From Vitrella brassicaformis CCMP3155 (taxonomy: Eukaryota; Protista; Chromerida), in contig CDMY01000385.1 of assembly GCA_001179505.1 (NCBI GenBank), positions 186,001 to 250,000 on the forward strand: 64,000 nt of DNA, read 5' to 3'. Shown here piece by piece: positions 1 to 64,000 of the stretch (positions are counted from its first letter, which is position 1; each line of letters opens with the position of its first letter). The notes beneath the pieces were generated by a model, which did no database searches, was not told the DNA's origin, and was given only the letters and a program-made list of their open reading frames with translations. The position numbers and the translations under genes were made by a program.

Positions 1-1820
1 TCGGTCTGCCGGTCGAGCCTCAATGCATGGCTCACCACACGCATCCGAGTGTTTTTGTGAGTCAGCTGCTCGACCGGTTTCTGTCGCGTGAGCTGCTGAG
101 CGACTACAGAACACAGTGAGTGGCAGATACACGCCACGGACATGATGGACGGATGGAGAGTGTCAGTCGATTCACAGGGCGACGCTCATCACCGATAAGG
201 AAGAAAAGCTCAGCAAGAAGGATCAACAGGTGGGTGAGCAGCCCAATCCTTGCACCTACATGAGCCACCTTATCTCTCTGTGTCCGTGTGTGTGTGTGCC
301 AGATCAAAATGCTGCAACAGTGAAGCACAGTCACACATGCAGAGAGAACATCTTTGGTGTGTGGATGGATGAATGGATGGATGTGTGTGTGCAGAGAGCC
401 CTATCAGCGGTTCGTCATCAGCGCGCACTTCGGATACGAGAGCCCTTTCAGCACCCAATTGCAAGCGACTTCGGAATCCGCGTTTTGCACTTATCGTGCG
501 ATTGCCGCTCTCGTCATCATGCGGTTCGAGGCCTTTCTGCACATACTGCACACATGTGCGGGCACACATCAGCGGTTCAGTGCCGACAAGCGCGTGCAGA
601 TGACGTGTTTCCGGTCCCGGCTGGAACAGGTGAGCAACCAAGCTGGCGGCCCCTCTCTACCTAAATATCTCTCTCTCTCTCTCTGTGTGTGTCTGTCTGT
701 CTGTCTGTGTGTCGGTGTTCAGTTGGGTATGGCGGAGCAGCTGCAGCTGATACGCAGCGACGTGTTCGACGAGACGAGTGGCCATTCATTGCTCGTATTT
801 CCTGGCGCCCATAGGGATGTGAGACTGACACACATCCCTATGCACACATCATAGTCCGCCCATCTGTCTGTCTGTCTGTCTGTGTTGCATGGACAGGTCG
901 ACTACTCTATGATGAAGGCATTGGTCAAGGAGCTGATCGCCAAGTTGACGACATCCGTTGACGGCATAGCCGTAGCCGCCCAGGCATCCCTCTCCTTTCA
1001 GAAAGAGCGATTGATTTGCTAGGATGGGCAACGGCTGTGCTAGGCTGTGTCAAGAAGGACCTCGATGTGGCGCTGCAGGAGGACCTGACGAGCACACGGC
1101 AGGTGCGATCGATGGATGGGAAGACGTCAGTGCCTTTCGGACGAATTGCTGTCTGTCTGCCTGTGCCTACAGTTGGGATGGACGGCTGAGAAGGAGATAT
1201 ATACGGCTCACCCAAGGGAGGCCGTGTGTTCTTGGGCAACGACGCGAAGACGTACGACAACGTACGTCTACGATGAAGGATTCTGGGTGCCCTCGTCTGA
1301 GAGTAATGAGTTGCATTAATGGAATCATTCGCTCCCCCACTCACTACTCACACAAAGCTCGCTGACCGAACAGTTCTTCGACCAGAGAATAGAGGTGAGC
1401 TCACGCGTTGACGGAACTCACAGGGGTAGACAAAGGTGAACTGGGTGTCTTTTCTGTCCTTGTGTTTTGCCAACTTTTGTCAGGAGAACGTCAAGTTCGA
1501 CCGAGACCAATCTGAAAAGACCATCACGCAGCTTCAGAACATGGTGAGTGGGCAGAATTTCTCTCGCTGCGCTCCATGGCTCTGCGTTGGAGGGCAGGTG
1601 GTACAGATGGTGGGTCCACGATTCGTCATCTCCACTGAGTACTTGTGTGCTTGTGTGTGTATGTGGATTGCAGTTGTGTGTGCGCAGGGACGAATATGAC
1701 ACGCAAGGCGTGTGCCTTTCTGATCGCTGCCTACATTTTATAACTGCTATGTTGGTGTGTGCATGGCTCCGCATCGACGTAACAAGACACTTCTCTCATT
1801 CAAACTTCATTGCGCACTGA
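1..1820 (+). CDS. Spliced hypothetical protein, 5'-partial, unknown function
   Basis: Chain of short exons bounded by GT/AG, e.g. ATLITDKEEKLSKKDQQ, VDYSMMKALVKELIAKLTT, WATAVLGCVKKDLDVALQEDLTSTRQ, SLTEQFFDQRIE|ENVKFDRDQSEKTITQLQNM, separated by microsatellite-rich introns. No family motif recognised; 3' end uncertain. Confidence 0.45.
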
Positions 1821-2046
1821 ACATCGTCTACATCCATTATGCCCTAAATGACCCACAGACAGGACCGGACACACACCACGGAAAACGCTTGCCGCCCAGC
1901 TCATCATGTGTGATGGCTCCAGGCAGATGGCGGACGATACGCGGTGTCTCGATACTCACATGCCTTCGGAGCCCTTGTTAGTGCGTCTCTGACATTAGAA
2001 AGGCAACAGAGTGAGCTGTGCAGGTGAATGTTTATGTGCTATCAGG

Positions 2047-4882
2047 TTACTTGATGATTGACGCAATATTCTCGTCAAGCTGTCGCTTCTCTGCCTCAAG
2101 CCCATCCCTTTCGTCCTCCAAAGACTCGAGTTTATCTTTGCCGTGACTCACGAATCCTTGCAGAAACAGAGCCAGGGACAGGAGCTCACTTTTGGAGCAC
2201 TGCCTACACGGCGAGCAAAGCACACACAGCACACTATCGCCTTTCTTCCTCTTGCCTCTTGTGTGCGTTCGACTCGCCTGAGGGACTCCGGTGTCGCGAG
2301 CATGCCTCCAGCGCAGTAGACAGAGAGCAGCTTATCCCAATCAGGCTGCACGGATGCAAAGTCTACGATGGTCTTCTCGTCTTCCGAAGGGCTTGCGCAC
2401 TCATTGCCACTTCGTTCCATTCGTTTGCCAGCAGCGATAGACTGATGCTCTCGCGCAATGCTCTCCAGGACACAGTCGTCTTCGCAGTCCGCCTCAGGCG
2501 TCGAGACATCTCTCTGTTGAGCCGGCTCCGCCAAGTCAGCCAATACACGGTCTGGTGGGTACAGAGACACCACAGGGGGGAAGACGGTCCATGCAGAATG
2601 AATGTTGTGTACACGTGTCTCATGTATGTGTGTACCTGCTTCTTGCTGCAGCTCCATCATGTCATCTTCAGGGCTGTCTCCCTCGCACAGAGACTCCAGC
2701 AAGGAATCTGCTGTTTGCCGTCGATCGTCCAGAGACACAGAGGGCTTCCTCACAGTTTCCGATAGATCCGAGGGGACGCGTGGCAGCTCGAGACAAACCA
2801 ACCCGCCTTTGACCCGCACCAAGCGCTCGTCTTGATGGCCGGCTGATTGCTCTTCCTCTGTCCGCTGCCAGTGGGCTTCTGTTCCACCATTCTCAGTGTC
2901 TGCGCTTTCTGATGCCGAGACGTCGGTCTTTATGGGCTCTGATGCAGCTGTACCAGAGCCCGATTCCAGCCATCTTTCGACAGGGAGGTCTGCTGCGTTG
3001 ACAGCGGGACGCGGCGTGGGCACAAGAAAGGGACGGCGTGTGTCATCAGCAGCGTTGGCAGATGTAGAAACGCAATCATCGCCCTCGGCTCCAGCAGCTT
3101 TGGCCTTCGTCTTCCATGCCGCAAGCCGAGCCTCGAAGTCTTCCAGCAGAACGAGGAAGAAGGGATCCATGGGGTGGAATCTTGACACGTGTCTCGTCTT
3201 CATGTCTTTTCCTTTCCCCCTGCTCTCGCCTTCGCGGAGGTAGAAGGTCACCCCGGTGTCGTGGTGGTGCTCAAACTGCCATCGGAGAGGAAGAGGGCAC
3301 AGCTGCATGGAGAAAAAGACAGTCGCGGCACATGGCTGCAAACGGTGAATGAAGAAATTCTATTGATAGTTCTTCGTCGTACCACGGCCAGCTTGAGTGC
3401 CCATGTCAGGGTGGCACGATTGCCTTCAGGCACATCGTCTTTGGACTTGAGAAGAGTTGATGGCCTGATGGGGCGGCATGTGATTTGAGCAAACGCCTCA
3501 AAATATCTGGAAAAAGGGACATGATCTCTTTTTGATCTCCTGCCTGATTGATTTAATACCTCGCAAACGCCACGAGGTGGTCGTGTCTGATAAAGGGGGT
3601 GCCATCGATCACTTGAATGTCTATATCCCCACCACGACAGGAGCCGCCGGGACTCGCCCTGGAAAGCACAAGAGAAGAAGGGACACCGTTACGATGCGTG
3701 ACGGCACACACTGACGGACTTACCACATACCTCACCACTGGCCGCGCAATCTGCTGTGCTTCCTCGATAGAGCATCCATCGAGTGGCAGAGGCCACTGAG
3801 ACATGCCAAACGGATAATTTCCCTCAATCCTGCACGCCAAATCCGCCCCTTCCTCCCGTCTGTATTGCCAAATGAGGCTGCCGGGGAGGGGCTCATACTC
3901 CATGGCATGACTAATCCCCTCCATGTGCGACAGCTCATGTGGGTGCTGCCACTGGCAACACCGACATGCGGCACCAGTGACATCCTTGTATGAGTAATAC
4001 GGGATGCCAGGCCCGTACTCGCATTTGTCGTCCGTGACATGGTTTTGCCAGCCATCGGGGAGGGGGCCGATAAGCATGTGGGCGACCTGGGGCAATAGTG
4101 ATGGCTCGAGAACCGGATTCACACCAAGATAACACGAGTATCGGACGACCTTTGATAAACCAAAGAAGCAGAGGTACATGGTTGGTGTGAGAGTCTTTGT
4201 ATGCCAGCTCATCCTTGGTGGTCGATTGACAGCTCTTCACCTGATTGGCAAACAAGGTCAGCTCTGGCGGAATGTCTTCAGCACTGGAACGCTGCCGAGC
4301 CTCCATCCCAATAGCGCCCTCAGTCTCTTCCAAGTCATCCCCCTCTTCGTCACCATCGTACTCATCGGCAGCAAAGAGCTCACCGAGCCACTGGGGAACC
4401 TTGTAAAATAGCGAAAACAAGCTCCCCGGCATGCTTGACATGCAATGGGCTGTCTCTTCGGCATCGAAAGGCACCACTTGCTCCTGCCTCCCGCGCAGAT
4501 TGTGATTGAGGACAGCCCTGATCTGATTCTGGCTCTCGCGCCACATGCTTTGCAATGTCTCGCTGAAGGCCAGCCATGTCCCGCTTGGCCGGCTGTCGAC
4601 CCACGCTCTCGGGGGAGGGCCGTGCGCACCACAAGCGGCCACAGGCTGGATGTACAAGTCCGAGAGATCGTGTTTCAGCCCCGTCAGCGGCGGGGGGGGC
4701 GGCAGCCGAAGAGGGGCGATGGGCGGGGGCTGCGATGAGCGGCCGACTTCAAGTTCAACTTGTTCCATGTCGTGATGGCTGGCCTGCACAGCAACCACCT
4801 GGGCTTCCACGCCGCGGTGGGATGGTTCTTGTTGCTGCTCGCCGGCCTGAATCTCAAACACTGGCTGCAGAGCGGCCGCCAT
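2047..4882 (-). CDS. WW-domain protein with two CEP164-like N-terminal-type modules and a C-terminal coiled coil
   Basis: Spliced reading ELTLFANQ|VVRYSCYLGVNPVLEPSLLPQVAHMLIGPLPDGWQNH...GIPYY...QWQHP resembles the CEP164 N-terminal helix plus WW module. A second module reads MQLCPLPLRWQFEHHHDTGVTFY...SRFHPMDPFF. The last exon KDKLESLEDERDGLEAEKRQLDENIASIIK* is coiled-coil-like. ATG at 4882, stop at 2047. Confidence 0.65.
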
Positions 4883-5054
4883 GGGGGAACAATTAAGAAT
4901 TCACTGCAACCAATTCCACTGCAAAGCTGCTTCTCGAAGAGCCGAAAGAGCGGCTCCGTGATGAGGAAGCGAACTGGCTGGATCTCACTCCTATGCTGGC
5001 TAAGCTCGCACTTTTCCTCCTGAGCTCGCAGACTGAGCAGCCGATGTGAGCAAA
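4883..5054. promoter_or_regulatory. Putative bidirectional promoter (WW-protein gene / plastid-protein gene)
   Basis: 172 bp between divergent ATGs at 4882 (-) and 5055 (+). Confidence 0.45.
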
Positions 5055-6050
5055 ATGGAGGCTGAAGACCGACTGATACGATGCTGCTGTACCAAGATCT
5101 TGCTCGTCTGGTGGCTGAACTTCATCTCATGCGACTCCTTCCTTCTCCCCACCTCCCGCACCGCCCGCCGGCGCTCTCTGATTCATCGAACACGTCCACG
5201 GCCGCCATGGCATATATCTCCCGGTGTCAGTGCGTCAGCAACTGTGCTGCAGAAGGTGAAGGGCTTCGGCATCGGCGGATCTGCAAGGCCGCAACGCAGC
5301 GGCCTCAGTGAGTCCGGCGAGGGATTCTCCGCGACGGCCAATGAGACCGAGAGCTCAGCTGATCCATCTAGGGCGCAGGCGCTGGGGACGCTGTTCAAGA
5401 GCGAGGATGAGGAGATCCGTGAGCTGGGCAGTGACGAGTTCCTGGACACCATGCGGCTGTGGGCACCCATGAGCAACTTTGTGGTCAACGAAGGGGTGAG
5501 TGGGGTCGGCAGGAACGCACCTATACACACACTCATGGTACCTTGCTCGTCTGTTTGTCTGTCGCTGCCTTTCTGTATCAGAACGCGAGTTCCAGGGAGG
5601 AGGGCAACGCCACGCGTCTTGTGTTGCAGCAGATGGCTGAGTGGAAGCCGCCTCGCTCGGGCTCGTACCTCGGCAAGACGCCCGATTGGCGGTTCGGCGC
5701 ACCCGTCGGAGCGTTCAAAGGCGGCCAACTGGATGCTGTGGCCTGCCTTGAGGTACTCACTCTGCGAATGGTCACATCACAAGACTCGTGTTTGATGTGT
5801 GTCGGTGTGTTTGTTGCAGATATCTGAGAGTGACGGTGTGGTTGTGCGTTATATAGTGCTGAACCCTCTCAACATAGGTGTGGAGGGCAATGCTGCCGAC
5901 TGGCTGATCAAGGGGATGGCATTCATATGTCGCGAGAGGCTCGGGATGAGGCTGGACATATATCCGCTGATGCGCGTGTATGATGGGCGGTACTATGACG
6001 CCCACAAACATTTGTGTGAACAGAATGAGGTTGAGAGGACGTCTTTGTGA
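5055..6050 (+). CDS. Putative plastid-targeted protein, possible GNAT-like fold, 3 exons
   Basis: Hydrophobic signal (KILLVWWLNFISCDS-FLL) followed by an R/S-rich transit-like segment. In-frame junctions NEG|NAS and CLE|ISE. The C-terminal GAFKGGQLDAVACLE-ISESDGVVVRYIVLNP...GNAADWLIKGMAFICRE has a GNAT-like beta-beta-alpha pattern (weak). Confidence 0.6.
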
Positions 6051-6322
6051 CACAATGATGGACTCAATGATGATTGCATTGCATTCATGGACACAGATAC
6101 ATATAGTAGAGGGGTCCGTCGATACCGGTTGCTGCCTGGACACAAAGGAGAGAGTAGCGAATGGATGGATGGATCCATGCACCCCTCCCTAGCCTAAGTC
6201 AGTCAATCAGTGTATATATACGGCAATACGGAGACCCAACAAGCACACGCACATGTACACGCACCACACGAGACTCCCTTGGAGAAACCACCACACCGCA
6301 CCATACACACCCCGCCCATCCC

Positions 6323-9300
6323 TCAGTCAATATCATGGCCGTCACTAGCACCAGATTGTTCCCCTTCCAACTCTACAGGGGAGAACCCCTCCACATCAGC
6401 AAGACGCCGCTCGTATCCCCTGCAACGACATACGGCAGGCTCATCGAATGGCGCAGGTGGGTATAAGCAAGGGTTGTTGGTTTGCGGTTCTCATTCACCT
6501 GATGGTGTCCCGCAGCTCTTTGTTTCTCTTTGCCAGCTGCAGGATGGTGGCGTTGGCCTTCTCGGTGCGATCGATCAACTCTTGCTTGAGCCGCTCCACC
6601 TTCTGGCCCTGCACACATCACATCCATGTGACACACATGGGAGATGGATGTCCTCGCCCGTCCACCCCACCCCACCACACTCCACTCACCAGCTTCCGTG
6701 TGACGTCTTCGTACTGCCTGATCCTGGCGTCGCGGTCGTCCTCTCGCTGAGGTCTCATCGGCACACGCTCGCCACTCGCCTGTCGCCTCAGCACCCCCTC
6801 CCTCTGTGGCCTCAGCTGGGGCTTGCCGCGAACGTTGGACAGGCGGTGATACACGGCCCCCACAGCCAATGGGGTGGAAGAGGCCGAGTGCGTCAGCCCA
6901 CGGCCGACACGGCTCACCGACGCCGACACAGACGCGGGAGTGGGGCTGGACGTGTGGGGGTGGCTGGTGTAGGCGGGCATCATCACCCGATGGTCCGACT
7001 GAGCTGCCGCTGCCTGCCACTGCCACTCGTGTGCATGGCGACCAGTCAGCTGTTGGCCCGCCAACGTCCGCTTGGTGGGGCTGGCTGTGGTCGCCACACC
7101 CACGCCCACACCTTCACTCATACCACCAGCACGATAGTGGCCCATCCGTCGCGCATAAGGCGACGCACCTGGTCCCAGCTTGAGCCTGTTGGCCTGGCCG
7201 GCACGTTGATGTCGCACTGGTGGTGCGTTGCGGCTGATAGATGTGGATGGGCTCATGACGGACGAGGCGGCGTCGACACTAGCTGACGGGGGGGAGAGGG
7301 TGTTGGAGGTGAAGGTTGGGGGAAACGGGGGCAGGTCAACCACCATTGGGTGGTGTGGGGGGATGGGGGAGCGGTCGGTGGGCGAGGCGTGAGAGCCGTC
7401 GTCGTCCTGGGGGTAGTGTGGTGGGTTGGGGCTTCGGGTGAGGAAGCGCCTGGCGGGGCTGTCGCTCTCCGACGGCGTCGCATTCGGATCCAAAATGCGA
7501 CGCAGACGCGTGTTCTCATCCTAACATCCAAACAGAGCGCGTCAATTCCGGGTGGAGGAGTGGCTGCGTGAACAGTCACAAACTGACCGTTTGGTACTGC
7601 AGCTGCCTTCTGAGGTATGCGATTTCGTCGTGGAGTGTGTGTCGATTCTCCGACAGCGATTGCACCTTCTGTACGTGGTGCAGCGACTGCTCTACCAGCT
7701 CCTCCGTCAACCTGAAACACAGACATACACACACACACAGACACACGCACAGCTGTAGATGGCTGAGAGTTGGTAGACGTGTGTGTGTTAGTGTCTCTGT
7801 CTTGGCACCTTTCGTTCTCTTCGTGGAGCCTGGCCATTGCATCGGTTGCCCTCTCCTCTCCCCTGTCCCTCTCGCCCTCCTCCTCAGCCAGGTCGTCATC
7901 CGTCGGGATGGGCAGCACGGGATGCGACACATGACCCGACACCTCACGCACCAACGAGAAGGGGAGGCCCCCCTCACCCCCCACAACCAACCCTCTCCTC
8001 CCGTCACTAGCAGTACGGCTGCCCACCGGCTGGGCCAACACGGCCCCACCACTAGTACCAGCAGCACCAGTGGCGGCTATGTCCTCGTCATCGTGCGATG
8101 GCTGGTGTGGGTGTGGCCGTCCTGTCTTGGCCCCTCCCAGCAGCAGCTGCTGTAACACCTCCTCTACCTCTTTGTCGATCCTATCGTCGGCAGCTGATGC
8201 GGACGCTGCATCCCTCCCCACCCCACCGATCCCAACACCCTCCGAGGCAGCAGATGGTGCTGCACCTGCCGCTGCCGTTGCCGTTGCCATGCCGGCGAAG
8301 GGCACCGAACAATGGAGGTTCCGTACGCTGGGGGAGTGGCGCAGGTGACTCAGCAGGCCGCCGCTGGTGGTCGGTGGGTCAGGGGCAGTGGCGCGGGCAT
8401 GAGTATGGTCTTCGTGTGAGATGCCTGGTCTCGGCCTTGACTTTGCCATCGTTCTGGCGGCCTCCCGAATGCGAGTCGAGAAGTCGTTGGATGCAGATGC
8501 GTGTGGGGCCGATCGCGGCGCGTCTTCACGAGAGGCTGCGATGGACGGCTGCTGGGGCCTCGGCGCGAGAACAGACGCTCGCTCGTTGCCCATGGCCGAC
8601 GCACGGGCGATCAAATCCTCCTCCCGTCGAAGAGCCATCAAAGCCTCTGTACCACGGCTGTCCACCCAGGCAGACACGCCACTGCCCTCCTCGCATAGCG
8701 GCGGGGCTTGGCTGGCAGCATGTGGTGCTGTTTGTGGTGATGATGGCTTGTCGTCTGCATCATTGTCAGCCTCCGCCTCCGCATCATGAGGCCTGCCGGG
8801 GTGATGCTCGTGGTCCTGGTCGACCCCCTTGTGCAGGTCAGCCAGCCGAAGCGGCGGGATGTGCACGCGAGGCCGTGACACGAACAATCGCGCCCCAGGT
8901 CCGTCTTCCCCTCCGCCCCTCTCCCTCTCCCTCTCCCCCACTCCAAGTCCCTCTCCCCCATCGATGTCACGGTGGCTGCCGTTGCCCCGGTAGGAGGTGG
9001 CGAGTGACGAGAAGCCCGGCGAAGACGACTGGTCCTCCGAGTAGCAGAGGCTCGACTCAGACGGGCTCTTGGTCCGGCGGGGGCGAGGGGGGCGGGACGA
9101 AGCGGACGGGGACTGCCGGCGGGAGCTCAGGAAGGAACCTATCGACTCCCTCTCGTCAGCCTCGTCGTCGGGGGGCCTCAAGTGGGGCGACGGCGTGTCA
9201 ACAGCGGCCGCAGAGGAGGGTCCACGTCCACCATCCTCATCTGCCGTGTCCTCATGGTCGTGTGCAGCCGCCTCATGGTCAGTGCCAGCATCACCACTAG

Positions 9301-9628
9301 TTGCGCTGTCTGGCGGGGCTGACGCGAATGCATCTGGAGCAAGGATCAGACCCTCAGGCCACTCGGCGTCACTAATGGGAGGCGCGCTGACAATGACGAA
9401 CGGCGAGAACGCAGTGGGAGGCCTCGCCGACTCATCGAATGTTGCTGCCCTTGTTGCGGTGTCATTCTGGTGGCGGCTGATGGATGCAGCCCCGAAAGAA
9501 GATGGGCGATGGGCATGTGTTGGCGCCGCCTCGTCTTGGGGATGCCGGCCACCCTCCTTATCATCATCAAGAGCAGCACTCTCCTCGCCATCGTGCGCAT
9601 CACCGTCGAAAACCACAGCCTCCATCAA
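6323..9628 (-). CDS. Large low-complexity protein with coiled-coil segments, unknown function
   Basis: Long first exon (791-aa ORF, acidic and S/P-rich) followed by spliced heptad-rich exons: RLTEELVEQSLHHVQKVQSLSENRHTLHDEIAYLRRQLQ, DRDARIRQYEDVTRKL, QKVERLKQELIDRTEKANATILQLAKRNKELRDTIR|GYERRLADVEG...DID* (stop at 6323-6325). Confidence 0.65.
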
Positions 9629-9818
9629 TCAATCAACCAGCTCACGGAGAATCGACAGATCAACACGGCCGCTGACCTCCGCCGGTCGTCAGCTCCGCAC
9701 TCGCAGCTATTCTACTACCTCCACACGACAGGGTTCGAAGTTCAGGGTTCTTCTGCGAGCTTTTTTCTTCTTCCCTGTGCCTTCTTTTAAAACGGGGATC
9801 TGCGGTGATTGGCGTGCG
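9629..9818. promoter_or_regulatory. Putative bidirectional promoter (coiled-coil gene / CDKAL1)
   Basis: About 190 bp between divergent starts at 9628 (-) and 9819 (+). Confidence 0.4.
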
Positions 9819-12743
9819 ATGACAGGCGTTGACATTGTCAAGGCGGTGAGCCGCTTCGGTGGCGTTCGATCAGTCATAGTGTTCAGCGGCGTGACTATCG
9901 CCGCCTTGGCTGCCCTGCTGGCAATGAGAGGACGCAAACGGAAGCACTCTGACCTCTCTGAAGCCAAGAGCAACTCATCCGACAGCGCGAGTGACCAAGA
10001 TGGCGCCTCCACTACCGCAGGCACATCGTCATCATCCAATGGCGAATCATCAGATTCTTCTGACGGCCACCATCAAGCTGATGACGTTGAGGACATTGTG
10101 GTTGCTGGGGATGACTCATCGACAGGCGACAGCTTGTTCGTTCGGTGGTCGAGAAGGGCTGGGTTGGTGCAGCCACACTCGGCTAGGAGGCGCAAGGAGG
10201 CGAGACTGTCTGGCGCGGCTGATGTGGATGACACTGCAGCAGCTGCAGCAGCAGCGGGGGCGGCATCGCCAGGTGTGCCGGGCACTCAGCGGGTGTACGT
10301 CAAGACATTCGGATGCTCCCACAACACTTCCGACGCCGAATTCATGAGTGAGTCTTATCGTATCGAGGCAAACGGCACACGACGCCCATTGGCCGTTCTG
10401 GTATGTTTGTCTGTCGTGCATGTGTGGCTGCTCTGCTGCAGTGGGTCAGCTGTCGTCGTATGGGTACCATTTGGTGGACAGTCCGCAGGAGGCCGACGTG
10501 TGTGTCATCAACTCATGCACCGTCAAGGGCCCATCGCAAGAGGCATTCATGACGGCCGTGCAGCGCGCCAAGGCCATGGGCAGGCCAGTGGTGGTTTCGG
10601 GCTGTGTGCCCCAGGCCGACCGCACCATACCTGGTCAGTCACTCAGTCAGCCTGCCGGCCATGCAGCAGAGAGGCAGGGAGGGAGCTGTCCGGTGAGTGC
10701 ATTATGTGTGTGTGTTGTGTTGTTTGTAGGGCTGGAGGACGTGAGCGTCATCGGCATTACGCAGATCGACAGTGAGGGAAATGGACTGATTGATGGGATG
10801 GATGGATGGATGGATTCATGGACTAACGCGAGTGCACACGTGTGTGTGTCGTGTGTGTGTGGTGTGAGTGTGTAGGGGTGGTGGAGGTGGTTGAACAGAC
10901 GCTGCAGGGGCATATTGTGCGGCTGCTGGGCAAGAAAAGGTCAGTCGCCCACCAACGGCACCTACCACCAGGCACACGCATCGATACCATGTCTGCCTGT
11001 GTGTGTGTGGATCCCATGCAATGCAGTCTGCCGAGCCTTGATCTGCCCAAGGTCAGGCGCAACCCTCACGTTGAGAGTAAGCACACCACCCCCACAACCA
11101 CCACACACACAGCTGAGGAGAACGGTCATCATATCATGCGTCAATGTGTTGTGGTTCGACCGATGGATCAGTCATTCCCCTGAGCACCGGCTGCCTGGGG
11201 TCCTGCTCATACTGCAAAACCAAACACGCACGGTAGGTAGGTACTCAGGCAGGCCAAGACACACGAGAGGGGTGGGGTAGCATTCACTGATTGAAGGCAG
11301 GCACATCTTGAATCTGTGTGTGTTGTCGTGTCGTGCATGTGGGTACACACATACTGACGATACGATCAGAGGCAAGCTGGGGAGCTATGAGACGGAGGCC
11401 ATTCTGGACCGAGTGAGGCGGGCCATCTCGGAGGGCGTCATGGAGATCTGGCTCACCAGCGAAGACACAGGTGGGTGGCTGGGTGGGTGGGGTGGGTAAC
11501 ACACACACACACACACACCAGCCCGCTCACTCACAGAGAGATCCCTACTGCACTGCATGTGGTTGGGTTGCATGTGTGTCATGTGATTGATGCACTCACT
11601 CTGCACGCTATATCATTCAGGCGCCTACGGCATCGACCTGGCCACCGACATCGCCGCGCTGCTGCGAGCGGTGGTCGGGGTGCTGGAGGCCCACCCCGGC
11701 TCAGCGGGTAGGGTGATGGTGCGGCTGGGCATGACGAACCCGCCGTACATGCTGCGGCACTGCGGGAGTGTGGGTGAGGTGCTGCGACATCCGCAGGTCT
11801 ACGAGTTCATCCACGTCCCCATACAGAGCGGGTCAAATGATACCCTCAGACACATGGTGGGTGGGTGCCAAAGATGGGCGGATGCATCTGTGGTGTGGAT
11901 GGATGGGTGGATGTGTGTGTGTGTGTGTGTGTTTATCAGGTGCGCGAGTACACTGTCGAGGACTTTCATGCTCTGGTGGATGGGCTCAAACAGAGAGGTG
12001 GGTGGGTGGGTGCGTCAGAGAAACAGAAGGGTCACACACAGACACACACACACACAGGCAGGTGCGTGCATTTCTCTCTCTCTCTGTGTGTGTGTCTGGT
12101 GTGTTGTGTTCAGTGCCGCGGCTGACCGTGGCGACGGACATTATCTGCGGCTTCCCCACCGAGACGGACGACGACCATCAACAGACACTGGACGTCATCA
12201 GAAGGCACAAATTCCCTGTAAGCGTGATACGATCACATACACACCAAGAGAGACAGAATCACGCACACGTGGGCCCTTTTGTTTGCGTCGTGACGTCCAT
12301 CCATTCATCCATTTATCAGGTGTTGAACATCAGCCAGTTCTACCCCCGCCCCGGCACCGCTGCAGCAAAACTCAAGCGACTCCCCAACCATGTCGCCAAG
12401 ACACGAAGCGGTCAGCAGCCTCACCTTACCCGACACACCCACACACACAGACACGTGTGTGTGTGTGTGTGTGTGTGACGCAGGTGAGGTGACGTCTGTG
12501 TTCGAGTCGTACGAGACCACCAGCTGGCTGCAGGACACCGTGCAGCGTGTGTGGTTCTGCGAGCACTCCACCCGCAGCCAACACACGGTGGGTCACACCA
12601 AGCAGTACGTCAAGGTGCTGGTGAGGAGGGACGAGCAGCTCCTGGGCAAGAGCGCATTTGTGCGCGTGACGTCCACACACAAGTGGCACGTGCTGGGGGA
12701 GATATGCCAGCCGCCGATGGACGTCGAAAAGGGAGAGCCATGA
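9819..12743 (+). CDS. CDKAL1: tRNA t6A37 methylthiotransferase (CDKAL1/e-MtaB, radical SAM)
   Basis: UPF0004 domain [18 protein letters not shown] and [12 protein letters not shown]; radical-SAM motif [21 protein letters not shown]; [15 protein letters not shown]; RLGMTNPPY; HVPIQSGSN; [12 protein letters not shown]; [10 protein letters not shown]; C-terminal TRAM domain ([12 protein letters not shown]). About 13 exons. Confidence 0.95.
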
Positions 12744-12989
12744 TGGATGGATGGCGTAATGGATGTGTGTGTGCGTGTGTGTATGTGAGGGCGTGTGGCG
12801 ACGTTTGTATAGCTATCTACAGCTAAGGGTCGCTCCTGTACGTGCATGGACAGTGGACAGACAGTTGTGTGTCGATTCATGTTGATTGCATCGGTCGACT
12901 CCAGTATATGAACCCAAACACGGTGTGTCTCTTCAATGTGGGTGCCTTTCGCGGCACAACATCCATCCATCCGTCCATCCATCCATCCA

Positions 12990-15900
12990 TTACGCTGCCG
13001 CCTGTTGCGCCAGCTGCCCCTTGTGTCCCTCGCCCGTCAGCTCATGCTGCTGCTGCTGCTGCTGCTCAGATGATGGCCCCATCGACCGCCGCCACAACTC
13101 GTTCTCACCAAACACACGCATCAGAGGCAAATCCCTGCACACACACCCAACACACACAATGGTCCATCAAACAAGGCCTTTGGGGCGGCCGCTCACCGTT
13201 TGTGTGCCTCGAGTGAGCTGAGTATGTCGTGCCTGACGCCGAGTGCTTTGAGGTCGCACACCATTGCGTGCCAGTCGACGCCCGAGAACTCATCCCAGTG
13301 GTGCAGCGACCGACGGCCGACCGCATTGGTGAGGGTGGAGTCGCGGTAGCCTGTGTGCTCATCCACTCGACGCTGCGCACACCACACACACACAGAGGGA
13401 GGGAGGGAGGGAGGGAGGGAGACATGGGTCGCTGCTGTGGCTGTGGCTGTGGCTGTGGCTGTGTGTGTGGGCGTGTGGGGGACTATACCATTGCTCGAGC
13501 GGCCCTTGCGTAGTCGACAGGTTCGAAGAGGTCGAGGTGTCTGTGCATGAGCCGGTAGAGCACGTTGAAGGCATGCGTGTCCCCCACACCACGGTCCACG
13601 AACACCTGTTGATTGATTTGATGGATCAACGGATGACATCAGACGAAGCCGGCCAATGGTCTCTGTGTGTGTATGTGTGTGTGTGTGTTGCTCACCTCTG
13701 TGAGTTTAGGGACGTCGAATGTGGTCCGATCGGATGCATCCACCGCCTTGACACGCTCTACCAGACCCTGTGTGTGGGGCCACACACACACACACACACA
13801 CAGAGGCATCCATCCACTGGCCACCACCAGGTCACATTCCCTCTCACCTGTATCAGCTGCTTCTCGAGTTTGAGGTGTCTCCTGAAGTCAGGATCGTCCC
13901 TGCAGTAGTACTTCTCGCCGCCGAACAACCCGCCGCCCATCCAGCCCCCACCCCCACCCCCACCCCCGACCTCCATCAACTGCCTCTCCGTGCTCTCTGT
14001 GCTCTCGGCGCCATGCTCGCCCAAATCATCTGCTGTGTCCTCAACTGGCTGATCCAATGCCTCCTCCTGCTTGGGTTGGTCTGATGGCTGTCCATCTGCC
14101 TCTGCCTCTGCCTCTGCTGCCGTCTTGCTGCTCGTGCGGTCGTTGCGTGTCGGCTGCTGTGGTGGTGGTGGTGGTTGTTTGCCGTTGGCTTGTTGCTGCT
14201 GCTGCCGTTTGGCGTTTGGTGGTGTCCCTCTCCTGGTGTTGATTTTGTGTATGCGGTAGACGAAGGATGCGCTGCGCTCGACGGTGTGCAGGTCCATCAT
14301 GTCGGTGTGGTCGATGAGGAACTCCAGACAGGCGTTGAACCTCTGGAGCACAGAGAGAGAGGGAGAGGGAGAGGGAGAGGTGACAGAGAGGTGAGGGGTG
14401 GGTGTGGTGTACCTTTCGTATGTGTGGAAGGTATGGCGGGAGGACGCGCGCAATGCCCCAGCCGATCTCGGCCACACTGACACACACACACACAGGGAGA
14501 TAGTATGTGTGTGGGTGTGTGTGTATGGGCTGACTGTCTGTCTGCCTTACTACTGACCATCTTGGGGGGTAGTCGTACATGTGCTGCGTCATGTGTGCCA
14601 GCACCTGCACAACACAACACACACACCACCACACGCACATACAAACAACCAAGCACACGTGTGTGTGGGCGTGAGTGTGGGTGTGTGCGTGTCACTCACT
14701 ATCTCGAAGAGGTATATGTCGTTGACTTTGTTCTTCCTGAAGGCCTCAATCATCTCCGCTATGATCGGCGGCGTCACACGACCTGCACGAACCACACACA
14801 CACACACACAAACACCCCACACACAATACACCACACACACTTTTCCCCTTCCCTCCCTCCCTCCCTCCCTGTCTGTCTGTCTGTCTGTTTCGCTGACCGG
14901 CATTCCTGAGTATGTGCGTGAGCTGCATGGCGCACATCTCAAAGAAGCCAAAGTCCAGGTACTTGGCCGTCGCAAACGCCCCAGCCACCTCGGCCAGCTG
15001 CGCAATGCTCGGGCACATCAAAGGCGACACCAAACTCTGCCGCGTGTCCTCGTCAAAGCTGCCCTCAAAGGCCTGCGTGGCCAAGCCGATTCGCCGCTCG
15101 ATGTCCTGCGCCGCGATCGCCATGAAGCCGTAGTCGTGCACATGGCACTCGGCGAAGGCACGCACCATCTGGACCACCTCAGCCACGGGGGCGCTCTCAA
15201 TGTCGTCCGTGAAGTGCGTCCCCAGCTTGCGAAAGAGGTACTTGTCATGCACACGGACTCTCGCAAAGGCCACGGCGATCTGCACCAGCTGCTGGGTGGT
15301 GAAGAGGTGCGCCCGGGCAGCGAGAATGGTCGACAGCTGCACGACGTAGTGGCCCGCACTGAGCATGCCGAAGTACTTGGCCGCCCTCGGCAGGTTGAGG
15401 AACCTCCTCCTGATCCGGATGATGCGCGTGGCGATCAGGCGGAATCGCCAGTCGGTCGGGTCGCAGCCGCCCACCTCCACCAGCCTCTTCAGCGCCTTGA
15501 AGTAGTGGTAGGGCCGCTTGTGCCGCCGATGCCGGAAGTGCACCCAGGCATCGAGCACCTCGCTGGCGTTGGTGGCGCGGGCGATGCGTTTGGGCAGCTC
15601 CCACATCCACCGGTGGCTCCGCTTCTGCACTGTGAAGAAGGGTTTGTAGTTGTAGACGAGCCGCTGGTTGTGCTCGAGGCCTGCCGGGCGGAGGTAGCGC
15701 TCGACGTAGCGGCTCCACCGGCCCTTGCCGATCTTCTTGTGGAAGCGGTAGGTCACGGGATCGTCGGCCTTCTGCGCACCCGAGCGGACCTGCCATCGCT
15801 GCACATACAATCCCAATCACAGACAGGCACTACACTGATTGCAATGAGTGAGATCTGGACGCTGTTATGCAACATGTCGGAGATGTGTTGTGTTGTGTCT

Positions 15901-16070
15901 GGTGTGCGCACCCGTTGCTGCAGCAGACAGCGGGGAGGCGGTGCGCATGGGAGAGGGAGTGAAGTCAGTGCACAAGGGGCAGAAGCCGCTGATAGTGACG
16001 ATGAATTCCAAGATCCCCTGTTGATCGTTGTGCACGACAAGGGCAGCCTCGCACTCCGAAACGTTGCCAT
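12990..16070 (-). CDS. Mitochondrion-targeted helical-repeat (heptatricopeptide repeat, HPR-like) RNA-binding protein
   Basis: Acid-free R/S-rich N-terminus MATFRSARLPLSCTT...LLQQR|RWQVRSG. Consecutive repeats with exact 37-aa spacing: FTTQQLVQIAVAFARVRVHDKYLFRKLGTHFTDDIES / APVAEVVQMVRAFAECHVHDYGFMAIAAQDIERRIGL, plus further degenerate copies. Last exon DLPLMRVFGENELW...QQAAA* ends at 12990. Confidence 0.7.
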
Positions 16071-16220
16071 GACTGGGCCTTTCTCCCTCGTGTGCAAGCT
16101 CACTGCCGATCGCCCGAGATCCCGATCTCGAGTTTCCAGCGCTTGGAGGCTAAGCCAGACTCTGCCCGGGGCAGCAGATCTTCCCTCTCTCTTGTCCCTC
16201 CCTTTGTTTCATCGAATCGG
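16071..16220. promoter_or_regulatory. Putative bidirectional promoter (HPR gene / SIVA-like gene)
   Basis: 150 bp between divergent ATGs at 16070 (-) and 16221 (+). Confidence 0.45.
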
Positions 16221-16992
16221 ATGGATGTGGAACGTGATGTGGACATCGACATGGAGGCCGCACCGCAACCGCGAACCGGTCGCAAGAGGCCCTTCGAGAG
16301 CCCACCGCCCGAGCCGTCCGCCTTCACGAACTCACCTGCGTCATCAAACTACTCCTGCAAGCGCCCCCGGACGTCGAACGAGGGCAGCGATGGTGACGTG
16401 GCCATGTCGGGTGAGCACGACGGCGGCCAGTCCTCTGGCTCTGGCTCATCGTCGCTCGGCGTCCGCGCCATGAATGCGTCGCTGCGGCAGATGCGGCTGT
16501 CCTTCCACCCACAAGCTGCCACTGCTGCTGCACCAAACGGCATCACCACCAGCAGTGCACCCTTCCCGAGTCTACCACAGCCACCGGCCGCTGAGCCGCC
16601 TCAGCCAGGGATGACGTCGGCGTCGGCGTCTGCGTCTGTATCTGCGTCGGCGGTGGTGGGGATGGACGTCAGCGGTGGCAGTGGTTGCGGGACGCGTGTG
16701 TGTCAGTTGTGCGAGGGCAGGACTGTGGGCGGCGGCGGCGGTGGAGGTGGTGGGATGGTGCGGTGTACACATTGCGAGAGGGTGGCGTGTGGTGAGTGTG
16801 GCGGGGTGTGCGAGGCCTGCCGCCTGCCCTTCTGCCGACTCTGCACCACGCTCGAGTAAGCGACCAGCCCACTCAGACAGACAGACAGTCTGTTGAGATT
16901 TGTATGTTTGCTGCTGTTGGTTGTTGTTCAGTTACTCGTCGGATTTCCCTTTGCTCTTCTGCCTCGACTGCGCGGCGCGGCGGTGTGGCTGA
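16221..16992 (+). CDS. SIVA-like Cys-rich zinc-finger protein, 2 exons
   Basis: C-terminus CQLC...CTHCERVACGECGGVCEACRLPFCRLCTTLD|YSSDFPLLFCLDC matches the SIVA-type CxxC array. N-terminal basic NLS-like GRKRP and KRPR. Confidence 0.7.
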
Positions 16993-19200
16993 TGGATGGA
17001 TGGATGGATGGATGGATGGACGGGTGTGCAGCGTATGTGATGGCTGGGTGCTGTGCTCCTGGAGCCGAGCCGGTGTGTGTAGATCTGTGGCCGGGGGCTC
17101 TGATGGTTCATTGTTTGACGGACGGACAGGTGTGGTGTGTACAATCGGGGTGTCGCAGCCGAGAGATGGTTTGCATGAGAACTGTAAGTAAGTTCGTTGT
17201 CTGTCTGTCTGTCAAGAGCATATAAACACCTGAGTGATACCTGTTTCTGTGTGCGTCTCGCTGGCTGGCTGGCTGGCTGGCTGCACATGGGTGGGGTGGG
17301 CTGGCGTGGCGTGATGTCTGACGGATGGACAAACGTGTGTCTGTCTGTGTACCCCTGTACACACAGCACCTTCAACACGACACGACACGGCCCGCAAAGC
17401 ACCTTCAACAAACAGCACACCCCACGCACAAGCACAGAGGCAGGGAGGCAGGCAGGTAGCCAGAGAGGCAGCAAGACCAGGGCCACTTCTATGTTATGGA
17501 TGTGTATCTGTGTGTGTGGCACGTGTGCGAGAGAGAGAGAGAGAATGCATATGCACCATACGTACGCACAAATTCTGAATCCGCCCACCCAGCCCCGCGC
17601 CCAGCCCAGCACAGAGGAGGAGACTCATTCTACTCATCATGTCATGGATACACACCATGGCCATTCTTCGTTGCCGGCACCCTGGACCACTTATTGATTG
17701 TGACAAAACAACAAACACATTGATATGATACGCCGGTCAGTCAGCTTACAAGATTACACAGTGACGAGGGTGGGCGGTGCCGGAGGTGATCTTTGCCCGC
17801 ACGCGCACACCAACACGAAAATCGGCGGCGGGAGGGCGGGCGGCTGGCTGGCTAAACCACTGCCTGCGTGCCTGCGCACCTGCCTGCTTGATTGCTTGTT
17901 GCCTGCCTGCCTGCCTGCCTCGATCTCTCTCTCCCCTACAGACACACACACACACACATACATAAGTACACACGACTGAGTAATTGGCTGTGCCCTCTCT
18001 CTCTCTCTGTCTGTCTGTCTGTCTCTGTCTGTCTGCGTCTGTTGGTTGTCGATGGTGACTCACTGCACTGCACTGATACACACACGTCCGTCCACCCAGC
18101 CACAGAACCGCCAGCCAGCTGTGTGGGTCGCTAGCTAAGTATGGGCATTTAAGGTATCCTGTCTGGTCAGTCAGGTCAACAGCAATCACCCTCACACACA
18201 CACACACACACACGCTTCAAGTATGTATGCATGTGTGTGTTCGTGTGTACGCAGAGAGATACACAGATATATAAATATGGCCATCCGGCCGCCTAGCCGG
18301 CCGGCCGCTGGGCAATGAACAGGAAACGGATGGATGGATCGATATCCATCGGATGGGATGACTGCTCCCTCCGGTCCGCCGAGTGGTCGGTCGAGTGAGT
18401 GAGTGAGTGAGTGGGCTGAATAGTACTCAAAACGTACCGTAACACCGCACACACACCGCACACAAACAAACAGCAGGAGCAGAGCAGAGTGCCTTCAACC
18501 GACCGAGCCAGCAGTCAGTGCCCCTCCATCTTTCCGTCCGTCCGTCCATCCGTCCGTCCATGCAGCAAACATCCGCACTCACACACACACGCATCCATGA
18601 CATGTATCCACACACCCAGGCAGGCAGGCAGGCAGGCAAAGGAACAAAAGCCGGTCGGCCAATCGCCCAGCCATGTAGCCAGCCATTCACTCACGCACTG
18701 TACCGCACCGTCCGGCCCCGCTTAGCAGCCTTCGTCTGTCAAAATCGGCACCTCAGCAGCACCGGAAAATGCCGGCGAATTGGAGAGATCGAGACATACA
18801 CAGACACATCTACAGACAGGTAGGTACTATAGTACACACACACGTGCGTACAGACGAAGGAACCAACGGACATGCAGGCGCCCCCGAAGCGCCTGGCGGC
18901 AAAACACCGAAGCCAAACGAAATGAGCCCAATCGATCACTCATCCACTCGGCCACTCATCCCATCAAACAAACAACCGGCTGTGCTGTATAGACAGGCAA
19001 ACATGCAGGCAGGCACCAACACAGAATACTCAGATGAAATCTCGATGGCCACCCATCGATGGATCTCGATGGGCCATTCAATGCGCCATCCACACGCGCA
19101 GCCCGCTGCGCCACACACACACACACACACACACAGACAGACAGACAAAGCAGGGAGAGAGAGAAGGCAAGCCGGATGAATGAGGAAATACCCGCCCGAC
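16993..19200. repeat. Microsatellite-dense non-coding interval between convergent genes
   Basis: Runs of (GGAT)n, (GGCT)n, (GCCT)n, (CA)n, (CT)n, (GTCT)n and (GAGT)n; no credible ORF. Confidence 0.7.
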
Positions 19201-19278
19201 AGCAAACGGCGGGTCTGTCCCCCCACTCATCCGCTGACCATACCGTGTGGTGGTTTGTTATGTGTCAGTCAGGGAATG

Positions 19279-19635
19279 TCAGTTAGGAGGCGTCTTGGTG
19301 CGCTGTGCCTGTCGGCTGCCACACGGGAAGAACAGCAGGTTGGCAAACGGATGCACACCCAAATACGCCGCCGCACCATCCGCCCCCAAACCCCCATCGC
19401 CAGCAGCAACGGTCCGAGCGACCGGTGAGTTGCCGCATGAGCCGTCGCTGCCGTTGCCGTCCACCGTGGTGGTGGTCGAGGTGGACGCCGGCGTCCCGGG
19501 GGATGACTCACCGCCGCACGCCCTTCTACTAAGGTCGTCAGTGGTGGTGTCGCCCTTCTGAGGGAGGGGGATGAAGGCCGGCGGGGGTGTGGTCGGCACC
19601 ATCAGACACACATCGCTGCTGCCGCTCCACACACA

Positions 19636-19668
<33 letters not shown>

Positions 19669-20985
19669 GGAGAGAGGGAGGCACTGCATTTTCACGTGGG
19701 TGTCTATGCTATGTTGGTGTGTGCTGGTGTGGTGGGTACCTTGCTAGTGTGGAGAGGGCCTTTGGTGAGAGGTTGGTTTTGGCTGCGAGTTTGATGAAGA
19801 TGAGGCACTGGCAGTACTCCTCGGTCGTGACGCGCAGGCGGAAGTCGGTGTACCGGAGGAACACACGCTCCAGGATGTTGAGCTCCACCAAAGATATGCC
19901 TGGCCACAGACAGACAGGAGGCAAAATAAATAAGACACCAGAACAAACAGGGGAAGGGAGACCAATCTGTGTGTCAAGCCCGACCGCACCTCCAATTTTA
20001 GACCAGTAGAGGTTGTCGAAGAATTTGTCGTAGTAGGCCTTTCACAAGTCAGAAGGTGAGACAAGAAGCAGCCGTGAGACACACTATATATGCTGTCTGT
20101 CATTCATGGTGGGGGGACGGCATGGCATGTACCTTGGTGGTGGTGAGTGCGGCCGTGAGGAAGAGCCTGTGTCCGTTGACCAGCGTGAGGGCGATCTTGG
20201 GGTACTTGAGCAACACACGAGATATCAACACGAACATCACTATGCAACCATGAGTACCCAAATACCTGAAGAACACAATGCGCATCAGCCCACCGAACAC
20301 ACACAGAAGACAGAACACATACATACATGGCCGCTGAGTTCGTGTGAGCGTGCGTGTGTCCACCTCACCCATAAGTCAGAATGCGCTTGAGATACTCCGA
20401 GAGCGTGATGGACGGAGCCGTGGACGAGTCGAACACGGTGCTAAGCTGGCTGTGGTGGGGCGAGGTCTCGATCTTCTTGACCACCGAGAGCACCTCCTCC
20501 TCCTCCAACTTCAGGAAGCTGTCCATCTCAGCATCATGAAGCCGCTCGCACCCCTTCACCACCAGACCCACATCTACCTCCGCCAAACCGCCGACATCGT
20601 CCAACAGACACCCGTCCACATCAGCATCATGCGGCCCCTCCAGGCTATCCTGCGAAGACCCTCCCACCCCCCTCTCAACAACACCCTCGCTCAGCGACGA
20701 CAGCGTCGTGGCCGTCTGGGGACTCCCGCCGCTGTCACTGTCCCGCGCCTTCCCATGTTGGTGGTGTTGGTGGTGGTGCGATGGCCGGGCGGCATGCACA
20801 TTGCCGATGGGCCGGGGGATGGACACGGGGATGGGCGGGCGGATGATGGGCGGGAAGAACCCTGGACGAGTGGTCGAATGAGGGTGGCCATGTACGTGGG
20901 GGGGGAAAGCGACGGGCACCACAGTGACAGTGGGCTGGGGCGCTGTGGCCTCGGGCGACTCACTTCTCGGCGAGGTGGCGATCAT
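19279..20985 (-). CDS. PHO80/CYCU (P/U-type) cyclin
   Basis: VFDSSTAPSITLSEYLKRILTYG|...NGHRLFLTAALTTTK|AYYDKFFDNLYWSKIG|GISLVELNILERVFLRYTDFRLRVTTEEY is the Cyclin PHO80-like box. First ATG at 20985 (ORF track used TTG at 20991). Confidence 0.9.
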
Positions 20986-21260
20986 GGTCAAGAGAATCAG
21001 CTCAGCAACAAGTTACTTGAACAGGAGTGGGAAGGAAAGCACAGACAGAAACGCATGTGAAGCGCTGCTTATGAAGAAGCAGCAAGGAAGGAAGCAGCGC
21101 TTATGACTTGGGCTACATGTAGGCTTCAACGCGCGAGCATCATCATGTTCGACAATTTGCGAGCTAAGCTGCAACTGACAGCTTGAATCGTTCGTTCGTT
21201 AAGAAGGAAGTCCCGGCCCCTGAGGGCAGATGCTTAGGCTTGACGTGCTGCTTCGAGCAG
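20986..21260. promoter_or_regulatory. Putative bidirectional promoter (cyclin / kinase-RING)
   Basis: 275 bp between divergent ATGs at 20985 (-) and 21261 (+). Confidence 0.4.
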
Positions 21261-22196
21261 ATGGACAACTGGATCGTGTTGGAGCAACTTGCAATGGGGA
21301 AGGCTCGTGGCCGGGCACGTGTGGTGAAGGCCAAGAGAAAAGCCGACGGGAGGCTGTTCGCAATGAAAATTGTGAGCGCTGCCTCATTGGCTGATGCCAA
21401 AGAAGCTTACCGAGAGGCCATCGCTGCCAGGTTCGCACCCACAGGCCGGACATGCCATTGGCATGCACCCTCGTCGTAATCTTTGTGTGTGTGTCTGCAG
21501 TGGCTGCGACTCGCCCAACATTATCCGTGTTGAGCACCAGGCGTCTTTTTACTATGAGACCACCGATGCGGATGGATTGCCAGTCGTCAGAGTGGTCATA
21601 ATTATGGAGCTGTGCGATGGGGACCTCCTCTCGTACATATCACGACGGAAGGAAAAGGGCAGCAATCTCACCATTGAGGAGGTGAGCAGACCAACTTGGC
21701 GGGGNNNNNNNNNNNNNNNNNNNNNNNNNNNNNNNNNNNNNNNNNNNNNNNNNNNNNNNNNNNNNNNNNNNNNNNNNNNNNNNNNNNNNNNNNNNNNNNN
21801 NNNNNNNNNNNNNNNNNNNNNNNNNNNNNNNNNNNNNNNNNNNNNNNNNNNNNNNNNNNNNNNNNNNNNNNNNNNNNNNNNNNNNNNNNNNNNNNNNNNN
21901 NNNNNNNNNNNNNNNNNNNNNNNNNNNNNNNNNNNNNNNNNNNNNNNNNNNNNNNNNNNNNNNNNNNNNNNNNNNNNNNNNNNNNNNNNNNNNNNNNNNN
22001 NNNNGGGGGGGGGGGGGGGGGGGGGGGCCATCCATAGCGTTGTGTTTCAATTGGTCGCCGTGTGGGTCTGCAGGCCGTGGAGCTGTCCTTCCAGGCATTG
22101 TGTGGGTTGGATCATCTTCACAGCAAGGACACGGTGCACAGAGACATCAGGAGCGAGGTGAGGAGGAGGCTGGAGCAGTCGTGTGTCGAGATTAAT

Positions 22197-22235
<39 letters not shown>

Positions 22236-24316
22236 GGCAGAATGTGCTTACGAAGGGCGGCGTGATTAAGATCGCTTGCTTGGGTATGCCTTTTGGCCAG
22301 TGCACCCTGAGTGGAGAGGCAGCGCGAATAGTATCCCCTTGTGTGTGTTCATCCAGGCTGCGCCAGGAAGGTCGGCGATCAGCTGTCGGTAGCGAGCTCA
22401 TGTGCACCTGCCTCGTAGTGAGCGTGCTGTGCTGCCTTGAAGGCGAGACACCATTGATTGACATGTCTGTCTGTCTGTCTGTCTTTCCTTTCATTCATTC
22501 ATATGCTCAGCTACACAGCCCCAGAGCTGCGCGGGATAGACACGTCCATGATCTACGCCAAGGTAGGGTGAGCACACCAAGACACGTACGGTACGCATCT
22601 CATGCCTCTTACCCACCAACTGGATGCCATGCGTCTCTCTCAGGAGAGTGACGTCTTCTCTCTCGGCATCTTGTTGCTCGAAATGCTGTCCTTGACCCCG
22701 TTCCCTCATTTGCTGGCACATACGCGGCGGAAACTGCGAAAGAACAGCCCAACAGGCCGCAGGTCCAAAAGCAGAGAGTCCCGCAGCGAGGACGCCCAGA
22801 CCACGTGCGCAGCAGCGATTCCTTTACGCGTGTTGCTTCCCGCCCTCATTGACGAGGCGCTGACGGCACTGCAGTGCGGAGGCCTGCGTAAGAAGGGCAG
22901 AGGAATCGGACACGATGAAAGGCTGGGAGCTCTGAGACAGATGCTGAGGCGAATGCTGGCCGCCGATGTGAAGAATCGGCCTTCGACTATGGAGCTGCTA
23001 CAGCTGCCCATTTTTCTGAAGCTGTGTCAGGCACATCGGCCCGGTGCTTCACCTGTGGGGAAGGTACGTACGTACACGTCCACCGATGTGCATGCCACAT
23101 GAACACACCCTCTCTAATGCTGGTCATTAGGATGAGAGTGAATCAGCAGCTCAGAAGGAGGACTGTGCGGTCTGCCAGGAGCACAAGATCAACACGAGGC
23201 TGCTGCCATGTCGTCACCAAGTCGCATGCACGGCTTGTGCACATAAACTTGGTATACGGAGAGTTCATCCGCCTTCAATCATAGCTATCAGATGTGAGTA
23301 CTTTCCTTCCCTTTGCAGCCGAGTGTCCGTACTGCCGATCCTGCATTGTGTCCATCGAGGAGGGCAAGAAGTTTGGCCTCACTACCTACGATCAGCCACC
23401 TAACATCCCATCTGAGGACACCACTTGCAGCAGACAGCCCCCTCCGTGTGTGTCCAGGGCCGTCCAGTGCAGCCCAACGCCATCGCCTGTTGCATCGAAG
23501 CCCTCCGCAAGACAGCAGCACACGAACGGGGGCTTCTCGTGGCGAGACGTCCAGACCATCCTGGAGAGACCATCACAAGTTCCCGCGCTCCCTGTGCAAG
23601 AAACAAAGAGGAAACGAGCAAGTCGGCTCCACATGGACGGGATACTTTCACCACGGCTCGGCAGGAGAGACATCGTCTCTGCCAGTCGGCGCGCAAGCGG
23701 CTCTCTCAGCCCCTGTGGATCCCCTGCTTCCCCACTGACGACCAGACACCCTGCACAGGAGATCGCCACGCCTCGGACCGAGAGATGGGCGAGACAGCCG
23801 GGTCTCCTCGGCTGGAAGGTCCCTCTTTCGAAGCCCCCCATGACGACATTCAAGACGACACTCAAGATGGCGACTGGAGTTCAGAGGCTCAATCAGCAAC
23901 CGTCACCTGTTCTTGCATTCCGAGAGAGCGTCATTCGAAAGGCCTCCCTCTTGTCGCCTCCCACATCGCCACGAGCGTCGAGGAATCGGCCCTACGTCAT
24001 CACATCCCAGGCTCCTGCAACCACTGCTGTCTCGGCTGACGCAATCAGGCGTCCGCTTTCCCGGCGCGTCACGGTAGACGGCGAGCAAACGCCACAGAGA
24101 ACGGCCACAACTGCCACCGATGTCAACGGTCTTCTCACCTACCGACGAAGCACTGGAGACGGAGGAATGAGGAACGAGGAGGGGAATGGTCGGCAAAAGG
24201 CAGAGACCAGACGCCGTCCGGGCCGCTCAAGCCCAGCAAAGACCCCTCCACATCGTGCAGACATGTCCGAGGCACAGACGAAGTCAGACACTCGACAATG
24301 CCACACCGGATTCTGA
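21261..24316 (+). CDS. NEK-like protein kinase domain (probable pseudokinase) fused to a C3HC4 RING finger and a disordered tail
   Basis: FAMK (beta3 Lys), REA (alphaC Glu), IIMELCDGDL, LDHLHSKDTVHRDIRSE|NVL, KIACLG (DFG position), YTAPEL, SDVFSLGILLLEM, RPSTMELLQLP. Then CAVCQEHKINTRLLPCRHQVACTACAHKL|AECPYC (23164-23335). All junctions are GT-AG and in frame. Confidence 0.85.
21705..22004. other. Assembly gap (300 N) flanked by G-runs, inside a kinase intron
   Basis: Ns from 21705 to 22004, followed by G23. The flanking exons TIEE|AVELSFQ join in frame and fit the alphaE helix, so probably no exon is lost. Confidence 0.9.
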
Positions 24317-24350
24317 CAGCACTCAAATCATTGCTCCCTCTCTCTGTATG

Positions 24351-26157
24351 CAGCAGCCGCCGTGCCAACAGGGTGAGACCGCCGAGGAGGCTGTGGCTGT
24401 GGACAGCATGGACTGGTTGGGACAGCATGTCGAGCTGCACGGCGGCCGCCACCCCCCTGAGGCGTTCAATCCTAGTGCGTACTTCGGTATGTAGCCGGAG
24501 GGCGGCAATCGGCCAGGCTACTACAGCCCTCCAGGCAACTACCGCCTGGATGCGGACGCCGCTGGTGAGCCGCACTTCGTCCAAGCGGCTGACCAGCAGC
24601 AGCCAATGGAGCCACAGCCACAGCAGGAGGGCCAGGGAGACGGCGGGGCGGCAGGGGAGCAGGAGCAGCAAGGGGTTGATGTGCCGGTCGTCCCCCCCTC
24701 CCACCCTGAAGCAGCAATCGGCCAGTCTGGCATGCAGGCCGAGGGCTTGCAGGCCAGCAGTGGTGAGGCGTCCCCGGCGGTTGTTGCTCCTCAGCCCCAG
24801 CTGCAGCCAACGCCCGCGGTCGTGCCTCCATCTACCCCCAACTCGACCCACTCCATCGCTCCCCCGCCACCCATCGCCGTGGCCGTGGAGTCACCGCAGT
24901 TTCCCCCGCCTGAGGGGCAGGGGGAGGGTGCGGGTGCGGGTGTGTTGGCGCCTCCGACTGTGGAGCAGCCTGTCGGTGGTGGTGAGGGAGGGGTCCCTGT
25001 GATGGTGCAGCCATTTGTGCCGCAGCAGATGATGCCCCCTGTGCCCCCTGCGGCCTTCTTCCCGGCTCATCAGGCCATGCTGGCGTTGGCGGCCATGGGG
25101 GACGGCACGCAGGCGCCCATCATCATGCCCATGGCGCCCCAGGGAGGTGGGCAGGTGTTTGGCCCCGCAGTTGGGATGGCTGTGGGCATGGTAGCGGCTG
25201 CACCGCCACCGCCCCCGCCTTATGCTCCGTGGCCGTCAGTCCACTACGAGCAGGGGCTTGTCAACAGCCCACCACCGCCCGCATCTGAGGTAGGTAGGGG
25301 AAGCACCACACAAACCGTGATTGAAGACATCACCCCATGCAATGCCAACAATTTGTGTTGCGTGTGCGATGTATGTATGTGTGCAGCAGCAGGGTGGTTA
25401 TGCTGCCGGAGGGATGCCATCCCCCGGTTCGCCCCAGAGCAACGCCACGAGCCGCCCGCCGCCCCCGCCACTCACGCCCTCGCCTCGCACCCACAACCAG
25501 CACAACCACCGCACCGATCATCGCAACGGCCGACAGCAGGGAGGTCATAGGCAGCAGGGCCAGCCCGGTGCCACCCAGTACCACCACACGGCCACCAACC
25601 GAGGTGTGGCGGCCGGTGGCTACGCTGCCCACCACGGGCAGGCGGCGATGATGAGCGGCCAGCAGCACCAGCAGCACCAGCAACACCAGCAGCAGCAGCC
25701 CATGCAGCATCAGCACCAGGGCGGCTATGGAGGCTGGGCAGGGGCCAACGCCAGTGGTGGCGGCAACGTGTATGCCGCGCAGCAGCAGCAACACCAGCAG
25801 TATCAGAACCAGCCCGAGCACCAGCACCATCCCCACCACCAGCAGCCGGCGTATGGCGGGTATGGGCCGGCTTACACCGCCTACGGTGCCAACAACGGGC
25901 AGATGAACCAGTACGGCAATACCCAGCCCCACAACCAGCAGCAGCAGCAGCAGCAGAGATTCCCCACCATCCTGCCCAGCCCAGGCTCCGATGGACAGCA
26001 GCATGGCAACTACCGCCACAACGGAAACAACCGACGGAACGACCGGGGCGGCGGATGGCGCAGCCCGCGAGGCGGGCCAGGAGGCAATGGGGGTGGACCG
26101 AGAGGAGGACGCAACGGACGAGGAGGCGGGCCAGGAGACAGCCGCGGTCGCCACTAG
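24351..26157 (+). CDS. Pro-rich, then Q/G/H/Y/N-rich prion-like protein with C-terminal RGG/RG motifs; 5' end unresolved
   Basis: Acceptor-like ctctctgtatgcag ending at 24350. A 48-nt GT-AG intron (24487-24534) removes the TAG at 24492. Exon with PPPPPPY and PPPPASE, intron, then QQGGYAAGG...QQHQQHQQQQ...GGYGPAYTAYG...RNDRGGGWRSPRGGPGGNGGGPRGGRNGRGGG* (stop at 26157). Confidence 0.7.
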
Positions 26158-27157
26158 GAGATCCCCCACCTGAGGGCGCGCTGGACGTCTGTTTTGTGTT
26201 TTGGGACGATTGGATGGCGGGGAGGGGAGGGGGGAGGGTGTGTGACTACATTTGTATGGATGCGTGGGTGATTGACTGACCGTTTCCTCGACTCGGCTGT
26301 TTGGATGTCTCTATCTACCTGGCTGCCATGGTGTCACGCTGGCGAGGTGGCCGGCCGGTGGACACATCTCGACTTCTTGGCGTATTGCGGCTCGCTGTCT
26401 GGCTGTTTGCTTGCTAGTGACATACATGGCCGGGTGTGTGTGTGTGTGTGTGTGAAGGGGAATGAGATTGCATGCCCGATAGCTAACACAACAGCAGTAA
26501 ATATGACTCATTCCACACCAGCGAGACAGACAGACAGTGTGTGTGCGCGAATGGGTGAAGAAGGGGCATTGAGCACATTGTTTGTTCGGTGCTAAGTGTG
26601 GCTGCGAGGGAGGGGAGAGAACGGAGAGATAGGGGAGGGAAGTTAGTTATGCGTCTCTGAATATTATATCGTGTCTGTGTCCGTTTCAAAAGAGGGAGGG
26701 TCGTGCGTGGCTGCGAATGAGTGTGTGGATGAGAGAGAGGGGGATGTCGGTCGGACAAAAGACAATCGAGCTGTATTCAACAGCAATGTTACAGCATAGT
26801 CCAAACAGGCACTGAATCTCAAACTCAGAATTTGAAGTCAATTTTGGGGCTCATGGCGATCATCGCTATATTTGGATATTGAGACACACATTGCAGTTGA
26901 CCTGGTATCCGTGTCCCTCCCTCCCTGCCCCTACTTCGCCGCCATGTTGCGGCAGGCACCGCATGAGTGAGATACCACTCATGTCAGTCAGAGAAGTCAG
27001 AGCCACACACTCTCTCTCTTACAAATGCCATCTGTCTGTACGTATCACGCATACATGTGCTTGCTACACAGGTGAGACAACACACACAAAAGCCGCCTGT
27101 ACACACATCACACACACATATACAGATCTCTCTCCCCTCAGTCATTCATTCATTCAT

Positions 27158-29283
27158 TCATGTCTGCGGCGGTCCACACGTTGCCCTGTCCTGGTCGAGC
27201 ACCGACACACGCCCCAGCACGTCTGTCGTCACACTCGCGGGGACGCCAGCGGCAGCAGCAGGGGGCACCGTGTCGTCAGACTCCACTGTCAGGGAGCGGC
27301 CACTGGTCGATGTGGTGGCGACGGAGCGGCTCATCTCTAATGCGTTATTGTCATCAGGGGAGGGGACCGGCTTACTCTCCAAAGTCGACAAAGGGGAATA
27401 GGCCTGTTTACACGCACACAGACACGAAGAGAAGGACGCACGTGTGTTCTATAGCCTTGGGCATGTGTGTATGTCATACCATAAGTAAGAAGGTGCGGTG
27501 CGCTATGCAGGGGGTTGCTCTACCTGAGCATTGGGCGGGCGCGACTGCACTTGCCGGCTATCGTAGACGAGCACACCCAACCCGATCACCACACTGACAC
27601 ACACATCGATATCGGCACACAACCAATCAACAAACCGACAAACCACCAAACCACATCTCTTTGCGTGTTGCTGTGTTGCTGGTGCATTCATTCATTCGCG
27701 ACTTACGCGATGCCGCCGAGAGCGTTCCATGACGGGAGGCTGAGTGCGCCGGTGGGGTCGAGATGCAGCACCACCAGCAGGCAGGTCAGCAACACGGCCG
27801 TCACTGGCTGAAGTACTGATGCATTCATTCATTGCACACACAGAGGGAACGAACGATGAATGCAGCCGGGCCGGGCAGACAGACACGTCCGTGCAAGCAC
27901 AGCTAGCTACGCACCTCACTCACCTGTGTATGCCGCCACCATGGATCCATCGACGTATTTGTTCGCCCAGGTCATCAGCAGATACCTGAAGACACACACA
28001 GCACACAGCACGCACGTACAGTGAATACATACATCTTCCCTCCCCCCATGCCCATTGATTGGATCACTCACGTGGTAACAGAGCTGCCAATAACCCAATA
28101 AGCAAGCGCCCAGAGAGCGTCGGGGGGCACCCCCCAGGCAGACGGGCAGTCGGGACACACCAACTCAAGGAAGGGCTTGTTCAAGTTGACGATGAGCGCC
28201 GCCACGAGCATCATCACGGCCGCATTCATGTACGAGAAGGCTATGACGAAGGGCGACGGTATTCTATGTCGCTGCAGCAGTGGCTTGGACGCCACAAGGT
28301 AGAGGGAGGTGGACAGGCAGTTGACGAAGAACAACATATTGCCGACGAGCATCCCCCGCCAAGACTGCTGCGTGTGGGGCGTTGGGGCGCCGGCGACCAC
28401 CAGCACCACCGCCCCAAGGGTGCCCAAGGAGATGCCCACGCCCTTCATCGGGCTCATGGTCTCCTGACCCACAATGATAGCCAGTATCACCGTCATGATG
28501 GGCTGCGACGGCTGCCAACTCGCCGCGCTCGTCTCGTCCGCCATCTTGAGACCGACCAGGTAGCAGAACTGAGCACCAAACCAAACACATGAGGCGAGAT
28601 CAGACCAACAGTCGCATAGGAGAGATCCTGCGGCACACTTGTACCTGGTTGCCGAATAGGAAGAGTCCGGTGAGGAGGAATGTCCGCCAGTGCCTGTGCA
28701 CGGGCGGGATGCGGTGGTTCTTCTCGATTCCGATGGCTATCAGCAGCAGAATCGGCCCCGCGATGGCCTCCCGGATGAGTGCGAACTTGAGAACCGAACC
28801 AAGACAAGGGTCAATCAAGAGAGAGAGAAGCTTGCAGCTGGAGCAAGAAAGAAGCTTAGCTTACAAGCACGGGATTGAACTTGGGCATGCCCAGCTTCCC
28901 AACCTGCCATAGACACACGCAGAGAGAGGGCGAGAGTGGAGTGTGTCTGGGTCAGTGGCGGGTCGATTTCGGCAGCCACGCACCACAGCACCACCGCCAA
29001 AGAGCACTTGGGCGAAGATCAAAGCGCCATGCAACCTGCACACACACACACACACACAGGGACAGCCATGGTCACCACGACAATCGCTGTCTTTCAGTGT
29101 GGGGCGTTTTCATCTGACATGAGTTCTGAAGGATGTGCCTTCTCCTTCTTGCCCTTGTCCTCGCTGGGCGTGGCTGGATCTTCCATCGCCGTGGCCTCCT
29201 GCACTCAGACACACACACACGCACGGAAATCAAGACAAGATGAAGATCTTTATCACACGTACACGGGACGATCTCACCTCCAT
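27158..29283 (-). CDS. EamA/DMT-superfamily transporter (WAT1-related type), about 10 TM
   Basis: Spliced LHGALIFAQVLFGGGAVV|VGKLGMPKFNPVL|FALIREAIAGPILL...TGLFLFGNQ|FCYLVGLKMADETSAASWQPSQPIMTVILAIIVGQE...GNMLFFVNCLSTSLYLVASKPLL...|YLLMTWANKYVDGSMVAAYT|VLQPVTAVLL: two EamA repeats. Confidence 0.9.
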
Positions 29284-29477
29284 GTCGATGTCTGCTGAGG
29301 TGCGGACGCCAGCAGCACTTGTCGGCGTAAGACTGTCGGGTCCTTCAACCATCTCAGGCCATCTCAGCTAAGTACTTACTTCTTGCAACGATGCTCAGTT
29401 CCTTGCTCTGCTACCTGCTCTTGTTGCGCGATGAGCACTGCTCACCTTCCGGTCGAAATAATACGACAGGTCACCTC
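29284..29477. promoter_or_regulatory. Putative bidirectional promoter (EamA / GH97)
   Basis: 194 bp between divergent ATGs at 29283 (-) and 29478 (+). Confidence 0.45.
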
Positions 29478-32400
29478 ATGCGACTCTGGCTCGGCACATT
29501 GGCATTTCTTGCCCTTCTGGCAGGGCTTTCGGCAGCCGACAATAACGGCAAACACCCCGTGCAGCAGCAGCCGCAAGGACAGGAGGGACACACACAAGAG
29601 CACGGCGAGCTCATCAAAGGCGGTCTGGTTGGGGGGGAGGAGAAAGGCGACCACTGGGGGGACCGCCGCAAAGAGCTCAGGCTGGTGCGGGAGATCAACA
29701 AGGACGGCAAGCGGGTCAGCGACAGGATCAGCGACATCGCCGACGGGCTGACCAGGGACATCTTCCGTCCCAACGCGGGCTTACACGACGCGGAGACCGA
29801 CAAGGGCAGGGTGGTCCAGAATGACGGCCAAGGCGGCCAGAAGTTCACACTGCAGCAGCCGCCGCCGATCAAGCTCTCGGCGGCTGACAAGGCGGCCTTA
29901 TCTGTGCTGGGCGGCGACCACGAATTGCCGACCTACGAGGTGATCCTCGAGGTCGACAAAGACCAGGGGCGAGCGCTGATGTGGTCGGCGAGATACCCGC
30001 CTAAGAAGCCTGACAAGAAGAACCCGCGTTACATCATCCGCCAGTCCCCTCTGGGCATCACAGTTGACGGCATTGACCTCGGCAAGGGCGTCAAGATTTT
30101 GGCCCACGACACCACGACGGAGCAGCTGCGATACCGCACCAGGGGGAAGCACAACCAGGCGCTCAGCTACTATCAAGAGCACCGCTTCCGCATCGAGCAT
30201 GTGGAGAGCAAGAAGGAGTTCTTCCTGTTGATGCGGCTGTATCGGGAGGGCGTGGCCTTCCGCTACGCTTTCAACTGGAAGGGCGGCCACACCATCACCA
30301 GGGAGGAATCCTCCTTCAGGGTGCCCTTCAAGTCAATCGCATGGTCAGAGAGAGGACAAGCAAGAAGGCCATGAGAGAGGAGCAACAGACAACGAGATGG
30401 ATGCTGACGTACTGTACTTGTGCAGGCACTTCACTCGTGAGAGCAACGTGCCGAACGACCAAGGCAAGTTCCACTACGCCGGGCCCTGGACGTCCGCACC
30501 CGTCGAGCTCCTGGCTGACACGCAGTACCTGAAGGAGTGGCAGCGGCCCATCGGAGCCATCTACGGCCCCCCACTGCTATTCGACACAAGGCAGACCGTC
30601 CTCAACCAAAAGAGGCACGAGGGCAGCGAGTTTGAGGAGCTGCCGCCGCCTTCGCGCCGCTACCAGTACATCATGCTGACGGAGGGGGCCTTGTATGACT
30701 ACACCGGCTTTGTCTTTCGCGCACAGCCGAGGCTGGTGTTCCGGACGGACTTTGTGGTGGCGGAGATCGCCGTCCCCGGCCAGTTCATGACCCCCTGGCG
30801 GGTCGCCATCTTCGCCAGGGACCTCAACGAGCTCGTCAACCAGGACATGGTGACCAGCCTCAACCCAGAGCCGCCAAAGGAGCTCTTCCCGCATCTCCAT
30901 TCGCGGCACATCCCGCGACAGGGCGGCCTCTCGAAGGAAGACGAGCTGCCCGACTTCCCCTCGTGGATTGTCCCTGGCAGGTCTGTGTGGCGCTGGTGGT
31001 CCTCCTCCACCGGCGACCCATTGCAGGAGCTGCACATGATTAAGTGGGCGGCGGAGCTTGGCTTCGAGTACGCCACCATCGACATCGGCTGGGAGCGGTG
31101 GGGCAAGGGTGTGCCCGGCGGGGAGAGCGGGCCTGTGATCCGCACCGGCAAACACAAGGGCACGCACGTCTACGGCCTGGAAGACGACATCGAGCAAGAC
31201 TACTTTGAGGCGGCGCCACAGCGGGTCAGCAACACGACCCTGCGTCTGCCGGTCCCCCCACTCTACACCAATGCGACCAATGTGACCCTCACGCTCACCC
31301 CCGATGGACTCGGCAAGCAAGTCGAGGATGACTACTTCATCGACTGGGAGAGGGAGGCAAATCGGCAGTATTGGGAGGAGGGCGAGAACCGCTTCGTCGA
31401 TCCTTTCCACAACCCCATCCACCCCGCACTGGTCGCCGACATCGACCACGGCTTCGGAGATGTCGACTTCACCGACGACGCACAAGTGGAGGAGAACATC
31501 CCAGATGATGACTCGAGCGCCTGGCTCATCCTCAAATACCTCATCGAGTACGCCAAGGCCAAGCGCGTGAGGGTCATCGTGTGGAAGGACTACCGCGACG
31601 TCAAGACCTTCGACAAGAACGGCCGCTTTTGGCCACTGGAGGAGTACCTGGCGAAAGTGGCCAAGGTGGGGGCGTCGGGCGTCAAGATCGACTACGTGCT
31701 GTCTGAGGCGCAGGAGAGGGTGCTGTTCGAGACCGAGGCGGCCAGAATAGCCGCCCAGCACAAGCTGACCATGACCTTCCACGGCACACACAAGCCCACC
31801 GGCGAGTGGAGGAGGTTCCCAAACGAAATGACAAGAGAGGCCATATGGGGCATGGTTGGTACACACTGGCAGACAGACAGACAGACAGGATGTGTGATGT
31901 ATGCATTCGGTGTGTTCCTTCTGTCTGTCGTCGGTCAGGAGATCAACAAGATAAAGGAGCGGGCCCGCTGGGTGACGCCGAGGCACAATGCCGCCCTGCC
32001 CTTCACGCGCTTCGTCGTGGGCCACGGCGACTACACCCCATTCGTCATGAGGGCGTCCAAGAGAGACCCCACTACAATCGTATGTGCCTCACCACAATCA
32101 ACAGACAGACAGCGACACACCCACACACACACACGCCACATCTGTTTGTCTGCATCCTGCCTGTTTCTGTGTGTTGTGTGGTTGTGTTGTGTGCAGGTCC
32201 ATCAAATGGCGCTGCTCGTGGTGTTCGACTCGGCCATCCAGACGATAGCCGAGCACCCCCTGGTCCTTCTCGACTCATCCAGGCCCCACTACGCCATCCT
32301 CGACGTCGTCAAGAAGATCCCCACCCTCTGGGACGAGACAATCGTGCTGCCAGAGAGCCAAGTCGGCTCCCTGGTCGCCTTCGCCAGACGCAAGGGCGAC

Positions 32401-32664
32401 ACGTGGTTCCTCGGCATCATCAACGGCGAGTCCGGGTCGCAGAAAATCGACAGCCTGGCCCTGCCATTCATCGACAGCCACAAGGAGGGGTGGAATGCGA
32501 CTCTCATCAGCAGCAAGCCGGAGGAGATCGAGTTGAAGAGCGGCAAGAACATCGTGGTGGGTGCGGTGGAGCGAAGGGAGGAACCGTCGTTTGGCGAGAA
32601 CAAGCTGACGGAGATCAACCTCTTGGGGGGGGACGGCTTCGTGGGCGTTTTCGAGCCGCTCTGA
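29478..32664 (+). CDS. Secreted glycoside hydrolase family 97 (retaining-type signature), 4 exons
   Basis: Signal peptide MRLWLGTLAFLALLAGLSA. GH97_N: SPLGITVDG...RLYREGVAFRY and TPWRV. Barrel: PGRSVWRWW, AAELGFEYATIDIGW, YAKAKRVRVIVW, GVKIDY, FHGTHKPTGEWRRFPNEMTREAIWGM|E, LPFTRFVVGHGDYTP. GH97_C: WDETIVLPESQVGSLVAFARRKGDTWFLG. Introns at about 30343-30427, 31855-31938 and 32080-32196. Confidence 0.93.
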
Positions 32665-33672
32665 CACCTGCCTGCCGCGACAAAGAGTGTTTCGTGTGTG
32701 TATGTTTGTACGTATGTCTCTTCTCTCGCCGCTTAAGTAGTGCCATACCTATGTCTGTCTATTTTGGTCCGTCCGGTCCGTGCACTCTGTACTTACTTGC
32801 GTCAGCATGTACGTATCTGGATTTGTGTATTTGTCTAGCTAGGAGTGGGTATTTGTGAAGCATATAGGATGTCTGTCTCGGTGCTTAGTGTGTGCGGTGT
32901 TGCCAGCATGAGCCTCTACGTGCGTTCCTTTCCATACCCCCCGTGGGACGGGACTGTGTGTCGTGTGCTCCTTCCTTTGTGTACGTGTATTTGTTGGCCT
33001 GTGTGGGTATTCGTAGCTCAGCTGGCCGGCCGTGACTCTGTCTGGGCGTTCATGGTTCATGCTATCCCCCCGTGTGTGAGGCCGTGCCGTGTGGATCGTT
33101 CGTATGGTATGAGTGTGTGCCCCTTTGTATAGGCATAGGGCGTGTTTCGCCGCCTGCTGTGCTGTGTCGTATGTGTGTGTGTGAGGTGTTGACCAACCAT
33201 CCACCGGTAGTCAGTCAATTACATGAATGAACCATGGCATGCACCAACATTCCACAGACGGCTTAATGTTACTACGGACACACAACACAGCCCGTTGGCT
33301 GCTGCACCATTAATGCACACACGGGACGTATCAAACATGGTCTGTCTGGTCTCACTGCCTGTGTCGTGTCGACACGCACAGACCATGCATAGAAATGGAA
33401 CAGGACAAGCCCAGGTGGGCACGTACGTACGCATGTGCACAGCTACTTACTGCATTGATTGGAACCCACAATTAAAGACCTCTATCAATACACACACCCC
33501 AGACAGACAAATAAATACAGACAGATAGATGCTATCTATCCATTCCTGCCTGCCCGTCTGCCAGCCTGCCTGCTGGCTGTGTACCCACCACACAGCACCG
33601 TCACGGGGGGGAAACGGCCGAGCGGGACAGAAACCAACCTATCTACTGTCATGGTGCTATTCACCCACCCCC

Positions 33673-36600
33673 TCACGCGTGTCCCTCTAGCTCCCCCTCA
33701 GCCGGCGTCTCATCGGTCAAGGCACCACAATCACGAGGGCCATGCACCACCACACGTCCGCCGCCCTCCGACCCCGATGGGTGTGGTGGTTCGGGGTCGG
33801 CCAGGAGGATGCAGTTGGACGGGTGGGAGGCGTCACCAAGAGGCACGTCAGGCAAGAAGGCAAAGCCTGCACAGGGACAGACAGACCAAGAGAGAGAGAC
33901 ATGCTTATCAACTGACTCATCTGTGTGTGTGTGGGGGGGGGGGGGTCATACTTTGGCAGTGTTGGCGGCGAGAACACATGCCTTGACAGTCGGCTGGGTC
34001 AATGGCTGCCAGGTACTCCACCGCTCGGCCCGCTGCCACGCCATCCAGCCCATCAGACGACTGGCCCCGGCTGAAGCCTGCATGCACCCAGCTAGGTAGA
34101 CATGGACGCACAGCGGGCTGGCTGGTGGGTGGCTGGCTTACACCCTGCTGGTATGAGACTTGGAAACTGCTGGAACTCGCCTTCCTCCTCCTCGCCGTCT
34201 CCGTCGTCCTCCGATCGCAATGTGGTGGCGGCCGGCCTCAGCTTGCCCGCGCCACCCTTGTGCTTCGGTGCAGCCCACCGTTGGGCCTTCCCCGCCTTGC
34301 GCACCACACGGTAGACCTTGGGCTTGCCCACCATAGCCGTGACGCTCAGGCCCTTCTTGTTGACGGTGCTGCAGTCGCCCCAGAAGAGCCAGTTGCAGAC
34401 GCGTGTGCCTGGGGGTCGCATGGCGTCGGGGAGGCTTTTTGGGGGGATTTGGATTGAGTACTTTTTGCCGCTGCCGGATGAGCTCGTGACGACCAGCACG
34501 TCCGAGCCGCGGGAAAAGGCGTAGATATTGGGGGTGACCTGCAGACACACAGACACACAGACAGACAGACGGAGAAAGGGTGTTTGTTGTCTCTCGCTGC
34601 GTGAATGTGTGTGGGGCGAGTGTGATTGTTCGTACGAATCTCTGTATCTGTTCGCCTTCGAACATGCCGCTGCGACGAAACTTCGCAAGCAGCTGAGTAG
34701 CTGACATACCATGCAGATATGCATACCCATCATTCATTTCAGCCGGTGTGTCTGTCTGTCTGGATGAGCGTGCGTCGCCTGCGCACCTACCTCTATACAG
34801 GACGTGCTCGGTGTTGTATGGGTCCTCATGCTTCCACATGGGCACGCGCGAGCCGTGATAGCGAGGTTCACCGCCGGAAGCGCCTGTGAGATGAGATCGA
34901 TCGCCACATGCACTGCACACCACATCTGCCCCACCCCGCCTGCCTCTTTGTTGCTCGCCTTGCCTTGTTCGTCGCCATAATAGAGCACGGGAATGTGGAC
35001 AGCGCACATGAGCCACACGAGCGCATTCAGGTAGGCCACCTGGTCGTTCCGCACGTGCATAAACCTGGGGACGTCGTGATTGTTGATAAACAGAGCAGCC
35101 GCATGCTTGTCGTCGATAAGCGTCTTGGTGGCCGTCCATGCGTCGACCACCACGCTCATCGGCTGACGGCTGGCGAAGGCGCTACGAAGAGCAAAGGCCA
35201 GCGGGAAGTTGGTCACCTGCACGTTGAATGCAATGCGTGAATGAATGAAGCTGAGTCGGTTGGTTGACAGTTAGTTCATCTCTTTCTCGCCCACCCCGGG
35301 AATACGCTTCTGATACTTCGCGACGTGCTTCACCTCTGGCACGAAGGTCTCGCCCTGCAGCCATCCATCCATCCATCCATCCATGAGAGGGAGGGGGAGC
35401 GACATGGAGAGAGAGAATGGATGAAGGCCTGGCTGGCTGGCTACCTGCTTATTACCATGATGTAGTATTTGCTGCCGATTTGTTTGCCGATTTCGTCGAG
35501 GAATACGTCACGAAGGTACGGGATGGCGTCGGCACGGAAACCGTCTTGAGCGATCGATGAGTGAGTTGGCAGACAGCGAGACAAAAGAGCAACTGGTGGA
35601 TGTGGCCAGTCGATTTCTTGATTGTCTTGCCTACCGAAGTCGTATTCCTTGGCTTCGTCCTTCACCTGCACACACACACAGACAGACAGACAGACAGACA
35701 CACACAGAGCGAGAAGTGTGCGCATCCATCCATCCATTCATGCGACACGGAGCCGCCCACCCATTTGATGAGCCATTTGCGGACTTCTGTGTTGTCGTCG
35801 TTGAGGTCAGGGAGGTCCCACAGCTGGCACGACTGGAAGGTATCGGGCTTGGTGAACTCCACGTGACAATCAGAGGGGTGGAAGTGCTCCGGCTTGTTGA
35901 ACGGATGAAGGTGCTTACGATTCTTCTCTGGACCCATGTGATTCAGCACTGCACATAACATACGCACACACGAAAGCACCCAGTGTGTGTTAACATCGAT
36001 TGCCGGTGTATGTGTGTGTCTACCGATGTCAGCCATGACCCAGAGGCCCTTTTGGTGTGCTTCTTCGGTGAGTTTCTTGAGCTGCCTCTTGCCGCCAAAC
36101 TCATCTGACACCTTGTTGTAGTTCCGCGGCCAGAAGCCGTGATACCCACACTTGGTCTGCACACACACAGGCAAGCGTGGTCGGTCGACCAACGATCAAA
36201 TGCTTCGATACGCCTGGCATACGTTTTGAATGTGCGGCGAGATCCAGAGGGCCGTCACCTGCGTGTTTGTCATCGCAGCAGGCGATGCGATGAGAGGATC
36301 AGCCAGCCGTGACAGTGAGTCAATGAATCGTGGTGTATGTGTATGTATGTATGTATGTATGTATGGCTGACTGGCTTCATTACCCCGAGCTCGGCGATGT
36401 AGTCGAGCTTCCTCCTCAGCTCCTTGTAGCTCCCGCCGCAGAAGCCGCCCTCAGCACAGTCTGTCATGACAGTCACAACACAAGACAGACAACACAGCAG
36501 AACCAACCGAGCATGGATGGCTCCTCGTCTTGCGGATTTGTGTCCATACCTGGGTCGCACGTCACTCCAGGGTCCTTGGCGGCGAAGCGGTCTGTAACCA

Positions 36601-36795
36601 CCTGATAGATGATGCTGAAGGAGGCAAAGACAGATGCTCAGCGGGTCGTCGGCTGCGAGTTGCTCACCTTCGCCGTCCAACCCAGTCGTCGCGTGTGCGC
36701 GATTTGCCGCCAACAAGGAGGTCACCAAAGCCCCACAGCAGAAACACGAAGACCGCGAGTAGAGTCGAGTGCAGCCGCCTCTTCCTCATCCTCAT
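33673..36795 (-). CDS. Secreted alpha-amylase-family enzyme (GH13, Taka-amylase-like), C-terminal end uncertain
   Basis: Signal-like MRMRKRRLHSTLLAVFVFLLWGFG; SIYQVVTDRF; GGSYKELRRKLDYIAELG; GYHGFWP; region I ADI|VLNH; LPDL; region II DGFRADAIPY; region III M|GETF; region IV FINNHDVPRF; IPVLYYGDEQG. All three catalytic acids are present. Confidence 0.92.
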
Positions 36796-37018
36796 CGGCA
36801 GCGCTGTCTGGTTAACCTGCCGTGCAGGTGCTTTCTCACGTCGGCGGGCCTTTCTTCCCTTCAACCATGGTGCGATGCTATATCGTATTATTTGTGTCGC
36901 CTGAACCCTAAGCCCCGACATCCATCCATCCATCAGTCCATGACACGTATCCTATAGTCACTCACTACATGTCGTCCATTGTTCACATTCATCAATACAC
37001 ACAGTGTCATCATGGGTT

Positions 37019-38255
37019 TCATTTCTTGAGTGTCGGTTTCGCAATGCCAAGCTCAATAAGACACAAAACAGCGTCACGGACGCTCTCTTCTAATGGCCGA
37101 TACTCAATGCCCAGCTCCTCTATGCTCCTGCACAGACAGGCAGACAGACAGACAGACAGACAGACAGAGAGACAGGCAGACAGACAGACAGCCGCGTACA
37201 TGCAGAGGATGGCCGACGTTGAATGGGTGTGTGCCTGCCTGGTGTTGTCGAAGGCCACTGTCATCTGCAGCTCGTCAAGGTTGTCGGGCACCTCAAACGC
37301 ATACTCAGGGACGGTCTGCTGCGCCATCGATGCCAGGATGCCCGCGGGAACTGCAGCCAACCAGCCAGCCAGCCACAATCAGCAAACATGCTTCAATGAC
37401 CGTCGCCATCTGACCGAATTCTCTGCCGGCCAGCAAGTACCGCTTCCCATCGGTATTGGGGCGCTCGGCGGCTCGAATGTGCGCAAGTGCCTGCAGACAC
37501 ACGCATGGACATCACAGCGCCAGAGATGCCGGTGTGTGTGTCGTTTATGTGCAAAAAGACCGTTTCTCGCACGTCAACGATAGGAGCTAGGATTTCCTTG
37601 TAGAAGGCCCCTGCGGATCAACAGCCACCCGCAGCACACACAACAATGGAAGGCTCGCCCATGCAGCAGGCTTGCCCTTTCTCCTCACCATGTTCGACAA
37701 GCGAGATCCCCCACTCGACCGACAATGTGTCTGGCTTCCGAGAATTTGGTGGGCCGATGACGAGGCCTGGCAAGATGGTGGTCAGCGGAATGCCGCTCTC
37801 CTCGGAATACCTCCACCCGACCTTCTCGGCTTGCACCTGACGATTGATGCTCTTGATGATGCAGGACACTTTCGCGTGTGCCTGTGCGTCTTCTTGCCTT
37901 GGAATAGTGGTACGGCGAGAGCTTGCCTCTCCCCTCCTTCTCGACCTTTTGCTGGAAGGCCGTCAAGGCGGCCGTCTTATCCGCATCGTCCATACCACGC
38001 AGAGTGCCTTTCACATGACAGCCTGCACCACGCGGGTGGCATAGGTGTCATGCAGGGAATCAAGTAGTCTTGCTCACCTTTTTGGAGCAGTTGCTCCACC
38101 AGATGCAACGCGATATATCCTGAAAGATGTATGCCACCCCAGTTGTGCCACCCAAAACAGGAATCAATCTGTATGGTACTTTTCTGCTTACCAGTCGCCC
38201 CAGTCACGCACACGGTTGCCCCGTCGAGAGGCGATGCTTGTCCTCCCTCCGGCAT
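37019..38255 (-). pseudogene. Extended SDR (dihydroflavonol-reductase/cinnamoyl-CoA-reductase-like) gene lacking its central ~100 aa; pseudogene, misassembly or truncated variant
   Basis: VCVTGATG|YIALHLVEQLLQK|GCHVKGTLR (NAD(P)-binding), then directly EGRGKL-SPYHYSK|VQAEKVGW...TTILPGLVIGP, IVDVRET|ALAHIRAAERP...RYLL, FDNTR|SIEELGIEYRPLEESVRD. There is no room for the ADL...HxAS...GTxNV...TSS segment. One GC-AG intron (37837-37897). Confidence 0.65.
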
Positions 38256-38364
38256 CGATATCCTGCAAAAAAGTGAAGGTCTCCTTGGCGAGCTACGGGC
38301 GAAATTATAGTACACGTAACGGCTGGAGCTATACGTGGATATGCACAAGGGAGGCTTGGACGTC
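38256..38364. promoter_or_regulatory. Putative bidirectional promoter (SDR / subtilase)
   Basis: Only 109 bp between divergent ATGs at 38255 (-) and 38365 (+). Confidence 0.45.
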
Positions 38365-41300
38365 ATGGGGAGATGCCTCATCGTGGGGCTGTCCATATTT
38401 AACCTGGCAGGTGGGCGACGAGACTGCAACATAACAGCAGACACAAACAAATAGGCAACGGACACGCTCTTGCCTTGTGTGTGTGTCTGCAGCTGCTCAA
38501 TGGAGGCCGCCGAAGCCGCCACCAAAGCTCGACAGCACCCTCCACTCTATACACCGGTTACGGGCCGACTCGGCGGCTTTTCAGAACTCCCCGTGGGCGG
38601 CCTCCGGCAAAAGCCTGATGGTCCACTTCAAAAACGAGACCCACGTCATGATCGACGCTGTGGCCGCAGAGAGCGGCGAAGAGCTGCTCCGAGAGCTCGA
38701 GGAAATGGGCCTCGTCGAGGGCTCACAGTTCTCCCACTTTGTCAGCGGCTTCCTGCCGATTGAGGCGATTGAAAAGTTGAGCGAGATGCCGTCGCTGCAG
38801 TACGTCGGGCCTGCGGCGGTGACCACTCAGGGTGCTCTCGATATGGCTCTGAGGAAAGGGGCTGATTTGTTGCCGGCGATTGACAAGAAGCTCATGTTGG
38901 AGCAGGAGGACAGGAAGAACCTGGCGGGGAGTGAGAAAGAGAGGGACCCCAAGGCACGGGGGGACGTCATTTCTGAAGCTGACTCGGCCTTGCGGACGTC
39001 CAAGGCTCGCGAGGAGATGGGCCTCACGGGGAAGAACCTGGCAATCGGCATTCTGTCCGATTCTTTCAATCAGGTGGGAGAAAGGCGACCGTCAGGTCTG
39101 CGAGTGTGTGTGTGTGTGTGCGTTCTGTCACCGCTTTGTGTGATCGTGCTGACTGACAACCAGGGCGGGGACAAGTTGCTGACGACGGCAGAGGACGATA
39201 TGAAAAACGGCGACCTGCCTCCTAAAGAGATGATAGAGATGCTCAAGGAGGGGCCATCGGGCAGCGGCATGGACGAGGGACGCGCAATGTACGAATGGAT
39301 GGATGGTAGATGGAACAGACACACGCCACAATGCTATCCCTCTGTCTGCCTCTGTGTGTGTCTGTGTGTGTAACGGTCAGGATGCAGCTCATTCACGAGT
39401 AAGCACAGCACCTTGGTCAGAGAGGCAGCCACTTAAAGGTGTCCAGCCACGTATGTGTCCACATGTCTTGTCTTTGCAGCATTGTCCCCGAATCGAGAAT
39501 AATATTCCATTCGGCCTTCGGGGGGCTGGCTGATTTCGCAAAGGGCATCATCCGCCTGTCCAAGGCTGGAGCCGACGCAATCGTCGACGATGTGGTACGC
39601 CACACACACCGCACCGCGCCAAGGCGCGCACAAAGGCGGCACGACAGGCATCCGTCCGTCTGTGTGTCAGATATACTACCGAGAGCCCATGTTCATGGAC
39701 GGCCTCATCGCGCAGGCAGTCGATTTCGTGGCCAAGAAGAAAAATATCCCCTACTTCAGCGCGGCCGGCAACAACGGCAAGAAGGGCTACATGTCTGAGC
39801 TGCGAATCACCGACAAGAAGGCGCACGACGGCCGCCTGCACAACTTCGACTCACGGCCGGGCAAAATGGCCGACAAGCTCAAGATCAAGGTGCCGCTGGG
39901 CTCGCGAGCGCTGCTGGTGATGCAGTGGGACGAACCGTACTTCAGCGCGACGCAGAAGAAGTCGGCGTCGTGCCAGGCCGACCTGGACGCCTACCTGATG
40001 AACAAAAAGGGCGAGGTGGTGTCCTATGGCGGCAACACTGACAACCTCAACAACGACCCGGTATGTCAGAAGGAATGCGAGACAGACTGCATGGAAGCAA
40101 GGATGGATGGATGCTCTCATTGTGTTTGTGTTGGCTCGTGTTGTGTTGTGTTGTGTTGTGGTGTGTTGTGTGTGGTGTGTAGGTGGAGATGTTTGAGTTC
40201 CAAAACGACGGGACGATCAAGGACAAGGCCGAGGCCGACCAAGTCATCCTGAAAAAACGCAAGGGCAAAGGCAAGGGCAAAGGCGACGACGAGGAGGAAG
40301 AAGACGACGACCAGGAGCAGGAGGAGGAGTTCTATTTGCAAATCGTCCAGGCAGGCGGCAAAGGCAAACCCAAACACGTCAAGTTTGTCCTCTACGGCTC
40401 AGCCAACGTCGAGATTGAACGAATCGGCTCAGCAGCAGATGATGACGAACAGACCGACGAAGACCGAGACGAAGACGAGGCCCATCCCTTCAACCTGGCC
40501 GACGCATCCACGAGCACCCTTTACGGCCATGCCAACGCCGAGATGGCAGTGGCTGTGGGTGCGATCTTCTACGGCAAGACGCCCGAGTTTGACGACAATG
40601 AGGTTGACTGGGTGCCGGAATCGTTCTCGTCTTACGGGCCACAGCCCATTACCATGGATGAGGCGGGCAAGCGGCTTAAGGAACCCATTGTGCGGAACAA
40701 ACCCGATATCGTCGCACCCGACGGGTGAGAGAATGACGGACGTATGGGTCGTCTCGTCTCCCTGCCCTCCTGCCTACCTGCCTACCTGCCTGTATGTGTC
40801 TCTGTGACGTTGTGTGTGTGAGTGCAGGCCCAACACGTCTTTTTTCATTCCTGGCCTCGACATCGAGCATGACGGTCACTTCAATTTCATGGGTACGCCG
40901 ACTGCACACATGCCGCCGATAGTCCAGCTGTGTGTAATGTCTCCCTCGTGTGTGGGTGTCCCTGTGTGAGTGCAGGTACGTCAGCTGCGGCCCCTAGTGC
41001 TGCTGCAACGGCGCTGATGATGAAACAGGCGAACCCAGACATAACTGTCGAGCAGATCAAGACGATACTCGTCGACACGGCGATTGACATGCACGGTGGG
41101 TCCACACGCACTCGTGTCAGACAGACAGACAGAGGTACAGGCACCTTGCCACACGACCTGCATGTGTGTGTCCATCCAGATCCGCTGGCCGAGGACCCCA
41201 ACAAGGGAGTTGGTTTCGACTGGGGGACTGGTGCGGGTCTGATCGACGGCTGGACTGCCGTGCAGGAGGCGGCCAAGCTGGCTGAGGAAGACGATGAAGA

Positions 41301-41478
41301 CGAAGGCAAGCAGAAGGGCAAGCGCAAGCCAAGAGGGGGGAAGAAGAAACAAGACAAGAAGGAAGACAAAGACGAGGATAAGAAGGAGGATGAAGACGAG
41401 AAGGAGGAGAAAGAGGATGACGAGAAAGAGGAGGAGAAGCCGGAGATGGCAACCGAGAGGAGGACACGATCACGATAG
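38365..41478 (+). CDS. Secreted subtilase (S8/S53 clan SB) of bacterial DEGRAM type with a charged C-terminal tail
   Basis: Signal MGRCLIVGLSIFNLA|AA; prodomain; IGILSDSF; DEGRAM|MQLIHD|IVP; AIVDDV; YFSAAGNNG (oxyanion Asn); YGHANA...VGA; FSSYGP; KPDIVAPDG; F-M|GTSAAAPSAAATAL (Ser at 40981); GFDWGTGAGLIDG. About 10 exons, including an 18-nt micro-exon (39381-39398). Confidence 0.9.
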
Positions 41479-42018
41479 CACCTGTTCGTGTGCATGGGTC
41501 GGTCGGTCGGTTTGGAGGACCGATGGATGGACGGATAATTACATGTGTCTTGCTAGCAGCCAGTGGGGCGGGCGGGCGGGGGTGTGGCTTTCCTCTCTTC
41601 TTGTTTTTGCCCTCCCTCGCTCCCGCCCGTGTGACGGCGTGTGCGTGGCTGTTTGGGCGGGTGTGGTGTTGATTACTGGTTGGGCTTTAAGTGCGGGCGG
41701 GTTGTGAGTGAGTCATGCGGCCCTCACTAAGTGTATTGTGGGCTGCGGTAAGATAGCCAGCCCTGTCAGTCATTCGTTGCACTACTAGCATCATCTCATG
41801 GTCCATCATCTTTTTTCCTGTTGCTGTGCCCGCCCACGCCCGTGGGCTGAGCAAGCGACTGCATCGATCCATCTTACCCTCACTCTCCTCTTTGTGCGTG
41901 TGTGAGGTATGTGTGTCTGCCTAAAGGTCTCGGTGGTTAAAGACAAAATGGTTGCTTGAATTAAGAACACTTGGAAGCCGTGTACTATTATTTCCGCTCC
42001 GCTCCACTCAAGCCAGAA

Positions 42019-44823
42019 ATGGCTTTGGAGTGGCGCTTGCTTTCCCTCCGGGTAGCCCTGGGGCTCCCGCTGGCCATCGTGTTGCTCCTGTCACTCGCTG
42101 CGGCCGCTGCCTCGGAGGACGCGCAAACAACGGTCACCGTAAGAGCGCTGCAAAGTGACGTCGTGGACGCCGAGGAACTCAAGAAGGAGAGGAGCCACAA
42201 GAAAAGCCGCGGCAAGGCCAAGAAGAAGAGAGAGAAAAAGAAAGTCAGGGAAGATGACGACAAGGCGGAGGACCCGAGTTCTTACGTGGAGCTTCCTGGG
42301 GAGCGGGTGATGCTGTGGCACAAGATGACGTTCGACCTCACCGGCCCAGAGGTCGACGAGATGGACGATGAGAACCCCTTCGAGGCCTACCGCATCGACC
42401 TCAAACTCACCCACAAGGACCTCGACAAGCCCCTCAAGGTGCCCTGCTACTTCGCTGCCGACGGCGATGCGGCCGAGACGTCTGCCACGGGTGGCGACCA
42501 GTGGCGGTGCCACTTCATGCCCATCAAGACGGGCACCTGGAAATACAAGCTCAAGTTCACGCAAGGCGACAGGGTGGCCGTGGACAAGAAGCAGGAGGGG
42601 GAGCCGGCGGGCTTCTTCGACGGCGCGAGTGGGGCGTTTGAGGTGCTCCCAAGCGACAAGAAGGGGAAGGACAGTAGGAGAATGGGGCTGCTGCGACACG
42701 TGGGAGAGAGATACCTCAAGTTTGCGGTGGGTGAGATATGGCTGATGGATGGATGGATGGCTGAGAGAAAGAGCCTTCGTCTCTTTCTTTCTGTTGTGTC
42801 GTGGCCTGCAGGGCACTGACGAGTATTTCATCAAGGCGGGAGTGGACGGGCCCGAGAACCTGCTGGCCTACGAGGGCTTCGACAACACGCCCAACTACCT
42901 AAACCTCAGGAAGACCTACCCCAAGCACATCGAACACTGGAAAGAGGTACATGCACAATCACAGCCCCACAATGCACACGGCACCCCTCAAGTGTGTTTG
43001 TCGATATCTGTCTGCCTGTCACGTGCCTCCCTCGCTCAGGGTGACCCGACGTGGCAGGGCGGCAAGGGCAAGGGCCTCATCGGTGCGCTCAACTACCTCG
43101 ACTCTGTTGGCCTCAACGCCTTCTCCTTCCTCACCTTCAACGACCAGGGGGACGACAGAAACGTCTTCCCATATGTCACGGTCGGTCACACGACCTCCAT
43201 TCATCCGGACAGCCCCTTGACGCTGTGTGTGTGTGTGCCTCGATTGGCCGATGCAGGCAAAGGAGCTGGGTCGTTTCGACGTGAGCAAGCTGGCGCAGTG
43301 GGAGAAGGTGTTTGAGCACGCGACCAAACTGGGGCTGACGATGCACTTCAAGACGCAGGAGGCCGAGAGCATCAAGATCCACGGCAAGGAGAAGCTGGAG
43401 GACTCGCGCAGGCTCTACTACAGAGAGCTGCAGGCGAGGTTCGGACACCATGCCAACATCATATGGAACATCGGTATGTGGGCGGCCATACTCGCAGCGA
43501 CCATCTGTGCATGTGTGTGTGTGTGTGTGTGTGTGTGGATTTGTTGGTGTCGTGTTGCGTGTCAGGTGAGGAGACGACGATGCCGGTGGAGGCCATCCGT
43601 GATTCGGCCGAGTACTGGCGGTCCATCGACCCCTACGAGCACCCGATGGTCGTCCACACCCACTACCCACAGATATGGGAGAAATACGTACCCCTCATGG
43701 GCGAAAACTCGCCACTGTGAGCGACATTCACCACACAACACCATACAAAACAGAAAGACAAACGACTCGCCACATATGGTGTGTCCACTGCAGTGACGGC
43801 CCATCGATGCACGCCCGTGAGCCCTTCGGCGTCAACAACCTGACCCGTGCGCTGGTGAGGATGTCCCATGAGAAGGGCAAGGCGTGGGCGGTCATGAACG
43901 ACGAGCAGGGCCCCTGGTACAAGGGCGTCCTGCAGGACGCACACGACCCCGACCACGACGTGCTGCGCCAGCAGCTGGTGTGGGGCAACCTGCTGGCCGG
44001 CGGGGCGGGCTTCGAGTTCTACTTCGGGTGGGGGTGGAACATCCACAAGATGGCCAACGAGACGCAGGTCAAGCACTCGTTCGATGACGACTCTCTCAAT
44101 GTCGAGAAGAAACCGCCCCCAGGCAACCTCATCCAGACCGGCGAGTCCGGCAATGACGATAACGGCGACGGCCAACTCGACGACCTGCCGGCTCTCGAGA
44201 GCTTAGCGTCGCTGGAGGGTGACAGAGACAATGCCCCCGTGGCGCACTCGCTCTCTGGCTGCCCTGAGTGGGTGATCTGTTCGGCGTGCAGCGACATTAC
44301 CTGCGAGGACTTCACCAACCGGCACAACATGTGGCTGCAGGCCGCCAAGGCCATCGAGTTCTTCAAGAAACCCATCAAGTTGCCGGCGTCAATGGCCTCG
44401 CAAGTCGGCCCTTACGACAGCAATGGCGGCGACGAGAGCGCCCTTGACTACCGCCTGCCGTTCTGGGCCATGTGGGACGACAACAACATCACAGCGGCCG
44501 AGGACGACTTCGCTTTGGTCAACGACGACACGTACCTGATCATGACGCCCACAAGGGAGAAGAGTGCCCTCTCTTTGGCCCTGCCGTCTGGCCGCAACTA
44601 CGCCGTTGCGTGGTGGAACCCCAAAGAGGGCGGGCCACTGGTGAGCGGCGATCATGTGGACATGCCCGCCCTCAGCGCAGCCGGGGAAGGGGCGGGGAGC
44701 ACGGCAGCCTCATCTCTTGTGGAGCTCCCCTTCCCACAAGAGATGATGGTGACCAGCAAAGAGGGAGAGATGAAGCACCCGGCCGAGTTCGTGGCGCTCG
44801 TAAGGGCCGTGCCGGATGGATAG
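42019..44823 (+). CDS. Secreted DUF5060 + DUF4038-like (clan GH-A type) putative glycoside hydrolase with a C-terminal beta domain
   Basis: Signal peptide MALEWRLLSLRVALGLPLAIVLLLSLAAAAA. Ig-like DUF5060: WHKMTFDLTGP...NPF...YFAADGDAAETSATGGDQWRCHF.P.KTGTWKY. Catalytic-type: DGPENLLAY, KGKGLIGALNYL, RFDVSKLAQWEKVF, YYRELQARFGHH..IIWNIG|EE, NDEQGP, WGNLLAGGAGFEFYFG, DITCEDF. C-terminal YAVAWWNPKEGG. Confidence 0.85.
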
Positions 44824-45719
44824 ACAGACAAAGAGGATGGATGGGCGTGCTGTGTGGAAGACGGCGGGCCTTGCGCGCGTGTTTGTGCGTGTGCGCCTGC
44901 CTGCCTGCAATGGTGGTGCACGTGTCTCCACCTGTTTTTGTGAAATCCACCCATACTTGAAGTGTCAGGTAGCTGAGCTGTGTGAAGGAGCATGATTACA
45001 CAGTCTGTTTGCAGCCTTCGGGTCGTCCGTATTTAGCCATCGGTTCTCTCGTAGGGTCTCGTAGGGCCTCATATGTGGCTGTGTCGGATTTCTCTATTTG
45101 TTCACTCGTTTTGTTGGAATTGGGGCTGGCGGAGCCAAGTGTCTGCCTCTGTCCTTGTCGTATTGATGAGTCTCACGATGCATCGGTACGGGTGTGGGCG
45201 GGAGGGTGTGCATAAATACGGCCATTTTGTGTGCGGCGAACTGGTGTGCACGTGTAGGCCTCCAATTCACGTAAGTAGCGTTCGTACGCATCAATCGAGA
45301 TGATTTGAGAGCAGCCGAGACACACACGCGGCAATCAGCACACAACAGCCTCACCGGCCGACAGCCAAATCAGTCAGAATTCCTGGCGATGGCGGTGCCG
45401 GTACCATTATTTTAACGCACTATTATTCTCCATCTTCACGGCAATCCCCCCTCCTTCCCCACCGGCAAATTGCCTTGTGTGTGTGTGTCTGTGTGTGTGT
45501 GTCTGTCTGCCCCGCCAACGCCCACGCCATTACTTTTTCTAACGCCTGACGGCGAGCGTTGGCGTTACGGCTGCGGAGAGCAGCGAGAGATATCTCTCAC
45601 CGCCGCAGACCTCGCCTCGCTCTCTCTCGCTGCTCACAGGCATCTGTAATTAGTTCGTGTGTTTATACTCTCTGCTTGCTTGTTTCCGTCCTGAGAGAGA
45701 GAGGTTTCCTCGACGCGAG

Positions 45720-47227
45720 ATGAAGCTCCTCGCGTGTGTGGTGGTGTCCCTCCTGCCGCTGTGCTTCTGCCGGCCGCCCGAGGCGCCGAACGTGGTGGGC
45801 ACCTTTGTAGGAGACCCTATCCTCGGTAAGCTGATTCAGACAAGGCAGAGAACGACGGGCTGGCCGGCTGACCCCCCCGGTTGTGTGTGTGGTTCTGCAG
45901 GCTCCCCTATTGCTGACCTGATCAAAGCTGGTCACGGTGACGACGTGATTTTGCCTTTCGCAGACTCAGACGAGATCACCACTGACGAACTTTTTGAGCA
46001 AGGAAGGGCGGCCGGTAGCACGGACCCGCTCAACAACCGAATCGACGCAGCGTAAGCTCTGTAAAGCACCGCACGCACACATTGCCATCCCCACACAGTT
46101 CATTCTTGCGGGTCGTGTCAGAACCAAGAATGATTACATTCTGTACGAAAGCTCCGCGCTCTTTGACGACCGGCCTGAGGTGCGGGACCGAACCCCGTGC
46201 TCCTCACTGCTGATGTGTGTCTGTGTCTGCAGAACTTTCTGACAGACTTTGAGTCGGGCATTAGTACCATTGGTTTCAGTGGCAACCAGTTCCCTTTCGC
46301 CTCCCCCCTCTTCCCGGATGGCGATGTGCACGTCTTTGACAAAGACGACTTTGGGCTCGACAAAGAGGTGCGTACAAGCAGACAATGAAGCAGCCCACAC
46401 AGCTACCTCGAGGCCACTTTCCTGGTGATCGTGTGCAGGTGACGTTCTGCCAAATCTGTATCGACGCCGATAAGAACGGCGAATGGACCACTTTTGACGA
46501 GGATGGCAACCCTTCCTTCAATAGAGAAGTGTCGATTTCCCTGAGGGCTTTACGGATTTCTCCACCACCTTTATTGATGAGGAGTCAGGCTCAAAGTGCC
46601 CGGTGAGTGCTGAGCAAAGAGGTTTGGGGCACCGCCACTGTGAATGTGTGTGCTGGACTCAGGCACGTCCCAATGTCATTGTCTTGCTTGGCCCCTGCGA
46701 CAGCGACTGCGAGCCCGCCGACTTTGGCAGACTGCAAACCTTTAACGCCGCTTTTGCAGCGCAGCTGGTAGACGTATCGACACTCCACTTCTTGCATCGC
46801 ACGTTTGCCTTTGGTTTCTAGATTGCCAACAATTGGGGCACCGGTGCCGGCAAGGCGGGCATCTTCGTGTATTTCAACGTGAACGAAGAGCCCGTAGATG
46901 CGGGTTTCAACTTGAACAGAGGCGTGTACAGAGCTGATCTCAGTTCAACGTCGTCCCGCCAGGATGTTATCTGGCGGGATGTCTCTACCTGCCCTCCTGA
47001 GGAGGGCAACGCGCTGGGCGGACAGGTGGCCGTTCGAGCAGCCGTGATAGCAGACGCCGTCGATCAAGGGAGGTGCAGGCCGCTCACAGCCTTCGGTGTT
47101 GATCTTGTGGAGGGTGCTATCGTCCTTGGGTTCATCCGGCGCGCCAATAGGGACCTCGAAAACTACGAAGCTGGCAACTTTCTGTTCGGTGGGTCGTTAA
47201 GAGTGCCAGTGTCTATAGACGGACGCT

Positions 47228-47278
<51 letters not shown>

Positions 47279-48744
47279 AGCCCGTATTCGTGTTGGCGAT
47301 GAGAGCAACAACATCATGCTTGGATCTGACCATCCCGACTTCTTCAGCTCTGGGGGAGGGTATAAATACACACCACACAAAAACGGCTGCAGACAGACGC
47401 TGTGTGACCTCATGGCTGTGTATGCGTGCGTTGTGTTGCCCCGCAGCAATGACATGATCAACTTGGGGCCTAACACGAACTTTGTCGCGACTGGCGGGGG
47501 CCATGACAAGATCGTCTTCTTCAAGAACACGTTGGAGCAAGAGCCTGCCGTTTCGGGGGGCAGTGTGAGCACACTCGTGTGGCACATGAGCCGGCCGGCC
47601 GTCATCCCTTCTCTCTCTCCGTGTGTGTGTGTGTGTGTGCAGGGCCTGGAGAACAGATTCCTCGATTTCGACGTCACTCGCGATAAGTTCGTATTCGAGT
47701 AAGCCATCACAATTCACGCATCAGAGACTCGTGCATGCGTCGGGTCGATCTCGAGATCTGTCTGTCTGTCTGTCTCTGTCTGCCCTGTGTCACGAAACAT
47801 GCAGCGCCAATGACTACGGCCTTCGGCACATCAGTTTCTGCAACACCAAATTCGGCAGTGGCTCTGGGCCCCAGAATGATGATCTCAGCCCAGAGGAGCC
47901 TATCGGCGATTGCAACGTTATCGTGGTCCAGAACAGCGATAATGACGACGACGAAGTAGGAGAGGGATACACAACAACCCGGTGTGCATTTCGCTGCCCT
48001 ACATCATTCTGTCTCAGACAACTGGCTTCGGTGCCGGCGCGGCTGCCAATCTCGGTAAGCCCAAAAGGCAGAAAACGCGCTGCGCTCACAGTAAATGAAC
48101 GCCTGTCTGCATGACCTGCCTCGTGTGTCTGCCAACAGTTGCCGACGCCATTCAGGCTGAAGGCGACAACACAGACAGCAGAGCGGGGCTCATCCTTTAC
48201 TTCAACAGCCGATTGGCGCTCAATCGCCTCTTCTGGAGCTCTGACATCACGAAGCGCACGACGGACGACCCCCGCCCCGAAATCATCATCCTCGGCAGAT
48301 TCACCGAGCGCGATGGCGTGGGCGATGAGGAGGAAGGGACCATCGATGGCCAGGACGCGGTCGATAATCTGCCCTTCTGGCAGAAGAGAAACTTTATGGT
48401 GCTTAAGGTGAGTAAAGGGAGACAAGGATACAAAGATACAGACAAGCAGCAAGGGCATGGCATGTGGCCGTCTCTGTGGTGTCCTTAAGGACAACGACTT
48501 CGAGGCCAACGCCCTCTCGGTCGCTAAGGGCGGCGATGCGGACGAGACCGCAATGGAGAAAGACGCCAAGAAATTCGGTGGGCAGTCGATTATTGATTGC
48601 ATTTCGCTTCGTACCGCCCCGCACTTTTCGCGTTTCGTGTTTGCTTGAAAAGGTGACTTCGGCGAGCTGTGCCTCTTGCCGCCCAAGAATGAGACCAACA
48701 AGCTGATGAGCAACACCAACGTGAGGGAGGGGGAGAAGAAGTGA
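45720..48744 (+). CDS. Secreted protein with two copies of a domain resembling the C-terminal region of cyanobacterial RTX/Ca-binding proteins
   Basis: Signal MKLLACVVVSLLPLCFC. Copy 1: FDKDDFGL..VTFC...PNVIVLL...FNAAFAAQL|IANN...KAGIFVYFN...NLNRGVYRADL. Copy 2: FEANDYGL..ISFC...CNVIVVQNSDNDDDE|TTGFGAGAAANL|VADAI...RAGLILYFNSRLALNRLFWSSDI. Linker NDMINLGPNTNFVATGGGHDKIVF is RTX-like. About 12 exons; 3' end uncertain. Confidence 0.7.
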
Positions 48745-49485
48745 GGGAGACGTCGGCCGCACGGCTGAATTTGGATGCGTGAACGACACGCACATGAGGC
48801 GATTTATAAGGACATACATACATACGTTCATACTAGTTGCATGAAGTGTCTTGTTGAGGTGCTGCTGAGGGCGGCTGGGAGCGGCTGGCGTGCGGTGCTT
48901 GTCGTCTGCTGCTTGTCATCTGCTGCCTCTTCCTTTCTCGTGTCTCGGTTTTCGGTGGCTGTCTTTTGATACACACCACGAGCACTCGTCTCGCTCGATT
49001 GGCGTGGGTCGTGTGTCGCCTCTCTTGACACACGTGCATACATGCATACATCCGATGTCTACACACGGGCTGGGGGAAGTGAGCTTTCTGTCCACCCTGG
49101 CGGGCGGACGTCTCGTCTGGTTGTCGGTGTTTTTCTGTCTCGCATGCGCGTGTGAGTGACTGCTCTTTGTCTGGTGTGCTTTCTCGGGAGTTGGCCTGCT
49201 GTCCCTCTGGCTTATTCGGCTGTGGACGCACTCGCTTGGTTGATGTTGGCCCTGCCTTGGCTCTCTCGGTTGCGTGGGTGCGCGTCTCTCTCTCTCTCTC
49301 TCTCTCTCTGCGTGTGTGTGTGTGTGTGTCTGTGCGTGTGTCTGTCTGTGTGTGTGTACATAGATGTCATCCATGAGTGTGTGGTGGGGCGGAAATTTAT
49401 GGTGTGGCGTGGATTGTATAGATACATACATACGGAAGTGGGGTGCGAATTAAGGGCTAAGCTTGTGCAGGGGGTTTTTCCTACC

Positions 49486-49515
49486 TAGTTGTGTCTCTTG
49501 TAGTTGTGTCTCTTG
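49486..49515. repeat. Perfect 15-bp tandem duplication
   Basis: tagttgtgtctcttg occurs twice. Confidence 0.9.
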
Positions 49516-49573
49516 TCGCCTTTGTCTTGCTGATTACCTAGGCCTTTATGTGCTCATCGCACCTATCGCACCT

Positions 49574-49777
49574 ATCAATCGCAGCCACCATCCATCCATC
49601 GCATTTAGCGGCGCCGCATGACATGAATGATTGCAATGGACACCCAGATAGGCCCGCCTGTCGGTTTTCCACACGATCAATCGCAGCCACCATCCATCCA
49701 TCGCATTTAGCGGCGCCGCATGACATGAATGATTGCAATGGACACCCAGATAGGCCCGCCTGTCGGTTTTCCACACG
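49574..49777. repeat. Perfect 102-bp tandem duplication
   Basis: Unit atcaatcgcagccacc...cggttttccacacg starts at 49574 and again at 49676; visible as 34-aa repeats in the ORF track. Confidence 0.92.
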
Positions 49778-49942
49778 TGTCCACTCGTGTGTGCGCTTTT
49801 AGTGCTCTAGTGCTCACTCATACGACGCGTGCACACGGCAAATGAGGTGGGCGCTGCTTCCTTCCGTCTTTCCTTGTTCCTCTCTTTCTCCTCGCTTCTC
49901 TCGCCTTGAGTGAGCCTGTCTGTCTGCGTACACACATACATC

Positions 49943-50002
49943 GCCACGTGCACTCTCCTCTGCTTGTTGCGGGCCACGTGCACTCTCCTCTGCTTGTTGC
50001 GG
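49943..50002. repeat. Perfect 30-bp tandem duplication containing CACGTGCAC
   Basis: gccacgtgcactctcctctgcttgttgcgg occurs twice. Confidence 0.9.
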
Positions 50003-50860
50003 GCACCCGTGTGTGCAGTCCAACAGACGAGGGGAGAGGTGCGCGTGGTGGGTGGCTGTCCTGTGTCTCTTGTTTTCTACGTCGGTCGGTGTGTGCATGC
50101 GTGTGTGTGTGTGTGTGTGTGGAGTGTCGGGGTGGGGGTGGGTGCCCGGCTGAAACGCCATGGCGGGGAGTGGGGAGGGACTGATCTGATCGCACTTACT
50201 CTCACTCTCACCTGCTGCACTCAGAGAGACGCATCTATCGCACCGAAATGTACAGACAGGAGAGAGGCGCTCAGCGGACATCAGAAGCGGTTGTCTGCAT
50301 CATTCTATGCGGGCCGTGCAAATCAATGACGAGGCGGGGCGAGTCGAACAAATGCTTTTCCGAATCCCGTTAGCTCGATGATGAATTGCTTTGTGGCTTT
50401 GTGCGTAGAGAGGGGGGGGAAGAGCGAAGAGCGGAGAGGTAGAGCGACTTAAGACTTGGACGAGCAGCGACAGAAGTGTGTTGATTGAAACGAAGTGGAG
50501 GCGCATCGATGTCAGTGTGCGTATGTATCGCTGAGACAACAAAGAGACACATGCGTCGTGTCCATCCACCACCTCACAGATGAACCAATCTAACGATGTC
50601 CGCCCGCCACATGAAAGCCTTCCTAAGCGCCCGGTGTGTGCGTGCGGTTTGAGGGGAGGTAGAGAGTATGGAAAATGCCTGAAGTTGACACAGGTGACGG
50701 GGTGTCCGTGAGCCCATTTGGAGAATGGTATGTGTGTTGTCAGGTTGACGAAGGAAGCGACCGTCAGATTCTTCCGTCAGATGGGCATTGACGCATCGGA
50801 AAAAGGCAGGCATCATTGTCTCATCGTCTCCATGCCACCCACCCACCCATCCATGCCATC

Positions 50861-50936
50861 ATGAGGCGTTCCCTGCAAACTCGCCCTCCCTACTCAAAAT
50901 GAGGCGTTCCCTGCAAACTCGCCCTCCCTACTCAAA
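50861..50936. repeat. Perfect 38-bp tandem duplication
   Basis: atgaggcgttccctgcaaactcgccctccctactcaaa occurs twice. Confidence 0.9.
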
Positions 50937-51477
50937 ACACACGCACACACGCACACGCACACGCACACGGGCACATTCACACGGAACACGCAAGCCACAC
51001 CACACCACACCAAGACATACTGGATGAACACATGTGTAGACTCCACTCCTCTCTCATTGACCAGCGGCCTGCCCGCCACCAAGCCAGCCACTATAAAAGC
51101 CATCCATCCAGGTAGGCAGGTCGAGGGAGGCAGCAAGGAGCAAGCAGCGCAGTACAGACAAAGCGTACCTAGGACACACAAGCGAGACAGGCGAGACATG
51201 CATCATGTGAAGGGATACAAAACGTAGGCAGACAGACAGACAGACAGGCAGGGAAGGAGGAGGAGCGGTCCATCGAGCTAGTCATCATGCACACATGGCG
51301 TTCATGCGACTGCTCGACTCGACTGACACACACATGAGTGTAATAAGCGGATACGCAGGCGAGCGCGTGTGAGCGAAAAAGGCTCAACACCCAGCATCCA
51401 TATAACCCAAGTGGCTTGGCTGGCCGGCTGGCCATCAATCAGCCGCAGCCGTCCAGCCAGCCAGCATCTCATCTCAT

Positions 51478-52996
51478 CTACCACATTCCATGGTCGAACT
51501 GCCCTTTGACGAGGTCCTTCATGGAATTGTCCGACCCCAAGTTTCTCTCCAGCTCCCCCATGTACAGCCCTGCCTGCCGACGAACACCTAAAGGACGGAG
51601 ATCACACACACACACACACACACACCGATGGACAGCTACAGGGGTGGGCGCATTCGTGTGATGTGTACCTGAGAGGCACGTCCCGCCGCCTGCGAGAGCA
51701 CAGCAAATGTCTCCCTCGCCGATGCACCGATCTGCGCCGCCAGCCTGCACACGAGCAGACACACAGATCAAAGGCACGTTCAGGATGCCATCCATCCAGC
51801 AATTCCTTCTTCCCTTTGTGTCGCTCCCTCCCTCCCTCCCTCTGAGTGCCTCCCTCTTATCTACCTGGAGCCTGCGGCTGTCTGTGTTATTGCGAGCCTT
51901 GAAGTCCACTTGCTCGTCCTTGTCGTCAATCAGGGCCACGCCCTCTGCACACATCCATCCACACACATGACGCCACACAGTTCTGTCAAGGGCTTGTGTG
52001 GTGGGTGCCGTGGGGTGCCCACATACATACCCTTGTCAGCCATGAGGGAGTAGCCGCCAGCAAGGTGGAGGGTGATGGACTCGCCGGGCACCTGCTGGAT
52101 CCAGTCGACGCGGAATATGGCCTCGTTGCCGTTGCTGAGCGTGTGCGTCAGCTGCACACACACGACAACGCACACGACACATACGAGCATCCGTCCAACA
52201 ACAACAACAGTGTGTCTCTCTGTGTCTGTGTGTCAGTCTTACCGTCTTGATGTCCTCAAAGTCCCGCACGCGCGTCTTGCCAGAGCCCACGTCGAGGAAG
52301 TTCGCACTGACAATGTTGGGATGAGTGCCTGACGGCCACACACACGTTCACCCACGCATCCTTGCTTGAACGAACCCTCTGTCTTTGTGTGTGTGTGTGT
52401 GTGAGTGTGGTCATTGCGGCTTACGAACGGAGATGTGTCCGTCAGCTGCCTCGAGCAGACCCGTGTTGCGGACGACTCTGATGTCCTTCATGATCTTGAG
52501 GGTGGCGATCATGAGAGCGAACAGGATGCCGAGAGTGAGGATCCAGATGATGGCCATGAAGCACATGCACCACCCAAGGCGCTTGTACCGCTTCTGAGAC
52601 AAAACCACCTGCAGGCCACCGACACACAGACACAGACAGAGAGGGGTGACGGGCGTGCAGACAGACGTGTCTGTCTTTGTGCCGGCACGTGACTGACTGA
52701 CCTGCTTGGCCGCCTCGATGACTTCGTCAATCTCAAACTTGCCGTCGCCGTCCTTGTCCATATCCTGCACCGCACCCAGCCGCCAAGGGTCACAGACACA
52801 CACACCCGCCATGCGCCGCTGCCTGCAGTGCATGTGTCTCGGTCTTTGTCTCCCTTCACTCACTCACCTTGAGGACCTTGAGGATGTCCTTTTGCAGCCT
52901 GCCTTCAGTGCCCGACGAGGCGATGGCATCGCTGAACTCCCTCGTGTGGCGGGTGCTGATGCTGTGGCTGTTGCTGTCACTCACGTCAGCCTTCAT
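51478..52996 (-). CDS. EF-hand single-pass membrane protein with a luminal/extracellular domain and a Cys-rich C-terminal peptide
   Basis: MKADVSDS...ILKVLK|DMDKDGDGKFEIDEVIEAAKQ (canonical EF loop DxDxDGxxxxxE)|VVLSQKRYKRLGWCMCFMAIIWILTLGILFALMIATLKIMKD (TM)...|...NNTDSRRLQ|AGGADRCIGEGDICCALAGGGTCLS|GVRRQ...HGMW*. Confidence 0.8.
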
Positions 52997-53193
52997 CCTC
53001 TCTGGCGCTAAATATGTAGATCCGGCGAAGATTAAAAGAGAGTGCGGCGACGGTGACTGGTTCCTTGGGATTCTTCCAGCGCGGAGGAGTCTCGCGTTGG
53101 CAAATACGCAGCGCGCTCTAACTCCTCTTGCGAGCTTAGAAGTGCCATATCTTCATCCTTCGTGCTGATCTTGGCCCATCCGCCACACCAGCA
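52997..53193. promoter_or_regulatory. Putative bidirectional promoter (EF-hand gene / PRPF4)
   Basis: 197 bp between divergent ATGs at 52996 (-) and 53194 (+). Confidence 0.45.
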
Positions 53194-56119
53194 ATGGCAG
53201 ATTCGGGCGACAAGAGTCACATCTACTACGGCGCCATCCAGTTGGAGGGCCTGCAGGACCGAGGCAAGGCAGACAAAGACCAAGACATCGACAAGGATGA
53301 GGGTGAGGACATCCTCATGGAGGATGCAGCAGCGGGTGCTGCAGCAGGTGGTGGTGAGGAGGGTGAGCATGAGATGGAGTTGTCTGAGGCGGCGCAGGAG
53401 TCCATCGCTAAGCACCAGAGGACCATGCAGGCATTCAGCCAGCAGCAGAGGGCTAAAGCTATCGCGGTCAGTCAGAGGGACAGAGAGGGGAGGAAGGCAA
53501 CACCATACCATGCTGGCGATGTGTGATGGAATTGGTGTGCGTCTGATGTGTTTGTTGTGTGCAGGCTCCCACTCAGGACATGGATGTGCGCAAGATGCTG
53601 CGACAGCTGGGCGAACCCATCACACTCTTCGGAGAGGGGGTAAGCTGAGCAACACGACACGACACGACACAACGCCCATTCTCATGCTCATGCTCTCTCT
53701 CACTGCGTCCATCTGTCAGCCTGGCGAGCGTCGTCAGCGGCTCAAGGAGCTCCTGGCCAAGATGGAGGAGGAGGACCCCGACGCCCTCACCGCCCTCCTC
53801 GGCCAACACCTGGCCCCCCCGCCTCCCGCATCCGCACTCCCTGCCGCAGGCGGGCAATCCATTTCCAAGCCGCCCAGCGCCCTGGTCCCAGGTGCTGCTG
53901 CCAGGGAGCCGGTGGTGCCGACGAGCATTGAGGAGCAGACGAGTGTCTTTTACACGGAGGGCAGCGATGCGCTCAAGCAGGCGAGGATCAAGATCGCCCA
54001 GTACTCTGTGCCTGCGTAAGGACAGACAGGGACACAGAGAGCGGGAGAGGGAGAATGGATGTGGGGGGCGGGGTTTGTGTGTGTGTGTGTGTGTGTGTGT
54101 GCAGAGCTGCGAGTCGGTTGAGGCGTGAGCGCCTGTTGCGGTCGAAGCTGGATCCTCTTGAGTATGAGGAGTCGCTCAGGGACTACCAGACTCACCTTCA
54201 GGTGGGTGGGCCCACAACACAGCACAAGAAGCGCCAAGATGGGTCGGGTCGCATGTCCGTCCGGACATCTGCGTTGTTTGCCTCATGTATGTTTGTGTCG
54301 TGTGTCAGAGTTTCAGCGTGAGCGTGAGTCAGGTGGGCGACGACCGGCCACTCACAGGCGGATCCTTCGCACCCAACGACGAATACCTAGCTACATGTAC
54401 ACGACACACACATCCAACACACATCACCTCAATTCACACAGCCATTCCCTCTCTCCTTCTCTGTGTGTGTGTGTGTCCCATCCGTCCATGCAGGCAGCTG
54501 GGCAGGGTTGGTGAAGCTATGGCGGCTGCCGTCGTGCGATGCGGCGTGGACCTTCAGGTGCCACACAGACAGGCTGCACGGGGTTGCGTGGCATCCTGCA
54601 TACAAGGGGGGGACTGAGGGAGGCAGGGCGCCGGCAAACATCCACATCGCATCAGGTCATCAGAACAAATGGATGGATGGATGGATGGATGGATTGTTGC
54701 TCCGTGTGTGTGTGTGTGCAGGTGGTGCTGACATGAAGGTGATGTTGTGGAGGGTGCCTGAGGACGGCCACGAGCCAGGCACAGTCGCAGAACCGGCACA
54801 CACTCTGGAAGGTTGGTGGGTGACACACAACATACACACGACACTGCAACCAGCAGCACCCATGTATGTGTGTGTGTCGGTTGGTTCAGGTCACGAGGAC
54901 CGCATCAATCGCGTGGCGTTTCACCCCAGTGGATTGTATGTGGGCAGCACGAGCCACGACCTCACATGGCGGCTGTGGGACATACACACACGGCAGGAGC
55001 TCCTACTGCAGGAGGGACACGCACGGTCAGTCAGTCAGCACCACACCGACACAGACAGGCAGACAGACGAGAGAGCCGCCTTCCATGTGTCTGTCGTGTG
55101 TCACGTGTGTGATCAGCGGTGTGTATCCGATATGTTTTCACCCCGACGGTTCTCTGGCGGTGACGGGCGACCTCGGGGGCGCCATTTGGGTGTGGGACAT
55201 GCGCACCGGCAAGACCGTCCTCCCACTCAAGGTATGTATCATCACCCACAGAGAGAGAGAGAGAGATCCACGTGTCTGTCTGCCTGCCTGCAATCCGCGT
55301 GTGTGTGTAAATGCATCAATCAGGGTCACGTCAAGCAGGTCCTCAGCATTGACTTCAACCCAAGAGGTGAGTGATTACATCACTCACACCCAGCCACACA
55401 CCATGTCAACCAACATTGGGACGCTGTCGTGTTGTGTCGTGTTGTGTTGTGTTGGCTGCGATGCGTCAGGTTGTTTCGAGCTGGCCACCGCGTCGGATGA
55501 CCACACTGTGCGGATATGGGACCTCAGGAAACGCAAGTAAGTACCACAGGCCCTAGTGGATGGATGGCATCTCCGGTCTGTCTCGTTCTCTTTCATGGCA
55601 TCGTCTCTATGTCTGTCTGTCTGTCTGTCTGTCTGTCTGCAGGAGTGTGCACACCCTCCTGGCCCACACCAAGCTCGTGTCAGACTGCAAATACGAGGTA
55701 CGTCGCACACAGACAGGACACGCAGCGACCAACGGCACACACACCCGGCGGACACACACCCAATGTCTTATCTCTGTGTGTGCGATGTGATGTGTGTGAG
55801 CAGCCGCGTCGCGGTCGTTTCCTGCTGACGTCATCGTACGACTGCTTCGCCAAGCTGTGGCACCCTACGGACTGGAAGTGCAGCAAGACACTCGCCGGAC
55901 ACGAGGCACGCATCATGGCCGCGGACATCTCCAACAGTGAGTGCAGCACGTACACAGACACAGGCCACGTGTGCACACGAGACCGACCTGTGGGTGTGGT
56001 GTGTTGGGATGTCTGCAGGTGGGTCGATGATAGCGACGGTGTCGTTTGACCGGACGTGGAAGCTGTGGACGACGGCAGGCGAGTGGACTGGCATGGACAT
56101 TGAACACCTCGTCGACTGA
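53194..56119 (+). CDS. PRPF4: U4/U6 snRNP protein Prp4 (PRP4-like domain plus WD40 repeats)
   Basis: APTQDMDVRKMLRQLGEPITLFGEG|PGERRQRLKELL; FYTEGSDALKQARIKIAQYS; SQVGDDRPLTGGSF; GSWAGLVKLW; GHEDRINRVAFHPSGLYVGSTSHDLTWRLWD; ELLLQEGH; FHPDGSLAVTGDLGG; GHVKQVLSIDFNP; ATASDDHTVRIWDLRK; LTSSYDCFAKLW; GHEARIM; TVSFDRTWKLW. Confidence 0.96.
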
Positions 56120-56646
56120 ATGAATGAGTGAATGATGAATGAATGGACCGACCATGGACAGATGCATGTGCCCATGACCGATGCGCAGAGATGAGACACG
56201 TGCGCGTGTGTGTCTCCAGGAGAGGATGATGTATGTATAGCTGCCCCTCTCTCAATGGGTCTGCACTTCATTGCGACCGGCTTGCATTGAAGTGGATGGA
56301 TACAAGCGAAAATAAACCCTCATGATTCACCCTTGGCCTCATGATTCACCACGTCGCCTGCATCGTTTCCTCCGGGCTGATCGCGAGCTTTTCCCGGAAA
56401 GCCTCCTGCTCCTCCTACTGCATGGCGATAACTGACGTGTGCGTGGGCTTTCGTGTGGGATGGGTCGACAACGAACAAACCCATGGTTCATTCATTCACG
56501 CAATGGTCGGTCATCAAAGTGCCCCTTTTGCTCATGCACGTGTCACGCAACACATGCATGAACGTCACCCACCCATCCAGTCGCATCCGACGACGCATCA
56601 ACACCCACACACCAGACACGTGTCGCACCTGGCTGGCTGTGTCAGT

Positions 56647-57193
56647 CTACGCCTCCTCCGCCTCTATCTCGTCAAGGTTGAAGTCCTTGCCGGTGATGCG
56701 CTTCAGGGGACCACGACTGCTCAGCCTACACACCGCACACCACACCATCACACACATCCATCCATCTCTCGGTAGGTGTCTTGGGCTCTTTCTCTGTGTG
56801 TGGGGTGTGGTGGGCGCAATGTACCATCTGGCGTTGACACCGTCTGAGAGGATGCGTCCCTGGAGCTGCCACTTCCTGTACTCGTCCTTGGTGTACTTGG
56901 TGAAGCCCCACTTGTCGCTCACAAACACCTTCTGCCGGCCGGGGAACTTGTACTTGGCGCGACGCAACGCCTCCACCGCCGCTGCGATCTTGTCCTCCTG
57001 AGCCACATCAAATCAGATACATGGTCGCCACACGGTGGGCGATGGGCTGGCTGTTGTGCTGCTCTGTGTGTTTCGGCATATGTGCATACCCTGGTCCTGA
57101 TGGACATGAGGATTTGTCCGATGTCCACGCGAGCCACCACGCCATTGGGCTTGCCATACGCACCACGCATACCCGTCTGAAGCCTGCCACCCA

Positions 57194-57226
<33 letters not shown>

Positions 57227-57711
57227 CACAGAGAGAGAGAGTGGGACTCAGGATCCGTCCGCTGTCGACTGACTCTGCGTACCTATCGGCTCCAGCGCAC
57301 GAAAGCATCTTGTTGATGCGGATGACGTGGAAGGGGTGCACGCGGATCCTCAGGTGGAAGAAATCCTTGCCGCAGTTCTTGATCATGTACTGGGTGGGAA
57401 CAAACAAACACACCAACCACGCAACACACGTCAGATCTGACCTCCCTCCCTCCCTCCCTCCCTCGCCCCTCGTCCCCCGCCCCGCCCACCTTGTTGGCGG
57501 CGATTCGTGCAGCCTCGAGTGCCTCGCTGGAGATCTGTTCGTACTCGTCGGACACGAGGTGCACGACGCCGGGGAACTCGTCGACGTCGGCCTTCTTGCG
57601 ACCCACATCGTAGATGCGGATCTTGGGGTCCGGCACACCGCGACAGAAACGCGACTTGGGGTACGGCTTGTTCTTACAGTACCGGTAGCAACGAGCCGGA
57701 CGACGTCCCAT
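56647..57711 (-). CDS. RPL10: 60S ribosomal protein L10 (uL16/QM), 5 coding exons
   Basis: [37 protein letters not shown]...[17 protein letters not shown]|[36 protein letters not shown]|[12 protein letters not shown]...|...[15 protein letters not shown]...KWGFT. Confidence 0.99.
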
Positions 57712-58061
57712 CCTGCTGCACGCCACACCACACGGGGAGGGAGCTGAACAGACGAACCAAAAGAAGATCCGACACACGGCAGCGGAGATTTGGCAACAGT
57801 GAGCCTGCAAACGTCCTTCGCTCCTTTCGTACCTGGACAAGAGGCGCTCCTTCGGTTGCGAGCTCAAGATCCTGTGGCTTAGCTCGCAAAAGTGGAAGCA
57901 GCGAAGTGGAGGCGCCCTGATTGAAGATCAGAACTCACTGGTCTGCAAACGAAGCAAAGGATCCGAATCGAACGGCTCTGCATCACCTAAGACAGACACG
58001 GCAGCTGCAGAGTGCTGGATTTAAGATCTGCCGCTTTGATTGATCCCGTCAGCCAGCCGGC
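57712..58061. promoter_or_regulatory. Putative bidirectional promoter and 5' UTRs (RPL10 / ClpP)
   Basis: 350 bp between divergent ATGs; includes a probable RPL10 5'-UTR intron (acceptor cag directly before gATG). Confidence 0.4.
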
Positions 58062-59613
58062 ATGTTTATGCCTTTCATCACCTTTGCTTTTACCATCCTG
58101 GCCTCTGCCCTGGCTCTCGGGCACGCGAGTGGAGTACTGCAGAGCGACATCTCTCTTTTTGATGCTCCCACAGGTGACACAAACACACGCATTGACCACA
58201 CGGATGCCTGTCCACCCATCCCTTGCTTGTCGTGTGTGCAGATGAGGACGTCACCGCACTGCCAGCCCTTTTGTCCGCCAGTGAGGGGTTCATGGGTCCG
58301 TCTGTTCGCTCCTCCCCCCTCTCGTCCTCCTCCCTGTTAAGAAGGCACACGAGGCTGCATCAGGCGAGGAGTCCAGCAGCCTCATCAGGAGTGGGGTCGC
58401 TTAAGATGATGCCTATTGGTAAGCGAGCAAGCCATGAATGAATGAATCAGTGGCTGTCGTCGTCACACAGTGGTACGTACTATCGGTGTGTGTGTGTTGT
58501 TGTGTCCGTCCGGGTCAATCAGGTGTGCCCAAGGTGGCGTATCGCATACCAGGGTCACCCAATGCCGACTGGATCGACATCTATAACAGGTGAGGACACA
58601 CCTACGGACACCCAGGCGGCCATCCCTTACATGTGGCGTATTCCGCCTGACTTCACCTGTCTGTCTGTGTGTGTTGTGGTCAGGTTGTACCGTGAGCGCA
58701 TCATCTTTCTGGGTCAGGAGATCGACGACGAGTTCGCCAACCAAATCATCGGCGTCATGCTGGTACGCACGCACGGCATAGATTCTTGCACACAGGGAGG
58801 CAAGACCAGCACAGCTGCACACGTGTGTGTATGCGTCTTGCGGACCGATCTGCCTATGGATCCATCTGTCTGTCTGTCGTGTGGTGCCACAGTATTTGGA
58901 CAGCGAGGACAGTACCAAGCCCATTTACATCTACATGAACTGCCCGGGCGGATCCGTCATCGCGGGACTCGCCATCTACGACACAATGCAGGTGCGCTCA
59001 TCCCATCTCTCTCTCGCCACGTACACACGTGTTGGTGTGGTCTCTGTGTGTGTGCAGCACATCAAGAGTGAGGTGGTGACGATCAACGTCGGTCTGTCGG
59101 CCTCCATGGCGTCATTCCTGCTCGCAGCCGGCACCAAGGGCAAGCGATTCGCACTCCCCCACAGGTGGGCGGCCTCACGAAGCACACCCACACAATACAC
59201 TCATGCGATACTCTTTGTGCGTGTGGATGTGTGTGGTTGCAGTCGTGTGATGATTCACCAGCCGATGGGCGGTGCGCAGGGCCAGGCGGAGGACATCAAG
59301 GTCGAGGCAGCACAGATCCTCCGAATCAAAGACAACCTCGTCAAAATGTACAGGTATCACTCGAAGGAAACACCACACACGCGGACAGGCACACGCACTG
59401 CATCAGGGCGACGAGCATGTTTGTTGTTTGGTGCTGTCCCGTGTGCACAGTATGATGACCGGCCAGACGCGCGAGCAGATCATCAAGGACCTCGACCGAG
59501 ACAACTTCATGTCCGCACAGCAGGCCAAGGAGTATGGGCTGATAGACCACGTCATAGACTTAAAGACCGACGCCCAGAAGATGGTCGAGGGCACCTCCTC
59601 CGTGCCAGCGTAG
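58062..59613 (+). CDS. clpP: Nucleus-encoded plastid ATP-dependent Clp protease proteolytic subunit
   Basis: Signal peptide [23 protein letters not shown] plus S/R-rich transit, then MPIG|[21 protein letters not shown]|[27 protein letters not shown]|YLD...YMNCPGGSV. Catalytic S (GLSASMAS), H (MIHQP) and D (LDRDNFMSA) are intact. Confidence 0.96.
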
Positions 59614-59839
59614 CCTGTCGTTCGACTCATGACTGACTCGTGTGGCAGTGAAGTGTGTGCACACATATGTATGGCTTTTTATCCGACATGTTGACGGGAC
59701 CTAACGCGGTTCCAGACGGAATGGATGAAAATCTGGATCTTCAGTGCAACCAGGGAGCCGCTACCTCAAAAACCAGTGAGTTTACATTTGGGTCGAGATC
59801 GGCCAGCAAAATCGTGTTTGTTTCCGTTGATTTGGCGCC

Positions 59840-62800
59840 ATGGAAGCGCTGCTCAAGGCGTTGGGCGACAGGCCTGACGAAGGCTTTGGCTCAGACCTCC
59901 TCGATAAGCTGAAGGACTCTCAAGTGCTCGGCGCCACCGACTGCAGCAGCAATGCGCTCGTTCAGCTGGTGGACGTCGTCATGGAGGCAAGCAACACACA
60001 CACACGAGCCACAGCACCCCTCCCAACATCTTCTGTGGTCTGGTGATGCTGCCCGCTGGCTGTGTATGCCAGGGGATGCAAGGATCTGAGTTTGAGACCA
60101 GCTATTGCGCTTTCACCACGGTCGCTGCGCTCGTACGGCTCGGTGAGCCCTCCCAGACGACAAACACGCTCTTTCACATGGTAGATCTGGTGTTTCAATG
60201 GTTCACACGGTGCCCTCTGATCAGAAACGCCTGTGGATGAGTATGGTGAGGAGTTGGTGGGCAAGCTGGTGGACTGCCTGCAGGCGCTGCTGCACATCAG
60301 TGGCCTGGACGAAACCGACGACTCGTTTGCATGCCTGGTCAGAAAAAAGGGGGTGAATGGGGAGATGGGGGACACATGGATATGACCTCTCTCTCTTGTC
60401 GGTGTGTGGTTGGTGTGCAGGTTGTGTATGAGGCCGTGACGCTCGCCGCCGGCTGCTTTGCCTTCTCTGGCGACGAGGGCACCACCGGCCACAAAATCGC
60501 ATCAGACATCCTCAACGAAGAGTAAGTGAGCCAACGACACACCTGACGGGAGGGGACACTGGAGGGTAGGGGAGCGATGTTCTGTGGTTTGTGGTGTGTG
60601 GTGCAGGTTGCTGGCCTCGCTGCTGGGTCTGTGTGTGTTGACGCCCACGGCAGAGGCCGATCAGTTCCCAGATGGTGCGAGCACAAACACAGCCAATACC
60701 CACACTGTGGATGCTCTCTCTGTGTGTGTGCTGTGTATGTGTTCAGCTCGTTCGTATCTGCGGTTCCAGCATGCCTTCCAGTGTCTGCACCGCGGCTCGT
60801 GTGACACACTCGCCGTGGCCCTCGACGTCGGCCCGTCAGCGTTGCGCCGTTCGTTCGAGATGTCGCTGCTGGAAAGGCCCGCCCTCACACGAGCCGTCAA
60901 GATGATGCTCTCGCCGAACGACGTGCACGCATCTGTCGGACACGCTGAGCTCATCTGGTGGGTAAATGGACGGACGGATGGATGGCTGTGTGTGCATGGG
61001 GTCGGTGGTTGCCGGTGAATGTGTGTGTCAGGCGTGGGCTTCGTCGCAATGGCCGTGCCGATGCGTCCACGTCAGAGGCGCTGGCACACCTGAGGTCTGA
61101 GTGGCCGGAAGCACTCACCCTACTCCGCTCCGGGATGGTCGACACTGGTGAACGGCACACACAGACAGATACTGGTAGCACCGAGAGGCCCCTCTGTGTG
61201 TGTGCTCTGTTGTGTTGTGTGCAGGTGCGTTCAACGAGTCTCTCCGCACGTTCCTCCAAAGCAACCCGAACAGACACAACAAGAAGGAGGCCAAGTACAC
61301 ACACACACACACACCACACCGCACCGCACCACACAGCTCAGCAGCTCTATGTGGGATACTCTGGTGTGCTATGCGCTATGTGCTGTGTATGCAGCCTTGT
61401 TTCGCTCAACGGCTGTGCAGTGGTGCAGCTCGTCTCAACCACAGACGACGATCCCAAAGAGCTGTCGACGGTCGAGGTCAGCGAGCGCTTTGTGTTGGTG
61501 CTCCATCTCACCACTGCTGGGTATCTTCCTTCGCTCAGGGTGTGTTGGACGTGTCGATGTACAACCTGTCGTTCAATTCTAGTGCGGAGGGCGACACTCT
61601 CGAAGTGCCCTACTGGTCCATCGACAAGGTCGCCTGCGTCAAGTAAGCGCAAACCGACCACACACAGACCTCCCATACATAGTGTCATGTCCATGTTGTG
61701 CTGTGTGGTGTTCGCCCTTCTCATGTGTGGTCAGGAACTGCGTGACGTGCCGCCTGACGCGCGAGAGCCTCCGCGACTGTGTGACGCGGTGGGGGGCCGA
61801 GTATCGCATCGAGAGGCAGGACGTCGCCGCCATCATCGAGCAAAACACACACACCGTCCAAGTCCAATTCGCACTCTCTGGCCAGGTACGCAAAGACACC
61901 ACACACCATACCACAACGCACCACGCCACACATCTGCTGCACTGGCGTGTCTGTATGTGTGTCCATCAGGTGGGGATTCAGGTGGCTTCGACTCTTTGTG
62001 AGCTGTCGCTGACGGCCTTCGAGGTGGACGAGCCGACGCGCGACGACGAGGCTGCTGGGGAGTCCAACCTGCGCGTGTCCTTCGCCACCACCAAAGCTGC
62101 CAAACAGTCGCCAGAACTGCCCGCAGGTCACCCAAGAATGGACGCACATCCAACAGTGGTCTGTGTCTCATGTCTATGACATGTTTTGTGCTGCAGCGAG
62201 TCCCCGCCCGCCGCAGACCGACACGCCCCCGAGTGGCGATGAGGCTGAGGGCAGGGAGGCTGAGGGGCAGGGCAAGAAAGGCATACTCAAGCGGATGTCG
62301 ATCGCCAGCTCCAAGGAGATGCGCACCCCCAGGGACAAAGACAAACGCATCTCTTTCGCATCGATGCGACAGGTAAAGTCACCCACACACCCACCAATCC
62401 ACTCACCTCCCCAACCAGCACACTGACGTGTCTGTCAGGTGGTGCGTTTCGATGCCGAGCAGGAGCGTCCCGACTGTGTGAGTCAGGAAGCGATGGCCAA
62501 CCCACCCAAGACACCCACACCACAACCCTTGCCAGAGCAAGAGGAAGACAGCGCCGATGAGGCTGCCAAGGACACACCCGGCCGGCCGCCACGCACCAAC
62601 CGAGCCGTCGATCCCAAGCCATCCTCCCCTCCCTGCCAGCCTCGAGGCCGTCCATGCCCCGCTCCTGCCATGAAACCCCCCTCTCCTCCCTCACCCGACT
62701 CGCTCCCCTCGCCCGTCGCACCGCCACGCCCCCCCTCCCCCCCACCTGTCGTCCCACCGCTGCCACGTGACAGCGAACAACAGAATGAGCCCGAGCAACA

Positions 62801-64000
62801 CGATGAAGAGCAGCCCGACGAGCAGTGAGCACATCATCCAATTGCATGTGTCTCTGTGAGTTCACATTTGTGTCCTTTTGTGCAGGATGGAGGAGCCGCA
62901 GGGCGAGCAGGTGTCTGAGTCTGAGCAGAAGCGGCTGAAGCGTCGCCGGTCGGTGGGCGCCAAGAGCAAGGCCAAGCCGAAGCCCAAGATGGGTCTCAGC
63001 AGAGCCCAGGTCCAGGCGAAGGCCAAGAAGGCGTCTGCGGCTGCTCGTGTGGATGTGGAGATGGTGGAGGAGGATCGCGACCAGGAGGAGGAGGAGAAGG
63101 AGGAGGAGGAGGAGGAGAAGGAGGAGCCCAAGAAGGTGGCCAAGACCAAGAAGCGCAAGGAGCGGGTCGAAATCATGTGAGACACCACCGCACCTTAACA
63201 CACAGACAACATCCTCTCCCGTGTATGCAAACATACATACCTTCCTTCATGGCATTGTCTGTGCGTATGTTGCTATGTCAGGCTTGACGAAATGGATGAC
63301 GTGTCTGCCGACGAGGAGGGCGATGTCGAGATGAAGCCCAAACATGACCTGGCTAAGAAACACAATCGCAAGTGAGACAGAAATGACACACCCACACCAC
63401 CTCTGGCACATGAGCATCTCGCTCTGCGTCTGCCAGGGTGGATGAGGTGGTCGGCAAGTCCCACAAGGAGTTCTACGGTGTCGAGAGGCCCATGCGCAAG
63501 GACGATGGTGCCAAGAAGAAACCCGACCGCAAGTGAGCACAAAGCCAGCAACATTCCACTCACCCACGCACACGTGTTGTCTTTGTTACACAGGGTTGGT
63601 GAGGTGGGTGGCAGGTCTGGAAAGGAGCGTGACGGCGTCGAGATGAAGCCACACAAGGCCAAAGGCGACGATGCCAAGAAGAAACCCGACCGCAAGTGAG
63701 AGTTTCACAAGAACGACATCCATACCAGCCCCCCACACAACTGACTTGATGTGTGTATCAGGGTGGTGAAGGCCAAGTCGAAGCCTCGCTCACCGCCCCC
63801 TCCGCCCCGCAGCCCATCGCCCCCGCCCACACCTCCCCCTGCGCACCAGCAAGACCAAGACCACGACCAAGAAGACGTCGTCATGGCGCCACCGCATGCC
63901 GACCAAAAGGCCGTGCCGCAGCCCAAGCAGCAGAAGCCGCCCCGTCCTGCCGCGCCCAAGGCTGCCGCGGCCAAGGCTGCCGCGGCCAAGGTGGAGGGCA
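59840..64000 (+). CDS. Candidate SYCP2/Red1-type meiotic axis protein (armadillo-like plus PH-like domains, disordered tail with PP1 motifs); 3'-partial
   Basis: Helical N-terminal exons. NDVHASVGHAELIW|R has the D-x4-V-x3-E-x-L/I-x-R spacing I recall for SYCP2 (DYELQVAITEALCR). T|GAFNESLRTFLQSNPN resembles SYCP2 FExDCRxFLNxVN. Beta-rich GVLDVSMYNLSF...TLEVPYWSIDKV. Tail has RVSF, KKGILK, KRISF, VVRF plus P-, E- and K-rich tracts. Gene continues past the window. The gene structure is better supported than the family assignment. Confidence 0.55.

What the first reader, a model, noticed from the sequence alone, without database searches (positions are those of the whole stretch)
27158..48744. 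Cluster of secreted, mostly bacterial-type hydrolases resembling a eukaryotic polysaccharide-utilisation locus
Seen: five of six consecutive genes from 29.5 to 48.7 kb encode N-terminal signal peptides (GH97, GH13 amylase, subtilase, DUF5060 hydrolase, duplicated-domain protein). An EamA transporter is head-to-head with GH97. Genes on both sides of the block are intracellular housekeeping or regulatory genes. Established: GH13 plus GH97 is the SusA/SusB pairing of the Bacteroides starch-utilisation locus, and GH97, DUF5060 and DEGRAM-type subtilases are best known from bacteria. Inference: this may be a co-regulated extracellular digestion or cell-wall-remodelling cluster in a photosynthetic alveolate, assembled partly from horizontally acquired genes that have since gained host-style introns.
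Basis: partly seen in the sequence, partly recalled or inferred. Interest (0 to 1): 0.78.

Follow-up and report, generated by a model that had tools for sequence, protein, structure and literature searches.

The report
Secreted hydrolase gene neighbourhood in Vitrella
In the coral-associated alga Vitrella brassicaformis, five neighbouring intron-containing genes do encode proteins with secretion signals, and three belong to mainly bacterial families, but nothing tested shows that they act as one sugar-degrading unit like a bacterial polysaccharide-utilisation locus.

Summary
The window is Vitrella brassicaformis contig CDMY01000385.1. At 27158-48744 lie seven genes: an EamA transporter, GH97, a GH13 amylase, a cytosolic Rossmann/epimerase-like gene, an S8 subtilase, a DUF5060 glycosidase-like gene and a 644-aa internally duplicated protein. 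Five of the last six start with a signal-peptide-like leader.

- GH97, the 'DEGRAM' subtilase and the DUF5060 protein have essentially only bacterial relatives plus Vitrella paralogues. They carry spliceosomal introns, confirmed by transcript contigs for the subtilase only.
- The GH97 has the retaining (alpha-galactosidase-type) motifs, not those of SusB.
- The GH13 is the fungal/protist GH13_1 type.
- Genes lie on both strands with their own promoters, and a cytosolic gene sits among them.
- No shared upstream motif was found.
- Three GH97 paralogues and a subtilase paralogue elsewhere have no such neighbours.
- Five of six signal peptides is expected by chance somewhere in 22,817 genes if at least 10% carry one. 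Three glycosidases in six genes is borderline (0.06-0.45 expected).

Transcript-contig depths hint that GH13, subtilase and DUF5060 rise together, but this is weak. The scan has flagged similar secreted or GH97 "clusters" elsewhere in this genome.

Verdict: a real neighbourhood whose functional unity is unproven.

The parts
27158..29352 (-). EamA/DMT-family multi-pass transporter gene (annotated product 456 aa), head-to-head with GH97 (125 bp between start codons)
Evidence: Pfam EamA on exon ORF 28071-28736. Public gene call with PF00892. My approximate model has at least 8 TM-like segments.
29478..32664 (+). GH97 glycosidase gene, 967 aa, 4 exons (29478-30343, 30426-31854, 31939-32079, 32197-32664). 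It has a signal-peptide-like leader, retaining-type motifs KIDY and HG, and an insertion of about 140 aa at 31102-31521.
   Evidence: Pfam GH97_N, Glyco_hydro_97 and GH97_C. tblastn of paralogues. The model reproduces the annotated length. Motifs. Best PDB match 3A24.
33673..36795 (-). GH13 alpha-amylase gene (annotated 644 aa, about 16 short exons), with a basic and hydrophobic leader. Conserved regions I-IV with the catalytic Asp/Glu/Asp are present. It is TAKA/GH13_1-like.
   Evidence: Pfam Alpha-amylase on two exon ORFs. Best PDB matches are 6SAV/6SAU/6SAO and TAKA-amylase. Two 5' introns are seen in transcript contigs. My model gives 630 aa against 644 annotated, so exon details are approximate.
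37019..38255 (-). Interleaved Rossmann-fold (extended SDR/epimerase-like) gene, 241 aa, no leader, head-to-head with the subtilase (85 bp between start codons)
   Evidence: Public call with faint Epimerase/GDP_Man_Dehyd hits. The N-terminus carries the GxxGxxG motif. Spliced transcripts are present in all four runs.
38341..41478 (+). S8 'DEGRAM-type' subtilase gene, 774 aa (CEM08603.1), 10 exons including an 18-nt micro-exon at 39381-39398. It has a signal-peptide-like leader, motifs ILSDSF, DEGRAM and GTSAAAP, and a Lys/Glu-rich tail.
   Evidence: Exact mapping of P0393 to the DNA. Every intron is confirmed by transcript contigs. Pfam Peptidase_S8.
42019..44823 (+). DUF5060 plus apiosidase-like (DUF4038/GH140-related) putative glycosidase gene, 793 aa, 6 exons, with a signal-peptide-like leader followed by a Lys-rich linker
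   Evidence: Pfam DUF5060. A weak PF13204 hit on the public product. Colinear with bacterial-type DUF5060 proteins of 618-661 aa at 41-57% identity in the N-terminal half. The model reproduces the annotated length.
45720..48744 (+). Gene for a 644-aa secreted protein without a Pfam family. It has two related modules and RTX-like GGxGxD bits. Function unknown; no hydrolase signature.
   Evidence: Public gene call. Leader. Internal duplication z = 5.6. No Pfam hit and no usable Atlas lead. My exon model gives 611 aa against 644 annotated, so it is approximate.

Best explanation
This is a real stretch of the Vitrella brassicaformis nuclear genome. Seven independent, monocistronic, intron-containing genes lie side by side, and five of them send their products into the secretory pathway through N-terminal signal peptides.

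The products are a mixed set:
- a retaining-type GH97, most likely an alpha-galactosidase-like exo-glycosidase
- a GH13_1 alpha-amylase of the eukaryotic digestive ('phagotroph') type
- a bacterial-type S8 peptidase
- a bacterial-type DUF5060 apiosidase-like putative glycosidase
- a duplicated RTX-like protein of unknown function

Shown: each gene is transcribed from its own promoter on either strand. Inferred: each protein is exported separately, to the wall or medium or to a lysosome-like vacuole.

The adjacency is best read as a loose neighbourhood of secretome genes in a very compact genome rich in bacterial-derived secreted enzymes. It does not read as a dedicated locus for one glycan. 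GH97, the subtilase and DUF5060 descend from old, separate bacterial acquisitions that have since gained introns, leaders and low-complexity linkers. The amylase does not.
For: - Gene content and coordinates.
- Leaders.
- Splicing and expression of the subtilase, the epimerase-like gene, the GH13 5' end and the DUF5060 5' end.
- GH97 is retaining type: KIDY/HG motifs in it and in all 120 best homologues, against the published motif rule. Its best PDB match is alpha-galactosidase 3A24 at 3.7e-25, while the alpha-glucosidase entries 5HQ4-5HQC (PspAG97A) and 8WG0-8WG2 match only the C-terminal domain. A bacterial homologue sits beside galT, galK and epimerase genes.
- The four Vitrella GH97s form one clade (SH-aLRT 100) on a long stem among bacterial sequences. 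This points to an old single origin, not a recent package.
- GH13 is closest to fungal/TAKA amylases. GH13_1 is described as a vacuolar 'phagotrophic' enzyme present in ciliates, chromerids and dinoflagellates.
- The nearest named bacteria differ by gene: GH97 Paenibacillus, Planctomycetes and Lentisphaeria; DUF5060 Planctomycetota, Phycisphaerae and Acidobacteria; S8 Cyanobacteria and Pseudomonadota.
- Paralogue loci lack the other families.
- Head-to-head pairs with short spacers are the norm. The median intergenic distance is 92 bp, and the subtilase is equally tightly paired with the cytosolic gene.
- There is no shared upstream k-mer above shuffles.
- Chance expectation.
Against: - Three glycosidase-type genes within six genes is uncommon, with 0.06-0.45 windows expected genome-wide.
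- In four transcript assemblies the contig depths of GH13, subtilase and DUF5060 were about equal to the interleaved epimerase-like gene in run X7. They were 0.02-0.3 of it in X8 and 0-0.45 of it in X1 and X2. That would fit co-variation, although the tool warns that contig depth cannot rank genes.
- One GH97 paralogue (L003) is followed by two signal-peptide trypsin-like genes. Unchecked scan notes list many other 'secreted clusters' in this genome. A genome-wide tendency of secretome genes to cluster is therefore not excluded.
Confidence: 0.6

Rival explanations
1. A functional, co-regulated 'digestive' or wall-remodelling gene cluster. The five secreted products are induced together, for example for osmotrophic or mixotrophic feeding on external glycans and proteins, or for sporangium wall opening. 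Selection keeps the genes adjacent.
For: - The genes are contiguous and carry leaders.
- Three glycosidase-type genes in six is borderline improbable.
- GH13, subtilase and DUF5060 contig depths rise and fall together relative to the interleaved gene in four transcript assemblies.
- Another GH97 locus has secreted proteases next to it.
- The scan lists other secreted or GH97 clusters in this genome (unchecked).
Against: - The substrates are heterogeneous (alpha-galactoside, starch, protein, unknown).
- There is no regulator or shared upstream motif.
- Strands are mixed and a cytosolic gene is interleaved.
- The arrangement does not recur at paralogue loci.
- Contig depth is explicitly unreliable and there are only 4 runs.
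- No Chromera orthologues appeared among the best GH97 or subtilase hits, so conservation of the arrangement could not be shown.
Confidence: 0.25
2. Clustering by descent. Several of the bacterial-type genes (GH97, S8, DUF5060, RTX-like protein) arrived together on one piece of bacterial DNA and have stayed adjacent while gaining introns.
For: - Four of the genes are of bacterial type and adjacent.
- A cyanobacterial DEGRAM peptidase carries RTX repeats at its C-terminus, and an RTX-like protein lies two genes from the subtilase.
Against: - The nearest named bacterial groups differ by gene.
- The GH97 is one of four deep Vitrella paralogues (34-36% BLASTP identity over about 57% of the query; up to 46% over 465 aligned columns) forming one clade, so it arose by old duplication within the alga.
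- The two bacterial contigs inspected show no GH97, DUF5060 or S8 co-occurrence.
- tblastn of 151 DEGRAM-family proteins hit nothing outside the subtilase gene.
- A eukaryotic-type GH13 and a cytosolic gene are interleaved.
Confidence: 0.05
3. A starch-breakdown module (amylase plus alpha-glucosidase, Sus-like) acting on the alga's own storage starch or in the plastid.
For: GH13 and GH97 lie one gene apart, and GH97 includes alpha-glucosidases such as SusB.
Against: - The GH97 has the retaining alpha-galactosidase-type motifs, not the SusB type.
- Myzozoan starch is cytosolic and its catabolic amylase is GH13_6, whereas GH13_1 is treated as a vacuolar 'phagotrophic' enzyme.
- Both proteins have signal peptides. 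The mature GH13 domain starts about 10 residues after its leader, and the sequence after the GH97 leader is acidic and Gln-rich. Neither leaves room for a plastid transit peptide.
Confidence: 0.03

Closest known systems
Bacteroides starch-utilisation system (Sus) and polysaccharide-utilisation loci in general
   Same: Adjacent genes for exported glycosidases, including a GH13 and a GH97, and a transporter gene next to the GH97.
   Different: There is no SusC/SusD pair and no sensor or regulator. There is no operon: both strands are used, each gene has its own promoter and all contain introns. The GH97 belongs to the retaining subfamily, unlike SusB (BtGH97a, inverting). The GH13 is GH13_1-like. 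A protease, a protein of unknown function and a cytosolic gene are mixed in.
BtGH97b (BT1871, PDB 3A24), a retaining alpha-galactosidase of Bacteroides thetaiotaomicron
   Same: It is the best solved match to the window's GH97. The nucleophile motif (K/M)(I/V)D(F/Y), the HG motif and the acid/base Glu are conserved.
   Different: The match is only 91 bits. The algal protein has a long N-terminal low-complexity extension, an insertion of about 140 aa in the barrel, introns and a eukaryotic signal peptide. Its substrate has not been tested.
Fungal/TAKA-type GH13_1 alpha-amylases (PDB 6SAV, 6SAU, 6SAO, 2GUY/7TAA) and the GH13_1 'phagotroph' amylases of ciliates, chromerids and dinoflagellates
   Same: These are the best solved matches for two separate exons. 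Conserved regions I-IV and the LPDL region are present, and the enzyme is secretory. The preprint 10.64898/2026.09.25.754361 reports GH13_1 in chromerids.
   Different: I could not build a tree, so subfamily assignment rests on best matches. The gene has a C-terminal extension with no detected domain.
Bacterial 'DEGRAM-motif' S8 peptidases (e.g. MDY6899543.1 from Cyanobacteriota; Atlas clusters from Pseudomonadota)
   Same: Colinear from the propeptide to the catalytic Ser, with shared ILSDS, DEGR(A/G)M, YFSxAGN, YGH and GTSAAAP blocks. The nearest Atlas clusters are 97-100% bacterial.
   Different: The algal genes have 9 introns, a eukaryotic leader and Lys/Glu-rich inserts, and they lack the RTX or PPC tails of many bacterial members. 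No member of the family appears to be characterised (no paper holds the motif).
Bacterial DUF5060 plus DUF4038/apiosidase-like (GH140-related) proteins
   Same: Same domain order and colinear alignment. The family has more than 8000 members; the few hits that carry an organism name are all bacterial, and most are unnamed metagenomic sequences.
   Different: Activity is unknown even in bacteria. The closest solved chain is only a 'putative glycoside hydrolase', 4N0R, at E = 0.009.

Membership tests
Polysaccharide-utilisation locus (Sus-like system) | Adjacent SusC-like TonB-dependent transporter and SusD-like binding protein genes | tested here: not met
   No such family appears among the public gene calls with Pfam hits for window 28341-51478 or in my ORF scans. 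The only transporter is an EamA/DMT protein.
Polysaccharide-utilisation locus (Sus-like system) | Co-transcription or common regulation by a linked sensor or regulator | tested here: inconclusive
   Genes lie on both strands and are spliced as separate mRNAs. There is no regulator gene and no shared upstream k-mer. Contig depths hint at co-variation but are unreliable.
Polysaccharide-utilisation locus (Sus-like system) | Enzymes that together degrade one glycan | tested here: not met
   The set is a retaining alpha-galactosidase-type GH97, a GH13_1-type amylase, an S8 peptidase, an apiosidase-like protein and a protein of unknown function. These are heterogeneous specificities by homology; no assay was done.
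SusB-type (BtGH97a, inverting) GH97 alpha-glucosidase | K(T/S)GY motif with Gly at the nucleophile position and HE motif with the base Glu508 (Gloster et al. 2008) | tested here: not met
   The window GH97 has KIDY and HG, as do all 120 best homologues. The motif definitions are from PMC2670981.
Retaining GH97 subfamily (BtGH97b-like) | (K/M)(I/V)DF-type nucleophile Asp, HG motif, conserved acid/base Glu | tested here: met
   KIDY, HG and the Glu aligned with Glu470 of 3A24 are all present. Tyr replaces Phe after the Asp.
GH13 alpha-amylase family | Conserved regions I-IV with catalytic Asp (region II), Glu (region III) and Asp (region IV) | tested here: met
   The LNH, GFRADA, GET and NNHD blocks are found in the modelled exons. 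Pfam Alpha-amylase hits two exon ORFs.
Peptidase family S8 | Asp-His-Ser triad in the order D, H, S with an oxyanion Asn | tested here: inconclusive
   Pfam S8 is above its cut-off but covers only the C-terminal part. The Asp block, the Asn (AGN) and the Ser (GTSAAAP) are present. The canonical HGTH block is replaced by DEGRAM, and a conserved His lies in a YGH block instead.
Eukaryotic metabolic or functional gene cluster | Three or more non-homologous adjacent genes of one pathway that are co-regulated | tested here: inconclusive
   Adjacency of non-homologous genes is met. A common pathway is not shown. Co-regulation was not testable with contig data.
Horizontally acquired bacterial genes domesticated in a eukaryote | Nearest relatives bacterial, patchy eukaryotic distribution, host-type introns and leaders, integration in a eukaryotic contig | tested here: met
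   Met for three genes. GH97. S8. DUF5060. Introns are confirmed by transcript contigs for the subtilase and modelled for GH97 and DUF5060; the genes sit in a 453-kb algal contig. Not met for GH13. Donors are unresolved.

The most novel reading that the evidence does not exclude
Vitrella may organise part of its secretome into co-regulated neighbourhoods of unrelated hydrolase genes. These would be largely built from anciently acquired bacterial genes. This block and the other GH97 or secreted clusters flagged in the genome would then be eukaryotic analogues of digestive loci, used for osmotrophic feeding or wall turnover.
Probability: 0.18. Interest if true: 0.6.

Novelty: new member of a known kind. 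Interest (0 to 1): 0.3.

Why it matters
If the neighbourhood were shown to be co-regulated, it would be a rare example of a non-biosynthetic functional gene cluster in a protist. It would also be a clue to heterotrophic or wall-remodelling abilities in a free-living relative of apicomplexan parasites.

As it stands, three points are useful.
- A mainly bacterial enzyme family (retaining GH97) has multiplied in a chromerid, alongside domesticated bacterial S8 and DUF5060 genes.
- The amylase next to them is the eukaryotic GH13_1 digestive type, not a Sus partner.
- In a genome with a median intergenic distance of 92 bp and many secreted proteins, adjacency and head-to-head pairing alone are weak evidence of function.

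Tried and rejected
- **Sus pairing.** Rejected by the GH97 motif test and the GH13 best matches.
- **Recurrence test.** I fetched the loci of three GH97 paralogues and one subtilase paralogue. None has GH13, S8 or DUF5060 neighbours.
- **Single-package transfer.** The bacterial contigs of the closest DUF5060 and GH97 homologues show no co-occurrence. DEGRAM-family proteins hit nothing else in the window.
- **Shared promoter motif.** None was found above shuffles, but the regions are short, so this is a weak negative.
- **Chromera synteny.** This could not be done. No Chromera protein appeared among the 120 best GH97 hits or the 10 named subtilase hits, and the collections searchable by homology hold no eukaryotic genomes.
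- **A poorly spent search.** The protein search with bacterial homologue P0122 returned only close bacterial relatives. It gave neither the algal protein nor other eukaryotes.
- **The 644-aa protein.** The Atlas search with one exon gave no usable lead, and Pfam gave nothing.
- **Left flank.** Pfam on large ORFs gave nothing.
- **Plastid targeting.** Rejected by inspecting the sequence after the leaders.
- **Joined spliced models.** For GH13, DUF5060, GH97 and the 644-aa protein, the joined-protein searches were therefore left out. Joined models were assembled only inside sandbox scripts from coordinates, to check annotated lengths, leaders and the internal repeat.


Full report
**What is there.** The window is part of Vitrella brassicaformis CCMP3155 contig CDMY01000385.1. 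The locus fetched through the subtilase protein (L004, contig 214341-237478) is letter-identical to window 28341-51478. Its public gene calls, with precomputed Pfam hits, are:
- EamA (456 aa, minus strand, start codon at 29352)
- GH97 (967 aa, 29478-32664 +)
- Alpha-amylase (644 aa, 33673-36795 -)
- an epimerase-like protein (241 aa, 37019-38255 -)
- Peptidase_S8 (774 aa, 38341-41478 +)
- DUF5060 with a weak apiosidase hit (793 aa, 42019-44823 +)
- a 644-aa protein without Pfam (45720-48744 +)

Before I had that annotation, my own Pfam scans of stop-free exon ORFs found GH97_N/Glyco_hydro_97/GH97_C, EamA, Alpha-amylase, DUF5060 and Peptidase_S8 at the same places.

I trained a small splice-aware predictor on five exactly mapped Vitrella genes. 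It reproduced the annotated lengths of GH97, the subtilase and the DUF5060 gene exactly. It was approximate for GH13 (630 against 644 aa), the last gene (611 against 644 aa) and the epimerase-like gene (236 against 241 aa, with two of its predicted introns differing from the transcript joints).

**Expression and introns.** Contigs of four public runs from three studies are spliced transcripts. They confirm every intron of the subtilase gene, including an 18-nt micro-exon at 39381-39398. They also confirm six introns of the minus-strand epimerase-like gene and the first two introns of GH13. So for the subtilase the claim 'bacterial-type genes with host-style introns' rests on transcript evidence; the GH97 and DUF5060 introns are modelled.

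**Signal peptides.** No SignalP was available. I translated the first 45 codons of each annotated gene. GH97, GH13, the subtilase, the DUF5060 protein and the 644-aa protein each begin with one or more basic residues, an uncharged hydrophobic core of 11-20 residues and small residues at a plausible cleavage site. The very basic GH13 leader could instead be a signal anchor. The epimerase-like protein starts with its Rossmann motif and has no leader.

What follows the leaders does not look like a plastid transit peptide. The GH13 catalytic domain starts about 10 residues later, and the other leaders are followed by acidic or Lys-rich linkers.

**Is it more than chance?** Vitrella has 22,817 genes and a median intergenic distance of 92 bp (Woo et al. 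2015).
- A run of at least 5 of 6 signal-peptide genes is expected 1.3, 3.1 and 9.1 times per genome at signal-peptide fractions of 10, 12 and 15%. Chromerid plastid proteins also carry signal peptides, and about 4 of 22 background genes in the paralogue loci looked signal-peptide-like.
- Three glycosidase-type genes within six is rarer, at 0.06-0.45 expected windows for 0.5-1% GH genes. The 1% figure is from the abstract of PMC1249566 listed.
- The EamA-GH97 head-to-head pair (125 bp) carries little weight. The subtilase is paired even more tightly (85 bp) with the cytosolic gene, and all three GH97 paralogues are head-to-head with unrelated genes.

**GH97.**
- The best protein hits are three Vitrella paralogues (34-36% identity), followed by bacterial and metagenomic GH97s. 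Named ones are from Paenibacillus, Planctomycetes, Lentisphaeria and Verrucomicrobia.
- In a maximum-likelihood tree of 75 sequences the four Vitrella proteins form one clade (SH-aLRT 100) on a long stem. This agrees with an earlier follow-up note of the scan (s1-226978).
- Gloster et al. 2008 define inverting GH97s (SusB = BtGH97a) by K(T/S)GY and HE motifs, and retaining ones by (K/M)(I/V)DF and HG. The window's enzyme has KIDY and HG, as do all 120 best homologues.
- Its best solved match is the retaining alpha-galactosidase 3A24. The inverting alpha-glucosidase chains match only the C-terminal domain.
- A bacterial homologue lies next to galT, galK and a UDP-sugar epimerase.
- The SusA/SusB analogy therefore fails at the subfamily level.

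**GH13.** Two separate exons match fungal amylases best (6SAV, 6SAU, 6SAO, then TAKA-amylase). That these entries are fungal GH13_1 enzymes is from my own knowledge, except TAKA-amylase, which the output names. A 2026 preprint reports GH13_1 amylases in ciliates, chromerids and dinoflagellates. It treats them as vacuolar 'phagotrophic' enzymes, distinct from the cytosolic starch pathway, whose amylase is GH13_6. This gene is thus of eukaryotic type and unlikely to act on the alga's own cytosolic starch.

**Subtilase.**
- An exhaustive HMMER search with exon 7 found the gene's own product, a Vitrella paralogue (CEM30124.1), and otherwise bacterial or metagenomic proteins. The named ones were cyanobacterial.
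- 111 of the 151 sequences examined (the 150 listed hits plus the window's own P0393) carry the DEG[RK][AGS][ML] motif.
- A cyanobacterial member is colinear from propeptide to catalytic Ser.
- The nearest Atlas clusters, by features (0.98) and by structure (TM 0.70), are 97-100% bacterial.
- Pfam S8 covers only the Ser half. The usual HGTH block is replaced by an invariant DEGR block, and a conserved His sits in a YGH block. No paper mentions the motif.

**DUF5060 gene.** It aligns colinearly with proteins of 618-661 aa from intron-free, gene-dense metagenomic contigs, carrying DUF5060 plus Apiosidase-like or Collagen_bind_2 domains. The family has more than 8000 close members; the named ones are from Planctomycetota, Phycisphaerae and Acidobacteria. 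No characterised relative was found.

**Last gene.** It has a leader, RTX-like Gly-rich bits and a significant internal duplication. It has no Pfam, Atlas or tblastn link. It is not demonstrably a hydrolase.

**Tests of the cluster idea.**
- Paralogue loci (three GH97, one subtilase) do not repeat the arrangement. One GH97 paralogue is followed by two signal-peptide trypsin-like genes.
- The two bacterial contexts inspected do not contain the combination.
- No upstream k-mer is shared by four or five of the secreted genes above shuffles.
- Contig depths in four transcript assemblies put GH13, subtilase and DUF5060 at roughly the level of the interleaved gene in X7 and far below it in X8, X1 and X2. 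This is compatible with co-variation, but the tool states that contig depth cannot rank genes, and there are only four runs.
- Chromera synteny could not be examined.

**Conclusion.** The sequence facts are right. The bacterial ancestry of three genes, and possibly the RTX-like one, is supported. The PUL/Sus reading is not. The most likely description is a chance or loosely maintained neighbourhood of separately expressed secretory genes in a compact genome rich in bacterial-derived secreted enzymes. A genuinely co-regulated digestive or wall-remodelling cluster remains possible at about one in four.

The scan has already flagged similar groupings on other DNA of this genome. Examples are GH97-GH31-GH97 (s1-212092), GH16 plus two GH97 (s1-226978) and FAD oxidoreductase plus GH97 (s1-235903, s1-221881). 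Whether secretome genes cluster genome-wide is the question worth testing.

Noticed in passing
window 39164-39398 and 40183-40724 (protein P0393 residues 254-265 and 545-551): The 'DEGRAM' S8 family lacks the canonical HGTH catalytic-His block. In 108 aligned members D254-E255-G256-R257, D301-D302 and N337 are invariant, and a His in a YGH block (H549) is 95% conserved. The catalytic arrangement may differ from classical subtilisins. No paper holds the motif.
   Followed up: partly
window 39381-39398: An 18-nt micro-exon in the subtilase gene, flanked by canonical GT..AG introns and present in transcript contigs of two runs.
   Followed up: yes
window 31102-31521: An in-frame insertion of about 140 aa inside the GH97 catalytic barrel. 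It is absent from the three Vitrella paralogues and from bacterial homologues. It is kept as coding in the model that reproduces the annotated 967 aa.
   Followed up: partly
L003:6451-18874 and L008:107-11935: GH97 paralogue P0003 is head-to-head with a PF12831 FAD_oxidored gene and is followed by two trypsin-like genes with leaders. The bacterial GH97 homologue P0005 has a PF12831 FAD_oxidored gene 8 kb upstream and galT, galK and epimerase genes beside it. This may mean a conserved FAD-oxidoreductase/GH97 association, which scan notes s1-235903 and s1-221881 also flag.
   Followed up: no
window 41479-42018: A transcript contig of run X8 runs from the subtilase's last exon to 41976, within about 45 bp of the DUF5060 start codon. 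This is either a very long 3' UTR or read-through. A contig across two genes does not prove one transcript.
   Followed up: no
window 37835-37897: One joint in the minus-strand epimerase-like gene is reported with ends CC..TG rather than CT..AC, in all four runs. It may be a non-canonical intron or an alignment shift.
   Followed up: no
window 42110-42300 and 41280-41470: Lys/Glu-rich low-complexity stretches follow the DUF5060 leader and end the subtilase. They are absent from the bacterial homologues and look like host-specific additions to the acquired genes.
   Followed up: no
P0252 (cyanobacterial homologue) versus window 45720-48744: A cyanobacterial DEGRAM peptidase carries nine RTX repeats at its C-terminus. 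The window has an RTX-like duplicated protein two genes downstream of its DEGRAM peptidase. No sequence link was detected.
   Followed up: partly
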